DNA from: Thalia democratica
Taxonomy: Eukaryota
Length of the DNA: 64,000 bases
Direction of reading: 5' to 3'
NCBI GenBank assembly: GCA_965202585.1
Contig: OZ241831.1
Location: 13,082,001 to 13,146,000, forward strand
Positions 1-64,000 of this stretch are shown one piece after another. The position numbers and the translations under genes were made by a program. Below the pieces are notes generated by a model. The model worked only from the letters and a program-made list of their open reading frames with translations. It was not told where the DNA came from and did no database searches. How positions within the stretch are numbered: position 1 is the first letter of the stretch; the number at the start of each line of letters is the position of its first letter.

Positions 1-112
1 GTGATTTATATGATTGGCTCATTAGCAAAAAAACAAAATTTAAATATAAAAATTTTATGCTACTAATATAATCTCAAAAAATATAGTCTTAAATTAATTT
101 TATACTTTTCAG

Positions 113-3100
113 GCTTCCCATGCTGCAGTGTTTAACATCCCAGATTACGATTACTGGTGCAACCAGAACTTCTGTGTTGTGCCACATCAAAGCTACTACA
201 GCTACAAAGTCAACTTTAACCAAGCTTGGTGTCAGGGTCACTTCTACAGAGGCATCCTTTGCGAATTCCCAAAATGTTTCGTACCAAAAGGCTGTGAAGC
301 TGGTAAGCGTTTACGTGATAAAATACATTAAAACTTTCTCAGTCTTTAAAACCACATTGAAAGTTTTTAATTAATAAAGTAATATAGTTTTTTTATATAC
401 TTATATTTTTAAATTTATTCTAGTTAATAGGATATCTTGAACGTTAAAGTAAAAAAAGCCCATTATTTTGATTCAATTCTTGTCTTTCAAGCGCATTAAA
501 TGACAAAACGACATCATTAACAAATAAATAACTTAAGCTGTTTTTTTTATAACAGAGGAAAATGCCGCTGGAAGAATCAGTGAGATCGAACAGAAACTCG
601 CCCATGTCAGACAACAGATCTACGGTGAGTTGATGCAAGGACAAGAACAATGGATCAAGATGCTCATGGACTTGAACCACCAATACGTGTGCACCTTCAG
701 AGATTACTACCAACATGCTACCAACTGCGCATACTCCGAACTTGAAGGTAGATTGAAACAATACTCCGACGAGCTTGAAGGTTACAAACAACAGGGTATT
801 GCTCGCTACAACGGAAATGTTCAACAAATTATGCAAAAGATTGAGCAATACCATTGTCATCTTGTTGATCAGTAAGTAAAACTATTTTAAGCATGACTTT
901 TTACAAAAAAAAAAAAAGTTTGCCATTTTTAATATGTGATTCGCTTGCAAAGAAGCAGATTAGTTTTAAGTACAAAAACAGAATATTCATAAAAAGAGTT
1001 AAAACTTTAGTCATCACATAAGATGATATACAAATACCCAACTACTACATTTTAAGCTAGGAACTCAAAAACACAAAAAAATAATAAATTTAAAAAACAA
1101 CATGAACAATTTTAGAAAACATAAAATCAAACACGAATCAACAAAATTAGGTTAAAAGGATGTCTCCAAAAGCGTCAACACCAAATCGGTGGCATTCACG
1201 GTAAAATGGGTGAACGTGCCCAACATTATGTCCACGTTTACCATGAAAAACTCGATAAACTTCGTTCTAGAAAAATTACTTACGTCAGACACATCTTTGC
1301 TACTATCTACAGTTAGTGGATTTTATTATTATAGAAATTTCGATAAGTTTTAGCTAATTAAAGCTACATCATAAAAGACTATTAATCTAAACTAGAATAT
1401 CATACGTAGCTTTACCGACTAACATACAGCTATAAGTAGATGTATCAAAATAACAATCTATGTGTTTTACTAAGCTGCGTAAAAATTTATAGAAGGCAAA
1501 GATATGCCTTCCGAATTTGAAGATGCAATTAAGCAATGGGAAGAAGAAATGGTCAGATACGATCAGACTTTGGTCCAAGGTTTCTACACTAAAGTGATGG
1601 AAGCAGCACAAATGGTTGAAAAAGATTACAGATGTACTTATGTCTGTTACTTCAGGAACGGTTGCTACAGCATTGTAAGAAAACAATCAAAATGGTCAAT
1701 TTCATAAAATTAACATTTATTTTGCTTTTCAATACGTCATAATTACTTTTCCTTTTTAGCGGTGATCTTCCAGTTGCACCAAAATGCAAGTTTAACCTCA
1801 GTAGTGTTGGAGCTTTCTCAGCTGAATGGAACGGATGTGCTTACAAAACTCTTAAAACTTGTTCAAAGAGTAAATTTAGTTGTAATGCTTGTTTTTTGAA
1901 AACAAAAAAAGGAAAAATATATTTTCTTACCAAAATAATAAAGCTTTTATTTTTAAACGTTGTCATTAATGTTAACTCTTTAAGTATGTAAAAATGTAAA
2001 AATAACAATTTTAAAGCGAAAATGTATTTACAGAGGAACAAGAATCCGGTGGCGAGTTCCATTCTGAGAAATACGAAGAAGAAATTCACAGAAAATGCAA
2101 CGTATACACTCAAGAGCTCGCATACAAATACAGATCATGGAAGAAGCAAGTTGAAGAATGGTGTCATTTTGCTATCACTGGTCTTGAAGAACTCATTGTT
2201 TGCAAGATGCCAAAGGGATACAACGGGTATGTTTACTATTTAACTTTTTTTGATGTTTAACAAATAAAAAATTAAAACAGTCCTTTTAATGATTAAATTT
2301 TTTATTTATTTATTAAAGGTTAAGAGACGACTTTGATCAAATACTAAACAATATAAAAAGTAAATTTTTTGTTTGACATAAATATTTTAAACTTAAATAT
2401 TAAATACTTATGTTACTTAATAATTAAAGTATTTTTTTATTTTCGTTTGGTTTGGCAAATTTTTATTTAAAGGCCTAACTTTAAATACACTACAACTTAT
2501 AACTAGAAATCTAGTTTTGATATACTTTTTTAATGTTTTGTAATTTTTAAAATAAACTACAGCTTTTTTTTTCGGAAAAATATTATTAATTTCAGATGCC
2601 CACCAACCCAAGCTGAAATTGAAAACTTCCACAATTTGTTGAGAGCTCAAGCCAAGGAATGGATCGACCTCCATCAACATAAAATGCTCCACCAAATCGA
2701 GTGCGTCCACGAAAGAGTTCACGTTCGCATCTTGCAATGGAAAACTCATGCTGACCAGATGATCCACAAAGTTAAAGCCAACTTCCACCAGTGCATGTCC
2801 GGCAGACAGTCAAAGATCGACGCTTACATCAAGGGACTCTACAACAAACGCGTCCATCAACGTGCTGCCATCATCAAGACTTTGACCCACGTTAGTTTGA
2901 ATTTAATGTTGTATAAAAATCAGTTTGAAAGGTGTTTACGTACAAGCATGCAAGCCTATAAAATCAAAACATTGTTTAATGTAGAATGAAATATCAAGGA
3001 ACTCCTAATTTGTTAAAATTCTGTTTTAATTGTTAGCTTAAGCAACTAGCACCAAGACTACAGAACTATAAAGTTGTTTTTTTATTACTGGCTTTTACTA

Positions 3101-3491
3101 TAAACTTTCAACCTAAAATGTGAAATACAAACCATGTGTATTTGTAATATGTATTTGTAAACTAAAGTCAATTATCTATATTTCTTCCTTACAGCGTGCC
3201 CATTGCCACTTGGTTGCTTTTGACAAGTTCTTCTCCAGCGTTTTCGGTGAAAATCCAAACCAACTCGTACTCAACCTGAGAACTCACTACCACGAATGCG
3301 TTGACACTAAAGTGAAGAAGATTATTGAAAAGTTCGATTACTTCCACCACTACTACGAGCCAAGATTGATCATGCACTACTGCTGCTGCTTCAAATGTAA
3401 CGCCAAGTTCACCTGTCCATCGTTCAGACTCATGTGCAAATGGAACTTCTGTCCACCATCAGTTCACTCATGTACCTTCCGTACTTGTTAG
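113..3491 (+). CDS. Copy A of secreted His/Cys-rich two-repeat protein gene (5'-partial; exon 1 is upstream of the window). Exons 113-302, 556-871, 1151-1311, 1493-1694, 1760-1869, 2034-2226, 2596-2890, 3195-3491
   Basis: All junctions are GT-AG with compatible phases (0,1,2,1,2,1,2,0) and give one open frame ASHAAVFNIPDY...SCTFRTC*. Exons are GC-richer with C-ending codon bias and recur in four other copies. The exon-5 donor is weakened (GTCAAT). Confidence 0.88.
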
Positions 3492-3627
3492 GTAAATATT
3501 CTTTATATAAGATATAAAAACATTTTAAGATTTTTTTGTACTGACCTGACAAAGTTAGATTTTAAGGACATAATTTAAAAATATCTCGTCTTTTTTAATA
3601 AGAAATTTAATAAATTTTATTTTGCAG

Positions 3628-3671
3628 GTGATCACTATGAAGAACAAGATCGCTTCAACTTCAAAGAATAA
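3628..3671 (+). other. Terminal exon 10 of copy A (3' UTR exon, or short alternative coding tail DHYEEQDRFNFKE*)
   Basis: TTTTGCAG acceptor at 3627; homologous segment downstream of copies B, C and D; followed by AATAAA signals. Confidence 0.7.
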
Positions 3672-4873
3672 AACCTTTTAATTTGTGTTAATTAATAAAC
3701 GTATAAAAATGGTCATAGTTTTTTTATAAACACGCTACATTAAAACTACTTATGGCTTGAAAAGTCTTTAAATAAAGAATTGTTATATACCCAAAAAAGT
3801 AGGTATCAAAAAGATTGTAGATCTTAAATCTTGTAATAGCTTTTACTTTAAACTATTCAGTTTTAGTTAAAGTAAATAACGGTTATGGTAAGATTCGGCA
3901 GTATTTTAGAGTAAACCAGGCAGACTTAATGAAAAAAATTATCTATCAAATCGGATATTTTTAGAGTTTTAACGGGCCATTATACCTTTCAAAACATTTA
4001 CAAAAATAACTTAAATTACTAGATAAATTTGTTGTAATCAATCAAAAAGCGCAACTATTTACTCTAAATTATATTAATATAATTTTTTCTAAATCCTTTT
4101 CATAAAATTATTAAATTTTTTCGAATTTTTTCAACTAAAAAATATGTAACAGATTTCATGTTGCTTGCAAACCGTACTTGTTGAAACGAATTGCTTGATT
4201 CACAAATTTGTCAAGCGTGATATTTGCCCAAAACTGTTGTTAATTGAGTAAATAAAAACACCACTTGAATAAAACTTTGAAATACAATTTAATAAAGTTA
4301 TGAAAAAATTAAACCTTTATATTAGGCAGGTATCAGCAAAGTGCGGCCTAGGAAAAAAAAAGAGTTATATGGCCTTCGACGTGCGTTAAAGCTATCAAAC
4401 AATATCTAAGTTGTATAAAAACTATTTTAAGACTTCTTTGATAAATATTTTTAAATGATATTTAAAAATTAAATGTGAGTAAACAACAAGGTTCACAAAC
4501 TAGCATCTAAGTTTTATTTTTTTTTATTAGTAAATCATTTTTAAACACGACGGCCTATAGCCATACCTGACATAGTTGCAAAAATCTAAAACTTATACTT
4601 AACAAAAAAATTAATTACTTAAGCCTGTTTAAAGTGTTTCAACATATTTTTGGCTTGTTACTTTCAACGAAAAATACTTATCAATTACAAAACATTACAA
4701 GATTTAGTTGTCAAGTGATAATTAGCTAACTGATTACTTTTCAAAATTGGTTTTTAATAAAAAGAAATGGTTTAAATAACAAAAAAAAAGTCATTTTTTG
4801 ATGGTCAAGCTAGATTTAGCGTACATAATAGGATAAAAATAAACAATTATGACAAAAGTTAAATTGTTAAAAA

Positions 4874-4929
4874 GTTTATTACTTAACAATTGTTTCACGC
4901 TAGTGCGATGATCACAAGTAAAAGTAAAC
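4874..4929 (-). ncRNA. Type I hammerhead ribozyme motif, G3-C8 core variant (PLE1 left arm)
   Basis: Exact reverse complement of the motif at 9439-9494. Confidence 0.6.
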
Positions 4930-5464
4930 AAACTAATAAGTTGCAACGGACAAACATTTTATATAGTTTTAGATAAGTAATTAGTTGATTAGGTGATTGG
5001 TTAACTAATTAAATTTTAGTAATATTCAGCAAGATAAATTATAATAAACGTAAATACAATTATAACAAAAATCAAACAACAAAACAAAACTATATAATGA
5101 AAACAAAGGTAGATTTAACTTAAATCTAGCAAATTAAGACTTTAGATAAAATTTTGTAAAATGTCTACATTTTCCCACCAGTTCTGATCTCAAGTTTAAA
5201 AGTTTTTTTTTATCTGCAAATGCGATTTCAAGTCTTTCCAAGTTACATAGGGTGCAAATTTTACTGGGCTTATTTTGGTTACTGCGATGAATAATTTCCC
5301 ATTTTATCATTTTTCTCCAATCAGGGTTGCATTTTTTTATTTTGTGAATGAATCTACTTAATCTTGTACTTTCTTTCTTCTTTACATTATTAAAGGATTG
5401 TATATGTTCGTAAAATCTACTTTTAAATTGTCTCCCAGTTGAACCAATGTAAATATATTCTTTA

Positions 5465-5993
5465 TGAATACAATAAGATTTCATATTCTTGCATGTCCAA
5501 TTTGGAAAAAGTATTGTCCAATCACAACCAGAAATTACTTCAAAACTCAAATGATACAACTGAAGAAAACCGCAAATTATGCAATTGTAGATCAAAAAAT
5601 AATTGTCCAGTTAAAGGTGAATGTCTTACTAAAGGAGTCATTTAAAAAGCAACAGTCATGTATAACAAAAAAGAACATATTTACATTGGTTCAACTGGGA
5701 GACAATTTAAAAGTAGATTTTACGAACATATACAATCCTTTAATAATGTAAAGAAGAAAGAAAGTACAAGATTAAGTAGATTCATTCACAAAATAAAAAA
5801 ATGCAACCCTGATTGGAGAAAAATGATAAAATGGGAAATTATTCATCGCAGTAACCAAAATAAGCCCAGTAAAATTTGCACCCTATGTAACTTGGAAAGA
5901 CTCGAAATCTAATTTGCAGATAAAAACAAACTTTTAAACTTGAGATCAGAACTGGTGGGAAAATGTAGACATTGTACAAAATTTTATTTAAAG
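5465..5993 (+). pseudogene. Penelope-like GIY-YIG endonuclease remnant (plus arm); second copy on minus strand at 5134-5463
   Basis: Translation SYSCMSNLEKVLSNHNQKLL...CNCRSKNNCPVKGECLTKGVI*KATV..YIGSTGRQFKSRFYEH with in-frame stops; matches ORF-track pieces 5439-5645, 5658-5912 and 5134-5595(-). Confidence 0.85.
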
Positions 5994-7785
5994 CAGGGTT
6001 TCCCAAACTCATTTACTAAATCGCCCCCTTTTCAGAAATTTGAAAAATAATCGCCCCCCACGATTTCAAAAAGTAGTTTTTCTCTTGAGTACAAACTTTT
6101 GAGCCAAAAAATTGTGTTCAAAATGTAATTTAGTCTGGTATTTCTTATACACGCACTTATGGGCTGTGTTCAAAGTAGTTTACAGGGCTTGAGAAAATAA
6201 GTTATGTTGTTTTCTTATAAGCCCAGTAGAGTGTATTAAAATACTTAAATACTAAAAAGCCTTGTGTAATCAGTAATCAATCCTGTTTATTTATGAATTG
6301 TTTTGAAACTAATGAAAATTTTAGGGTAGTGGTGGACAACTTTTGTAGTCAGCAATTCATATTTACTAAAAAATATTTTCTTGTTTCAACTCGTTAAAAA
6401 AAATATATATGCGGGCTGCATAATTTAAAAAAATAACGTATAGAAAACTAAAAAACTTGAGCATAATTGTAATAAAATGATTTACTATTATTGTAATCTA
6501 GGAAATACTAATGTAGCTGAAAACCAAATTGAAAGTGTATTTCAAAATCATAAGCATCAAAAAACTAATCTTCGTTTATTTTGCAAAGTATTTTCAAGTT
6601 ACTTGGCGGGTCGAAATTTGATTGGATCTGGACCGTAAGTTACCCATCTGAAATCTTAACTGAAACCTGACATTATAACTATCTCTCATTTAACGAATTT
6701 CGGACATTTAGAGTGAATATTAAGTAACTTATTTAAGCCGCACAAAATACTTAAATTATTTTATAAATAGGCATATTCTAAAATTAAATACCAGAGATTA
6801 AAAAACTATAAAAGATTAAACAAATTTTTTAAACATAATGAAATAGATATTAAAACATTATTGCTGATCCAGTTTTAGGAAGTTTGACTGACAGGTTGAT
6901 TATCTCACATAAAAAGTTGTTTTATCAATAGCTTCTGTTAATGCAGTAAAATTATTAATTTCAATGCTGAGATATATTATTAGCAAGTTAGTTGTATAAT
7001 TAAAAATTCAATTCTAAACTTTTTAAACTTTATGTTTTGTAGTAGAATACCATTAAATAGTATTTGACTTAAAATAACCTTTAGGAAACTAAACCTTAAT
7101 TTTAACATTTTTTTTCTTCATTTAAATTCAAAAAAAATAAAATGTTTTACAGTTAATTCTGTGAACAGAAAGTAATCAATTAAAAAATTCTTTTTATTGT
7201 GTTAAAACTTTCTTTTGTAACTGTAGAAGTCTTTTTGATTACTTATTTAATACTGTTTAATTTTATTTTTTCTCTAGTTATTAGCCTATAATAATTTACC
7301 AGAAGAAAATAGTGAAAAACTAAAAGCTAGTGTTGAACTATTGAAATAAACAACATATTCTAATTGCTAATATATTAAAAAATAAAATAAAACACAAAAC
7401 ATTTGTATAATTAGTTTAAAATTATTTAATTTTATTTGATAGATTTTTTAACAGTAATAAATAAAGTTAGAAAATAAATTTAAGTTTAATAATCTTTTAA
7501 ATGAAAAATTTGAAGTCATTTCAAATAGAGACATCAAATCTATACTCTTTTAAATCCAAAAATAATTTTTGAAATAAAAACTTAAATGGTTATCAAGGTT
7601 TTTTTATTTATACAGATTAAACAAGTAATAACAAAAATATGTCAAGTAAATTTCTTTCAAACAAATACTTTAACCACTATGCTATAAAAACTTTTAGTGT
7701 AATGTAAATCGACAAATATAAACTACAAAATAAACCCGGTCAAAACAAAGCTATTAACATATTTAAAACATAAATTTTATAAATG

Positions 7786-8028
7786 CAGTAGACTTCCTGT
7801 TCAATTCGCACTTTGAACAAAATAAAAAAGTTTTAACTCAAAAATTATTACCATTTTTTTACAAAATGATAAATTTAAATATTTTATATGCAATAACGTT
7901 ATGAATAAACATGAAATCAACTAAAACATAAAACAAACATTCAAAAAAAAAAAAAAAGATTTATATAAGCTATTAAATATTGTGTACTTTTTTGGGTAAA
8001 AAGTGCGAACTCAAGAGGAAGTCTACCG
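7786..8028. mobile_element. MITE with pogo/Tigger-like TIRs nested in the hAT element
   Basis: ~29-bp imperfect TIRs CAGTAGACTTCCTGTTCAATTCGCACTTT / CGGTAGACTTCCTCTTGAGTTCGCACTTT; TA on the right flank (left flank reads TG). Confidence 0.65.
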
Positions 8029-8161
8029 TAATTAACATTTCTTAGGCATTATGCAAACCTGTTAAAGAATAAACAACTTAAAAGAATTTTTTATATAAAA
8101 AGAATACATAATACAATACAAAGACTTAAAACAATACTAACCAGGTTAAACAAGAAGTATT

Positions 8162-8580
8162 TTAAAAAATCAAAAAAATAAAAAAAACTTTCATAAAATA
8201 ATTTCTGCTACTGAATTCTAATATAATGCGAAGGATGAGGTTCATGAATGCTTGCAAGTGTTTATAATCTGATTCTAAATCAGTCAAATAAAGCCTCAAG
8301 TCACCTCCTTTACAAATATTTAGATTAGATATTTTTCTCAAGATGTTGATAACTAAACTGAAAGCTTTCTCAACAACATAGCTAGAAGGAAAAACTATAC
8401 ACAACAATCTAATTTCCTCTCAATGATTGGATACTTTTGCCTTAGTTTTTGTTGAGTCCAAAAGCTTTCATTTCGTTCTTTGGAAACATTTACTTTGAGT
8501 TAAAGGTCAGTTTGTAAGTCCGAGAAGGTTTCCTGTGAGTCGTTTACTTCAAAAAGATCTGCCACGAAGGGATCCATATT
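8162..8580 (-). pseudogene. Decayed hAT (Buster/ZBED-like) transposase C-terminal remnant
   Basis: Minus-strand translation ...ESFWTQQKLRQKYP... then VFPSSYVVEKAFSLV...GGDLRLYLTDLE, typical of the hAT dimerisation region; contains stops and a frameshift. Confidence 0.8.
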
Positions 8581-9438
8581 TTTATCTATATGATAGCTTT
8601 TTTTTGTCAAATCGAAATTTTACTTAATATGTTGAAATTGTTAAAAATTCCAGATTAAAAATTTTTTTTTTGCCTAAATTATCAAATTCCAGGTTTTTCT
8701 AAGTAAATTGGCAACCCTGTATAGTTTTATTTCTTAGTCTAACTAAATGACTTTTTAAAAAACAATTGGAAACATCATGAGGTGATAGTTAATATAGATA
8801 AGATACATTTTTACAAACTATTTATGATCCTAAATAACATATATGTAAGGTAAAAAAATAGTGAAAAGAATTCCGATCGTCTATGATCTATGTAAGTGTT
8901 CAATAAGGAAATATACAATTGAAAATATGTAATTAACTTGAAAGTAGGAGTCATAAATACTTGATTTTTTTCTCTATATTTTACATAAACACAATAAACT
9001 TTTTTGTTTAAGTTTTACCACAGGGTCAAATATTTAACAGCAAGCTAAAATTAGTAAAATAAAAAGTAAAAATTCTATGACAACCCAAAATTTTAAAATC
9101 GCCCCCTTTTCGCCCCCTTACTAGTTATCGCCCACCCTTTCGCCCCCTTACTAATTATCGCCCCCCGAAATACTAAAATCGCCCCCAGGGGGGCGATATC
9201 GCCCACTTTGGGAAACCCTGATTTAAAGTCTTAATTTGCTAGATTTAAGTTAAATCTACCTTTGTTTTCATTATATAGTTTTGTTTTGTTGTTTGATTTT
9301 TGTTATAATTGTATTTACGTTTATTATAATTTATCTTGCTGAATATTACTGAAATTCAATTAGTTAACCAATCACCTAATCAACTAATTACTTATCTAAA
9401 ACTATATAAAATGTTTGTCCGTTGCAACTTATTAGTTT

Positions 9439-9494
9439 GTTTACTTTTACTTGTGATCATCGCACTAGCGTGAAACAATTGTTAAGTAATAAAC
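9439..9494 (+). ncRNA. Type I hammerhead ribozyme motif, G3-C8 core variant (PLE1 right arm)
   Basis: Stem I TTACTT/AAGTAA (plus GTTTA/TAAAC beyond a 3-nt bulge); core GUGAUCA; stem II U-CGC-ACUA-GCG-U; GAAA; palindromic helix III CAAUUG; predicted cleavage after GUU at 9483. Confidence 0.62.
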
Positions 9495-10519
9495 TTTTTA
9501 ACAATTTAACTTTTGTCATAATTGTTAAAGGCTCCTTAATTGTGAAGCTCTTTAAAAATCTATTGTTAAAACAACTTCAATAAAAACAAACAAACCTTTA
9601 TTTTTCAAACATTTTTTTGGGAAAGAAATTTTGTACACTATTTTTTATAACTTTCATTACTACAGTTAAAATTTCATATACAACGTACAGAAGGCGTGAA
9701 AACTTCTTTAAGAAATTCCGGCCCACGAAAGACTTCATATGGTGAATCTGGCTCGCCGACTAAAATTAATATCCACCACTAACTAATCGCAATATAACTA
9801 AGAATTGTTTTATAAAACACTTATAAGCTAGCTAACTTTATTTTTAAAATTTTTTAATTACTTATTTTTTTACCTTGAAAACACATCATTTTATCTAGTG
9901 TACCTTATTTCAACTTTTAATTGCTGCCAATGTTGCTTTAAAGTCTTTTTTTGAAATTCTAGAAAGAAACTACCGGTTTTTTTTTTGTTCGTATAAAATA
10001 TTGTACTCTGTTTTTTTAAGAAGAGCTAGAATAAACTTTAATTGAGATTGTACCCTTTCAAACATGCTCAAGTATTTTTTTACTGACAATTTAGACAGCG
10101 TTTATAGAGTTTTCACTGTAAAAGTTAATTCTGAAATCTATATAGTCCGAGGTATGTAAATGTTCCAATTTAAACTTAAACTGTTCTGCAACGCTCATTT
10201 TTAATTAAAATAGGGATCGGCAAACTGCGGCTCGCGGGCAATAAACATATTTTTACCCATAACCAGCTATCATATTCTTTTAATAGCATTTTGGTTAATT
10301 TGATGTTAATTTCCACCATATTGGAAAAGCCAAAAACCCACAAAGCATTTGCAGTACTTGCATACTAGAAAAGGTCGCGATCGTTAAAGCCGACAAAAGG
10401 GTTAACTTAAATAAACGGTACGAGCTCTTTTATTCCTGCCCGCACTTCAGAAAAATTCACTTTAAAACTTAAGTCTTAAGTTGTCCGTAATAAAGGTTTT
10501 ATGCATACTCTTAAAAAGT

Positions 10520-11230
10520 TTTTGTGTAGCTAATATTTTCTTGAATTTAAAAGTTTTTATAAAAATCATTCAAGCAAAATTTCAATTTTTCGTAGCTATT
10601 ACAAGTACAAAATTATCTAAATTTTCAATAGTTAAGTCACAATTAAAATTAGCTTTTTCAAAATGCATCTCATCTAAAACTCACTTTATACTATTAACTA
10701 CATTTTTGTTAAATCAATGTTTACTTTGAAAATAAACTAGAAGAAAAAAGAAAGCCACATATAGACTTTTTATTATTATTATTATTTGTGTTGGTTTTTA
10801 TTTTGAAACTTAAATTAAAATTTAAATTTTACCATAAATTCAATCTTAATATTAAAATTTAACATGTTTTTTTTTAAGTAAAAGTTTGTTTTTAATTAAA
10901 AGGTTTTATTAAAAAAGCATTCGGGCATTTTAAAAATTTTCATGGCTATTACAAGTACAAGATTATTTAAGTTTTCAATAGTTACGTCTTGATTAAAATA
11001 AGCTACGTTAAAATGCATCTCAACTTTAAGATCTATTAGTACTACTAGCTGCATTTTTAATTAAGCAATGTTTACTTCGAAAATTTAGTATAAGAAAAAA
11101 GAAAGCTACATACAGCTTTTATTATTATTCTTGTTGTTATATTGTTTTTAAAACTTAACTAAAATTTAAACTTTACCATAAATTAAATCTTGATATTAAA
11201 ATTTACTTTGTTTAGTTTTTAAGTAAAAAA
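10520..11230 (+). repeat. Two diverged tandem copies of a ~370-bp unit in the PLE2 tail
   Basis: Shared blocks GCTATTACAAGTACAA, TTTTCAATAGTTA.GTC, AAAATGCATCTCA, AAGAAAAAAAGAAAGC.ACATA, TTTACCATAAATT.AATCTT at ~370-bp spacing. Confidence 0.75.
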
Positions 11231-11300
11231 TTTGAGTAAAAATTTGATTTTATTTAATTGTTTAATTGCTATTTTCCATGAATGTTTCATATCTTTTTAG

Positions 11301-11351
11301 ATTTATTTAGCACTGACGAAGTTTGACCGAAACTTAGTTTGTAAAATAAAT
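11301..11351 (+). ncRNA. Minimal type I hammerhead ribozyme motif at the 3' end of PLE2
   Basis: Stem I ATTTATTTAGCA/TGTAAAATAAAT (11 of 12 pairs); CUGACGA core; 2-bp helix II within AGUUUGACC; GAAA; near-palindromic CUUAG helix III; GUU cleavage site at 11339. Confidence 0.62.
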
Positions 11352-12057
11352 TCTTGAAAGAATAAATTCATTATTTCTCTTCTATTAGTTGAGATCTCTT
11401 TATTTGTTTTCTTGAAAACAAAACATATAATACCATTTAATCATTTAAAAAATATTTTTTAAAGTTTTAAAGTTAATAATTTTTATAACAACATATTTTC
11501 AATTACCTTATTTCTTAAATGTGATACAACTTACCAAGTCATACACACAAATATATTCATTTAAGTTTAAGAAGTAGTATCTTAAGTTATGTACATTAAC
11601 AAAATTATTATATTTTAAATCTTTCTTAAGAAAACTGCATCACAATTTAATACAAAATTTAAACTCACTACAATGCAATTTAAACTGTATATGTTAGCTT
11701 TTTATGATTTAAGTTAAAAACGTACAAGTAATTTAAATCTGAATCTTGATGTCATTAAGTATTCCTTTTTTATTTTCAGTCTAAAAAAATATGCTTAGTC
11801 GTTATTTACTTAAAGTTTTAAAACTTGTTATAAAATCTGACAACTTATTTACAAATCTGAGCAAAACATAGTAAAATGATAGTTTACTGTCATATAGTAC
11901 ATAATAAAGAACTTACTAATAACCATTCAAATGTAAATAAAATCAGGTATTACCTACTTTTAACAAACGGCTTAGACACTTTGAACTTTTTGAGGCTAAT
12001 TTTGGAGCCCTTTAAGATGTTTGTTTTTAACCGATACAACTGTCCATCATGTATATG

Positions 12058-12099
12058 TCTACCTTATGAGTTCAGATAAGGACGAAAATAGGTTGCAGA
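12058..12099 (+). ncRNA. Degenerate hammerhead ribozyme relic
   Basis: TCTAC-CUUAUGA-GUUC-AGAUAA-GGAC-GAAA-AUAGGUU-GCAGA; helix II is intact and similar to the one at 27896, but G5 and helix III are mutated. Confidence 0.4.
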
Positions 12100-15000
12100 A
12101 CGTCACATTGACCGTTGTCGGTGGTCATGCGGTGCTGTATTGTGATTTTTGAGTAGTGGTGTGAAAACAACTCAGCATTGCTGTATTCAACCGGATTAAC
12201 TACTACCTTATAAACTTTATAGAAGATTGATAACAAGCTAGATAAATACAAGAAATGTCACAATCAACTAAACGCATTTTATAGACAAATATTAACTTAA
12301 CAAACTTGAAAAAACTTTTAACATTCTATGAAATAAAGTAGAGACTGTTTGACTTGTAGAATACAAATTTATTTAGTACTTACCAAACTTTATAATCCTA
12401 GAGACTGCTTTTAAATCACTATAAAAAATATTATTTGACAAATAAAAAGTCTGGTAACAAAATGAAATATACGATAAGTATTTTCACGGTTAGTGTAATA
12501 ATTTGATTTTAACATAAATTAAGTAGTTAACTATGGTTTCAGTTTTATTTTTATAGAAGTTGTTGTTCAGTAAGTTTAATACTTAAAAAGAAAAACTTTA
12601 AAAACTGAACAGAAGGCTAAAAAACCAAAAAGTAATTTGCTACTTCAGATTTAATGACAGTAATTATCACAGTTATTACTTATCAATTTAGTAACAAACA
12701 AAAATGTTTGATTAAATTTAAAAAATATTTTGGCAATTTAAAGAACGGGATTAAAGGTAAAAATTAACTTATTTAGAAAAAAAAAATTACAGTTTCTATA
12801 TAGTTTTATCACGTAAAGTAAAAAATGTTACTACCAATTAAAAAAAAATCTGTAGAGATTATCGATAAATAACAAGTTATATCAATGTGTAGCGAAAACT
12901 GTACTTACTTAAAAAAGGGTACAGTTAAGAAATAGACTATTTCACAGGTGCGTTTTTAGGACTATATGTATGAAACAAAATATTGTTAATTAATTTAGAA
13001 TAAAGGTAAAACTTTAGTATTTTTGATTAAGATTGGATGTAAACTCAAAGTTGTAGTTTAAGGTAAAATTGTATATTATCTGAAGCAAAGTATTGCTTAA
13101 ATTTTATTAGAATGATGATAACACTTTTAATAAACATACCTTGCAAGAAGGTATACCCTTTTTCTACAAACTTTAACACATTTTGACCAACTATAAAAAT
13201 GTTATAATATTTTAAACTTTTGTTAAGGACTTATTCAAACTATAGCAAAATTTATTCTTTACAAAATATTTAGTTAATACTAAAACAGCTATCGGAAAAT
13301 TTTGTTTGCGAAAGAAAGCTTTGAAAGTTATATAGTATTTTAGTCCAATATAAAGAGTGAAAAACCACAAATGCAACCCCGAATATTTTCATTTTTTAAA
13401 ATTGGCTCGCGACCACTAAATGCTTGCCGACCCCTAGTATAATGTAAAAAACATTAAAAAATCACTGTCACGGTACTTTTCGAAAAAACTGAAAAAAAAA
13501 CTTCGCAACAACAAAGTTTAATAAAATACTTTTAAAAATCTTAAAAAACTTAAGTCTAATTTTGTGCTTTGATGATAAGAAAAAGACTTGTTTGGTTTTT
13601 GTTGAGCTGGAGAACGTTTTCAAAATGTTTAAAAGTATTTTTATTCTTTGAAAAATAGGTACTGTTAATTTTTGTACGTTTTCAAATGAATACAACTTTA
13701 GATAGATTTAGGCTGTATTACTTTATATTTTGTTAACTGTTACTAAATTAACTTTTTTTAAATCATGTCTGAACCTATGATATCGAAATAGTAGTATGTA
13801 CTACTATTTTCGAGTTTAACAACCTGTAGATTTAATAAACTATATATTTGAATAAAATAAGTGAAATTTTAGTTGTGTTTTTCAAACAATTTTTTTTTTG
13901 TTTTATGATTACGTTTTAATAAATACAACGTATTTTTTCGGTCACAGTCATTGAAACAAACTCAGAGATCACTTAAGAAAAAATTTCACGATTTAGAAAT
14001 TGAAGAAAGATTTTGTATTACTTTTAGTTTAAACAAAAAAATAAAAGATCGTTTAAATGAACTAAAGCGCCTTACGTTAACATAAATCTTTCAAAAAGCT
14101 ATTACAACACTTTCTTTTGTTCTTGAATAAGCAGATTAAAAATGTTTTAATAAACGAAAGATCTCTTTCTAAGTGTTATGTTTAAAAAACTGAGAAAGTT
14201 TTATACAATGGTTTTTAATGAAACTTTGTTATTCAAGCTACTACAAGTTGTCAGATTCTTCTCTAAAAAAAGATGTAGAAAAAAATAAATTCTATTTAGA
14301 ACTAATACAAAGCAAAGGTTATCAGGGTTCGGCAGCCTTTTAAATCTAACAGATTAAAGAACATTATATCTTTGCCATTTTGCAAACTTTTAGCTTGATT
14401 TCAATTGTTATTTGAATTCGTTTTCTTTTCTTTGCTGTCGTATCCATTTTTAAATAAGGTAAAGTTAACAGTTTCAAAAGTATCTATCTTGCTTGCTAAA
14501 TCATAAAAGCTTCCAAATAAACATAAGAAACATTTTTTATTTACTGAGCCCGAAAACAAATAATGAACTATAACACTAAGTTTGAAAGAAATATTAGAAT
14601 GATGACGCGTAAATTGCTTGTTTAGTTATATAAATTATATTATGCATGTTTTTATAGTGAAACATTGATTTTCGCTGAATTGAATAAATCTACTTCCCAA
14701 CTAAAGCCGGCCGAATAATAGAAGCACAGTACTATAAAAATCAAAAATATGATAAAATAAGCAATAAAAATGAACTAGTAAAAGTTAATTGTTTATTTAA
14801 GAGTCTTATTATAAGTTTTTACCACAATTCGTTGAATCTATTGTTTTAAACAAGTAAATTTTTGGCTGGAAAGTACCTCACGGCCGCAGTTGCCGATCTC
14901 TTCGCTACATAGTTTCTGGCAAATGGTAACTAATGAAAGGGCGTTGTAGAACAGTTTAGTTTTTAAATTGATTACAAAATCTCGTACTATATAATTTTCG

Positions 15001-15839
15001 GAGTTATGCTTTTACAACTTAGGTCAGGTGGGTTCAATGTGTTCTTATTCGCATTAGTTAATTAAAAGTTTGAACAAGTATTTACAATTATACTAGAATT
15101 CAAAATAAATTATTTTCGTATTAAATTGTTAGTATTGTATAGATTTTCTAGTAGGTTTGTATCGTTTTTATTCTATTCTAAATAGATGTAAAATAATATA
15201 GCTCGATTGTTAAAATAAAAACTTTTTTAATGCAACAGTTTTTCTAATTGGTTAAAACGTCTTGAAATAATCGTTTTTTTTGTCATAACACTTAAAAAGC
15301 CAATTAAGTTTTTCCTTTTTTTTTGTTTTTTAAGTTGATTATATATTTCCTTAACAATTAAACTAATTAATTCTATTACCTTAGGTTAGTCCTAATAAAA
15401 AATAGTTTTTTGATTTATAAAATCGTAGCTAGTAAAACTTTTTGAGTTTATTATTGTTTTAGTTGTTGAAATAAGTTCTAAGTTGAACGGTAATTTATAA
15501 AAAAAGTTGTAAAATAAGACGATATTATTAAATTATTAAAACACTAGGTTTTGTAATTGTGTTTCTAAATGGCTTCCGACCTCTGCATTTTCGCTATTAA
15601 TCGATTTTGTACGTTTAGTATATACTATTTTTAACATTTACTAAAACTAAATGAAACAGATCTGAAGTCAGTTTAAAACTTAGCTAAAATAAGTATATTG
15701 CGTTGCTTAATTACCTCCCAAGCTTTACTAAAAAACTTAACTAAATCTTAATGCTTGAGTAGTTTTAACGTTAAGTCCTATATAAAACATACAATGATAA
15801 CTTTTGAGCAGTTTAATAATAAAAAAAGTTAAAAAGTTT

Positions 15840-15883
15840 TTATTCTTTGAAGTTGAAGCAATCTTGTTCTTCATAGTGACCAT
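15840..15883 (-). other. Terminal exon 10 of copy B
   Basis: TTTTGCAG acceptor; homologous to 3628-3671. Confidence 0.7.
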
Positions 15884-16020
15884 CTGCAAAATAAAGTTTA
15901 TCAAATTTCTTATTAAAAAAGACGAGATATTTTTAAATTAGGTACTTGATATCTAACTTTGTTAGGTCGGTATGAAAAAAACCTTAAAATGTATTTATAT
16001 CTTATATAAAGAATACTTAC

Positions 16021-19000
16021 CTAACAAGTACGGAAGGTACATGAGTGAACTGATGGTGGACAGAAGTTCCATTTGCACATGAGTCTGAACGATGGACAGG
16101 TGAACTTGGCGTTACATTTGAAGCAGCAGCAGTAGTGCATGATCAATCTTGGCTCGTAGTAGTGGTGGAAGTAATCGAACTTTTCAATAATCTTCTTCAC
16201 TTTAGTGTCAACGCATTCGTGGTAGTGAGTTCTCAGGTTGAGTACGAGTTGGTTTGGGTTTTCACCGAAAACGCTGGAGAAGAACTTGTCAAAAGCAACC
16301 AAGTGGCAATGGGCACGCTGTAAAGAAGCAATATAGATAATTGACCTTAGTTTACTACTACATATGGTTTGTATTTCACATTTTAGGTTGAAGGTTTGTT
16401 GTAAAAGCCAGTAATAAAAAAATTACTTTAGAGTTCTAAAGTCTCGGTGTTAGTTGCTTAAGCTAACAATTAAAACAGAACTTGAACAAATTAAGAGTCC
16501 CTTGATATTGGGTTTTACATCAAACAATGTTTTGATTTTATAGGCTTGCATGCATATACGTAAACACCTTTCAAATTGATTTTTATTGAACATTAAATTC
16601 AAACTAACGTGGGTCAAAGTCTTGATGATGGCAGCACGTTGATGGACGCGTTTGTTGTAGAGTCCCTTGATGTAAGCGTCGATCTTTGACTGTCTGCCGG
16701 AAATGCACTGGTGGAAGTTGGCTTTCACTTTGTGGATCATCTGGTCAGCATGAGTTTTCCATTGCAAGATGCGAACGTGGACTCTTTCGTGGACGCACTC
16801 GATTTGGTGGAGCATCGACTCTTGGTGATGGTGGATCCATTCCTTAGCTTGAACCCTCAACAAATTGTGGAAGTTTTCAATTTCAGCTTGGGTTGGTGGG
16901 CATCTGAAATTAATAATATTTTTCTTAAAGTTAAAAAAAACTGTAATTTATTTTAAATATTACAAAACATTAAAAAAGTATATTAAAAGTAGCTTTCTAG
17001 TTATAAGTTGTTGTGTATTTAAAGTTAGGCCTTTCAAAAAATCTGCCAAAAAATACTAATTATAAACTAACATAAGTATATAATATCTAAGCTTTAAATT
17101 TTTATGTCAAAATGTAAATTCACTTTTTATATTGTTTAGTATTTGATCAAAGTCGTCTCTTAACATTTAATAAAAGAAAATATTTTTATTAGTAATAGGA
17201 CTGTTTTAATTTTTAATTTGTTAAGTATCAAATAAAGCTAAAAAGTAAACATACCCGTTGTATCCCTTTGGCATCTTGCAAACAATAAGTTCTTCAAGAC
17301 CAGTGATAGCAAAATGACACCATTCTTCAACTTGTTTCTTCCATGATCTGTATTTGTATGCGAGCTCTTGAGTGTATACGTTGCATTTTCTGTGAATTTC
17401 TTCTTCGTATTTCTTAGAATGGAACTCGCCACCGGATTCTTGTTCCTCTGTAAACACATTTTCGCTTTAAAATTGTCATTTTTACATATTTGAAGAGTTA
17501 ACATTAATGATAACGTTTAAAAATAAAAGCCTTATTATTTTGGTAAGAAAATATATTTCCTTTTTTTCTTTTCAAAAAACAAGCAGTACAATTTAACTTA
17601 CTCTTTGAACAAGTTTTGAGAGTTTTGTAAGCACATCCGTTCCATTCAGCTGAGAAAGCTCCAACACTACTGAGGTTAAACTTGCATTTTGGTGCAACTG
17701 GAAGATCACCACTAAAAAGGAAAAGTAATTATGACGTATTGAAAAGCAAAAAAAATACTTATTTTATTAAATTCATTTACCATTTTGATTGTTTTCTTAC
17801 AATGCTGTAGCAACCGTTCCTGAAGTAACAGACATAAGTACATCTGTAATCTTTTTCAACCATTTGTGCTGCTTGCATCACTTTAGTGTAGAAACCTTGG
17901 ACCAAAGTCTGATCGTATCTGACCATTTCTTCTTCCCATTGCTTAATTGCATCTTCAAATTCGGAAGGCATATCTTTGCCTTCTATAAATTTTTACACTG
18001 CTTAGTAAAACACATAAATTTTATTTTGATACACCTACTTATAGCTGTTTGTTAGTCGGAAAAGCTACGTATAATATTCTAGTTTAGATTAATAGTTTTT
18101 CTTGATGTAGATTTAATTAGCTAAAACTTTTAAAATTTTATAAACATATAAAATTCACTAACTGTAGATAGTAGCAAAGATGTGTCTGACGTAAGTAACT
18201 TTTCTAGAACGAAGTTTATCAAGTTTTTCATGGTAAACGTGGACATAATGTTGGGCACGTTCACCCATTTTACCGTGAATGCCACCGATTTGGTGTTGAC
18301 GCTTTTGGAGACATCCTTTTAACCTAATTTAGTTGATTCATGTTTGATTTTATGTTTTCTACAATTGTTCATGTTGTTTTTTAATTTTTTTTGTGGTTTT
18401 TGTGTTTTTGAGTGCCTAGCTTAAAATGTAGTAGTTGGGTATTTGTATATCATCTTATGTGATGACTAAAGTTTTTACTTAAACTCTTTTTATGAATATT
18501 CTGTTTTTGTACCTAAAACTAATCTGCTTCTTTGCAAGCGAATCACATATTAAAAATGGCAAACCTTATTTTTTGTAAGAAGTTATGCTTAATATAGTTT
18601 TACTTACTGATCAACAAGATGACAATGGTATTGCTCAATCTTTTGCATAATTTGTTGAACATTTCCGTTGTAGCGAGCAATACCCTGTTGTTTGTAACCT
18701 TCAAGCTCGTCGGAGTATTGTTTCAATCTACCTTCAAGTTCGGAGTATGCGCAGTTGGTAGCATGTTGGTAGTAATCTCTGAAGGTGCACACGTATTGGT
18801 GGTTCAAGTCCATGAGCATCTTGATCCATTGTTCTTGTCCTTGCATCAACTCACCGTAGATCTGTTGTCTGACATGGGCGAGCCTCTGTTCGATCTCACT
18901 GATTCTTCCAGCAGCGTTTTCCTCTGTGCAAAAAAAAAAAGTTACTTTTTTTGCTAAAGTGACTGTTTTTACTATTAAATTTGCTTGAAAAACAAGCATA

Positions 19001-19857
19001 AAATGAAAACACATACAATTTTTACTTAAGCGTTCAAGATGTAAGTATTCAAGATTAAAATTTTCAAACGAAAATAGTTACAATTAGTATACTGTTTCAT
19101 CAGTTAAATAATCTTTTTGCGCGTCTTTTTTAAAGACTGTAATAATTTTTATGTTTTAGTTTTAGTAAACACTTACCTGCTTCACAGCCTTTTGGTACGA
19201 AACATTTTGGGAATTCGCAAAGGATGCCTCTGTAGAAGTGACCCTGACACCAAGCTTGGTTGAAGTTGACTTTGTAGCTGTAGTAGCTTTGATGTGGCAC
19301 AACACAGAAGTTCTGATTGCACCAGTAATCGTAATCTGGGATGTTAAATACTGCACCTTGGGATGCCTGAAAAGTATAAAATTATTTTAAGACTATGTTA
19401 TTTAAGATTATTATTAGTAGCATAAAACTTGTATATTTATTTGTTATTTTTTTAATGAGCCAATTATATAAATCACTAAACATAAGGAAACAATTTAAAT
19501 ATTATAAAATTAATTAAATAGAAGAACAATCTAGATAGAATTATCAATCTAAACACTTATTAACAGGCAACATATAAAATGTTATGTATAAAATTTAGTT
19601 TTAAGGTCTATGAGTCAATTATTAAATCATTAGCTATAAAAAGAATTTAAACTGAATACCAAAAATGTTACAACTCAAAATAAGCTTAAATTTTTACCAG
19701 GATATATAAAAATCGATCAACTTCTAAAATAATTTTGGATGTTAAGGGTCGTATTTGACCATTGTAAATAATTATGTTTTTACAAATTAGCAAAACTGTA
19801 TATGGTAAATTTTAAACTTACAACAATGCATGCTAAGAAGACAGCGACTATCTTCAT
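16021..19857 (-). CDS. Copy B, complete, ~599 aa secreted His/Cys-rich protein. Exons 19857-19822, 19366-19177, 18923-18608, 18323-18163, 17982-17781, 17711-17602, 17447-17255, 16903-16609, 16317-16021
   Basis: MKIVAVFLACIV|ASQGAVFNIPDY signal-peptide-like start; all splice sites canonical; exon lengths identical to the other copies; no stops seen. Confidence 0.9.
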
Positions 19858-19923
19858 AGTTTTGGTTGTCTGTATTATAATAATCAAACAAGCAATAGAT
19901 GTCAAATGTCAGTTCGTCTGTAC

Positions 19924-19995
19924 TTTTATACTCCATTATACAAACAAAACAACACTTAGTGTAAAGTGTTGAGTAGTACTCGAAAATACTTGAAA
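19924..19995 (-). promoter_or_regulatory. Copy B core promoter: TATAAAA (19930-19924) and upstream conserved block
   Basis: TATAAAAGT lies 67 nt upstream of the ATG in B, C, D and E; the block AACACTTAGTGT..AGTG..GAGTAGTACTCGAAAAT is shared by all four promoters. Confidence 0.75.
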
Positions 19996-21220
19996 TGCAT
20001 AAGTTTACTTTTAGTTTTTAGCCAATTACGTATTAAAAATTCTTTACATTAAGTTTGGTTTGTTAAATGAAAACAAGAATAACTGTAATTGTATAAAAAA
20101 GTATACGTTTTTTGAATTTATAGAACATAAAGTATGAATATTTATACTTTTTATTTTTAAAACTTATAATATTATTAGTAATAGACTGTTAGCTTAAGGT
20201 GGACAGGTAAGTTGAAATATTAAAGCACAATTTTGATTACTTTTATCAAAACTTTCGATCCTTTAAAATATCATGAATTTTAGAATTCAAAGTATATCAG
20301 AAAATTAAGCTTTCCATAGCATAAATATTTGCCCGATTGGTTTTTAGATATATATCAAAAAGAATAAAATTTAAAAGTTGAAATTTTTGACCTGTTTCAG
20401 TTGCTTCAGTGATCAATATTAAGTGTTATATTTTATATTTAAGAACGTTTATAATATATATTCTCAAACATCTACTTAAAATATATATTTTTTAAATTTA
20501 ATTAGATTATACACAAATTATTTAAAAATGCTTTTAACTTCAATGTAATCACAGCGTTATAAAATGATTAAGTATCAAAATGAAAACGTAATATCAAATA
20601 TTAAGTATCTATAAATACAATTACACTTAAAATACTTTAAGTATAAACTACATGATAAAAAATTTATATATTAAGAATTAAAAAAAGTTTATTTCTTATA
20701 AGTTTACTAGCGAAATCTCAAAACCATGATCATTATTATTTAAGTCATATTTAAAAAAGTAATTAATTTATTTAAATCGGAAATTTAAACCTGTTCTTAC
20801 TGTGACTTTTGTATTTTTTATTAGTTTGATAGAACTTTAGAGAAAAAAATAGAAATATTTTACTTTAACCCACCTTCAATTTTCAACTAAATAAAACAAA
20901 TAAACATTTTTTTAATACAACACAAAATTTATAGAGTTAATATAAAACTTCCATTACGACTTACTATTTTTATATAACTAACAAAACTTCACTAGAGCAT
21001 TTGTTAATTAAATCACTTTAAAAACAAAATACATTACCTTATGATGTAAAAGTTCATTTTATTTTAACTTTATTAAGTATTAATGCTTCTCATAACTTAA
21101 GCGTTCAAAAAACACGTCTAGTCTAATTATTTAATTTTGTTTTAAATATATAATTTTTTATCGCTTTTCAAATAAATTTTTGCTTCCATTGTTAAACAAT
21201 TTAAGTAATAAGTAAATACT

Positions 21221-21422
21221 GCAACCAGCACACGTTTCCGTTTTAGTGTTTTACTAAAATCCATCTACTATACTCAAAACTTAGATTGAAATGCACAAAG
21301 TATACTATTTGGTCAAAAGTTTTTATTGTCAGTAAAAACGAATCGGATGTGTTTCCGGTTCCGTGGTTTGTTGTCAAAGCTATTCGAAAATGATTGCGCA
21401 ATAAACTTTCTACGAGTTGATT
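21221..21422 (+). repeat. Conserved non-coding element, copy 1 (others at 47052-47175 minus and 49021-49225 plus)
   Basis: Near-identical ~60-nt core AAAGTTTTTATTGTCAGTAAAAACGAATCGGATGTGTTTCCGGTTCCGTGGTTTGTTGT in both head-to-head intervals. Confidence 0.8.
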
Positions 21423-21467
21423 AGATATTTTCTTACTAAAAAAAAATAAATTAATGACACTTAATTG

Positions 21468-23284
21468 AACTTTTGTAGATTATAAACTGTTGTAACAAAA
21501 ATTTAATCTTGTATATAGTTTTCAGAAAATTTATTAAACTCAATTCAAAATTCACTTTATAATCAAGTGATATAGAAAATACTATAAGATATAGGTTTGG
21601 CTACTAATGAAACATATCTAACAATTATAAAAATTTCTTTTGCAAAGTTGTTGTTTATTGTTCTTTTTTTGGTAATAAATAATTTTTAAAAATTATTTTA
21701 TTTAGTAGAGACATTGATCAGGTAACGTACCTTGAACCAAAGCAAAAGTGCGTACCTTATATTTATAAAAACATTCGTGAATTTTTCACATTGAAAATTA
21801 GCTAACATTTTATTTTTTTCAAATGAAATTACGGTTTTTTTTCTAGTTTGATTTAGAGTTACTACATTCCACCAAAAATTAATTGCGCTTTATTTAAGTT
21901 GGTCAAGTTAATATCATGTTTTTTTTTACTTTTTCTTTATTCTTTTTACATGATGTCTTAAAATTTTATTTATTGAAAAAAAAATTGATAAACACTTGTT
22001 TTCAAGACTTAGCGTACATATTTTACGCAAGTGCAACCATTGTAAAATGCGTACTTTATCGATGTCCCTACTTAAATCTTCATTTTGCCTTTTTCCAGAT
22101 AAAGTACTTATAATTAAATACAAAGGCATCATAAAGCTAGGATAATGTAAGTTCTGATTTATATTAGAAGGTATATTAACAACTGTATAAGTTTTATTAG
22201 TAGTTTTTGTAGTTAAAAACAACAAAAATTACAATTACTTTTTTTTAAATTTAAATTTTTTAGTGTTTAAGTTTAGGTAGTAGTTTTTAGTGAATATGTA
22301 TAAGTTTTTAAAATTAAACGTTTACTTATATTTAAAATAATACAGTTCAAAAATCTAATTAAATTTTTGAAAAAGTTTAGCTTCAAACTTATGATATTTT
22401 TTGGACAACTTGGTCAAGTTTTTATATAAGAAAAAGTTTTAAAGCTTTAAAATAACATTGGTATCCAATAAATTTCAACCTAACATGATTAGTAAGCGAA
22501 CTTTTTGAAGTAATTTGACTATCTTGGGGACTTAAAAAGGTAACTTTAATTTTAGCTATATAGTTTTAGGGTTAGATTAAAAAGTGTACTGAAAATAACA
22601 AACACAATAAAAAAACGATTGGTTAAAGATTAAAAATATTATATTAAAAGACTTTTCAATTTAAGCAGCTAACATAAGTTTTTCATCTAAATAATACAAA
22701 GTTCATAACACATATACTTTTAATAGTAATTTATTTTATTCTATATGTTTTAAAGGCACACGAATCTTGTTTTGTTCTGTTTAAGTTTCTCTTTTTAATT
22801 ATGAGTGAGAAAACTTACTAATGATTCGTTACAGAATCGATTACTAAACTATAAGCTTGTAGTAGATAAAACTATTAATTGAAGATTTTTTTATTTTTCT
22901 ATTCATAAGTTTATATATTATAGGTGTTGGAATTAGCGAAATGTAAGTTTGTCGTTTGTTTTGAAAAATTCACGAATGTTTTTATAAATATAAGGTACGC
23001 ACTTTTGCTTTGGTTAAAGGTACGTTACCTGGTCAATGTCCCTACTAAATAAAATGAATTTAAAAAATACTTATTACCAAAAAAAGAACAATAAACAACA
23101 ACTTTGCAAAAGAAATTTTTATAATTGTTAGATATGTTTTATTTAGTAGCACATACCTATATGTTATAGTATTTTCTATATCACTTGATTATAAAGTGAA
23201 TTATGAATTGAGTTTGATATATTTTTCTGAAAACTACATACAAGATTAAAATTTTGTAACAACAGTTTATAATCTACAAAAGTT
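21468..23284. repeat. Long inverted repeat, ~320-bp arms (21468-21788 / 22962-23284) around a ~1.17-kb spacer
   Basis: Arms are reverse complements with scattered mismatches (e.g. GGTAACGTACCTT.AACCAAAGCAAAAGTGCGTACCTTATATTTATAAAAACATTCGTGAATTTTTCA); no TSD recognised. Confidence 0.85.
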
Positions 23285-25472
23285 TATTTATTTTAAGACG
23301 TTTTTTTTCTATATCTGTATGACTCATCAATACGATTATCGTTCACACTGAATTTGATTTTTTTAAATAACATTAAGTAAGTCACTTTCACAGCTTTTAA
23401 TTTAAATGAGAGCTTTTATATATCAGGAGAGCTTAACTTAGAGAACCATAGCTATAAATGCGAAGACGAAGACTTGCATGATTTTCTAAGGTTTTTAAGT
23501 TGAAAATTTAAGACTTTGACGAAAACAAGCAACCAGTGCTTACAGTTGTTGTGTTATCAGTAAAAGGCTCTCAAATTCTTTATAATGATAACTTTAGCGG
23601 TTTGGTTTTTTTAATAATTGAAGCACTTTTCTTAGTAAATAGGAGCAACTTACATCGAGTACCTAAAACTAATTAATGTTTTCCACAGTAAGTACAGTAC
23701 TTCCTCGCTTATCCGGCTATGTTCGTCAAACTTTTTTTGTAAATAAGGTAGAGTTAACCTTTGGCCGGATAAAAACAAAATAAAATTTTTAATCAAACTA
23801 CGTCGTTGATATTATGCAATGTATATATCCATTGTCCCGGACAAGACCTTAAAAAGTAAAAAGTATCCAAAAGGTGAGCGCCTAGATAACCGAAAGGTTT
23901 TTGTGCACCAGGTCCTAGGAACAAACATTTTGAGCGTCTTTTTTTGTCGTTCGATAAACCATTAAAATAAAACGTACACAAAAGTATCTGTTTATTGAAT
24001 TTATTTTCACTTTCTTCAACAAACCAAAGAACTAAAACAGACAACATATAAGCATAAATAACTTTTGAATAAACTTAATGAAAACAAATTGCATTGTAAA
24101 CAGCTAAACTAATATCGGAACTTTTTCTGAAGAAATAAAGAACGGAAGTTTGTTTGACACAACAATCTTGTTTCTTAGCATAAAACTCAAGGAATCGGAA
24201 AAATTGTGAAACACTTTCTAAAGTTGAAACACTTTTTTAAATATACATAATTTTTTGAGTTGTAGCCCTTTAAAAAAATTAGTAAGAATTTGAATTGTCG
24301 TACAACCGAAATCTTGTATATAAAACCTCTCTATGTCTTTAGACTTAGTAAATTTATAGAAGATTTATTTGCCACTTCTTGTTTAATCACATTCTCTTGT
24401 TTAAACACGTATTTTTGCTGTTGACTTAATTTGCATAGATTCGCGAGAGGTTACTGTGTATTATCAAATAAAAAATTGACTTATGAAGTATATAAACAAA
24501 AATAAGAAAACCAATAATACTAGTTTCAATTTTTAAGAAACTCTATAAGGTACTTGTTTTCGATTTAAGATTAAATGTAAGCATTTAAGATTACGAAAAA
24601 ATCTACATTTAGACATAATTGCGTAGACTACATTTTTTACAATACTGTTTTTTTAAAAGTAATCCTTGAATGAGAAAACTAAGAAATATTCAATCTATAA
24701 ATTCATGCTATCCGACAAAATGTACATGAATGCTTTGATAAAAACTGTACATAAATAAAAGATCACTTAAAAGTACAAACTTAAAAATTGTAAACACAAA
24801 AAAAAATTATGAATAAATTTATAACAGTTTTTAATTGCAATGTTTACAGAGCAAAAAAAAAGTAGAAAAATTGAAAGCATACTTTAAAATTTGTAGTAGA
24901 CTTTTCATTCTGAAGATTCGATGATCTTATTAGAATATGAAATTTTATAATCCAAGTTGGCTTTTAAGCAAAATAATGATTAAACGCTAAAAAAGTTAAA
25001 AATGACCTGCTGTATGAAAAAACCTTTCGGTTATCGAGTCGCACAACACGGAATCAGTTTAATGCTTTGTCCACGTCCAGAAGACTTATTTTAGCTCATT
25101 AGACTGACTATTATATTAGTATGTTCATGTTTTCATCTAAAAATTAGCTTAGACTTTAAATTTATTATCTAAACTAGATTGCCAATTTTAAATATTTAAA
25201 ATCATGATAACAATTGATAATGTTAATAGTTTTTAAATAAAAGTTACTTTTGAATATTTTTTTTCTAATTTTGTAGGTATTATTTTTTTTTCAAATTAAT
25301 GTTTCAAAGTTTGTCTAAAAACATTTCTAAATATCAATAAGTATGAAATAATTTATTTTTTGAAACAATTTTCGAACACTACTCGAACACTCGACACTAA
25401 GTGTTGTTTTTTTATGGAAAGTGTTCATGTACAAACTTGTATTTTTATGAAACTATTGTTTGTATAGTACAG

Positions 25473-25479
25473 TATAAAA
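25473..25479 (+). promoter_or_regulatory. TATA box of copy C
   Basis: TATAAAA at the same distance from the ATG (25546) as in B, D and E. Confidence 0.72.
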
Positions 25480-27854
25480 GTACAGACGAACTGACATTTG
25501 ACATCTATTGTTTGTTTGATTATAATAATACAGACAATCAAAAGTATGAAGATAGTCGCTGTCTTCTTAGCATGCATTGTTGTAAGTTTAAAATTTACCA
25601 CAAACAGTTTTGCTAATTTGCAAAGAATGATTATTTATAAAGGTCAAATACGATTCTTAACGCCCAACATTTATTTCAAAAGTTTATTAATTTTTATATA
25701 TCCTAGTACAAATTTAATCTTATTTAAAGTTGTAACATTTTAGGTATTCAGTTTAAATTGAGTTTCATAGCTAGTGATTAATTGACTTATAGACCTTAAG
25801 AATAAATATTATATACATCATTTAATATGTTGCCTGTTAATAAGTGTTAAGAATGATAATTTTATTTTCATTTTTCTTCTACTTATTTATTATTAAATAC
25901 TTAAATTGTTACCTCATACATATTGATTTATATGATTGGCTCATTAGCAAAAAACAAAATTTAAATATAAAAATTTTATGCTACTAAGATAATCTCAAAT
26001 AATATAGTCTTAAATTAATTTTATACTTTTCAGGCATCCCAAGGTGCAGTATTTAACATCCCAGATTACGATTACTGGTGCAATCAGAACTTCTGTGTTG
26101 TGCCACATCAAAGCTACTACAGTTACAAAGTCAACTTCAACCAAGCTTGGTGTCAGGGTCACTTCTACAGAGGCATCCTTTGCGAATTCCCAAAATGTTT
26201 CGAACCAAAAGGCTGTGAAGCTGGTTAGAATTTACGTGATTAAATACATCAAAACTTTCTCAGTCTTTAAAACCACATTGAAAGCTTTTAATTAATAAAG
26301 TAATATAGTTTTTTTATATACTTTTATTTTTAAATTTGTTCCAGTTAATAGGATATCTTGAACGTTTAAGTGAAAAAAGCCCATTATTTTGATTCAATTC
26401 TTGTTTTTCAAGCGCATTAAATGACAAAACGACATCATTAACAAATAAATAACTTAAGCTGTTTTTTTATAACAGAGGAAAACGCTCCCGGAAGAATTAG
26501 TGAGATCGAACAGAGGCTCGCTCATGTCAGACAACAGATCTACGGTGAGTTGATGCAAGGACAAGAACAATGGATCAAGATGCTCATGGACTTGAACCAC
26601 CAATACGTGTGCACCTTCAGAGATTACTACCAACATGCTACCAACTGCGCATACACCGAACTTGAAGGTAGATTGAAACAATACTCCGACGAGCTTGAAG
26701 GTTACAAACAACAGGGTATTGCTCGCTACAACGGAAATGTTCAACAAATTATGCAAAAGATTGAGCAATACCATTGTCATCTAGTTGATCAGTTAGTAAT
26801 GTGCTATTATAGGTTTTAAGCTTAAGTATATTTTAAAAAAGTATTATAGTTTAGAGCGTATAAAGCGTTTACAAAACAGCAACTAATTTTTTTATAAACC
26901 AGCAAACAATAATTCTATCTGTTTAAGTACAAGTAATTGAGCTATAATGTTGTTATGTTACAAAACTAATAATAAGTTGTAAGTTCCAGGTAAACATAGT
27001 TTTTGCATTTCAAAATAAATTATCGACATTGTTAAGTCTAGCTAAAACAAAATAACCAGGTTAAAAGGATGTCTCCAAAAGCGTCAACACCAAATCGGTG
27101 GAATTCACGGTAAAATGGGTGAACGTGCGTAACATTACGTCAACGCTTACCATGAAAAACTCGACAAACTTCGTACAAGAAAAACTACTTACGTCAGACA
27201 CATCTTTGCTACTATTTACAGTAAGTAGAATTGGTCATTTAACAAAAAAATAGAAATTCATGAAATTCTTGAGACTCTAGGTATATATTTAAGCATACAA
27301 CAAGTCATTAGATGGAGTTTTGACATACAAAATTTTCTTAACAGTACGTATACAGATTAATATAAAAGAACGTTTTAATTAAGCTTTGAAATAAATTATA
27401 GAAGGCAAAGATATGCCTTCCGAATTTGAAGATGCAGTTAAGCAATGGGAAGAAGAAATGGTCAGATACGACCAGACTTTGGTCCAAGGTTTCTACACTA
27501 AAGTGATGCAAGCAGCACAAATGGTTGAAAAAGATTACAGATGTACTTATGTCTGTTACTTCAGGAACGGTTGCTACAGCATCGTAAGAAAACAATCAAA
27601 ATGGTAAGATCAATTTAATAAAATTAACATTTATTTTGCTTTAAAATACGTCATATTTACTTTTTATTTTTAGCGGTGATCTTCCAGTTGCACCAAAATG
27701 CAAGTTTAACCTCAGTTTTGTTGGAGCTTTCTCTGCTGAATGGAACGGATGTGCTTACAAATCTCTTAAAACTTGTTCAAAGAGTAAATTTAGTTGTAAG
27801 GCTTAATTTTTTAATAAAATTTTAAAAATTAGAAAAATATTTCTAACCTAATTA

Positions 27855-28047
27855 AACTAACCTAAAAACTTTTTTCGGTTGTGACTGACTGATGAGTCCT
27901 AATAAGGACGAAACCGGTCTCAGTCTACCGAAACTTGTGGTCTGATGATCGAATTGGCATGATCAACCCTTTTGTTAAATTTGAGCTTGTCTCACGGCAA
28001 ACGAAAGTCCGGACTTGTTCTGCAGACTTTCGCCGATTTTGTTGATT
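27855..28047 (+). mobile_element. ~190-bp ribozyme-bearing insert (PLE pseudo-LTR or retrozyme-like fragment) replacing exon 7 of copy C
   Basis: Left flank aligns to intron 6 of A/B/D; right flank (TTATAAATAGGAATTTAGAAGCTCC) aligns to the 3' part of intron 7 of E; the middle is GC-richer and contains the hammerhead and a hairpin at 28002-28032. Boundaries are approximate. Confidence 0.6.
27883..27925 (+). ncRNA. Canonical type I hammerhead ribozyme with minimal palindromic helix III
   Basis: GACUGA-CUGAUGA-GUCC-UAAUAA-GGAC-GAAA-CCGG-UC-UCAGUC: perfect 6-bp stem I (extendable by UUCGGU/ACCGAA), 4-bp stem II, intact core, predicted GUC cleavage after 27919. Confidence 0.88.
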
Positions 28048-29201
28048 ACTTATAAATAGGAATTTAGAAGCTCCTTTGGAACTTTTTATTTTATTTTTTT
28101 GTAATAGAAAAAAAGGGAATATTAACTTGTTTTAGAGATCTAAAAGATATGTTACTAATTTCAGATGCCCACCAACCCAAGCTGAAATCGAAAACTTCCA
28201 CAATTTGTTGAGAGCTCAAGCCAAGGAATGGATCGACCTCCATCAACATAAAATGCTCCACCAAATCGAGTGCGTCCACGAAAGAGTCCACGTTCGCATC
28301 TTGCAATGGAAAACTCATGCTGACCAGATGATCCACAAAGTGAAAGCTAACTTCCACCAGTGCATGTCCGGCAGACAGTCAAAGATCGACGCTTACATCA
28401 AGGGACTCTACAACAAACGCGTCCATCAACGTGCTGCCATCATCAAGACTTTGACCCATGTTAGTTGGAGTTTAATGTTCAATAAAATCAATTTGAAAGG
28501 TGTTTTATAAAATTAATTTTAGTGTGTTTTTTGTATTAGCATGCAAGACTCTAAAACCAAAGCATAATATAATGCAAAATTGAATATAAAGTAGATCCTA
28601 AGTTGTTCAAATAAACTTTTAAGAATTAACTTGAATAATTTATAACAAGGCTACAGAAGTCTAAAATTGATTTTTATTACTTTCCTTTAGAATTAAAAAA
28701 ATATCTAGTTAATCGAAAATGTTAAGTATAAATTTCATCTTATTGTTGACTAAAAACTACATTCAAAATCTAAAGCGTGCCCATTGCCACTTGGTTTCTT
28801 TCGACAAGTTCTTCTCCAGCGTTTTTGGTGAAAATCCAAACCAACTCGTTCTCAACCTGAGAACTCACTACCACGAATGCGTTGACACTAAAGTGAAGAA
28901 GATTATTGAAAAGTTCGATTACTTCCACCACTACTACGAGCCAAGATTGATCAAGCACTACTGCTGCTGCTTCAAATGTAACGCCAAGTTCACCTGTCCA
29001 TCGTTCAGACTCATGTGCAAATGGAACTTCTGTCCACCATCAGTTCACTCGTGTACCTTCCGTACTTGTTAGGTAAATATTTGTGTATTTTATATTTAAA
29101 GACTTTACCAAACGATATAACAAAGTTAGGTATAAATTTCATAAGATTAAAAAATGACTTATATTTTCTTAAATGAAGTTATAACAATTTTTATCTTGCA
29201 G

Positions 29202-29257
29202 GTGGTTACAGAGAGGAAATGGATCGCTTTAACTTCAAAAAAAATGAAAAAAAATAA
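29202..29257 (+). other. Terminal exon 10 of copy C (diverged)
   Basis: CTTGCAG acceptor; alignable to 3628-3671 via GATCGCTT.AACTTCAAA. Confidence 0.6.
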
Positions 29258-29939
29258 ATTGGTGTTTACTAATAAACTTCTTAAAAAAATTGTGCTTCTT
29301 TTTTTATGTAACAGTCTACATTAAATCAATCTATGCATTGAAAAGTCAGATAAAGTATGTGATTTACCCATTTACAATAAATAAACAGCACATTGTAGTT
29401 CTTAAATCTTAGAAGAACTTGTAGTTTAATTTAAGTCAATAAAAAAAGCAACACAGATTACATATCAATAAGAAAAGTTTATCAAACAATAGTGGTAGGA
29501 TTCGGCAGTATTTTAGAGTGAACTAGGCAAATGTAATAAAAAATTATCTATTCAACCGGATATTTTTAGAGTTATAACAGGCCAATATACGTTTTGAAAC
29601 TTTAAAAAAATAACTTAAATTACTAGATAAAATTTGTTGTAATCAATCAAAAAGCGAAACTTTTTACTCTATATTAAATTAATATAAAACTTTTAAATCC
29701 TTTTCATAAAATCATTAAATTTTCTTGAATTTTTTCAACTAAAAAATACGTAGCAGACTTCATGTTGCTTGCAGACCGTACTTGTTGAAACGAATTGCTT
29801 GATTCACAAATTAATCGAGCGTGACATTTGCCCAAAACTATTATTACTTGAGTAAATAAAAACACCACTTAAATAAAACTTTGAAATACAATATACTAAA
29901 GTTATGATGTAACAAAATGTATATTTTGTTGTTTTTAAA

Positions 29940-29957
29940 TGACCGCCAGGGGGCGTT
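29940..29957 (+). promoter_or_regulatory. CTCF-consensus-like motif
   Basis: TGACCGCCAGGGGGCGTT matches CCRSYAGRKGGCR at all 13 core positions, in a very AT-rich background. Confidence 0.4.
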
Positions 29958-30929
29958 AGACGATTGTTTATCAGGTCAACACACAATAAAACTTTAGCAT
30001 TGTTTGTTATTTTGCTCAGTTAAGCCATAAGACCGTGCGGGAGGCACACTAATTGATTATATGAACTTTTTTATTATTTTCATTTTATAAGATCTTGATG
30101 TTTGTTTGCATTATTATATTATATTGTGCTTAATTTAGCCATCGTTGTGCATGAAGCACGACATATATTAAGACTCTGTATTATTAGTAGTATTTTTAGT
30201 AAGACCTATTTTGTGTTTAAGATTGTGTCACTCAGACACTTTAAGAACATCATTAAGACATTTCTATTTGTAGAACTTTGTGTTTATTTGTTGTGTTTTT
30301 ATTCGCAGTTTTATTCAACTGATTTATTAGCTGCATTATCACTTCTAATTCTACTTCCTTATTTTCACATTAACATCACGTTTTCAATAAACTCACTTCA
30401 TTAAAGAAATTATATATATTAAGTTTATTACATACTTATTAATTACTAAGTTGAACCTAATGAGTAAGGTAAATTCAGTAAAAACCTCAAGAGCTAAACG
30501 CGTTAAGAGTTTAGCACAAAAAAGGGGACTTCCCCTAATTAACGGTAGTTCCTACCAGTGGCGTCGCGTGGTATTTTTTTTAGGTGGTGCATAATTTAGA
30601 AAAAAATTCCCCTACTTTAAAACTATTTTTTATCTTAAATAAAGACTTTTTTCTACAACAATTACATTAAATTGCTAATGTAACCTGGGAAATTTTGTTT
30701 AGTAATAAAACATTTATTTTTTCAAAAAAAAATTATGTAAGAAAATAACTTTAAAAAAAAAGGTAAATACTTTGAAATTTTAAGTAATTATAAGAATATA
30801 AGAAAAAAAATTATTTTAAGTAATTTACAAGACTCAAAAAATGTTAGCTTACTTATGAGTATTAATTTTTAAGAAGGCTTTAAAATTTAAACTAACAGTA
30901 GAAAAAAAATTGGACAAAACAAACTTTTA

Positions 30930-31950
30930 TTATATTGAAAAACACAGCAACTTTAATAGTTTTTCTTTTGCCTCAACTTAATTTAAAAAATATTTGATTA
31001 AACATCATACTAAGAATGGTTATTTTACTAATATTTAACTTAACAAAAAAAAAGAAATGTCTTATTAGACTTGGCAAGAACATTAAAAAGTCTACAAACA
31101 AACAAAAAAATGTTATGTACAAACTGCAAGTTTATTTTAAGTAAAATTTATTAAAACTCAGTAGAAAATAATTGCTTATTTACTGATGAAAAATGAAAAA
31201 AATAAACGAGTATCAATTTATAACTAATTAAAATTTTTATGTTTGAAAAAAAAAAAAACAGCTTGACTACTAAGTTAAAAACACAGAAGTAAAATAAGCA
31301 AGCTCATAAATATCAAATTTTACGAAGTCTCTAACTTACAATTTAGATTAAACAGATTAATATTATAATAAGAAAATACAGCAACTGCATTAATATTTTT
31401 TTTAGCCTCAACTTTAGTTCAAAAATATTGGATTAATTAAATATCAAACTATTAATAATTGTTTTACTAATATTTAATAATAAAAAAGTCTAATTATACT
31501 TCGCAAGTAAATTAAAAAGTCTACAAACAAATAAAATGTTTTGTAGAAAATGAAATTTTTTTTAAGAACAACTTACATTACTCAGTAAAGAAATTTAAAA
31601 TTCATTTATGATAAAAAAAAAGTTTAAATAAGTAAAAAAAGTAAAACAAGCAAACTAAATAATATTAAGTTTTACAAAGGCTCTAAAGTTAAAACTAAAA
31701 GTAGCTTACAATTTAGATATAAGAAACTTATATTATAAAAAAAAACACAGCAACTATAATAATATTTCATTTTAGCTTCAACTTTACTTAAAAAATATTG
31801 GATTAAATACCAAACTAAAAATAATATTTTTACTTATTTTTAACTAAACAAAAAAAAGGAATGCATAATGAAGCTTGGCAAGTAAATTAAAAAGTCTACA
31901 AACAAAGAAAAATATATGTACAAATTACAACTTTTTAAAGAAAAACTAAA
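30930..31950 (+). repeat. Three diverged ~400-bp tandem units inside the hAT element
   Basis: Recurrent AAA.ACAGCAACT...C.TCAACTT...AAAAATATT.GATTAA...GCAAG.A.ATTAAAAAGTCTACAAACAAA at ~30940, ~31375 and ~31740. Confidence 0.75.
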
Positions 31951-32040
31951 CTTGCTTAGTACAGAAAATAGTTACTACTGAACGTCTACCTAAAAAATTA
32001 AATCTTAAGTCTAACTTTGCAAACATAAATACTTAGACTC

Positions 32041-32367
32041 TTACTTTTCACCTTTGTAACTAAAATTCATTCTTCTCTCCTTTTGGCTGATAAATTTCTC
32101 CATCACCTCTTCTTTGAAACTAGTACAGTTTTTAAGTAAGTCCCTACCAATCGAAATTACACTCAAAGAATTTAATCTTGACTGACCCATGGTGTTTCTC
32201 AAAAATGTTTTTATCCTTTTAAAAGATGAAAATGTTCTTTCAGCGTCTACACTATTCATGGGAATAGTTATCAAAGTTCTAAGAAACTTTGTAGTTTCGT
32301 TAAATATTTTAGTCAGGTTATGTTCTTCAAGATATAACAGTATTTTCACTAAATCATCCTGATGCAT
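32041..32367 (-). pseudogene. hAT transposase C-terminal dimerisation-domain fragment
   Basis: TIPMNSVDAERTFSSFKRIKTFLRNTMGQSRLNSLSVISI, the typical hAT C-terminal motif; the upstream part of the transposase is missing. Confidence 0.88.
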
Positions 32368-32577
32368 GTGAATAAAATGTTTTCAGTTCTCTTTCTAACT
32401 GTTTACATTCAACTACAGAATAACACTTCTTCACTGTTTCTATAAGTTCCAAAGGAAAACAGGATTTATAAACAGTAACATATTTTGCCAACAATAACTG
32501 TAAAATTCTTAAACTGTTCTAACTATACAGAGTAAACTAATAAATAATTTCAATATTAAAAAAAAATTAAATAAAAG

Positions 32578-32768
32578 CAAGGTTGCCACTCTTTGAGTCA
32601 AAAGAAACTGTCCTAAGTGACCTTAAAATGCCCTGAGTCACCATGTGTTTTTGAGAAAAAATCAAAATACTTTGAGTTTCCCTGAGATTTTTTAGAACTT
32701 AAAATGTTTAAAATGTTTAAAATGTTAAATTAAGTTTCACTGAGTACCCTGAGTGTGTGGCAATCCTG
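32578..32768. mobile_element. Small MITE-like insertion truncating the transposase region
   Basis: Imperfect TIRs CAAGGTTGCCAC / CAGGATTGCCAC; internal CCCTGAG repeats; TSD not convincing. Confidence 0.45.
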
Positions 32769-34730
32769 AATATAGCTAAAAAAAGACTAAAATAATTTTA
32801 AAAACAGAGTTTCATTTTATCAATAACTTTAAGGACATGAAGATATTTTTTTTTAATATATTTTTACTATCAAGTTTGAAAACAGCTGAACTTTTGCTAC
32901 ACCTGAAGATAAGCTTTGCTTTTAAAGGCATTGGGAGGATGAAACACTTTCTTCACAATTTGATCTTATTTTATGAAGTTTTACTAAGCTACAAGATGCT
33001 TTTTACAGATTTTAAAAATTCAAAATACTTTTTTAGATATAGCCGATCAAAGTCGAAGGCACGAAAAGGTTCCTTACAGGAGGCACAAACTAAAACAGCG
33101 TTTAAAAAAAAAGTGTTTTACCCCCCCTTTTATGCCCTTAACATATACTTTAGAATTATTTTACTGAACTTATTTTATACAGTTTTAATTTAACTGCAAG
33201 GCATTTTTTATCAATATAAAAAATCATATTAATTTTTGAGATATGGGAATTCACAGTCAGAGATACAAAAGAGTCCTTATTAATATAATATAAACTCAAA
33301 CAACAAATAAATCAAATCACTAAAAACATATCTTTTTTTATAAGTTAGCCTCAAAATCTTTAGATGTTTCTTTTATAAAATAAAACAATTTGCTAAAATA
33401 GATACTTAAAACACTAAGAAAAAAAAGTTATAACAAAAGTAATATTTTTTTGTATATATAAAAATATATATTGATAGTTAAAAATTTAACACTTCTCTTC
33501 AACAAAAGTATAAAATTTCATAAAGTTTAGGATGAAAAAGTTTGATAAAAATTGCTTTAAAAATGATGAAAATATAGGTTTTCAGTAAAATTGCATTTTT
33601 TTGCTCTTTTAGTTTGCTCCTTGTATAATAAATCAATGTAATCTCTGGCCTGACCGGTTGTATCTAAAAGTTTAATTGGAAGTTTCAAGTTTATTAAAGA
33701 ATAACTATTAGCTTTCTGAAAAACTTAGAATAAGAAGAACATGTAAAAAAGTGCCTATACATCCCCCCCCCTTACCCCTCAATATTTTGCACAATTTTTT
33801 TAAACAAACTTTGAGATTTTTATTAACTTTATTTCTAAACTTAACGTTTTTTTGTTGGAGGTTTAAAATTCAATAGTTTTTTAAGGGTATCTTTTATGTA
33901 TTTAAATTTAATTTGTTTTTCATTTTGATCACAGTATTTTTCTCAGGAGCTCAACTTTTTAAAGTTTAGTTGGTGAGGCTGTTGAACTTTTCAAGAAATT
34001 TAAAGATAATTAATAAATATGTAACCATTATAACAGTAAAAATTGGTTAGTTAGTTTTCATGTGGCCATAGGGGTAAAACACTTATATTTTAACTTTAAA
34101 TAAACTTGTTATTTTCAGAGTAAAAAACTAAAAATGCTTTAGTCAGCCTGAATATTTTCTAATTTGGTCAGTTTTAATTTATCTTGGGTCATCTTGAGTT
34201 TTTTTAACATTTCTAAGTTATCCTGATTATGAGGCAAGGCAACCATGTTTCAACAATTTTATGTAAAATTTTTGCTTTGTTTATGAAAAAATTAAACCAA
34301 AAGTCATATAAAGTAGACTAAAATGTTAAACTACTCTAAGTAATCAAAGTTTCTTGGGGGGTCAGACCAATATTTTAAGTTAAGGGTATTTACTTTATTT
34401 AAATATGTGACTCTTTCAATAATAATAATTTTTATTTAATATAAATCTAAATTATTTTTCTGTAAGAGTAAACTAGAAGTTTATAATAAACTGCTTAAGG
34501 TTTTTTCAGAACTCAAATTTTACATTAAAATATTATTTAATTAAATAATTTATTAACTTTATGATTACAATAATCAGTTATAGTTAAGTTTATGTATGCA
34601 GATTAAAATAAAAAATCGAATTTCTTAGACTTAGGTGATTTAAGTTTCTTATATATGTTTTTCAAAATATTTATTTTATGACAAGTTTAAATTTAAAAAA
34701 TCATGTGAGTACATAAACTCGGGAGCGGGT

Positions 34731-35297
34731 CAGAATGACACAGCGACAAAATGACACGGTCGTCAAATAGACACGGTGCGTCACTTTGGCACAGCGACAA
34801 AATGACACGGTGCGTCACCTTGGCACAGTGCGTCAGTTTGGCACGGAGGGTCACTTTGGCACGGCGACAAAATGACACGGTGCGTCACTTTGGCACAGAG
34901 GGTCACTTTGGCACGGCGACAAGATGACACGGTGCGTCACTTTGGCACAGCGACAAAATGACACGGTGCGTCACCTCGGCACGGTGCGTCACTTTGGCAC
35001 AGAGGGTCACTTTGGCACGGCGACAAAATGACACGGTGCGTCACTTTGGCACAGAGGGTTACTTTGGCACGGCGACAAAATGACACGGTGCGTCACTTTG
35101 GCACAGAGGGTCACTTTGGCACAGCGACAAAACGACACGGTGCGTCACTTTGGCACGGAGGGTCACTTTGGCACAGCGACAAAACGACACGGTGCGTCAC
35201 TTTGGCACGGAGGGTCACTTTGGCACAGCGACAAAATGACACGGTGCGTCACTTTGGCACAGAGGGTCACTTTGGCACAGCGACAAAATGACACGGT
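34731..35297 (+). repeat. Left modular repeat array built from 16- and 18-nt modules (AGCGACAAAATGACAC, GGTGCGTCACTTTGGCAC, RGAGGGTCACTTTGGCAC)
   Basis: Read directly; composite 34- and 52-nt units. Confidence 0.95.
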
Positions 35298-37110
35298 GGT
35301 TAATAAGGGAGGGAACGATTTGTTGTTAAACTTCAACCTTTATTGGTATGGACAACGATCTTATTTTTCTAGGAAACTTTTCGGTTTCCTGTCTTCTAAC
35401 CGGTTTTGTAGAATCAGCAACAATCACATTGATTAACTTTAAAAACAAAGACCGCAGGAATTTTTGATCGTGACTTCATAAAATAAAGTGAAACACGTAA
35501 TGTTTATACCTTCTATTCTCATCGTCGTACTTATAAAAAACATGCTCGTTTTTAAGCAATAGCAAGGTGTTAGGTGTGCTTAAAAGCTGTGCTTAATAAA
35601 CAACAACTAGTTGTTTATACCACACAACGTTCACAAAGATGCAAAAGCAGCAATTTTTTTAACAAAATACGACTGCCAAAATTAACGAAAATTTATTTTT
35701 GATTACTTTTGAATGGAAAATCTTAAACACAGTTTAGTACTAGAACTTGAAACGAGTAATAAAAATTAGAAAATGACTTGCCATTTTACGACTAAAAAGA
35801 TAAAAACTCATATAAACATATTATTTAAACTTCAGCAACATTCTGATTTAAAAAATACAATCTTCATTTTAGATCAATTATTCAGTACATCAAAACAATA
35901 AACTAGTAGATGTAAATGCAGAGGAAAATTTGTTTTATAAACTAAAACTCAGACTTTATCGAAAGCAACTTTTCTGCTGTTGTAATTCTAAATTCTAATG
36001 CGTTTCTTATTTTACGTTTTTATGCTTAAAAAATTAATACTTGCGCTACTTTGGCGACTTAATAGGTTGCAAAATTAAAAATAGAAAATTAAATATTATT
36101 TTCATAACAGAGTTAAGACAAAACCGAGATTTTTAAAACTTTGTAATAAAACTCAAGAATAGAAAGTAGAAGAAATGTTTTACACGCAAATTAAAATCTG
36201 CTTTTACTGTATCATTATGAAATTTATTTACTGATTTTGTATTATATAAATACAATTAAATCCTTATATGCAATAAAATACTATAATATCTGTCATACTC
36301 TAAGTTTATTTTTTTATATTTTAGACTAAAAAGTTTTGTAAAAATAAAAAAGACTTAAAGTATTAATAGAATAGAAAACTTTAATAGAATGGCTGCAGCT
36401 TTAATTAGAAGGCTGCAGCAGCAATGTTGTATGTATAACCTCTTCTAGTGATTTTTTTTTAAAGTGATAAATATATAAATGCGCATGAATGGTTGCATCA
36501 GACTCTTAATTTTCTTTCAACTGTTCATAATACTATTTTTAACTTTTTCATAAATATAGGCTCCAGGTCCGTTTATTTTAATTATTTGCTTTCAGACAAG
36601 TTTATTACATATTTTCAATACAGAATTTTAAGTAAACATCCTAACTTATTAACTTTTGTTAATTATAAATATATATACATATTTAATATAAATGGCTAGT
36701 TACTACAAAAGCAGCTTAACTCTGTATTTTTAAAAACTACAGTTAAAACACGCATGACTTATTCTTACTACAAAATAACTCTGTATTAATTTAAATCTTA
36801 GTTATTTTTTTAAACAATTCCTGAAATAATTAATTAAACTTAACAACAAAAAATACTAAATTTTATTCATTACATAAATATGAAAAGTCGTGAAACGTAA
36901 AAAACAAACTTAAGAAATTTATGTTTTTATACTATGACTTTAATTTTAAAGCAATGTAACATATATAGTTTCAAATGTATCAAGCTACTATAGTTTGGAA
37001 AAAGTATAATAAATCTTTTATTTAACTAATTACTATCAAAATTTTACAATTAAAAGTTATATTACTGAAGAAGTTTAGTTTTGCATATACGTTTGTTAAT
37101 CCATGCTATC

Positions 37111-37686
37111 GTGACGCACCGTGTCATTTAGTCGCTGTGTCAAAGTGACGTATCGTGTCATTTTGACGCTGTGCCAAAGTGACGCACCGTGTCATTTTGT
37201 CGCTGTGCCAAAGTGACCCTCAGTGCCTAAGTGACGCACCATATCATTTTGTCGCTGTGCCAAAGTGACCCTCCGTGCCAAAGTGACGCACCGTGTCGCT
37301 TTGTCGCTGTGCCAAAGTGACCCTCCGTGCCAAAGTGACGCACCGTGTCGCTTTGTCGCTGTGCCAAAGTGACCCTATGTGCAAAATTGACGCACCATGT
37401 CATTTTGTCGCTGTGCCAAAGTGACGCACCATGTCATTTAGTCGCCGTGCCAAAGTGACCCTCCGTGCCAAAGTGACACACTGTGCCAAGGTGACGCACC
37501 GTGTCATTTTGTCGCTGTGCCAAAGTGACGCACCGTGCCAGAGTGACGCACCGTGTCATTTTGTCGCTGTGCCAAAGTGACGCACCGTGTCATTTTGTCG
37601 CCGTGCCAAAGTGACCCTCCGTGTCGAAGTGACGCACCGTGCCAAAGTGACGCACCGTGTCATTTTGTCGCTGTGTCATTCTGACA
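37111..37686 (-). repeat. Right modular repeat array (reverse complement of the left array modules, different module order)
   Basis: GTGCCAAAGTGACGCACCGTGTCATTTTGTCGCT and GTGCCAAAGTGACCCTCC units. Confidence 0.95.
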
Positions 37687-40600
37687 CCCACCCCATAAAC
37701 TCAAGTTTAATCCTTTGCAGTAGCTTAGCTTTGTTTTTATTTTATTTTTACAATAGCTTGTAGAGTATATGATACTTAAGCATGTCCTGTTTTAGGGAAT
37801 TTTCAACTTAGCTTACTTACCGCAGGATATTGATTTTGCGGTAATTCTTGAAGAAATTTTGCTTTTTTGAGTTCATTTGCGGCAGTCAGCTAAGAGTTTG
37901 CGGCAGTGAAGTGGGCAAAATGGTCGTTTTCTAAATTGGAGTTTTAAAAGAGATTTCGTTTTAAAAAATAACGAAAGTATTATAGATACTTAATTTTTTC
38001 CTTACCAAATTTCCAGGTGGTGCAGTTGCGGCAGTGCAACACCCCACGCGACGCCCCTGGTTCCTACCTCAGGCCCTGGAGGACTACAATAAAAAGATTA
38101 AACCTTTATATTAGGCAGGAATCAGCAAAGTGCGGCCTGGGAAAAAAAAAACAGAGTTATATGGCCTTCGACGTGCTTTAAAGCTTTCAAACAATATTTA
38201 AGTTGTATGAAAACTATTTTAAGACTTCTTTGATAAAAATTTTTAAATTATCTTTAAAAATTAAATGTGATTAAACAACAAGGTTCACAAACTAGCATCT
38301 AAGTTTTATTTTTTTTTATTAGTAAATCATTTTTAAACACGACGGCCTATAGGCCATACCTGACATAGTTGCAAAAGTCTAAAACTTATACTTAACAAAA
38401 AATTAATTACTAAAGCCTTTTTAAAGTGTTTCAACATTTTTTAGCTTATTACTTTCAACGCAAAATACTTATTAATAACAAAACATTACCAGATTAAGTT
38501 GTCAAGTGATATTTAGCTAACTGATTATTTTTCAAAATTGGTTTTTAATAAAAAGAAATGGTTTAAAAACAAAAAAAAAGTCATTTTGATAATCAAGCTA
38601 GATTTAGCGTACATAATAGGATAAAAATAAAACAAACCTTCATTTTTTAAACATTTTTTTGGACAAGAAATGTTGGAAACTATTTTTTATAACTGTCATC
38701 ATTACAGTCAAAATTGTATAGGCAAAGTACAGATGGCGTGAAAAAATCATTTAAAAAATTTTTGCCCATGCAAGACTTCATATGGTGAAACTGGCTCGCC
38801 GACTAAAAATAATATCAGCCCCTAACAAAACGCAATATAACTAAGAACTAATTTATAAAATACTTGTAAGCTAGTTAGCTTTATTTTAAGAAATTTAAAG
38901 TTACTTAATTTATTTACTCTGAAAACACAATTTTATCTAGTGTACCTTAATTTAATTTTTAATTGCTGCCAATTTCGCTTTAAAGTATTTTTTTGGAAGC
39001 TCTAGAAAAAAAGAACTGGTTTTCTTTTGTTTGTATAAAATTGTATACTCTGTTTTTTTCAAGAAGAGTTAAAATAAAATTTAATATAGATTGTAGCCTT
39101 TAAAATATATTCAAGTGTTTTTTACTGACAATTTTGACAGCGTGTATAGAGTTTTTATCGTTTAAAGTAGTTCTGAAAACTATAAAGCCCGAGGTGTGTA
39201 TATGTTTTGATTTAAAGTTAAACTGTTCTGCAACGCATATTTTTAATTGAGATAGAGATCGGCAAACTGCGGCCCGCGGGCCAAATACATATTTTTACCC
39301 ATAACCAGCTGTTATATTCTTTTATTAGCTTTTTTGTTAATTTGATGATAATATATAAAATTTTAAGTCATTAAAAAAAAAATTCTGCAATTAAAAACTA
39401 TGCAAAGCTGTTTTCAATTGCTTGTCATTGAAATTTTCTTTCCTAAGTTGTTCATCCAGTATATTTTATTAACCACGACTGAAAAAACATGTTGCACTTA
39501 TAACTATAAAATACTATACTATACTAACTTTGCTTAACTAAAAAAATTATTATTTGACAGATAAAAAGTCTGGTAACAAAAAAATATACGATAAGTATTT
39601 TTACGGTAAGTGTAGTAACTTGATTTTAACATAAACTAAGTAGTTAAATATGGTTTTATTTTTATAGAAGTTGTTGTTTAGTAAGTTTAATATTTAAAAA
39701 GAAAAACTTTAAAAAACTGAACAGAAGGCTAAAAATCAAAAAGTATATTGCTACTTCAGATCTATTGACAGTAATTATCACAGTTATTACTTATCAATAA
39801 AGTAACAAACAAAAAATGTTTGATTAAATTTAAAAATCATTTTAGCATTTAAAAGAACGGGATTAAAAGTAAAATTTAACTCATTTAGAAAAAAAAATAC
39901 AGGTTCTATATATTTCTATCACTTAAAGTCTTAGTAGAAAATTTTAATAACACTTAAAAAAAAATTCTGTAGAGATTATAGATAAATAACAAGTTATATC
40001 AATGTGTAGCGAAAACTATGCTAACTTAAAAAAGGTTACAGTTAAGAAGTAGACTATTTCACAGGTGCGTTTTTAAGACTATATGTATGAAAAAAAATAT
40101 TGTTAATTAATTTAGAATAAAGGGAAAACTTTATTGTTTTTGATAGGATTGGCTATAAATTCAAAGTTGCAGTTTAAGGTAAAATTGTATACTATCTGAA
40201 GCACAATACTGCTTAAATTTTATTAGTGATAACAATTTTAACACTTTTAATAAACATACCTTGCAAGAAGGTATACCCTTTTTCTTACAACCTAACAACA
40301 AATTTTAATAAAATACGTTTTAAAATCTTTGAAAACTTAAGTCTAATTTTGTGCTTACGAATGATGATAAGAAAAAGAATTGTTTGGTTTTTGTTGAGCT
40401 AGAGAACGTTTTCAAAATGTTTAAAAGTATGTTTATTCTTTGAAAAATAGGTACTGTTAATTTTTGTACGTTTTGAAATGAATATAACTTTAGATAGATT
40501 TAGGCTGTATTACTTTGTATTTTGTTAACTGTTACTAAATTAACTTTTTATTAAATCATGTCTGATTCTATGATATCGAAATAGTATGTACTACTATTTT

Positions 40601-42650
40601 CGAGTTTAACAACCTGTAGATTTAATAAACTATATATTTGAATAAAATAAGTGAAATTTTAGTTGTGTTTTTCTAACAATTTTTTTCTGTTTTATGATTA
40701 CGTTTTAATAAATGCAACGTATTTTTTTCGGTCACAGTCATTGAAACAAACTCAGAGATCACTTTAGGAATTTTTTTTACTATTTAAAGATTGAAGAAAG
40801 ATTTTGTATCACTTTTAGTTTAAACAAAAAAAAAGATCGTTTAAATGAACTAAAGCGCCTTATGTTAACATCAAATCTTTCAAAAAGCTATTACAAGAAT
40901 TTTGTTTTTATTTTTTGAATAAGCAGATTAAAAATGTTTTAATAAACGAAAGATCTCTTTCTAAGCGTTATGTTTAAAGAACTGAGACAGTTTTTTACAA
41001 TGGTTTTTTAACGAAACTTTGTTATTAAAGCTACTACTACAATTTGTCAGATTTTTCTCTAAAAAAAGATGCAGAAAAACAATAAATTATGAAAAAATAA
41101 ATTCTATTTAGAACTAATACAAAGCAAAAGTTATCAGGGTTCGGCAGCCTTTTAAATCTAACAGATTAAAGCACATTATATCTTTGCCATTTTGCAAATT
41201 TTTAGCTTGTTTTCAATTGTTATTTGAATTCGTTTTCTTTTCTTTGCTGTCGTATCCATTTTTTAAACCAGGTAAAGTTCACAGTTTCAAAAGTATCTAT
41301 CTTACTTGCTAAATCATAAAAGCTTCCAAATAAACAAAAGAAACATATATTGTTTACTGAGCCCGAAAACAAATAATGAATTATAACATTAAATTTGAAA
41401 GAAATATTAGAAAGATGACGCGTAAATTGCTTTTTCATTTATATAAATTATGTTATGCATGTTTTTATAGTAAATTATTGATTTTTGCTGAATAAAATAA
41501 ATCTACTTCTCGACTAAAGCCGGCCGAACAAAAAAAAAACACTGTACTATAAAAATATAATAAAATAAGCAATGAAAACGAACTAGTAAAAGTTAATTGT
41601 TTATTTAAGAGCCTAATTGTAAGTTTTTACAACAATTCGTTTAATCTATTGCTTTAAACAAGTAAATTTTTGGCTGGAAAGTCCCTCACATCCGCAGTTG
41701 CCGATCTCTTCGCTACATAATTTCTGGCAAATGGTAACTAATGAAAGGGCGTTGTAGAACAGTTTAGTTTTTAAATTAATTACAAAATCTCGTACTATAT
41801 AATTTTCGGAGTTATGCTTTTACAACTAAATTCAGGTGGGTTCAATGTATTCTTATTCGTATTAGTTAATTATAAGTTTGAACAAGTATTTACAATTATA
41901 CTAGAATTCAAAACAAATTATTTTCGTATTAAATTGTTCGTATTGTATAAATTTTCTAATAAGTTTGTATCGTTTTTATTCTATTCTAAACAGATGTAAA
42001 ATAATATAGCTCGATTGCTAAAATAAAACCTTTTTTTTAATTCAACAATTTTTTCTAATTTGTTAAAACGTCTTGAAATAACCGTTATTTTTTGTCATAA
42101 CACTTAAAATACCTATTAAGTTTTTCTTTTTTTTTTCTTTTTCAAGTTGATTATATTTTTCCTTAACAAGTAAACTAATTAATTCTAATACCCTAGGTTA
42201 GTCCTAATAAAAAAATAGTTTTTAGATTTATAAAATCGTAGCTAGTAAAACTTTTTGAGTTTGTTATTGTATAAGTTCTTGTAACAAATTATAAATTGAA
42301 CCGTAACTTATAAAAAGGTCGTAAAATAGGACGATATTATCAAGTTTAAAACACTAGGTTTTGTAACTGTGTTTCTAAATGGCTTCTGACCTCTGCATTA
42401 TCGCTATAAATCGATTTTTGTACGTTTAGTATATTTAATTTTTAACTTTTACTAAAACTAATTGAAACAGATCTGAGGTCAGTTTAAGACTTAACTAAGA
42501 TAAGTATACTATGTCGTTTAATTACTTCCCAAGCTATACTAAAAAACTTATCTAAATCTTAATGCTTGAGTAGTTTTAACGTTAAGTCCTATATAAAACA
42601 TACAATGATTACTTTTGAGCAGTTTAATAATAAAAAAAGTTAAAAAGTTT

Positions 42651-42694
42651 TTATTCTTTGAAGTTGAAGCGATCTTGTTCTTCATAGTGACCAT
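42651..42694 (-). other. Terminal exon 10 of copy D
   Basis: Nearly identical to the copy B terminal exon. Confidence 0.7.
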
Positions 42695-42833
42695 CTGCAA
42701 AATAAAGTTTATCAAATTCCTTATTTAAAAAGACGAGATACTTTTTAAATAAGGTACTTGATATCTAACTTTGTTAGGTCGGTATGAAAAAAACCTTAAA
42801 ACGTTTTTATATCTTAGTATAAAGAATGTTTAC

Positions 42834-45800
42834 CTAACAAGTACGGAAGGTACATGAGTGAACTGATGGTGGACAGAAGTTCCATTTGCACATGAGTCTG
42901 AACGATGGACAGGTGAACTTGGCGTTACATTTGAAGCAGCAGCAGTAGTGCATGATCAATCTTGGCTCGTAGTAGTGGTGGAAGTAATCGAACTTTTCAA
43001 TAATCTTCTTCACTTTAGTGTCAACGCATTCGTGGTAGTGAGTTCTCAGGTTGAGAACAAGTTGGTTTGGGTTTTCACCGAAAACGCTGGAGAAGAACTT
43101 GTCAAAAGCAACCAAGTGGCAATGGGCACGCTTTAGATTTTGAATGTATATTTAGTTTGTGTTTACCAAGTATGATAGTCTATAAACTTCATTATATATT
43201 AAAAATATATTTTTTGTAAGTTTTTTAATGAGAAAATTTTATTAATCATTTTAAAGTTCTAGGAGTCTATTCGTGCACTATTTTTTGAACAAAATAGTCG
43301 ATACTATAAACTACATAAAAAAAAAAATACTGCCTATAAAATAACTTTTTTTAAATCTGAAAAATGTCGTTATCAATAAAAAAATAAATAGAGATATTTG
43401 AAAGCTATTGTAAATTCAAACTAACGTGGGTCAAAGTCTTGATGATGGCAGCACGTTGATGGACACGTTTGTTGTAGAGTCCCTTGATGTAAGCGTCGAT
43501 CTTTGACTGTCTGCCGGACATGCACTGGTGGAAGTTGGCTTTCACTTTGTGGATCATCTGGTCAGCATGAGTTTTCCATTGCAAGATGCGAACGTGAACT
43601 CTTTCGTGGACGCACTCGATTTGGTGGAGCATTTTATGTTGATGGAGGTCGATCCATTCCTTGGCTTGAGCCCTCAACAAATTGTGGAAGTTTTCAATTT
43701 CAGCTTGAGTCGGTGGGCATCTGAAATTGATAAATTTTTTCTATGCAACTAGTATACTATGATCCATTACTATAATCATAATATTAGAGACGGGACTGTT
43801 AAGTAGCTTTTAAACTCATAATTTTAAGCTTTTTTCGTTTAGTGTTTCATACAAAATTAGTTAGACAAAACAAAACTTGCTATTTTACCTAACTTCTATT
43901 CTAACACATAAAATCATGATTTAAAGTTCATATTTTTTTATAAAAACAGAGTAATTATATTTTTACTTTACTTTTGTGTTGGATCAAACTTGTTTCATAA
44001 CCGTTCTCTAACAAAACTTTTCTATATTTAGTTGTTCGATAGATCTTCTTTTATAAACTTTAGTTTCTTAAACACAAAAAAAAAGTTATAAACATACCCG
44101 TTGTATCCCTTTGGCATCTTGCAAACAATAAGTTCTTCAAGACCAGTGATAGCAAAATGGCACCATTCTTCAACTTGCTTCTTCCATGATCTGTATTTGT
44201 ATGCGAGCTCTTGAGTGTATACGTTGCATTTTCTGTGAATTTCTTCTTCGTATTTCTCAGAATGGAACTCGCCACCGGATTCTTGTTCCTCTGTAATTAC
44301 ATTTTCGCTTTAAAATTGTTATTTTTACATTTTTACATATTTAAAGAGTTAACATTAATGATAAAGTTTAAAAATAAAAACTTTATTAAATTAGTAAAAA
44401 AAATATTTTTTCCTTTTTTTCTTTTAAAAAACAAGCACTACAATTTAACTTACTCTTCGAACAAGTTTTAAGAGTTTTGTATGCACATCCGTTCCATTCA
44501 GCTGAGAAAGCTCCAACACTACTGAGGTTAAACTTGCATTTTGGTGCAACTGGAAGATCACCGCTAAAAAGAAAAAGTATTTATGACGTTTTGAAAAGTA
44601 AAATAAATACTTATTTTATTAAACTGATCTTACCATTTTGATTGTTTTCTTACAATGCTGTAGCAACCGTTTCTGAAGTAACAGACATAAGTACATCTGT
44701 AATCTTTTTCAACCATTTGTGCTGCTTGCATCACTTTAGTGTAGAAACCTTGGACCAAAGTCTGATCGTATCTGACCATTTCTTCTTCCCATTGCTTAAT
44801 TGCATCTTCAAATTCGGAAGGCATATCTTTGCCTTCTATAAATTTTTACACAGCTTAGTAAAACACATAGATTTTTTTTTGATACACCTACTTAAAGCTG
44901 TTTGTTAGTCGGAAAAGCTACGTATAATATTCTAGTTTAGACTAATAGTTTTTCATGTTGTAGATTTAATTAGCTAAAACTTATACAAAATATTATATAA
45001 ATATAAAATTCACTAACTGTAGATAGTAGCAAAGATGTGTCTGACGTAAGTAATTTTTCTAGAACGAAGTTTATCAAGTTTTTCATGGTAAACGTTGACG
45101 TAATGATGGGCACGTTCACCCATTTTACCATGAATGCCACCGATTTGGTGTTGACGCTTTTGAAGACATCCTTTTAACCTAATTTAGTTGATTCGTGTTT
45201 GATTTTATGTTTTCTACAATTGTTCATGTTGTTTTTTAAATTTTTTTTTGTGTTTTCGAGTGCTTAGCTTAAAATGTAGTAGTTTGATATTTGTATATCA
45301 TCTTATGTGATGACTAAAGTTTTAACTTTAACTTTTTCAATGAATTTTCTGTTTCTATACTTAAAATTAATCTGCTTCTTTGCAAGCAAATCACATACTA
45401 AAAATAAACGTTTTTTTCAAAAAAATTATGCTTTATATTATTTTACTTACTGGTCAACAAGATGACAATGGTATTGCTCAATCTTTTGCATAATTTGATG
45501 AACATTTCCGTTGTAGCGAGCAATACCCTGTTGTTTGTAACCTTCAAGCTCGTCGGAGTATTGTTTCAATCTACCTTCAAGTTCGGAGTATGCGCAGTTG
45601 GTAGCATGTTGGTAGTAATCTCTGAAGGTGCACACGTATTGGTGGTTCAAGTCCATGAGCATCTTGATCCATTGTTCTTGTCCTTGCATCAACTCACCGT
45701 AGATCTGTTGTCTGACATGGGCGAGTCTCTGTTCGATCTCACTGATTCTTCCGGCGGCGTTTTCCTCTGTTACAAAAAAAAAACTTGAGTTATTTATTTG

Positions 45801-46589
45801 CTTATATTATTATTATTTTTACTTTCAGTTTTAATTTTTTTAAATAAAGATAAAGATGAGTTTTATGTGATTGAAAATTAAAAATAAAGTTAAGGTAAAT
45901 GGTTGACAATTTTTACTTAAGTATGTAATATATCTATATGTTTTTTTTTCCAGTTTTTAAACGGAAATTTATACGAAAATATTAAATTTCATTAATTCAT
46001 AAATTTTAGTGAACTTTTTTAAGTAGTTAAGATAATTTTGTTTTAGTTTTACTAAACACTTACCGGCTTCACAGCCTTTTGGTACGAAACATTTTGGGAA
46101 TTCACAAAGTATGCCTCTATAGAAGTGACCCTGACACCAAGCTTGGTTGAAGTTGACTTTGTAGCTGTAGTAGCTTTGATGTGGCACAACACAGAAGTTC
46201 TGATTGCACCAGTAATCGTAATCTGGGATGTTAAATACTGCAGCTTGGGAAGCCTGAAAAGTGTAGAATAAATATTAATGCTGTTTATTTTACATTAATG
46301 TTTCGGCAAGAATAAATAAAACTTAGATTCTTGGTTAATTGAGCTTATTAGACACATCATTAAGTAAAAATTAGTGATAGAATCTTTTATGAATGGAATA
46401 CATCTTTAATCACGTTTAAATTTTGAACTAGCAATAAATTTTATATTTTTCTGTGTTATGTTAAATGTTAGCTTTACAAATTATTTGTACCCATCATAAG
46501 TTATTATGCTTTTAAAATTCTGAAAAACAGTATATGATAAATTTTAAACTTACTACAATGCATGCTAAGAAGACAGCGACTATCTTCAT
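42834..46589 (-). CDS. Copy D, complete, ~599 aa. Exons 46589-46554, 46253-46064, 45766-45451, 45178-45018, 44835-44634, 44563-44454, 44290-44098, 43720-43426, 43130-42834
   Basis: Same exon lengths and phases as the other copies; open frame. The exon-9 acceptor is an atypical A-rich ...AATCTAAAG, shared with copy C. Confidence 0.86.
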
Positions 46590-46655
46590 ACTTTTGATTG
46601 TCTGTATTATTATAATCAAACAAGCAATAGATGTCAAATATCGGGTCCTCTGTAC

Positions 46656-46780
46656 TTTTATACTTCATTGTAAAAACAAAACTTTATTAAACAAACAAAT
46701 TTGTACAATTACACTTTCAATAAAATAAACAACACTTAGTGTAAAGTGTTTGAGTAGTACTCGAAAATACTTGAAAATGA
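46656..46780 (-). promoter_or_regulatory. Copy D core promoter (TATAAAA 46662-46656 and conserved upstream block)
   Basis: Same spacing and block as copy B. Confidence 0.72.
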
Positions 46781-47051
46781 AAGTTTTGTTTTATTTTTTA
46801 ACGAACCCGTATTTAGAAATTTTAAGCTCAAGTTTTGCTTGTTAAAATTAATATTTACAGATTGTTTTTTATAAAGAATTTAAATTAAACTTATTTTTTT
46901 ACTTAGTCGATTATAGTAATCATAAAAGCTTAACTTTTTTTTTATCTATATATTTAAGTAACTTTAAATGATTCCAGGCTTAAACAGGTCCTTAATCTTT
47001 AAATTTTATTAGGTTAGACACTTTTTATAATTTTACAAATATACAATACCC

Positions 47052-47175
47052 AATCAACTCGTAGAAAGTTTATTGCACAATCATTTCCGTTTAGCTTTTA
47101 CAACAAACCACGGAACCGGAAACACATCCGATTCGTTTCACTGACAATAAAAACTTTTGGCCAGACAGTATAGTT
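47052..47175 (-). repeat. Conserved non-coding element, copy 2
   Basis: Reverse complement of the core at 21315-21374. Confidence 0.8.
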
Positions 47176-49020
47176 TGAATATTTTCAAATTTTGATTATA
47201 GTGAAAGGTGTTTTAATTAACCTAAAACAGATATATTTAATGATTATTACTTAAACTGATTAAGCATTGAAGTAAAACTGTGTATGAAAATAATATAGCT
47301 ATAAACATTATACTTTTAATTTATAAGTTATGTACTTATTTTTCACTACCTTTTCTAACAAAAAATTTAGCAACTTTTTTTTATTTACATAAAATAAAAA
47401 ATTTAATATTATTTATATATAATTTTTGATTATCAAAAAAACATTTTTTGTCTAATTAATTTCCTGATAAAATTATTTTCTATAATTAATTATAATTATT
47501 AATTAATACCTAGCTTTCCTACTCTCTTAAATTGTATAAAGCAGGTCTATATTACAAATCACAAATAACTTGGTTACGTGACAATTTGAATTCGTACAAT
47601 TCAAATTCTTTAAAATAAATGTTAAAGAAGTCATACCTCAAATAGTTATATGTATTTAGAAACAATGGTTATAGACCTAATTAAAAAGATTATGATAGTA
47701 ATTCATTAAATTGAGAAAATTTATATTCAAAATTATTATTTTTAATAATATGTAACTGTGTTTGAAAACTATCAAAATCATTAAAGTTTTGCAAACAGAT
47801 AAAAAAAAAAGGTTGTATGTAATAAATAGAACTACATAAAAATTATTATTTTTATCAATTGTATAGTACTTTTTGAGTTGTAACCCTTTACAAAAATTTT
47901 TAAGAATTTCAATAGTCCGAATTTTAATAGTTATTGTTTAAAAAGTCGTGCACCCCAAGAACTGAATTAAAAAAAAAAAATTGAAATTAATAGTGTAATT
48001 TTTTCACATATATAGATTATCCTGAATATGAGTTTGAAGTTTCGTTAGTAAGCCTAACAAAGTACTAAATTGTTTGATTTTTATAACAACTGTAAGGTGT
48101 AACAAGTTTTGTAAATAAAAAGGTCAAAAACTGGTTCCCGTCCCTAAGCAAGAGGACGTTGAAGCTTTGAAAAATGTTCTCGATCACAGTTTTCCGCAAC
48201 AATACGGGGACTACAACTACTACATCACAGTTGTCTACAACATATTTTTCTACCTTCATGGTTATCTCTAACCCTTACACTTGGTACCTGTTATTGTTCT
48301 TTAGGATAACTATGATGTGATAGCTGTAGACTACGAGTGTTGTGGACAACTACTATCGAGCATCTACTTCGAAGCGTAAATGTCATTTTGGTTGGTGACA
48401 GGAGCCAGTAATTGACTTTTATCTTTGTGAAACGCTTTCGCCTCAAAATTTATCATGGTAACTACTAGCGTAGTTGGGTCGCTTTTCACTGTTGGGTTTA
48501 ACTTTTTTATATTTATTTTAATTTTTTTTATTGACATTTTCTCATTTTCTGTGCATTTTTTCAATTTTTTTTTGTTTTTCCCTGTTTTTAAATACTAATG
48601 TTACCCCTATCCCTTTCCCTTAATCAGTTTTTTTCTTTTTTTGAAATTATTCTTTTAACTATCACTGTTAATTCTAACCCTTAGCATTGGTCAGTGATTT
48701 TTTTTTCAACTTTTTTGATATTATCTAACTATGACTATTATCCTTAACCCATTCCTTTAGTCAGTAAGCGGTCATTCTGCTGTGCAAAACTGTCACTGGT
48801 GCAAAATTTACGCGCAAAACTCTGCTGTGCAATCTAAATAAATTTTAAATTAATGTAAAAGCTTTTTTATTTTTGATGCGTCACATATCTTAACGCTACT
48901 TACAACTTGTCCGCTAAAAAATACTTTTAGCTTTACTTTTCTTTTCATGTTTTAGAGTATAAGTGTTTATCGCTTTATTTTTGCCATTTAGTATTGCTTC
49001 GGTGCTTAGATAGCTTTAGT

Positions 49021-49225
49021 AATAAGTAAATGCAGCAACCAGCACACGTTTCCGTTTTAGTGGTTTACTAAAAACCATTTACAATACTCAAAACTTAGGT
49101 TGAAAAACACAAACTATAATAATTTGTCGAAAGTTTTTATTGTCAGTAAAAACGAATCGGATGTGTTTCCGGTTTCGTGGTTTGTTGTAAAAGCCATTCG
49201 GAAAACTCGCAAAATATTTTCTACG
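49021..49225 (+). repeat. Conserved non-coding element, copy 3
   Basis: Direct match to 21221-21400. Confidence 0.8.
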
Positions 49226-50999
49226 TGTTTATGTGGCACTGTCTTTTTCATAAAATTAAGTTATCGACTTTTAATTAAAGTTCTAAACTTAAAAAAACTA
49301 GAACAAAGAAAGTAAAAATAAGATTTTAATTAAAGTACTAAGATAAAATTGATAGTTAAAAAAAAGTTACTAACTTATAATTTTATTTTCGATCTTTTGT
49401 ACCGTGTGTTTAATAGTTTTATACTGTAGCAACTATAAATTAAAATTGTAAAACGATTTTATTTTTTAAGTTTATAAGACAGTTTTTGAAACAAAATTAT
49501 TTTACTACAAAACTTAAATACATTTTTTTTTGCTTTGGTTTAGTTTATAAAAGTACTTGCAAAATTCATTTATTCATTCATAACAACATTATGCAAATGA
49601 GGTTAAGTGATAATACAACAGTATATTTATAACATCTTAACCTATATCCCAAACCATTAGTACTCAAAATTTGTAAACTTTACCCTCAACCCTAACCCAC
49701 CTTAACCAAATTTAAAAAAATAGAAAACAAATAAAGTTTGTTAATTAAAACAAAAAAAAAGTTAACCAATTAGAAGCGTCTTAAATGTGAAGCTGAGGCA
49801 ATAAAAAACGACAATTTAACGTTTTAATTTTCAAATTTACAATATACACGAGTTAAAGAAAAGTTTTACTAAAAGATAGTAGTTTTACATTACTTTGAAA
49901 CTATAGTTTTATTATATAACAGTTTGTTACTAACTTTTATTTATAGTTCTTTCCTTAAGCTTTTTTGATATGCTTGTCTGTAAACTATGAGTTTGATGTG
50001 TTTTATAACATAAAATAAATTTATACTTTACAAGAGCTGAACTTTTGCAACTGCAGTTATCTATATTATTTTTTATGTGTTCAAGTCAAAAGAATTCTTA
50101 TAGAGGTATTAAAAAAAAGGCTTCCAGTTTAAACCTGTTGATAAATTGAACAGTTTTTTTTTAAAACTATTGCATTTTTAAGTAAGTAATAATATTCTGT
50201 ATTTATTATTGAAATTATGAAATTAGAATGTTGTCCATAAGAAAGTACTTTATTTTGGACTGCTATAACTTAAAACTTTGCAATTTTGTATTCAAAATAA
50301 AAATTGACGTTTCAGAGACATAGATTATAATAATAAGTACAAATATAATTTTTTTATTTTTTATTCTTTATTGGTTTTAGACACTATGCATCTAATTTTA
50401 CAAAAAGATTTGGATAAACATAGCTGCTTGGGACAACATTGTTGGACAATAAGTTGTTTTTAAAGTTATAGAAAAACAGAGACAAATAAGAAATAATAAT
50501 TTTTTTAATGGTTTTCGGTAAAGTTTACATGAATATTTTATGTAAGCTGAACACAAAAACTTAAGATAAAATTACTTACTTAAAAATTTATGCAAATTAA
50601 ACATAAACAAGTATTTTTATTTAATGCTAAAAATACTTTTGAATATAATATATTACATAAATATTAATTACTTAATTGTATCATAGAATTTACATACAAT
50701 TGTTTGGTTAAACAAATTACTTTTTTTTTAATAAAAAAACTAAGTAAGTTGAAATCTAATTATATTATAAAATTTAAACAAGAAATTTAGGTAGATAACT
50801 CTGATTATGTTGAAAGTTTTTGATTGAAATATTTCTCAATTTATAAACTTATTAAAAGCAAACTTTATAAATTTAAAAATTACTGTATTTTAAGTAAACT
50901 TTAAATATGTTTACCATAACTATAAGTTTAAAAAATAAAAGCTAGACTTAAAGACTCTAAATGTTAATTGGCTAGAAAATAAAAAAATACCTCGTTTTT

Positions 51000-51117
51000 A
51001 CAAGTATTTTCGAGTACTACTCAAACACTCAGCACTAAGTATTGTTTTTTATTGAAAGTTATTTTAAAATGAACTTGTTTATTTATTAAAATTTTATTTG
51101 TATAGTACAGTATAAAA
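51000..51117 (+). promoter_or_regulatory. Copy E core promoter (TATAAAA 51111-51117 and conserved upstream block)
   Basis: Same spacing to the ATG (51184); block TTTTCGAGTACTACTCAAACACTCAGCACTAAG. Confidence 0.72.
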
Positions 51118-51183
51118 GTTCAGAGGAACTGACATTTGACATCTATTGCTTGTTTGATTATTATAATACAGACAATCAAAAGT

Positions 51184-54100
51184 ATGAAGATAGTCGCTGT
51201 CTTCTTAGCATGCATTGTTGTAAGTTTAAAACTTACCATATAAAGTTTTGCTGCCTTGTAAAGGCATAACAATTTAGTACTAGTAAAACCAATTCTTAAT
51301 GCTATCATTTAATTTAAGATTAATAAAACTTAAATTTCATCTAAACTAAAACTTAGAATTACTTAAAGTTGTATTCTTCTAGTCAAATTTTTTTTAGTAT
51401 CACCACTTTTTATTTAGCAAAAAGTATAGTTGCTTCAATAAACTAAATATGTAAGCTTTATCTATAACAGATTCTGCTGCCTTATAATCATTGTCTAACA
51501 AGATATTTTTTATCTATTTTCATCTTTTCAGGCATCCCATGCTGCAGTATTTAACATCCCAGATTACGATTACTGGTGCAATCAGAACTTCTGTGTTGTG
51601 CCACATCAAAGCTACTACAGCTACAAAGTCAACTTCAACCAAGCTTGGTGTCAGGGTCACTTCTACAGAGGCATCCTTTGCGAATTCCCAAAATGTTTCG
51701 TACCAAAAGGCTGTGAAGCTGGTTAGAATTTACAAAAATTTCTGTTGAAAAGCTAAAATTCTGTTTAAATGCTAAAAAATCACATAGATAAATCACATGC
51801 ATAAGTGAAAAGTGTCAACTTTTTTGTTTGTTTTTTTAATTTTTTAATGCACTACTTATAACCAAATTTAACATTAATAACAACACTAGCAAGTGAACAA
51901 CCTGAAGACTTTTTTCACACAGAGGAAAACGCTGCTGGAAGAATCAGTGAGATCGAACAGAGACTCGCCCATGTCAGACAACAGATCTACGGTGAGTTGA
52001 TGCAAGGACAAGAACAATGGATCAAGATGCTCATGGACTTGAACCACCAATACGTGTGCACCTTCAGAGATTACTACCAACATGCTACCAACTGCGCATA
52101 CTCCGAACTTGAAGGTAGATTGAAACAATACTCCGACGAGCTTGAAGGTTACAAACAACAGGGTATTGCTCGCTACAACGGAAATGTTCATCAAATTATG
52201 CAAAAGATTGAGCAATACCATTGTCATCTTGTTGATCAGTTAGTAAAATAATATTTAGGATTCTAAGCTTAACTTCCCCAAAAAAAAGGTTTGCCATTTT
52301 TAATATGTGATTCGCTTGCAAAAGTATAAAAACAGAATATTTATTTGGAAAGTGAACGTTAAAATTTTAGTGATCACATAAAAACGATATACAAATATAA
52401 AACTACTACATCTTAAGCTAGGCACTCTAGAAACAAATAATAAGATTTAAAAAAACAATATGAACAATTGTTGAAAACATAAAATCAAACACGAATAAAC
52501 AAAATCAGGTTAAAAAGTTGTCTTCAAAAGCGTCAACACCAAATTGGTGGCATTCACGGTAAAATGGGTGAACGTGCCCAACATTATGTCAACGTTTACC
52601 ATGAAAAACTCGACAAACTTCGTACAAGAAAAGTTACTTACGTCAGACACATTTTTGCTACTATCTACAGTTAGTGGATTTAATTGTTATACAAAAAAAT
52701 AAAAAACTTAAGCAAATTTGAATTTACTTCTTGAAACTCTTGTTCATCATTTAAACATTAAATTTATAGTAAAAATATTTAATTTTATATAAAAGTATGT
52801 ACAAGAGTTTCATCAAAATGGAAATTAATTTTTATAGTTTTAATTAAACTAAAATAATAAGTCATTAAAGAAAAATAATTTAACTATAACTATTAGTATG
52901 TATATGGATTGTTTTAAAAGTGACTTTAATTGATTAGCTAATCGTGTAAATATTTTTAGAAGGCAAAGATATGCCTACTGAATTTGAAGATGCAGTTAAG
53001 CAATGGGAAGAAGAAATGGTCAGATACGATCAGACTTTGGTCCAAGGTTTCTACACTAAAGTGATGCAAGCAGCACAAGTGGTTGAAAAAGATTACAGAT
53101 GTACTTATGTGTGTTACTTCAGAAACGGTTGCTACAGCATTGTAAGAAAACAATCAAAATGGTAAGATCATTTTAAAAAAATTAGTATTTATTTTGCTTT
53201 TCAATACGTCATAATTACTTTTTCTTTTTAGCGGTGATCTTCCAGTTGCACCAAAATGCAAGTTTAACCTCAGTAGTGTTGGAGCTTTCTCAGCTGAATG
53301 GAACGGATGTGCTTACAAATCTCTTAAAACTTGTTCAAAGAGTTAGTTACATCGTATTGCTTATTCTTAGAAAATAAGTTCTAAATGAATTATCACCGTT
53401 ATATATTCTCTAGCTAAAATAAACCTTTTATTTAAAGATTATCATAAAGTTTATTTATAAACGGTAGAAAAGTTATATAACAATTATTAAAAACTTGAAT
53501 GTTTTTGCAGAGGAACAAGAATCCGGTGGCGAGTTCCATTCTGAGAAATACGAAGAAGAAATTCACAGAAAATGCAACGTATACACTCAAGAGCTCGCAT
53601 ACAAATACAGATCATGGAAGAAGCAAGTTGAAGAATGGTGTCATTTTGCTATCACTGGTCTTGAAGAACTTATTGTTTGCAAGATGCCAAAGGGATACAA
53701 CGGGTATGTTTATTGTTTAACTTTATTAGATATTTGATAAGTTAAAACATACCTATTAATAATAAAAATATGTTCTTTAACTAAATGTTTTGCGACGACT
53801 TTGATCAAATACTAAATATAATGATAGGTAAATTTACATTTGAACATAAAAATATTCAAATTAAAATTTACAAACTTTTGTTACCTAGTAAGTAAAGTAT
53901 TTTTATTTAGTTTGTTTTGTTTGGAAAACTTTATTTAAAGGTCTAACTTTGAGTGTACACTTACTTATAAATAGGAATTTAGAAGCTCCTTTGGAACTTT
54001 TTATTTTATTTTTTTTGTAATAGAAAAAAAGGGAATATTAATTTGTTTTAGAGATCTAAAAGATATGTTACTAATTTCAGATGCCCACCGACTCAAGCTG

Positions 54101-55052
54101 AAATTGAAAACTTCCACAATTTGTTGAGAGCTCAAGCCAAGGAATGGATCGACCTCCATCAACATAAAATGCTCCACCAAATCGAGTGCGTCCACGAAAG
54201 AGTTCACGTTCGCATCTTGCAATGGAAAACTCATGCTGACCAGATGATCCACAAAGTGAAAGCCAACTTCCACCAGTGCATGTCCGGCAGACAGTCAAAG
54301 ATCGACGCTTACATCAAGGGACTCTACAACAAACGCATCCATCAACGTGCTTCCATCATCAAGACTTTGACCCACGTTAGTTTGAGTTTATGAGTTTGAA
54401 GCTTACATAAATTGCTACTTTTTTTTTTGTTTTAATTACAACGATTTTTGAATTATATCACTTTGAAATCAGTTCCTGGTATTTCCTAGGTTGTTAAAAA
54501 AATATTTACAGTATTAATTTAAGTATACTCCATGAACTGTATAGAAATTAATGCAATTTTTAAAGTACTAGACTTGTAAAGCGTAAAATAGAAAAATCCT
54601 TAAATGTAAGTTTGAAGAGTCGGTATAAAATACCAGACTCTTTAAACCTGAATAAAATATACATTAAACTTTTACAAACTTCCAACCTAAAATGTGAAAT
54701 ACAAACCATATGTATTTGTAAACTAAAGTCAATTATCTATATTTCTTCTTTACAGCGTGCCCATTGCCACTTGGTCGCATTTGACAAGTTCTTCTCCAGC
54801 GTTTTCGGTGAAAACCCAAACCAACTCGTACTCAACCTGAGAACTCATTACCACGAATGCGTTGACACTAAAGTGAAGAAAATTATTGAAAAGTTCGATT
54901 ACTTCCACCACTACTACGAGCCAAGATTGATCATGCACTACTGCTGCTGCTTCAAATGTAACGCCAAGTTCACCTGTCCATCGTTCAGACTCATGTGCAA
55001 ATGGAACTTCTGTCCACCATCAGTTCATTCATGTACCTTCCGTACTTGTTAG
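51184..55052 (+). CDS. Copy E, complete, ~599 aa. Exons 51184-51219, 51532-51721, 51923-52238, 52509-52669, 52960-53161, 53232-53341, 53511-53703, 54081-54375, 54756-55052
   Basis: Same exon lengths and phases; open frame; GT-AG junctions (exon-6 donor GTAGTT is weak). No homolog of exon 10 downstream. Confidence 0.88.
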
Positions 55053-58000
55053 GTAAGTATTCTTTATATTATTTTAATATTTTTTAATAAGTAGTTATTA
55101 ATATGACAACGAATTAAAGTGTTTTCTAAAATCTTAATCATTTATAATAGTTTTTAAGATTCTAAATACATATGTTAGTTTTGTATCAATATAGTTAATT
55201 TCTTGTAGTTAGGTTAAAGATTGATTAATTATTATAAAACCTTAAAAACTGAAAAAAACCATAGTTTTATTATTTATTTACCACGTATAAATTACTTTTA
55301 GAAATAGGTTCTGTTTTTATTATTACAATGATTTTTTTTCAGGTTTTAGCTCAAGCGAAAAAGTATGTGTCAAACTTATCAATAAAGTATATTGTTATGT
55401 AATTTTTACTCATCAATAAACTATAAAACTATTATTATAAAAAAAAATGTTTTGTGTTGTGTTAATCACTAAACTAAGTTTTAGCAGCAACTAATTTTAA
55501 AGAACTATATAAATTTTTAAAGAATTAAAAAAATCCTATTTAATTTATTTTAAGGTAAACTATAACTATGTTATAAAGTAAGTTAAACCACTAATGTTGT
55601 TTATTGAGTTTTATCAACCAGTTAACTTAAACGTGAATTTTATTTAAAATGCCGTATACATCAAGCATAATGTATAAACAACTTAAATGCAAACTATAGC
55701 AGTAAAATAACTAAGTTTAAATCAAACTTAACCGTTTACAGTTTGTTTTCATTAAAGTGTTAAAACGATTACAACTAGTAATAGGTCTCCAAAAATATAC
55801 ATTCTTAAAAGGTATTCTTTAAAGCTTTTTACATACACTAAAAACTTATAATTATTCGTATGTTATATTTGTTCGAAAAAATTACTTGAAGTCTATTGAT
55901 TGAGTTTTTATACTTAAGTTTAATTTTACATAATATGTAAATTTAATTAAATTTTTCTTAAGTAAAAACTAAGCAGTTCATCATTTCTTTTAATTTAAAA
56001 ATAATTGGTTTTTGATCAGTTCTTATAGATAGATAGCAAAAAAACTTCCTAAATTTAAATAAATAACTATTTAAAAACATGTAAATATGAACTATAAAAG
56101 AATTACAAATAGAAAAATAGCTCAAACTAATTAATGTTTAATCAATTGTTTTAGATATCTTAGAACAGTATAATATTTAGACTTAAAAAAAACTAAAAAA
56201 AATATTAGTTGTTAAATTAATAAGTTGATATACTTGATTCATTTTTAAAAAACAAGTATATTTAGTTAAGTTTTTCTAAAAAAGGATGAAAGGTCGACTA
56301 TAAAAATTAGTTCGAGAAACCCTGATATAGAGCATACTTTTTATAATACGTTTAAATTTTATCCTTTTAAGGATATTACATTTTCGAAACAATTTTCTTA
56401 ATGAAATTGAATACTTGTTCGTTTAAAAGAGTTTTAATAATTTTAATATCTATTTTACTTAAGTTTTCAACATAGTAACATGTCATAAAACTTTAATAGT
56501 GACTAAGATAATGTTTTTATCGTGTAATTATATCACTTTTTGCAAAGAAACAAGCATTAAACCGTTGGTTTGAAAGTTATTTACAACAAGTTTCACTTAA
56601 AATATCTTTTAGACGTTTTAAATTATTTTAGAAAAATTAGTCGAAACGAATAGATTTTTCGGTGAAAATTCAATAGTCGTATATTTAAATTTTAGGTATT
56701 AAGTAAATTAAATTTTTAAAGTTTATACTTTTTACATTAAAATGAGAAATTATTAAAACTAACGTACCGAAAAAAGAAGTTTTCTTATGTTTCTTTAGTT
56801 TTAATATAAAATATAAAATATAAACAAACATCTGTTAATTAGAACATTTCTTTTTTTCTAAAGGTCTAAAGCAATAAAAGACGAGTATAAAATATTTTTG
56901 TGAGAAAATGACAAAGTAATTATTACGGCTTTTTTGTTAGCTGAACAAATAAGATAAGATTTAATGTTCCCATGATTTTTTGCTCGTTTAAATTTGCCCA
57001 TCAAACAAAAACGAGTTCAAATAAAAGATAGGTTTTTAAAAACAAATTTTATTTCATTTTAGCGATTCTAACTATGTATTTTTTGTTTTGATAAGTTTTC
57101 ATAAATGTTATCACTGTTGCTACGTGATTGCCTATATTTTCTGTAAATTTTCATTAGAATAACAGGCTAAATTTTTTTTATTATAATAATTTTATTGTTT
57201 TCTCTATTAGAAAAAAAGAAAAATTATTATCTTTACAACACTTTGACAGCTTAAACGAGTTTTAGTTATTAGATAATTCTTAGTCTTAATTTATTTACTA
57301 GAGTTATCATATTTTCAAATAATTTTTAGTTTTTATAAAGTAATATACTAATGTCAGTAGATTTGATTGTTCGAAAAGTTTAATATTAATATCTAATAAT
57401 TAATATACTCCAGCTTTTTAGTGGACGTAACATAAATAATTCTCTAATAACTTCATATTTAAAACGATTTTGTGTGAAAAAGTTCGAAAGTTTACAACAA
57501 AAACTGCTTTTTACTCCTGGAAATTTGTTTTACAACGGAAACCTTCTTTTTTAATACTGTTTACAATAAACACGAGTAAAGTACATAATGGTATTACTTT
57601 TGGGCTAATTGCTTAACGGAAGCTAGAATTTACCATGTCAAATTTTCAAAGCGTTTAGAGCCAATATTTTTGTTCACCTTTTAAGCTCTCTTTTATCAGA
57701 ACGTTTAAGTGTTCAAGTTTACTTTGGTTAATATCAATGGATCTAAAACACATTCAAATTTATAAAACTGAAAGTATCTATAACAGAATCTAAAGTTTTA
57801 CTAAATTGTATAAGATTTTGTAGTTTTATTTGTCAAAATTATCTACTGATGTTAAATCGATTATAAAATGTTTGCTTAAATATTTAGAATATAAGAAAAA
57901 CGGAAAATAAGTTTTATATGGTTTTTAATTTATTAACTATTTTTCGGATTACATGACATATAACACATGTTTTTGTATACATATGGTTTACATTACAACG

Positions 58001-61000
58001 TACTTATCTCAAACAACGTTTTATCAAAAAATTAATAAATTAAAATATCTCAAATTTAGTCTACTTAATTCAAGCATCTTACAAATTAGTTTTTCTAAAT
58101 AAATAAAAATTTTAGAACCAATTAAACAAATTAAAATTAATAAATTGAACCAATTATTATTATTATTATTGAAGTTTATTGTCAAACCTTTTTTTAGTTA
58201 AAATATTATAGAATTTATAAAATAAAACATTTCAAATTATTCAAACTGTTAAATTAAAACTGTTTCACACATCTTAATAAAATATTATGAAACGAGTTGA
58301 TTTAAAAACATAAAGATAAACTAGTACTTGTAACGGTTGTGAAAAAAGTTACAAATAAAATAAAGCATACCTGAATAAGTTTTTAACACCTGATCACAAA
58401 ATATATATCTACAAAATACTTTCAAAACTTATAAAATTTTAACTATTTAAAACCTTATTTCAAAAGGTAAATAGTAACTGCAAATTTCAATGCTTTTTTT
58501 TAATGTTTGTTTTTTATACTTTATCTGTGTGATAAAAAGCTGTAAATAAAAACTCTAATTGTTTTTAGAAACTAAGTGTTATTTGAAAAGTTTTTTTAAG
58601 GTTTTAAGTAAAACATTTTTGTTACAACAGTTGTGTATTTTGATTTCATCACAGTTAAGCATAAAAGGTCAAACTTTGACCAAATTTTAATAATTAAAGC
58701 TTAAATGTTACACCACAGTTGTTTTGACTAAAACCATTTTAAACTGTATAAAAGCTAAAACAACTTCAGCAGAAAATTACTCTCTTAATTTTTTACTTAC
58801 AGATCAATTTTCTATTGATTTAATACAAATAGTATGCATTTAGGCTTTATTGAAACCAACAACTAAAGTTGTCAAACAAAAAGAGTTATTGTTACTGTAA
58901 ATATAATTTATTTTATTCATTAGCTAAGTATAACGTTGTTTCAAGAAAGAATTCTGAAACTAATAGTTTTTTTACACATATAGTTAAGATTTTATTATAT
59001 CAAACTTTTGTTGCACTTTGTAGTCTCTATAAATTTTGTTAAGAAACCGTTAAGATTTTTATTTATTATCTAACATATTAGGAATTTTTTTTTTTTTCTA
59101 AGTTTAACTAAAGTTCAAATTACTTTTTATCAATATTAATTTTGCTCAGTAACACTTACAAAATCTACTTAAAATGTGTTTTTATGTAAAAAATAAGTCT
59201 TTATAGATTTTTAATTAAAGTGTTTAGTAGTCAATAACATAGAAACAGTTAATGTACAAATAAAAGCTTTATTTTCAACTGTGTTTGAAATCAAAAGTTT
59301 TTTTCTGTTATTTTTTGTTTAAAACAATTGAAAAGATATAAAAAGCTTTTGAAATTTATTTTATATACAATTTAACCTCATTAAATTTTATTTTTATAAA
59401 CTAGGTAGTAATTGTTTTGAGTTTATTTTAATACCATTTTTGTGCTGTTAAAGTATAAACAAAACCTTATAGTTAAGCATAATTGGTATTACTAGAAAAT
59501 TTAAAATAGACTTAATGTAGACAAACTAAGGTAATCGTTTTAAAATAATTAGACAGTTTTTATATCAAAAGTAAATAGAAATATTTTATTGCACAAAATT
59601 TTTCAATGCCATTTAGTATATAAATTTTCTAACTATTTGTTTACATTAAATAATTACAAAAGTTATTTAAGTTTATTTTTATTTAAAAAAAACCCTACTC
59701 TAAAAAATTATGAATAATTTTTTTTGCTGGAAAGGATAAAGAAAGCATACTACTAAAAAATTAGTGTTTAACGACTTGGTACATTATGATCATGTTTGAA
59801 TTTTAAAAACCAAAAAAAAAACAAGTTAAAATTTTTATTTTGTTTATATTTATAAGATTTTATAAAAAGCTTGTTTATTGTCAATAGGTCTTTTTTTAAG
59901 TTTTGATGAAAAAGTTCATATTTGTCAGTTTAGGTCTAAAAAACTATAGAAATGGTGTTTTCTTAATTGGTAAAAAACTATTATAGTAAATTTATAAGCT
60001 TATTGTCTATTTTAACTTATTCTTATCTTTTTTTAGAATAACTACAAAAATTCTTTGTTATTTTTTCAAATACTTGCAAAATTTACTGTAAAAAAATCTT
60101 TTATACATTTTCTCAAGTTTAATCTATATTTGGATTTTAAACTATTTGGATTTTACTAGTTTCTTAAGAACTAAAACTGTAATGTGTTACTTTTTCAAGA
60201 AAGAATTTAAAACTACTTATAATATGTAACATAAAAAAGCTTTTTTGGTAGCTAATACTTTTGATATTGTCTCTCTTTTAAAACCTAATCTTTAAAGCTT
60301 ATTCATAGTTAAAATTTTACATAAAAAGCATTATTTCAAAAATACAGAAAGTATGTGTAAAATAGATAAAAGATAATCTAAATAGTATAATTCCTTGATT
60401 ATAATTTTTTTTATTTTGTTTTACTTTAAGTTAAAAAAAAAACTTTAGACCTTTAAAAAAACTTATTTTTACAAATATATAAAAGTCTTAAACTGTTATC
60501 AAAACAAAACTTGTTATTACTACATAACATAGCTTTATCAAAATAGTTTTATACATTAGTTTTTTTTTGAAATGACTTTCTATTTTTTGTGAAATGATTG
60601 TTTAGAAAACTTTTATGTAGACTAATTTGTTTAAAAAAACTTTTTGTTTATATTTTTTGATTACCATATTAGGGCGTTGAAACTTCAAGAAATTTTAATT
60701 AATTTATATTTAGCTTGTTGTTTAACATTATAGCATTGGTTGTAAAAAAAATGATTTTAGAGTTCAAACAAATGCTTTGTTAACAAAAGAGTTTTTAAGT
60801 TTTATTGATTACTTTTAAAAACGTCTTTTGAGAAACTTTATCACATTTTCTATTTAAAAAACTTAGGTGCACTACAACATTTACTTTTGATATAACTTTA
60901 ATTTTATTTCTTTAAAACATAAATGTTTATTTGTTGTTAACTAGAAAAAAAACAACTACTTTTTTCAAACTTAAAGTAAAATGTTTTTTGAACTATTCGA

Positions 61001-61650
61001 GTTTTTTTTTTTTTTTTTAATAATAGCTCAGTTTATTCGGTTGATTTTAAATTTATTTTCAACAATATCTGCAAAAACAAAGAGCAGTAAAAAAGAAAAA
61101 TAGAGTTGAAACTTTTAACGTTCATATTTTTTGACATAGTGCCAAAAATTCAAAAGTCTTAAAGTGTTTAAATTGTTTTTACATCCAAAAATTTAACAAA
61201 GCCACAAAAAAAAGTTACTTAACACATTGTAACAAGATTTAAAGTACTCAAAAATAAAAACCTTTCTGTAAAAAGTGCGGTGATTGTAATCACAAATGAA
61301 AAAAAAAAGAACATCAAAGGAAAAACAAATTAGTTCAAACTTTTTAGAGATAATTACTAGAAGCGCACAGCGGGTAATTTTCGTCTGTACTCTTCAACTA
61401 ATGAAGTGTTTGTTTTTAGCTTTGAGCTTTGTGGAATTAGAGCTTTCAATTATTACTAACGAAGACAAATTAAAGTTTTACTAAGCGTGTTTAGAGCTCG
61501 CAAAAGTCAATTTAACATCCATCAGCAAGGCGTTAAAACAACAGAAAACTTTTTAAAAGTATTTTAAGTTTTAAACTCGAATTTAGTTTTCAACTTTACA
61601 TGTACTTTTTGCCAGGTTAAAAATATTCTAAATAAAGTCAGCAACAATTA

Positions 61651-63181
61651 TTATAGAATTGCATTGTTAATCATCTGAATCTGTTTTGAAACAGCGAAGG
61701 TGTGGGAAAAGTGATGTGACGTAACGACATCGCTCGTGTCGCTGCCGACTGACTTGACCGATGACGTCAGCGAATTGCTCGGAAGTACCGGTTCATAGTG
61801 GTGGTGGTGGTGATATACGGGAAAGAACCGGTTGAGAAAGTTCGTATTGATTTTGAGCAAGGGGTCAGAAGGGTTATCGAATGTCACTCGATTCGCTGGG
61901 TTCATGTTGTTTTGCTGACCTGAAAATTTTCCGGGGTGAAATCTCGCGCTTTGCTGCTGAAAACTGTTGTCAAAGGCAGTTGGTGGGTGGAAGTTTCGTG
62001 CGGCAGTTGGCAAGCGTGCTTGCTCGGCTTGGATCAAATCGTAATTTGTTTGCGCAGTAGAAAGGTAAACAGTCGATTCTTCATGGGGCCGATAATTTAT
62101 CATATTTTGTTTTTGATGCTCAAAATCCCAGCATCTGTTGGTCGTTTTAGCCTGTTCATCTATCCACTGCTGCTGTTGGGCATATTCAAAATACTTTCTT
62201 TTGCAAACGAAGCACGAACAGTGGCGGTAAATTGCTGAAGATTCTAATCTACTGGCTTGGTTGTGTCTTGGTCGCAACGGTTCGCAAGTTTGACGTTGTT
62301 GGTATTGCTTGTTTTTTACAAAGTATGCTTGTTCACTATTCTTTTGTATTGTAAGGTTGTTTTTGGCATAAATTACAGATTCAGAGACGCGAGCAGTCTT
62401 GTGCGCTTTGTTTGATGCTTTTCTTATTTTGCAAGCCGCCATTAAAGAGGTTTTCTGAACACTTCTCTTGCTGCTTCCACTCATTTTCATCCTGAGCAAG
62501 CTAGTGTTCTGCAGTTTCCGCTTTCTTGGTCCTTCTTTAATTGCACCTTTCATTGGAACTGTGGTAAAGTATAAAAGTTAAATTAAAACGGAAGTTGTAA
62601 ACATACAAAACTGTTTTTTAGTTACACAAAACATCCAAAATCAGAAAAAAAAAACAATTAAAGCCTTTGCAAGGCCAACAATGTGACTTATGGCCGCCGC
62701 GTAATCCTGAAGCTTATTTATTGTTTGGTTATAAAACAAAATTTAAGTAATTTTTCGACAAAGCAGATTACAATGCAAATCTGTATTTTGGTGCGCAGCG
62801 ACGGATTTAATTTCAAAACGTTTTCTTCGGTAATTTTGTAACCCGCGTTGATTTAAGTTCAGCCAATTAAATACTGTCAATTCCTAAAACTTAAAGCCAA
62901 ATGCTCATAGTTTTTTCTTCAAAGTTAATAAAATTGGTCGTGACCGTTTTATTGGCTTGCTTTAGTAGCTTGGATTTGAAAAAAATACTTTGTATTCTTA
63001 AATAACAATTGCTAATATAGTTTTAGACTATTTTTTTCCTAAAAAACTAACTATTTTTCAGCTCACCTTTCATTTGTGTCTTTTTCGGAATTTTAACAAA
63101 CAATTTCGGTTGAAATTCCACGTTAATAAGGTTGTAGTTTGGGTTGGAGTTGTTGAAAAATCCACTGTTTATTTTGTCCAT
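61651..63181 (-). CDS. Two-exon gene (63181-63067, 62558-61651), ~340-aa unknown protein, probably largely disordered and possibly nuclear
   Basis: The 300-codon ORF is preceded by a CCACAG acceptor. An upstream 115-nt exon (MDKINSGFF...QPKLFVKIPKKTQMK) ends at G|GTGAGC and joins in phase 1. Features include basic PRKRKL, HCSCFVC, QQQQ, RVTF and HHHHH. Further upstream exons cannot be excluded. Confidence 0.75.
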
Positions 63182-64000
63182 AGCAGTACTTTAATATCCC
63201 TTAAAATTAAAAGTAATAGTTAATCTTTCAAATAATTGTACGTACAAAAAATTTTTTTTAACCTTTACTGATTAATCAAAGACATGTTATTAAGTTAAAA
63301 CATACATATGTATATATTTAAAAAAGTATTTTTTTATTTAACAAAATTTCTTATAAAAACAAATTTAGAGTGTAAGCCTCTCTCCTAAAAACAACAAGCT
63401 TAAGAGATTAGGAAAGCATGATTTGGTAAATAAGCGTAACACCGCATTTGATTAAAGTACAGTCAAATTAGCAGAAACAAACATTACTTAAGTTTAGTTT
63501 GGCTTGAAAGATTTAGTTCAGCGGTTTAAGTTTACATCCGAAACTTAAATTTAATTAACTAAAAATATAAGTTGCACGCAATTTTCTAAAACAATTTTTT
63601 TTTATAAAACTAGTTTAAATATGAATTATGAAACAATAGTTTATCAAAAATTTAGAAGTACAGAGTTTGTAATTGTTGTTATTCAAACATTGCAAAACCA
63701 ACAAGTTTCTCAATTAACATAATACAGTATTTTTTTCTTGTTATCTGCTTAAAACAACTTAGAAAAAAGTGACTATCAATAGTCTTACTGTTTTTCAACT
63801 GATTTCCTACTACTTTCTTTAATAAGGATTGCTCTTTAAGTAAAGCTTAAATGAAAAAAAGTATTTTACATTACTTAGAAAAACCACAACATCTTTTTTT
63901 AAATGTTTAGCTTATTTGATATAAATAATGTTAAAAGCAAGTAGCAATAAAAAGAAGGTTCTTCTAAAAATAACATTATGTTGTAGTTTTTATACTACGA

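Follow-up and report, generated by a model that had tools for sequence, protein, structure and literature searches.

A five-copy, alternately inverted gene cluster of Thalia democratica that encodes a predicted secreted protein of an unnamed marine plankton family

Background

Salps and related animals strain seawater in large volumes through a mucous filter, and to our knowledge the protein composition of this filter, like that of the tunic in full, is still unsettled. The Ends proteins of ascidians (CiEnds1-3 and HrEnds1-2) are tunicate-restricted secreted proteins without recognised domains, as the protein described here appears to be. We found a single study in which the mucous filter of an ascidian was analysed by proteomics (bioRxiv 10.1101/2025.01.21.634085); it reported no mucus-specific proteins. 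Here we analyse a 64-kb stretch of the Thalia democratica genome (contig OZ241831.1), referred to below as the window, which harbours a cluster of genes for a histidine- and cysteine-rich protein.

Results

Repeat finding, a five-way MAFFT alignment, and splicing and translation across the 64-kb window bore out the alternately inverted array claimed by a first-pass annotation: five gene copies in the order +,-,+,-,+ are arranged head-to-head and tail-to-tail, three of them intact (c2, c4 and c5), one cut by the window edge (c1) and one dead (c3). Copy c2 (16021-19857, minus strand) comprises exons at 19857-19822, 19366-19177, 18923-18608, 18323-18163, 17982-17781, 17711-17602, 17447-17255, 16903-16609 and 16317-16021, and its first stop is TAG. 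Copy c4 (42834-46589, minus strand) has its exons at 46589-46554, 46253-46064, 45766-45451, 45178-45018, 44835-44634, 44563-44454, 44290-44098, 43720-43426 and 43130-42834, and those of copy c5 (51184-55052, plus strand) are located at 51184-51219, 51532-51721, 51923-52238, 52509-52669, 52960-53161, 53232-53341, 53511-53703, 54081-54375 and 54756-55052. Every intron of these three copies has GT/AG ends, and each spliced coding sequence measures 1800 nt, which corresponds to 599 aa and the TAG stop. Copy c1 (113-3491, plus strand) is truncated by the left edge of the window, outside which its promoter and exon 1 fall; its exons 2-9 (113-302, 556-871, 1151-1311, 1493-1694, 1760-1869, 2034-2226, 2596-2890 and 3195-3491, including TAG) show an uninterrupted reading frame. 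The earlier description of five copies with nine coding exons stands with the exception of c3, which lacks exon 7. A sixth copy, suggested by a match to the TATA motif at 62568, was ruled out by the absence of DNA or protein similarity at 55.4-64 kb.

Copy c3 (25546-29072, plus strand) has retained exons 1-6 and 8-9 and is a non-functional pseudogene. In its exon 4 (27060-27220), an in-frame TAA takes the position occupied by CAA or CAT in the other copies. Instead of the 193-nt exon 7 it has an unrelated insert (27855-28047, plus strand) with no homology to the other copies in the alignment, so that the reading frame is shifted. Within this insert, a putative HH9-type hammerhead is located at 27871-27941 (plus strand; Rfam HH9, 38.8 bits, E 1.6e-8), a match below the Rfam gathering score of 52; at gathering thresholds, the Rfam search reported no RNA genes in the window.

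All four copies whose ATG lies in the window carry the TATA motif AGTATAAAAGT 73 nt before the ATG (25471-25481 for c3 and 51109-51119 for c5 on the plus strand, 19922-19932 for c2 and 46654-46664 for c4 on the minus strand), inside a conserved core promoter of ~95 nt, as had been proposed for each complete copy. Conserved sequence in c1-c4 indicates that the stop codon is probably followed by a non-coding tenth exon. In c1 this putative 3' UTR exon, which contains AATAAA signals, spans 3628-3700 on the plus strand, and its equivalents begin at 15883 (c2, minus strand), 29202 (c3, plus strand) and 42694 (c4, minus strand); the preceding intron has its donor (GTAAAT or GTAAGT) directly after the TAG stop and a conserved acceptor, TTGCAG. 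An alignable equivalent is absent from c5. The strong bias towards C-ending codons noted previously is evident in Tyr (36:2), Asn (22:3) and Phe (23:6); His, Asp and Cys do not share it, and overall the coding sequence has a GC3 of 0.47 and an ENC of 39 in a window of ~27% GC.

The near-identity of the exons was likewise corroborated, with 95-100% identity between copies. Intron identity is 66-70%, the exception being c1 and c2 at 86%; these two are inverted partners which share 90.7% identity across 3.75 kb, introns included. In addition, the c2 region (13507-19947) and the c4 region (40294-46682) form a direct repeat with 92-94% identity. Between copies, dN/dS ranges from 0.05 to 0.17, and dS is 0.07-0.10 compared with an intron mismatch of 30-34%.

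The computed composition of the 599-aa precursor agrees exactly with the earlier hand count of 36 His (6.0%) and 35 Cys (5.8%), and the number of Tyr (38) is also high. In the spliced translations the N-terminus reads MKIVAVFLACIVAS, followed by HA, QG or QA, and the signal-peptide-like sequence noted there earlier is conserved family-wide (MKF[VI]A[VI]FLACIVAAQA, also given as MK[FI]VAVFLACIVA...). Its removal would leave a mature protein of ~69 kDa with a pI of ~8.8 and 34 Cys. Secretion of the product is supported by the conservation of this signal peptide across the family, by the even number of Cys in the mature protein and by the conservation of Cys-rich caps.

The protein had been called unassignable to any family. 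This holds with respect to named domains and known structures, as Pfam searches with all eight exon translations found nothing near threshold and there was no PDB match either, but the protein does belong to a large unnamed family. More than 50 unnamed proteins of ~600 aa from marine metatranscriptomes and Tara metagenomes align end to end with 33-46% identity and E ~1e-150. Family members and single exons served as proxies in the remote searches and models, and the spliced 599-aa protein was used in local comparisons, where blastp with the c5 protein covered residues 1-596 of 599, with E ~1e-150 for P0053 and 46% identity for P0088. With exon 9 as query, exhaustive HMMER searching yielded 30 matches, and profile searches yielded 34 and 51 clusters, none of them named; among the HMMER and profile search matches there was no named or NCBI/UniRef-sourced protein and no detectable similarity to named oikosins, the house proteins of larvaceans. 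So far the family is known from marine plankton sequence data alone; nested inside it, the window copies and P0088 form a clade with 100/100 support.

The relatives (such as P0088, P0053 and P0011, from JGI/IMG, Tara Oceans and Logan data) are collinear with the window protein over the full length and share its signal peptide, the Cys pattern of three caps, two-unit architecture, intron positions and the cap motifs YRCxYxC and HYxCGxKC, and Cys in the window protein fill ~18 columns in which Cys is conserved at >=70%. The Tara contigs with a family gene have ~27% GC and introns at positions matching the window gene: those of the P0015 gene (contigs L006-L008) interrupt the protein at about aa 76, 234, 304, 346, 396 and 496, and the matching introns of the window gene at aa 75, 234, 302, 338, 403 and 501. 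The window protein differs in its His content, which at 6.0% is the family maximum (0.5-4.7% in the relatives), in its low Ala content, in extra Cys within the helices and in a long branch common only to P0088; moreover, some relatives carry an N-terminal Gly/Lys/Met/Ser low-complexity extension, which the window protein lacks. A large, abundant and wholly unannotated secreted family is thereby defined, together with a confident structural model and a gene structure.

The AF2 models reached a pLDDT of 88.9 at full length and of 94.4 for the C-terminal half (pTM 0.71). They predict two tandem units, each built of helices of ~45, ~100 and ~42 aa and closed by a small Cys-rich cap, with a further Cys-rich module at the N-terminus of the mature protein. 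The relative placement of the two halves is uncertain because the full-length model has a pTM of only 0.51. The halves are homologous (hhalign probability 96%, E 3e-9), and by this profile comparison the mature protein is an internal tandem duplication. Foldseek against the PDB with the full and half models, as well as VIA-align wide, retrieved generic helical hairpins and BAR-like shapes only, with E >= 0.14 and a Z of at most 9.2 that does not reach the noise level given for helical folds, and the ESM Atlas, queried by features and by shape, contained no credible relative. BAR, F-BAR and IMD domains lead the low-probability Foldseek lists and resemble one predicted unit in its short-long-short antiparallel helices. 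They are, however, cytosolic membrane-binding dimers, and with E >= 0.14 and TM <= 0.3 the resemblance does not go beyond shape.

Discussion

The first-pass annotation had proposed an abundant, dosage-amplified and secreted product. Secretion and the features of a high-output gene find support in our analysis, while the metal-binding option that had been offered with them does not. The impression of a gene geared to high output is supported by its TATA promoter, the biased codons, the presence of several copies that are kept alike, the dN/dS of 0.05-0.17 and the occurrence of relatives as full-length transcripts. These relatives are found as full-length mRNA-like contigs of ~1.9-2.7 kb in many marine metatranscriptomes, and the contig of one of them is labelled with ~2570x coverage (cov 2571). 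For the five copies themselves no transcript or peptide was found in our searches; the nearest sequences are fragments with 83-85% identity, presumably from another species, and the same-species transcript search with exon 8 retrieved one fragment only, with 85% identity.

We consider the chances even that the window contains a cluster of a lineage-restricted tunicate gene for a structural or matrix protein that a secretory epithelium releases in bulk to the extracellular space. Such a protein would be made in very large amounts, an output to which the TATA promoter, the codon choice and the number of genes would all contribute. The leading candidate for the source tissue would be the glandular endostyle, which produces the feeding mucus, with the tunic epidermis second. 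Stiff helical units may act as building blocks that are joined or stabilised via the Cys-rich caps; polymerisation through these caps is pure inference. If the family is a component of the filter or the tunic, it would offer a molecular handle on filter construction and would also serve as a marker by which ocean metatranscriptomes can be screened for pelagic tunicates.

The cluster itself may have arisen by duplication of a unit of ~26 kb carrying one inverted gene pair. It would be young, with homogenisation of the copies still ongoing, and the gene would be restricted to the tunicate lineage. The locus could serve as a genomic example of dosage amplification combined with concerted evolution, and even if the product is merely another lineage-specific secreted protein, it provides a clean case of paralogues whose synonymous sites have stayed 4-5 times more constant than their introns.

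A more specific possibility, which we find plausible but on balance rather unlikely, is that the gene encodes the salp member of the endostyle-specific Ends proteins (CiEnds/HrEnds), which glandular zones of the ascidian endostyle secrete into the feeding mucus. When the full-length model was compared with the AlphaFold DB, the 650-aa protein O44236 was the sole outstanding match (E 1.7e-11, probability 1.00, TM 0.51/0.48; next match E 0.04), collinear from 1-594 of the query to 1-644 of the match, and the C-terminal half of the model aligned to the C-terminal half of O44236 (386-644). Over their whole length the two predicted structures share one overall architecture (TM ~0.5); their sequence identity, however, is only 20%, and O44236 was missed by the sequence searches. 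The format of this accession is that of late-1990s UniProt, and the CiEnds1-3 records have the consecutive accessions AB010895-AB010897 (PMC7347631). Peptides translated from published CiEnds3 primers scored at about the 95th-97th percentile of random primers when compared with the family profile, yet at 22.2 the CiEnds3 score lies between the 95% and 99% null values of 21.2 and 25.1 and is not significant, and CiEnds1 scored 18.6. None of the proteins recovered in the sequence searches was a named one from Ciona, Halocynthia or Oikopleura.

A still more specific proposal, which we regard as improbable, would make O44236 the ascidian counterpart of this family and the family itself the scaffold protein of the feeding filter of the tunicate endostyle. 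Two-unit helical blocks would then be linked into filter material by their Cys-rich caps, and in the salp studied here His-rich surfaces would switch assembly on at seawater pH.

Returning to the bulk extracellular protein that we favour, its long helices also invite comparison with the exchangeable apolipoproteins A-I, A-IV and E, which are likewise secreted and dominated by long amphipathic helices. A soluble blood or body-fluid carrier of this kind would open its helices to bind lipid or hydrophobic cargo, and the family profile indeed matches ApoA-IV, ApoA-I and ApoE chains in the PDB, weakly and in both halves (E 0.005-0.04), while PF01442 is faintly recorded for many family members. However, exon 3 scores 12.3 bits for PF01442 against a Pfam cut-off of 90, and neither Foldseek nor VIA-align gave a specific apolipoprotein match. 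The predicted helices of ~100 residues are uninterrupted and are not Pro-punctuated 22-mers; the window protein has no Pro-punctuated 11/22-mer repeats, its helix topology is different, and its disulfide-rich caps are foreign to apolipoproteins. As the Pfam score is far below threshold and the architecture differs, we reject this reading, whose likelihood we consider low.

Least likely is a metal-binding or metal-storage protein based on His and Cys, as suggested earlier: the protein does contain 6.0% His and 5.8% Cys, and its His concentrate in two regions (about residues 165-230 and 415-560), but only 3 of the 36 His occupy columns conserved in the family. With 3 pairs observed versus 4.0 expected (P 0.78), His that could share a helix face (spaced by 3 or 4 residues) show no enrichment either. 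Both results leave metal binding unsupported, and the conserved Cys sit in caps typical of disulfide knots. In the family alignment, the His-richness is specific to the lineage of the window protein. It may have arisen on helix surfaces in the salp lineage and, speculatively, might tune charge between the acidic secretory granule and seawater instead of forming defined metal sites.

A five-copy array of a nine-exon gene

The window is very AT-rich (20-34% GC in 2-kb bins), and repeat finding within it revealed a unit of about 3.5 kb in three direct and two inverted copies (c1 to c5), spaced at about 25.9 and 26.8 kb from start to start. With all five regions turned to one orientation and aligned, short blocks of 95-100% identity alternated with stretches of 45-70% identity, as expected for exons and introns. 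Splice sites mapped on this alignment define nine coding exons, all introns being GT..AG (phases 0, 1, 2, 1, 2, 1, 2, 0), and the spliced coding sequence of 1800 nt encodes 599 amino acids followed by a TAG stop codon. The 193-nt exon 7 is found in c1, c2, c4 and c5 and is absent in c3; an eight-exon model lacking it loses the frame, which is kept by the nine-exon model. Neighbouring copies are arranged tail to tail (c1/c2, c3/c4) or head to head (c2/c3, c4/c5), and no further array copy was found between 55.4 and 64 kb. Repeat finding, alignment and splicing thus bear out the five nine-exon copies on alternating strands described in the first-pass annotation, but as genes the copies are not equivalent: c2 (19857-16021, minus strand), c4 (46589-42834, minus) and c5 (51184-55052, plus) are intact, c3 (25546-29072, plus) is a pseudogene, and c1 (113-3491, plus) is cut by the window edge, leaving exons 2-9 with an open reading frame throughout. 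Judging from the size of intron 1 in the other copies, c1 must have its exon 1 300-450 nt beyond the left edge of the window.

In c3, exon 4 contains an in-frame TAA where the other copies have CAA or CAT, and an insert of about 190 nt (27855-28047) takes the place of exon 7 and its flanks and shifts the frame. This insert carries an HH9-type hammerhead (27871-27941; 38.8 bits, E 1.6e-8) on the plus strand, the sense strand of the array gene, which is absent from a default Rfam scan because it scores below the gathering score of 52.

The motif AGTATAAAAGT is located 73 nt before the ATG in all four copies whose ATG lies in the window, within a conserved core promoter of about 95 nt. At the other end of the gene, a consensus splice donor directly follows the TAG stop, and in c1 (3489-3700, plus), c2 (16023-15810, minus), c3 (29070-29280, plus) and c4 (42836-42620, minus) this donor is accompanied by a conserved acceptor about 130 nt further on and a short AATAAA-bearing segment. 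Donor and acceptor indicate an intron right behind the stop codon in these four copies, and the AATAAA-bearing segment is probably a non-coding tenth exon. The 3' flank of c5 is unlike that of c1-c4.

Evolution of the array copies

Among the four open copies (c1, c2, c4, c5), dS is 0.07-0.10 and dN/dS 0.05-0.17; the array genes are under purifying selection and kept alike. Aligned intron columns differ by 30-34% between copies (14% for c1/c2), and synonymous sites are therefore more constant than introns by a factor of about 4-5. Along the genes, similarity forms a mosaic: c1 and c3 are 96% identical across the first 880 nt, c3 and c5 97% around exon 8, and c2 and c4 92-94% over 6.4 kb. Together with the constancy of synonymous sites, this points to exon-centred gene conversion, codon selection, or both.

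The array genes show biased codon use (ENC 39, GC3 0.47; CCA 13/15, AGA 20/29). The preference for C-ending codons noted previously holds for Tyr (TAC 36:2), AAC (22:3) and TTC (23:6), but not for His, whose codons are even at 18:18. Promoter and codon use are compatible with high output.

A hitherto unannotated protein family

No exon of the array gene matched Pfam. An exhaustive HMMER search with exon 9 of 1.84 billion cluster representatives returned 30 proteins, several of about 600 amino acids, and profile searches widened the family to 34 and then 51 clusters (90% identity). All matches came from JGI/IMG marine metatranscriptomes, Tara Oceans assemblies, ENA or Logan; none was a named protein or an NCBI or UniRef entry. 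Contrary to the initial impression that the protein belongs to no recognisable family, its unnamed relatives of about 600 amino acids align with residues 1 to 596-599 of the spliced c5 protein at 33-38% identity (E ~1e-150); identity reaches 46% for one of them, P0088, and 83-85% for short fragments. In a tree built by maximum likelihood, the three full window copies cluster tightly and join P0088 (100/100) within the family, so the five copies are younger than the split from the P0088 lineage. A family gene on Tara metagenome contigs (~27% GC) matches the window gene in intron positions. Relatives also occur on contigs that resemble mRNAs, about 1.9-2.7 kb long and with a short 5' leader, one with a coverage of about 2570x according to its contig name. 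The window protein is shown to be a member of a diverse family transcribed in marine plankton. The locus is of an ordinary kind, a tandemly amplified secreted-protein gene; the family itself is hitherto unannotated, and its interest hinges on which material its proteins make.

Family members share an almost invariant signal peptide of 16 residues, the mature protein being only 30-45% identical, which suggests that selection acts on the efficiency of secretion or on the 5' end of the mRNA. Conservation extends to about 18 Cys columns. A well-supported subclade (P0019, P0048, P0012, P0066, P0068; loci L003-L005) carries, behind the signal peptide and ahead of the first Cys-rich module, a Gly/Lys/Met/Ser-rich low-complexity insertion of 60-260 residues with MGGKS-type units, reminiscent of disordered domains in adhesive or fibre proteins.

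Predicted fold

An AlphaFold2 model of the family member P0053, computed with a family alignment including the window exons, reached a mean pLDDT of 88.9 and a pTM of 0.51 (94.4 and 0.71 for the C-terminal half alone). Right behind the signal peptide, about 60 residues make up a Cys-rich module; two like units come next, each consisting of a helix of about 45 residues, one single helix spanning 99-111 residues and a third one of about 42, closed by a Cys-rich non-helical cap. Profiles of the two halves matched each other in hhalign (96% probability, E 3e-9, 114 columns), with the YRCNYKC motif opposite the HYxCGxKC motif, which indicates an internal duplication. As modelled, the product is shown to be a secreted, disulfide-stabilised, elongated helical protein.

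Foldseek against the PDB and VIA-align wide yielded only generic hairpins and BAR-like shapes, and the ESM Atlas returned no relative; the predicted architecture is without a solved counterpart. In the AlphaFold DB clusters one match stood out, the 650-residue O44236 (E 1.7e-11, TM 0.51/0.48), which is collinear with the query model across both whole proteins; the runner-up had an E of 0.04. The model of the C-terminal half was likewise matched to the C-terminal half of O44236, though weakly when used alone (E 0.039).

Possible role of the protein

The conserved signal peptide, the promoter, the codon use and the similarity of the copies fit the earlier proposal of a secreted product amplified for abundance. 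We infer that the protein is an extracellular material produced in bulk by a secretory epithelium, with the endostyle as first and the tunic epidermis as second candidate source; the filter secreted by the endostyle is a major salp secretory product of unsettled composition. For an ascidian filter, a preprint reports no mucus-specific proteins (bioRxiv 10.1101/2025.01.21.634085). The tunicate endostyle-specific Ends proteins had been named as a candidate, and CiEnds1-3 correspond to AB010895-AB010897 (PMC7347631). The accession O44236 has the format of late-1990s UniProt, which is a lead on Ends and not a test. When published CiEnds qPCR primers were translated and the peptides, at their expected spacing, were compared with the family profile, the scores were 22.2 for CiEnds3 and 18.6 for CiEnds1, next to 12.9-16.9 for controls and 95% and 99% null levels of 21.2 and 25.1.

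As a rival to bulk extracellular material, a soluble apolipoprotein-like carrier is less likely; profile E-values for it are only 0.005-0.04, and its architecture differs. The 599-residue protein contains 38 Tyr, 36 His and 35 Cys (one in the signal peptide, 34 in the mature protein), the latter two matching the earlier hand count. His content (6.0%) is the family maximum, other members having 0.5-4.7%; conservation is confined to 3 of the 36 His columns, and the others stand on helices where relatives have Ala, Arg, Lys, Gln, Glu or Asp. Pairs of His spaced 3 or 4 residues apart show no enrichment (3 observed, 4.0 expected), all of which marks His-richness as recent in this lineage and not a family function. 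The sequence bears no sign of designed metal sites; the metal-binding role suggested previously does not fit these results and is the weakest explanation.

Spacers and other features

The array spacers hold transposon debris. Compared with the c3-c4 spacer, the c1-c2 spacer is split by a Penelope-like insertion (4842-9526) with 306-nt inverted ends (4842-5147 and 9221-9526, 99% complementary), an inner 324-nt inverted pair and a minus-strand ORF (5134-5595) with a GIY-YIG domain of the kind that Penelope-like elements carry (Pfam E 6e-5). A 108-residue ORF in the c3-c4 spacer (32041-32367, minus) is, by its hAT C-terminal dimerisation domain (PF05699, E 3e-8), a transposase remnant. Two 52-nt tandem repeat arrays of about 10 copies each (34739-35298 and 37111-37675), inverted to each other, look like sub-terminal repeats of a DNA transposon; they are GC-richer than their surroundings and flank 1.8 kb of unique sequence. 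Finally, an uninterrupted 300-residue ORF (61651-62553, minus) without Pfam match and unrelated to the array gene is Gln/Asn/Ser-rich, has an HHHHH run and is unusually long given DNA of about 27% GC.

Follow-up and report, generated by a model that had tools for sequence, protein, structure and literature searches.

Repeats of the retrozyme type have been reported to be depleted from genes and introns, and, to our knowledge, the mechanism of Penelope-type integration is not established. L1 retrotransposition in mammals is reportedly associated with deletions of target DNA, as Gilbert et al. and Symer et al. are said to have described in 2002. Intronic hammerheads of the HH9 and HH10 type are conserved in amniotes, where cleavage or regulation of transcripts has been proposed for them. 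Tandem hammerhead repeats of the size described here are animal non-LTR retrozymes (PMC7229834), and retrozymes are derived from Penelope-like elements (PMC7229834; bioRxiv 10.64898/2026.07.22.740005). Penelope-like elements themselves occur as tandem or inverted copies with a one-sided tail (PMC8557442), and their pseudo-LTRs carry hammerheads (PMC4209133). A hammerhead with an unstable helix III (1-2 bp and a palindromic loop) is hindered in its self-cleavage when it stands alone, and an active dimer can arise from two copies close to each other (PMC4209133). Satellite hammerheads of newt and axolotl likewise cleave poorly as monomers and well as dimers, and axolotl units with exactly such a helix III show weak cleavage as monomers and much better cleavage as dimers (PMC7229834).

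Here we describe a hammerhead within a short stretch of foreign DNA that stands in place of exon 7 in one of three tandem gene copies (copy C), in a 64-kb stretch of DNA that was analysed as a whole (the window). Positions 27871-28047 probably represent a very young, 5′-truncated, single-arm retrocopy of a 328-bp retrozyme in a dead paralog, with a hammerhead that is not used by the host. The element class has already been described, and the insert is a typical representative of it.

Hammerhead motif

A perfect-core type I hammerhead occupies positions 27883-27925 on the + strand, where all of its parts can be read directly. Together with an extended helix I, the ribozyme covers 27873-27933 (+), as given by direct reading and by the Rfam HH9 alignment over 27871-27941. 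The outer part of helix I, taken from the HH9 alignment, pairs 27873-27878 with 27928-27933 (6 bp), and an internal loop, UUGU at 27879-27882 opposite UA at 27926-27927, separates it from the inner part, in which GACUGA (27883-27888) pairs with UCAGUC (27920-27925) over another 6 bp. The first core strand, CUGAUGA, lies at 27889-27895 and is followed by helix II, a 4-bp stem of GUCC (27896-27899) and GGAC (27906-27909) that starts with the G10.1-C11.1 pair and encloses a 6-nt loop 2 (27900-27905). The second core strand, GAA, lies at 27910-27912. Helix III, the palindrome ACCGGU at 27913-27918, consists of a single pair between A15.1 (27913) and U16.1 (27918), capped by palindromic CCGG. By its base pairing, ACCGGU would need a second hammerhead copy to form a helix of 6 bp, and an energy calculation gives −8.3 kcal/mol for the self-duplex. 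The conserved core aligns to the HH9 consensus, and there are three helices with the open end in helix I, the arrangement that defines type I. The initial annotation had described this motif as a type I hammerhead with a perfect core, sense-oriented and with cleavage predicted after 27919. Both readings hold, as all parts lie on the + strand, which is also the strand of the gene, and C17 falls at 27919, with the predicted cleavage site between 27919 and 27920.

HH9 is the best match in Rfam; over the 451 bases searched it reaches 38.8 bits (E = 1.8e-8), short of the gathering score of 52. The motif scores under the gathering threshold of every Rfam hammerhead family, and a gathering scan of the whole window was empty. 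The HH9 alignment spans the full motif with five helix III model positions deleted, and this deletion is the main reason for the shortfall in score. A strict hammerhead pattern matched once in the 64-kb window, compared to 0.01 matches expected from shuffles. Thermodynamic folding of the monomer and the dimer returned alternative pairings as the minimum-energy structures, and not the catalytic fold. It is usual for the catalytic fold of a hammerhead to be missing from the minimum-energy structure, and this says little about activity.

Parent repeat family

A genome-wide search with 27855-28047, as proposed in the initial annotation, identified the parent of the insert as a 328-bp tandem repeat with at least 1207 first-look candidates. 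Dozens of the genome matches are 100% identical over 27871-28047 only, which shows that the repeat starts at 27871. Compared with a reference unit U (L012:1501-1828, 328 bp), the insert (27871-28047, + strand) is a partial retrozyme copy of 177 bases that corresponds to U1-177, agrees with it at 177 of 177 positions and ends at the canonical 3′ tail; it makes up 54% of one unit. Its GC content is 43.5%, compared to about 27-33% in the surroundings. The exact 43-nt hammerhead core is found in 629 copies in the genome and the internal unit-unit junction in 484 exact copies, while HH9-like motifs number about 33,500 as rough first-look candidates.

Head-to-tail arrays at 328-bp spacing are present on many chromosomes (e.g. 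L008-L015, L003-L006). The unit has a GC content of 43.3%, the longest ORF starting with ATG in three units is 47 aa, and the circular monomer folds well below shuffled controls (z = −3.9). Classified by its sequence, the 328-bp repeat is an animal non-LTR retrozyme with one type I hammerhead per unit. The family consists of head-to-tail units within the size range of about 150-450 bp that characterizes retrozyme arrays, each with a hammerhead, and the window copy is a partial single unit.

Several further observations were made on the unit. In one array unit (L012:790-830), helix II has changed from GUCC/GGAC to AUCC/GGAU, together with a change in loop 2; judged by the pairing, the double change in helix II is compensatory and preserves the hammerhead helix. 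The non-ribozyme half of the unit, at U about 240-305 (e.g. L012:1740-1805), contains a perfect TGACGTCA palindrome, which is CRE-like, and the sequence GATAAA is located in the same half, about 30 nt before helix I of the hammerhead. The TGACGTCA palindrome and the TATA-like GATAAA may together constitute an internal promoter. We considered U position 1 as a fixed RNA 5′ end, with a start downstream of these two motifs, and dropped this candidate because the heads spread over 30 nt. At 12 head-to-head loci the heads lie no more than 30 nt from U position 1, a number that fits random truncation with correlated arms. A spliced-leader remnant before 27871 was also rejected, the bases shared by two loci being chance A-rich extensions at inverted-arm junctions.

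Insertion architecture of the family

We mapped U onto 30 loci and then read the insertion ends. Most insertions consist of two head-to-head inverted arms, each of which is 5′-truncated at a variable point, as in L028:1386-1677, L020:1501-1796 and L007:1388-1682. The ends of the two arms differ, with one at U175-184 (...GTTGATT) and the other at U101-110 (...TTTTGTTAAA), and thirteen loci besides the window copy end within U175-184. Whole insertions are flanked by target duplications of 7-13 bp, including AGGAACGA in L028, CTTCCCA in L007, TGTTTTC in L018, 10 bp in L002 and 13 bp in L003. One-armed copies with target duplications also exist (L026, L019).

The family shows 5′ truncation, an inverted partner, a one-sided tail and variable duplications, which are the characteristics of Penelope-type insertion. 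The offset of roughly 70 nt between the two arm ends looks like the one-sided tail of Penelope-like elements. Taken together, the insertion architecture and the literature suggest that the 328-bp family is a non-autonomous repeat mobilized in the fashion of Penelope. Both arm ends (U175-184, U101-110) come after a TTTTGTT motif (L002-L030), and this motif may mark the start of reverse transcription.

Host gene and its relatives

The window contains three + strand gene copies (1, C and 3) spaced about 25.9 kb apart, a segmental triplication, and two − strand relatives lie between them, at 17211-17460 (-) and 44088-44322 (-). At least 12 exon-7 homologues were found in the genome, on both strands; they are located within the window, upstream of it, on the unplaced contig C129 (4 matches) and at C10:20732942-20743760 (80% identity). 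The encoded protein is secreted-looking and coiled-coil-rich with Cys-rich ends, and a Pfam search with six host-gene exon translations gave nothing near any threshold. Two short tandem repeat arrays, at 34761-35350 and 37067-37706, are located between gene copies and have an alternating 18/34-bp spacing with a 52-bp super-period.

Parts of 26400-29100 were found in marine or seawater metagenome and metatranscriptome runs (22 runs from several studies), and transcription of some part of this region, be it paralog exons or the repeat, is probable. Contig C129 was considered as the other haplotype and rejected: it is 86-96% identical, as a diverged paralogous cluster, and ends before the relevant exon 7.

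Window junctions and the lost segment

The three gene copies were aligned three-way, and exon 7 was sought in copy C by local search of 25900-29400. Copy C tracks its sisters to ...AACCT (27863), continues with seven filler bases and U1-177, and rejoins them at ACTTATAAATAGG (28048). The filler, AAAAACT (27864-27870, +), lies between the paralog-derived intron 6 and the repeat and matches neither source. At the replaced segment the sister copies have 536-549 bp; in copy 3 coordinates, the segment absent from copy C is 53427-53962 (+), 536 bp made up of exon 7 with 84 nt from intron 6 before it and 259 nt from intron 7 after it. Exon 7 spans 53511-53703 (+, 193 nt) in a splice-site-consistent model of the intact copy 3 and was located by local search at 2034-2226 (+) in the intact copy 1, and neither the local search nor the three-copy alignment found it in copy C.

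Exon 6 of copy C (27674-27783, +) aligns without gaps to its counterpart in copy 3, and exon 8, identified by local search, lies at 28165-28459 (+). Between them is a hybrid intron of 381 nt (27784-28164, +) composed of the 5′ part of intron 6, the insert and the 3′ part of intron 7. It carries the hammerhead in the sense orientation, and both its GT donor at 27784 and its CAG acceptor at 28164 are intact. The exon model of copy 3 gives phase 1 for intron 6 and phase 2 for intron 7. Because exon 7 has 193 nt, direct splicing of exon 6 onto exon 8 would put exon 8 out of frame, with a TGA at 28209-28211. Copy C also has a premature stop TAA in exon 4 (27130-27132, +), where copies 1 and 3 have CAA. 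As predicted from these exon models, copy C is a pseudogene with two lesions, the frameshifting loss of exon 7 and the nonsense codon in exon 4.

These results refine several claims of the initial annotation about the locus. It had described an insert of ~190 bp that replaced most of intron 6, all of exon 7 and most of intron 7. The segment is indeed foreign, with its size corrected to 184 bp (7 filler bases and 177 repeat bases); all of exon 7 and most of intron 7 (259 of 377 nt) are gone, whereas the loss from intron 6 amounts to about half (84 of 169 nt) and not to most of it. The promoter of copy C had been called intact, and at the sequence level this is borne out: the TATA box (25473-25480), 5′ UTR and exon 1 (together 25473-25582, +), with the ATG at 25546, a signal-peptide-like MKIVAVFLACIV and the donor GTAAGT, match copy 3. 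An insertion-associated deletion had also been held to have disabled the paralog; the loss of exon 7 is disabling, but, given the TAA at 27130 as a second lesion, it does not follow that the insertion was the disabling cause.

Besides the TAA, the private exon changes amount to 8 non-synonymous and 20 synonymous in copy C and to 8 and 14, respectively, in copy 3; this similarity suggests that the pseudogene is recent. The zero divergence of the insert likewise indicates a recent insertion. The genome search with 27855-28047 found no other insert copy near the gene cluster, which places the insertion after the segmental duplication. The 3′ part of intron 3 in copy C (26969-27060), just upstream of the stop-bearing exon, is unrelated to copies 1 and 3, and by comparison with these copies it is a further private rearrangement of copy C. 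The junctions are known from one assembly, and exact scans of metagenome contigs for the left and the right junction gave 0 matches each.

When its junctions were compared with the sister copies, the window copy had no second arm and no target duplication. The right junction lies exactly at the family's canonical tail, U177, which argues for regular priming and not for random capture. At the left junction, the filler holds AAAAAC, which is the G+TTTTT head of the unit in reverse complement; L007, L020 and L028 have it at their inverted arms. This AAAAAC is possibly a 6-nt stub of an inverted arm that was aborted or deleted.

Expected ribozyme activity

The strict pattern found no second (partner) hammerhead in the 64-kb window. 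Since the motif is alone and has a one-pair helix III, inefficient cleavage is predicted, and the lone hammerhead in the copy C pre-mRNA would be expected to cleave poorly in cis, if at all. The suggestion that the copy C pre-mRNA might cleave itself appears weakly founded on this comparison, as little or no cleavage has been published for single motifs of the type. The link drawn earlier between hammerheads with a palindromic helix III, Penelope-like elements or retrozymes, and dimer-favoured cleavage agrees with the published descriptions (PMC4209133, PMC7229834). A hammerhead-like motif is also present at 9439-9494 of the window; its core reads GUGAUCA compared to CUGAUGA, a swap of G3-C8, and its helix III is the palindrome ACAAUUGU. 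No ORF longer than 153 aa was found in 5000-14500, the region around this motif.

It is conceivable, and in our view highly doubtful, that RNA supplied in abundance by hundreds of retrozyme units of identical sequence could pair in trans, through the same ACCGGU, with the lone hammerhead and bring about cleavage of the pre-mRNA at 27919/27920. If this were true, solo sense-strand retrozyme fragments in genes would be retrozyme-dependent sites at which transcripts are cut, and this could explain the reported under-representation of such elements in introns.

Origin of the insert

The events that would give rise to the window copy can be outlined from the two junctions. Reverse transcription would have been primed on a nicked target in intron 7 at the family's normal 3′ tail, and the other end would have been joined through the 7 filler bases to a point in intron 6 located 536 bp upstream, with the loss of exon 7. 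Insertion and deletion as one event is plausible from the junction sequences, and we lean slightly towards the target DNA having been lost during integration or during repair of the same break; alternatively, a later deletion with its break in the middle of the inverted repeat of the element could have removed it. The hammerhead would be sequence-perfect owing to the youth of the copy and not to its use by the host.

The later deletion deserves consideration as a history of two events, which we regard as possible and on balance unlikely. An ordinary two-armed insertion of ~290 bp, of the L028/L007 type, would have entered intron 7, and a deletion of ~630 bp from the centre of the inverted repeat would subsequently have removed exon 7 and part of intron 6 together with the short arm and the target duplication. 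The centre of an inverted repeat is a fragile place, and 7 nt separate the left breakpoint from the retained arm's head; the AAAAAC there corresponds to the first bases of the inverted arm in L007, L020 and L028. The two-armed form is also that of most other insertions; however, one-armed insertions are normal in the family as well (L026, L019). Furthermore, two steps are needed where one would suffice, and the 0 changes in the 177 bases of the insert leave little time for a second event.

A capture independent of endonuclease, in which about 0.5 kb was resected at a double-strand break and the gap closed by retrozyme cDNA or by filler templated on RNA, is improbable. Endonuclease-independent L1 insertions have no target duplication, a target deletion and untemplated junction bases, and the window copy resembles them in its missing target duplication, its target deletion and, at one of its junctions, the 7 bases that look untemplated. 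However, the insert terminates at its 3′ end exactly on the canonical tail, shared with 13 other loci, as regular priming predicts.

We also considered an assembly artefact, in which exon 7 would really be present and a repeat fragment would have been mis-joined in a repeat-rich tandem cluster. The locus does lie in a 25.9-kb segmental triplication, and Penelope-type inverted structures trouble assemblies (PMC8557442). Nevertheless, the window is free of N, both junctions are sharp to the single base and the right one falls at the canonical tail, copy-specific substitutions are present in both flanks, and any long read would greatly exceed the 184-bp insert in length, all of which makes such an error very improbable. 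Finally, a domesticated intronic ribozyme, kept by the host to cleave or regulate copy C transcripts, would fit the sense orientation, the intact splice sites and promoter region and HH9 as the best Rfam match, but is extremely unlikely for a hammerhead whose 629 exact copies in the genome mark it as very recent, which is absent from the sister paralogs, which sits in a host copy with a nonsense codon and a frameshifting exon loss, and which as a lone motif of such a type would be a poor self-cleaver (PMC4209133).

Significance and comparison with known systems

Read as a young retrocopy, the locus offers a clean and datable case of a hammerhead retrozyme damaging a gene, with a canonical 3′ junction, no duplication and a 536-bp loss that includes an exon. 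It shows what Penelope-type integration can do to its target and bears on the reported depletion of such repeats from genes. Its value is modest, as the element belongs to a known class, the host family has at least 12 copies and there is an additional stop codon of independent origin in the affected copy.

The intronic HH9 and HH10 hammerheads of amniotes (Rfam RF02275) resemble the window motif in being type I, in having an internal loop in helix I and in lying in an intron in the sense orientation. They differ in that the window motif scores 38.8 compared to 52 bits with five helix III positions deleted, and belongs to a fresh repeat copy in a pseudogene. Furthermore, the window hammerhead is not conserved at the paralogous intron: copies 1 and 3 lack it, as do all the other paralogs that were found. 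The target deletions of mammalian L1 are similar to the locus in their normal 3′ junction, the lack of a duplication, the loss of hundreds of bp at the 5′ junction and the few filler bases, although L1 is a retroelement of another class. Newt and axolotl satellite hammerheads (HHR_Amex1 type; PMC7229834, citing Forster et al. 1988) have the same one-pair helix III and palindromic tetraloop; they belong to another animal lineage and another repeat sequence.

Penelope-like elements (PMC4209133, PMC8557442) share with the 328-bp family 5′ truncation, partial tandems, an adjacent inverted 5′-truncated copy, variable target duplications and a palindromic helix III. Their tail, at one end only, has a counterpart here in the stretch of about 70 nt that separates the U~106 end from the U~177 end. 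In contrast, no reverse transcriptase or GIY-YIG ORF accompanies the 328-bp unit in the loci read, and the hammerhead of Penelope-like elements is a stripped-down minimal variant, whereas that of the 328-bp unit is the canonical metazoan form with a 6-bp helix I, a 4-bp helix II and loop contacts.

Animal non-LTR retrozymes (Cervera and de la Pena 2020, PMC7229834) differ from the window copy in that the latter is without the promoter-side half and without a second ribozyme, which makes release of a monomer or circle impossible. The 328-bp family as a whole agrees with them in its few-hundred-bp, head-to-tail, non-coding repeats with GC below 50%, in the single type I hammerhead in each of many near-identical copies, in the target duplications and in the stable predicted fold of the monomer.
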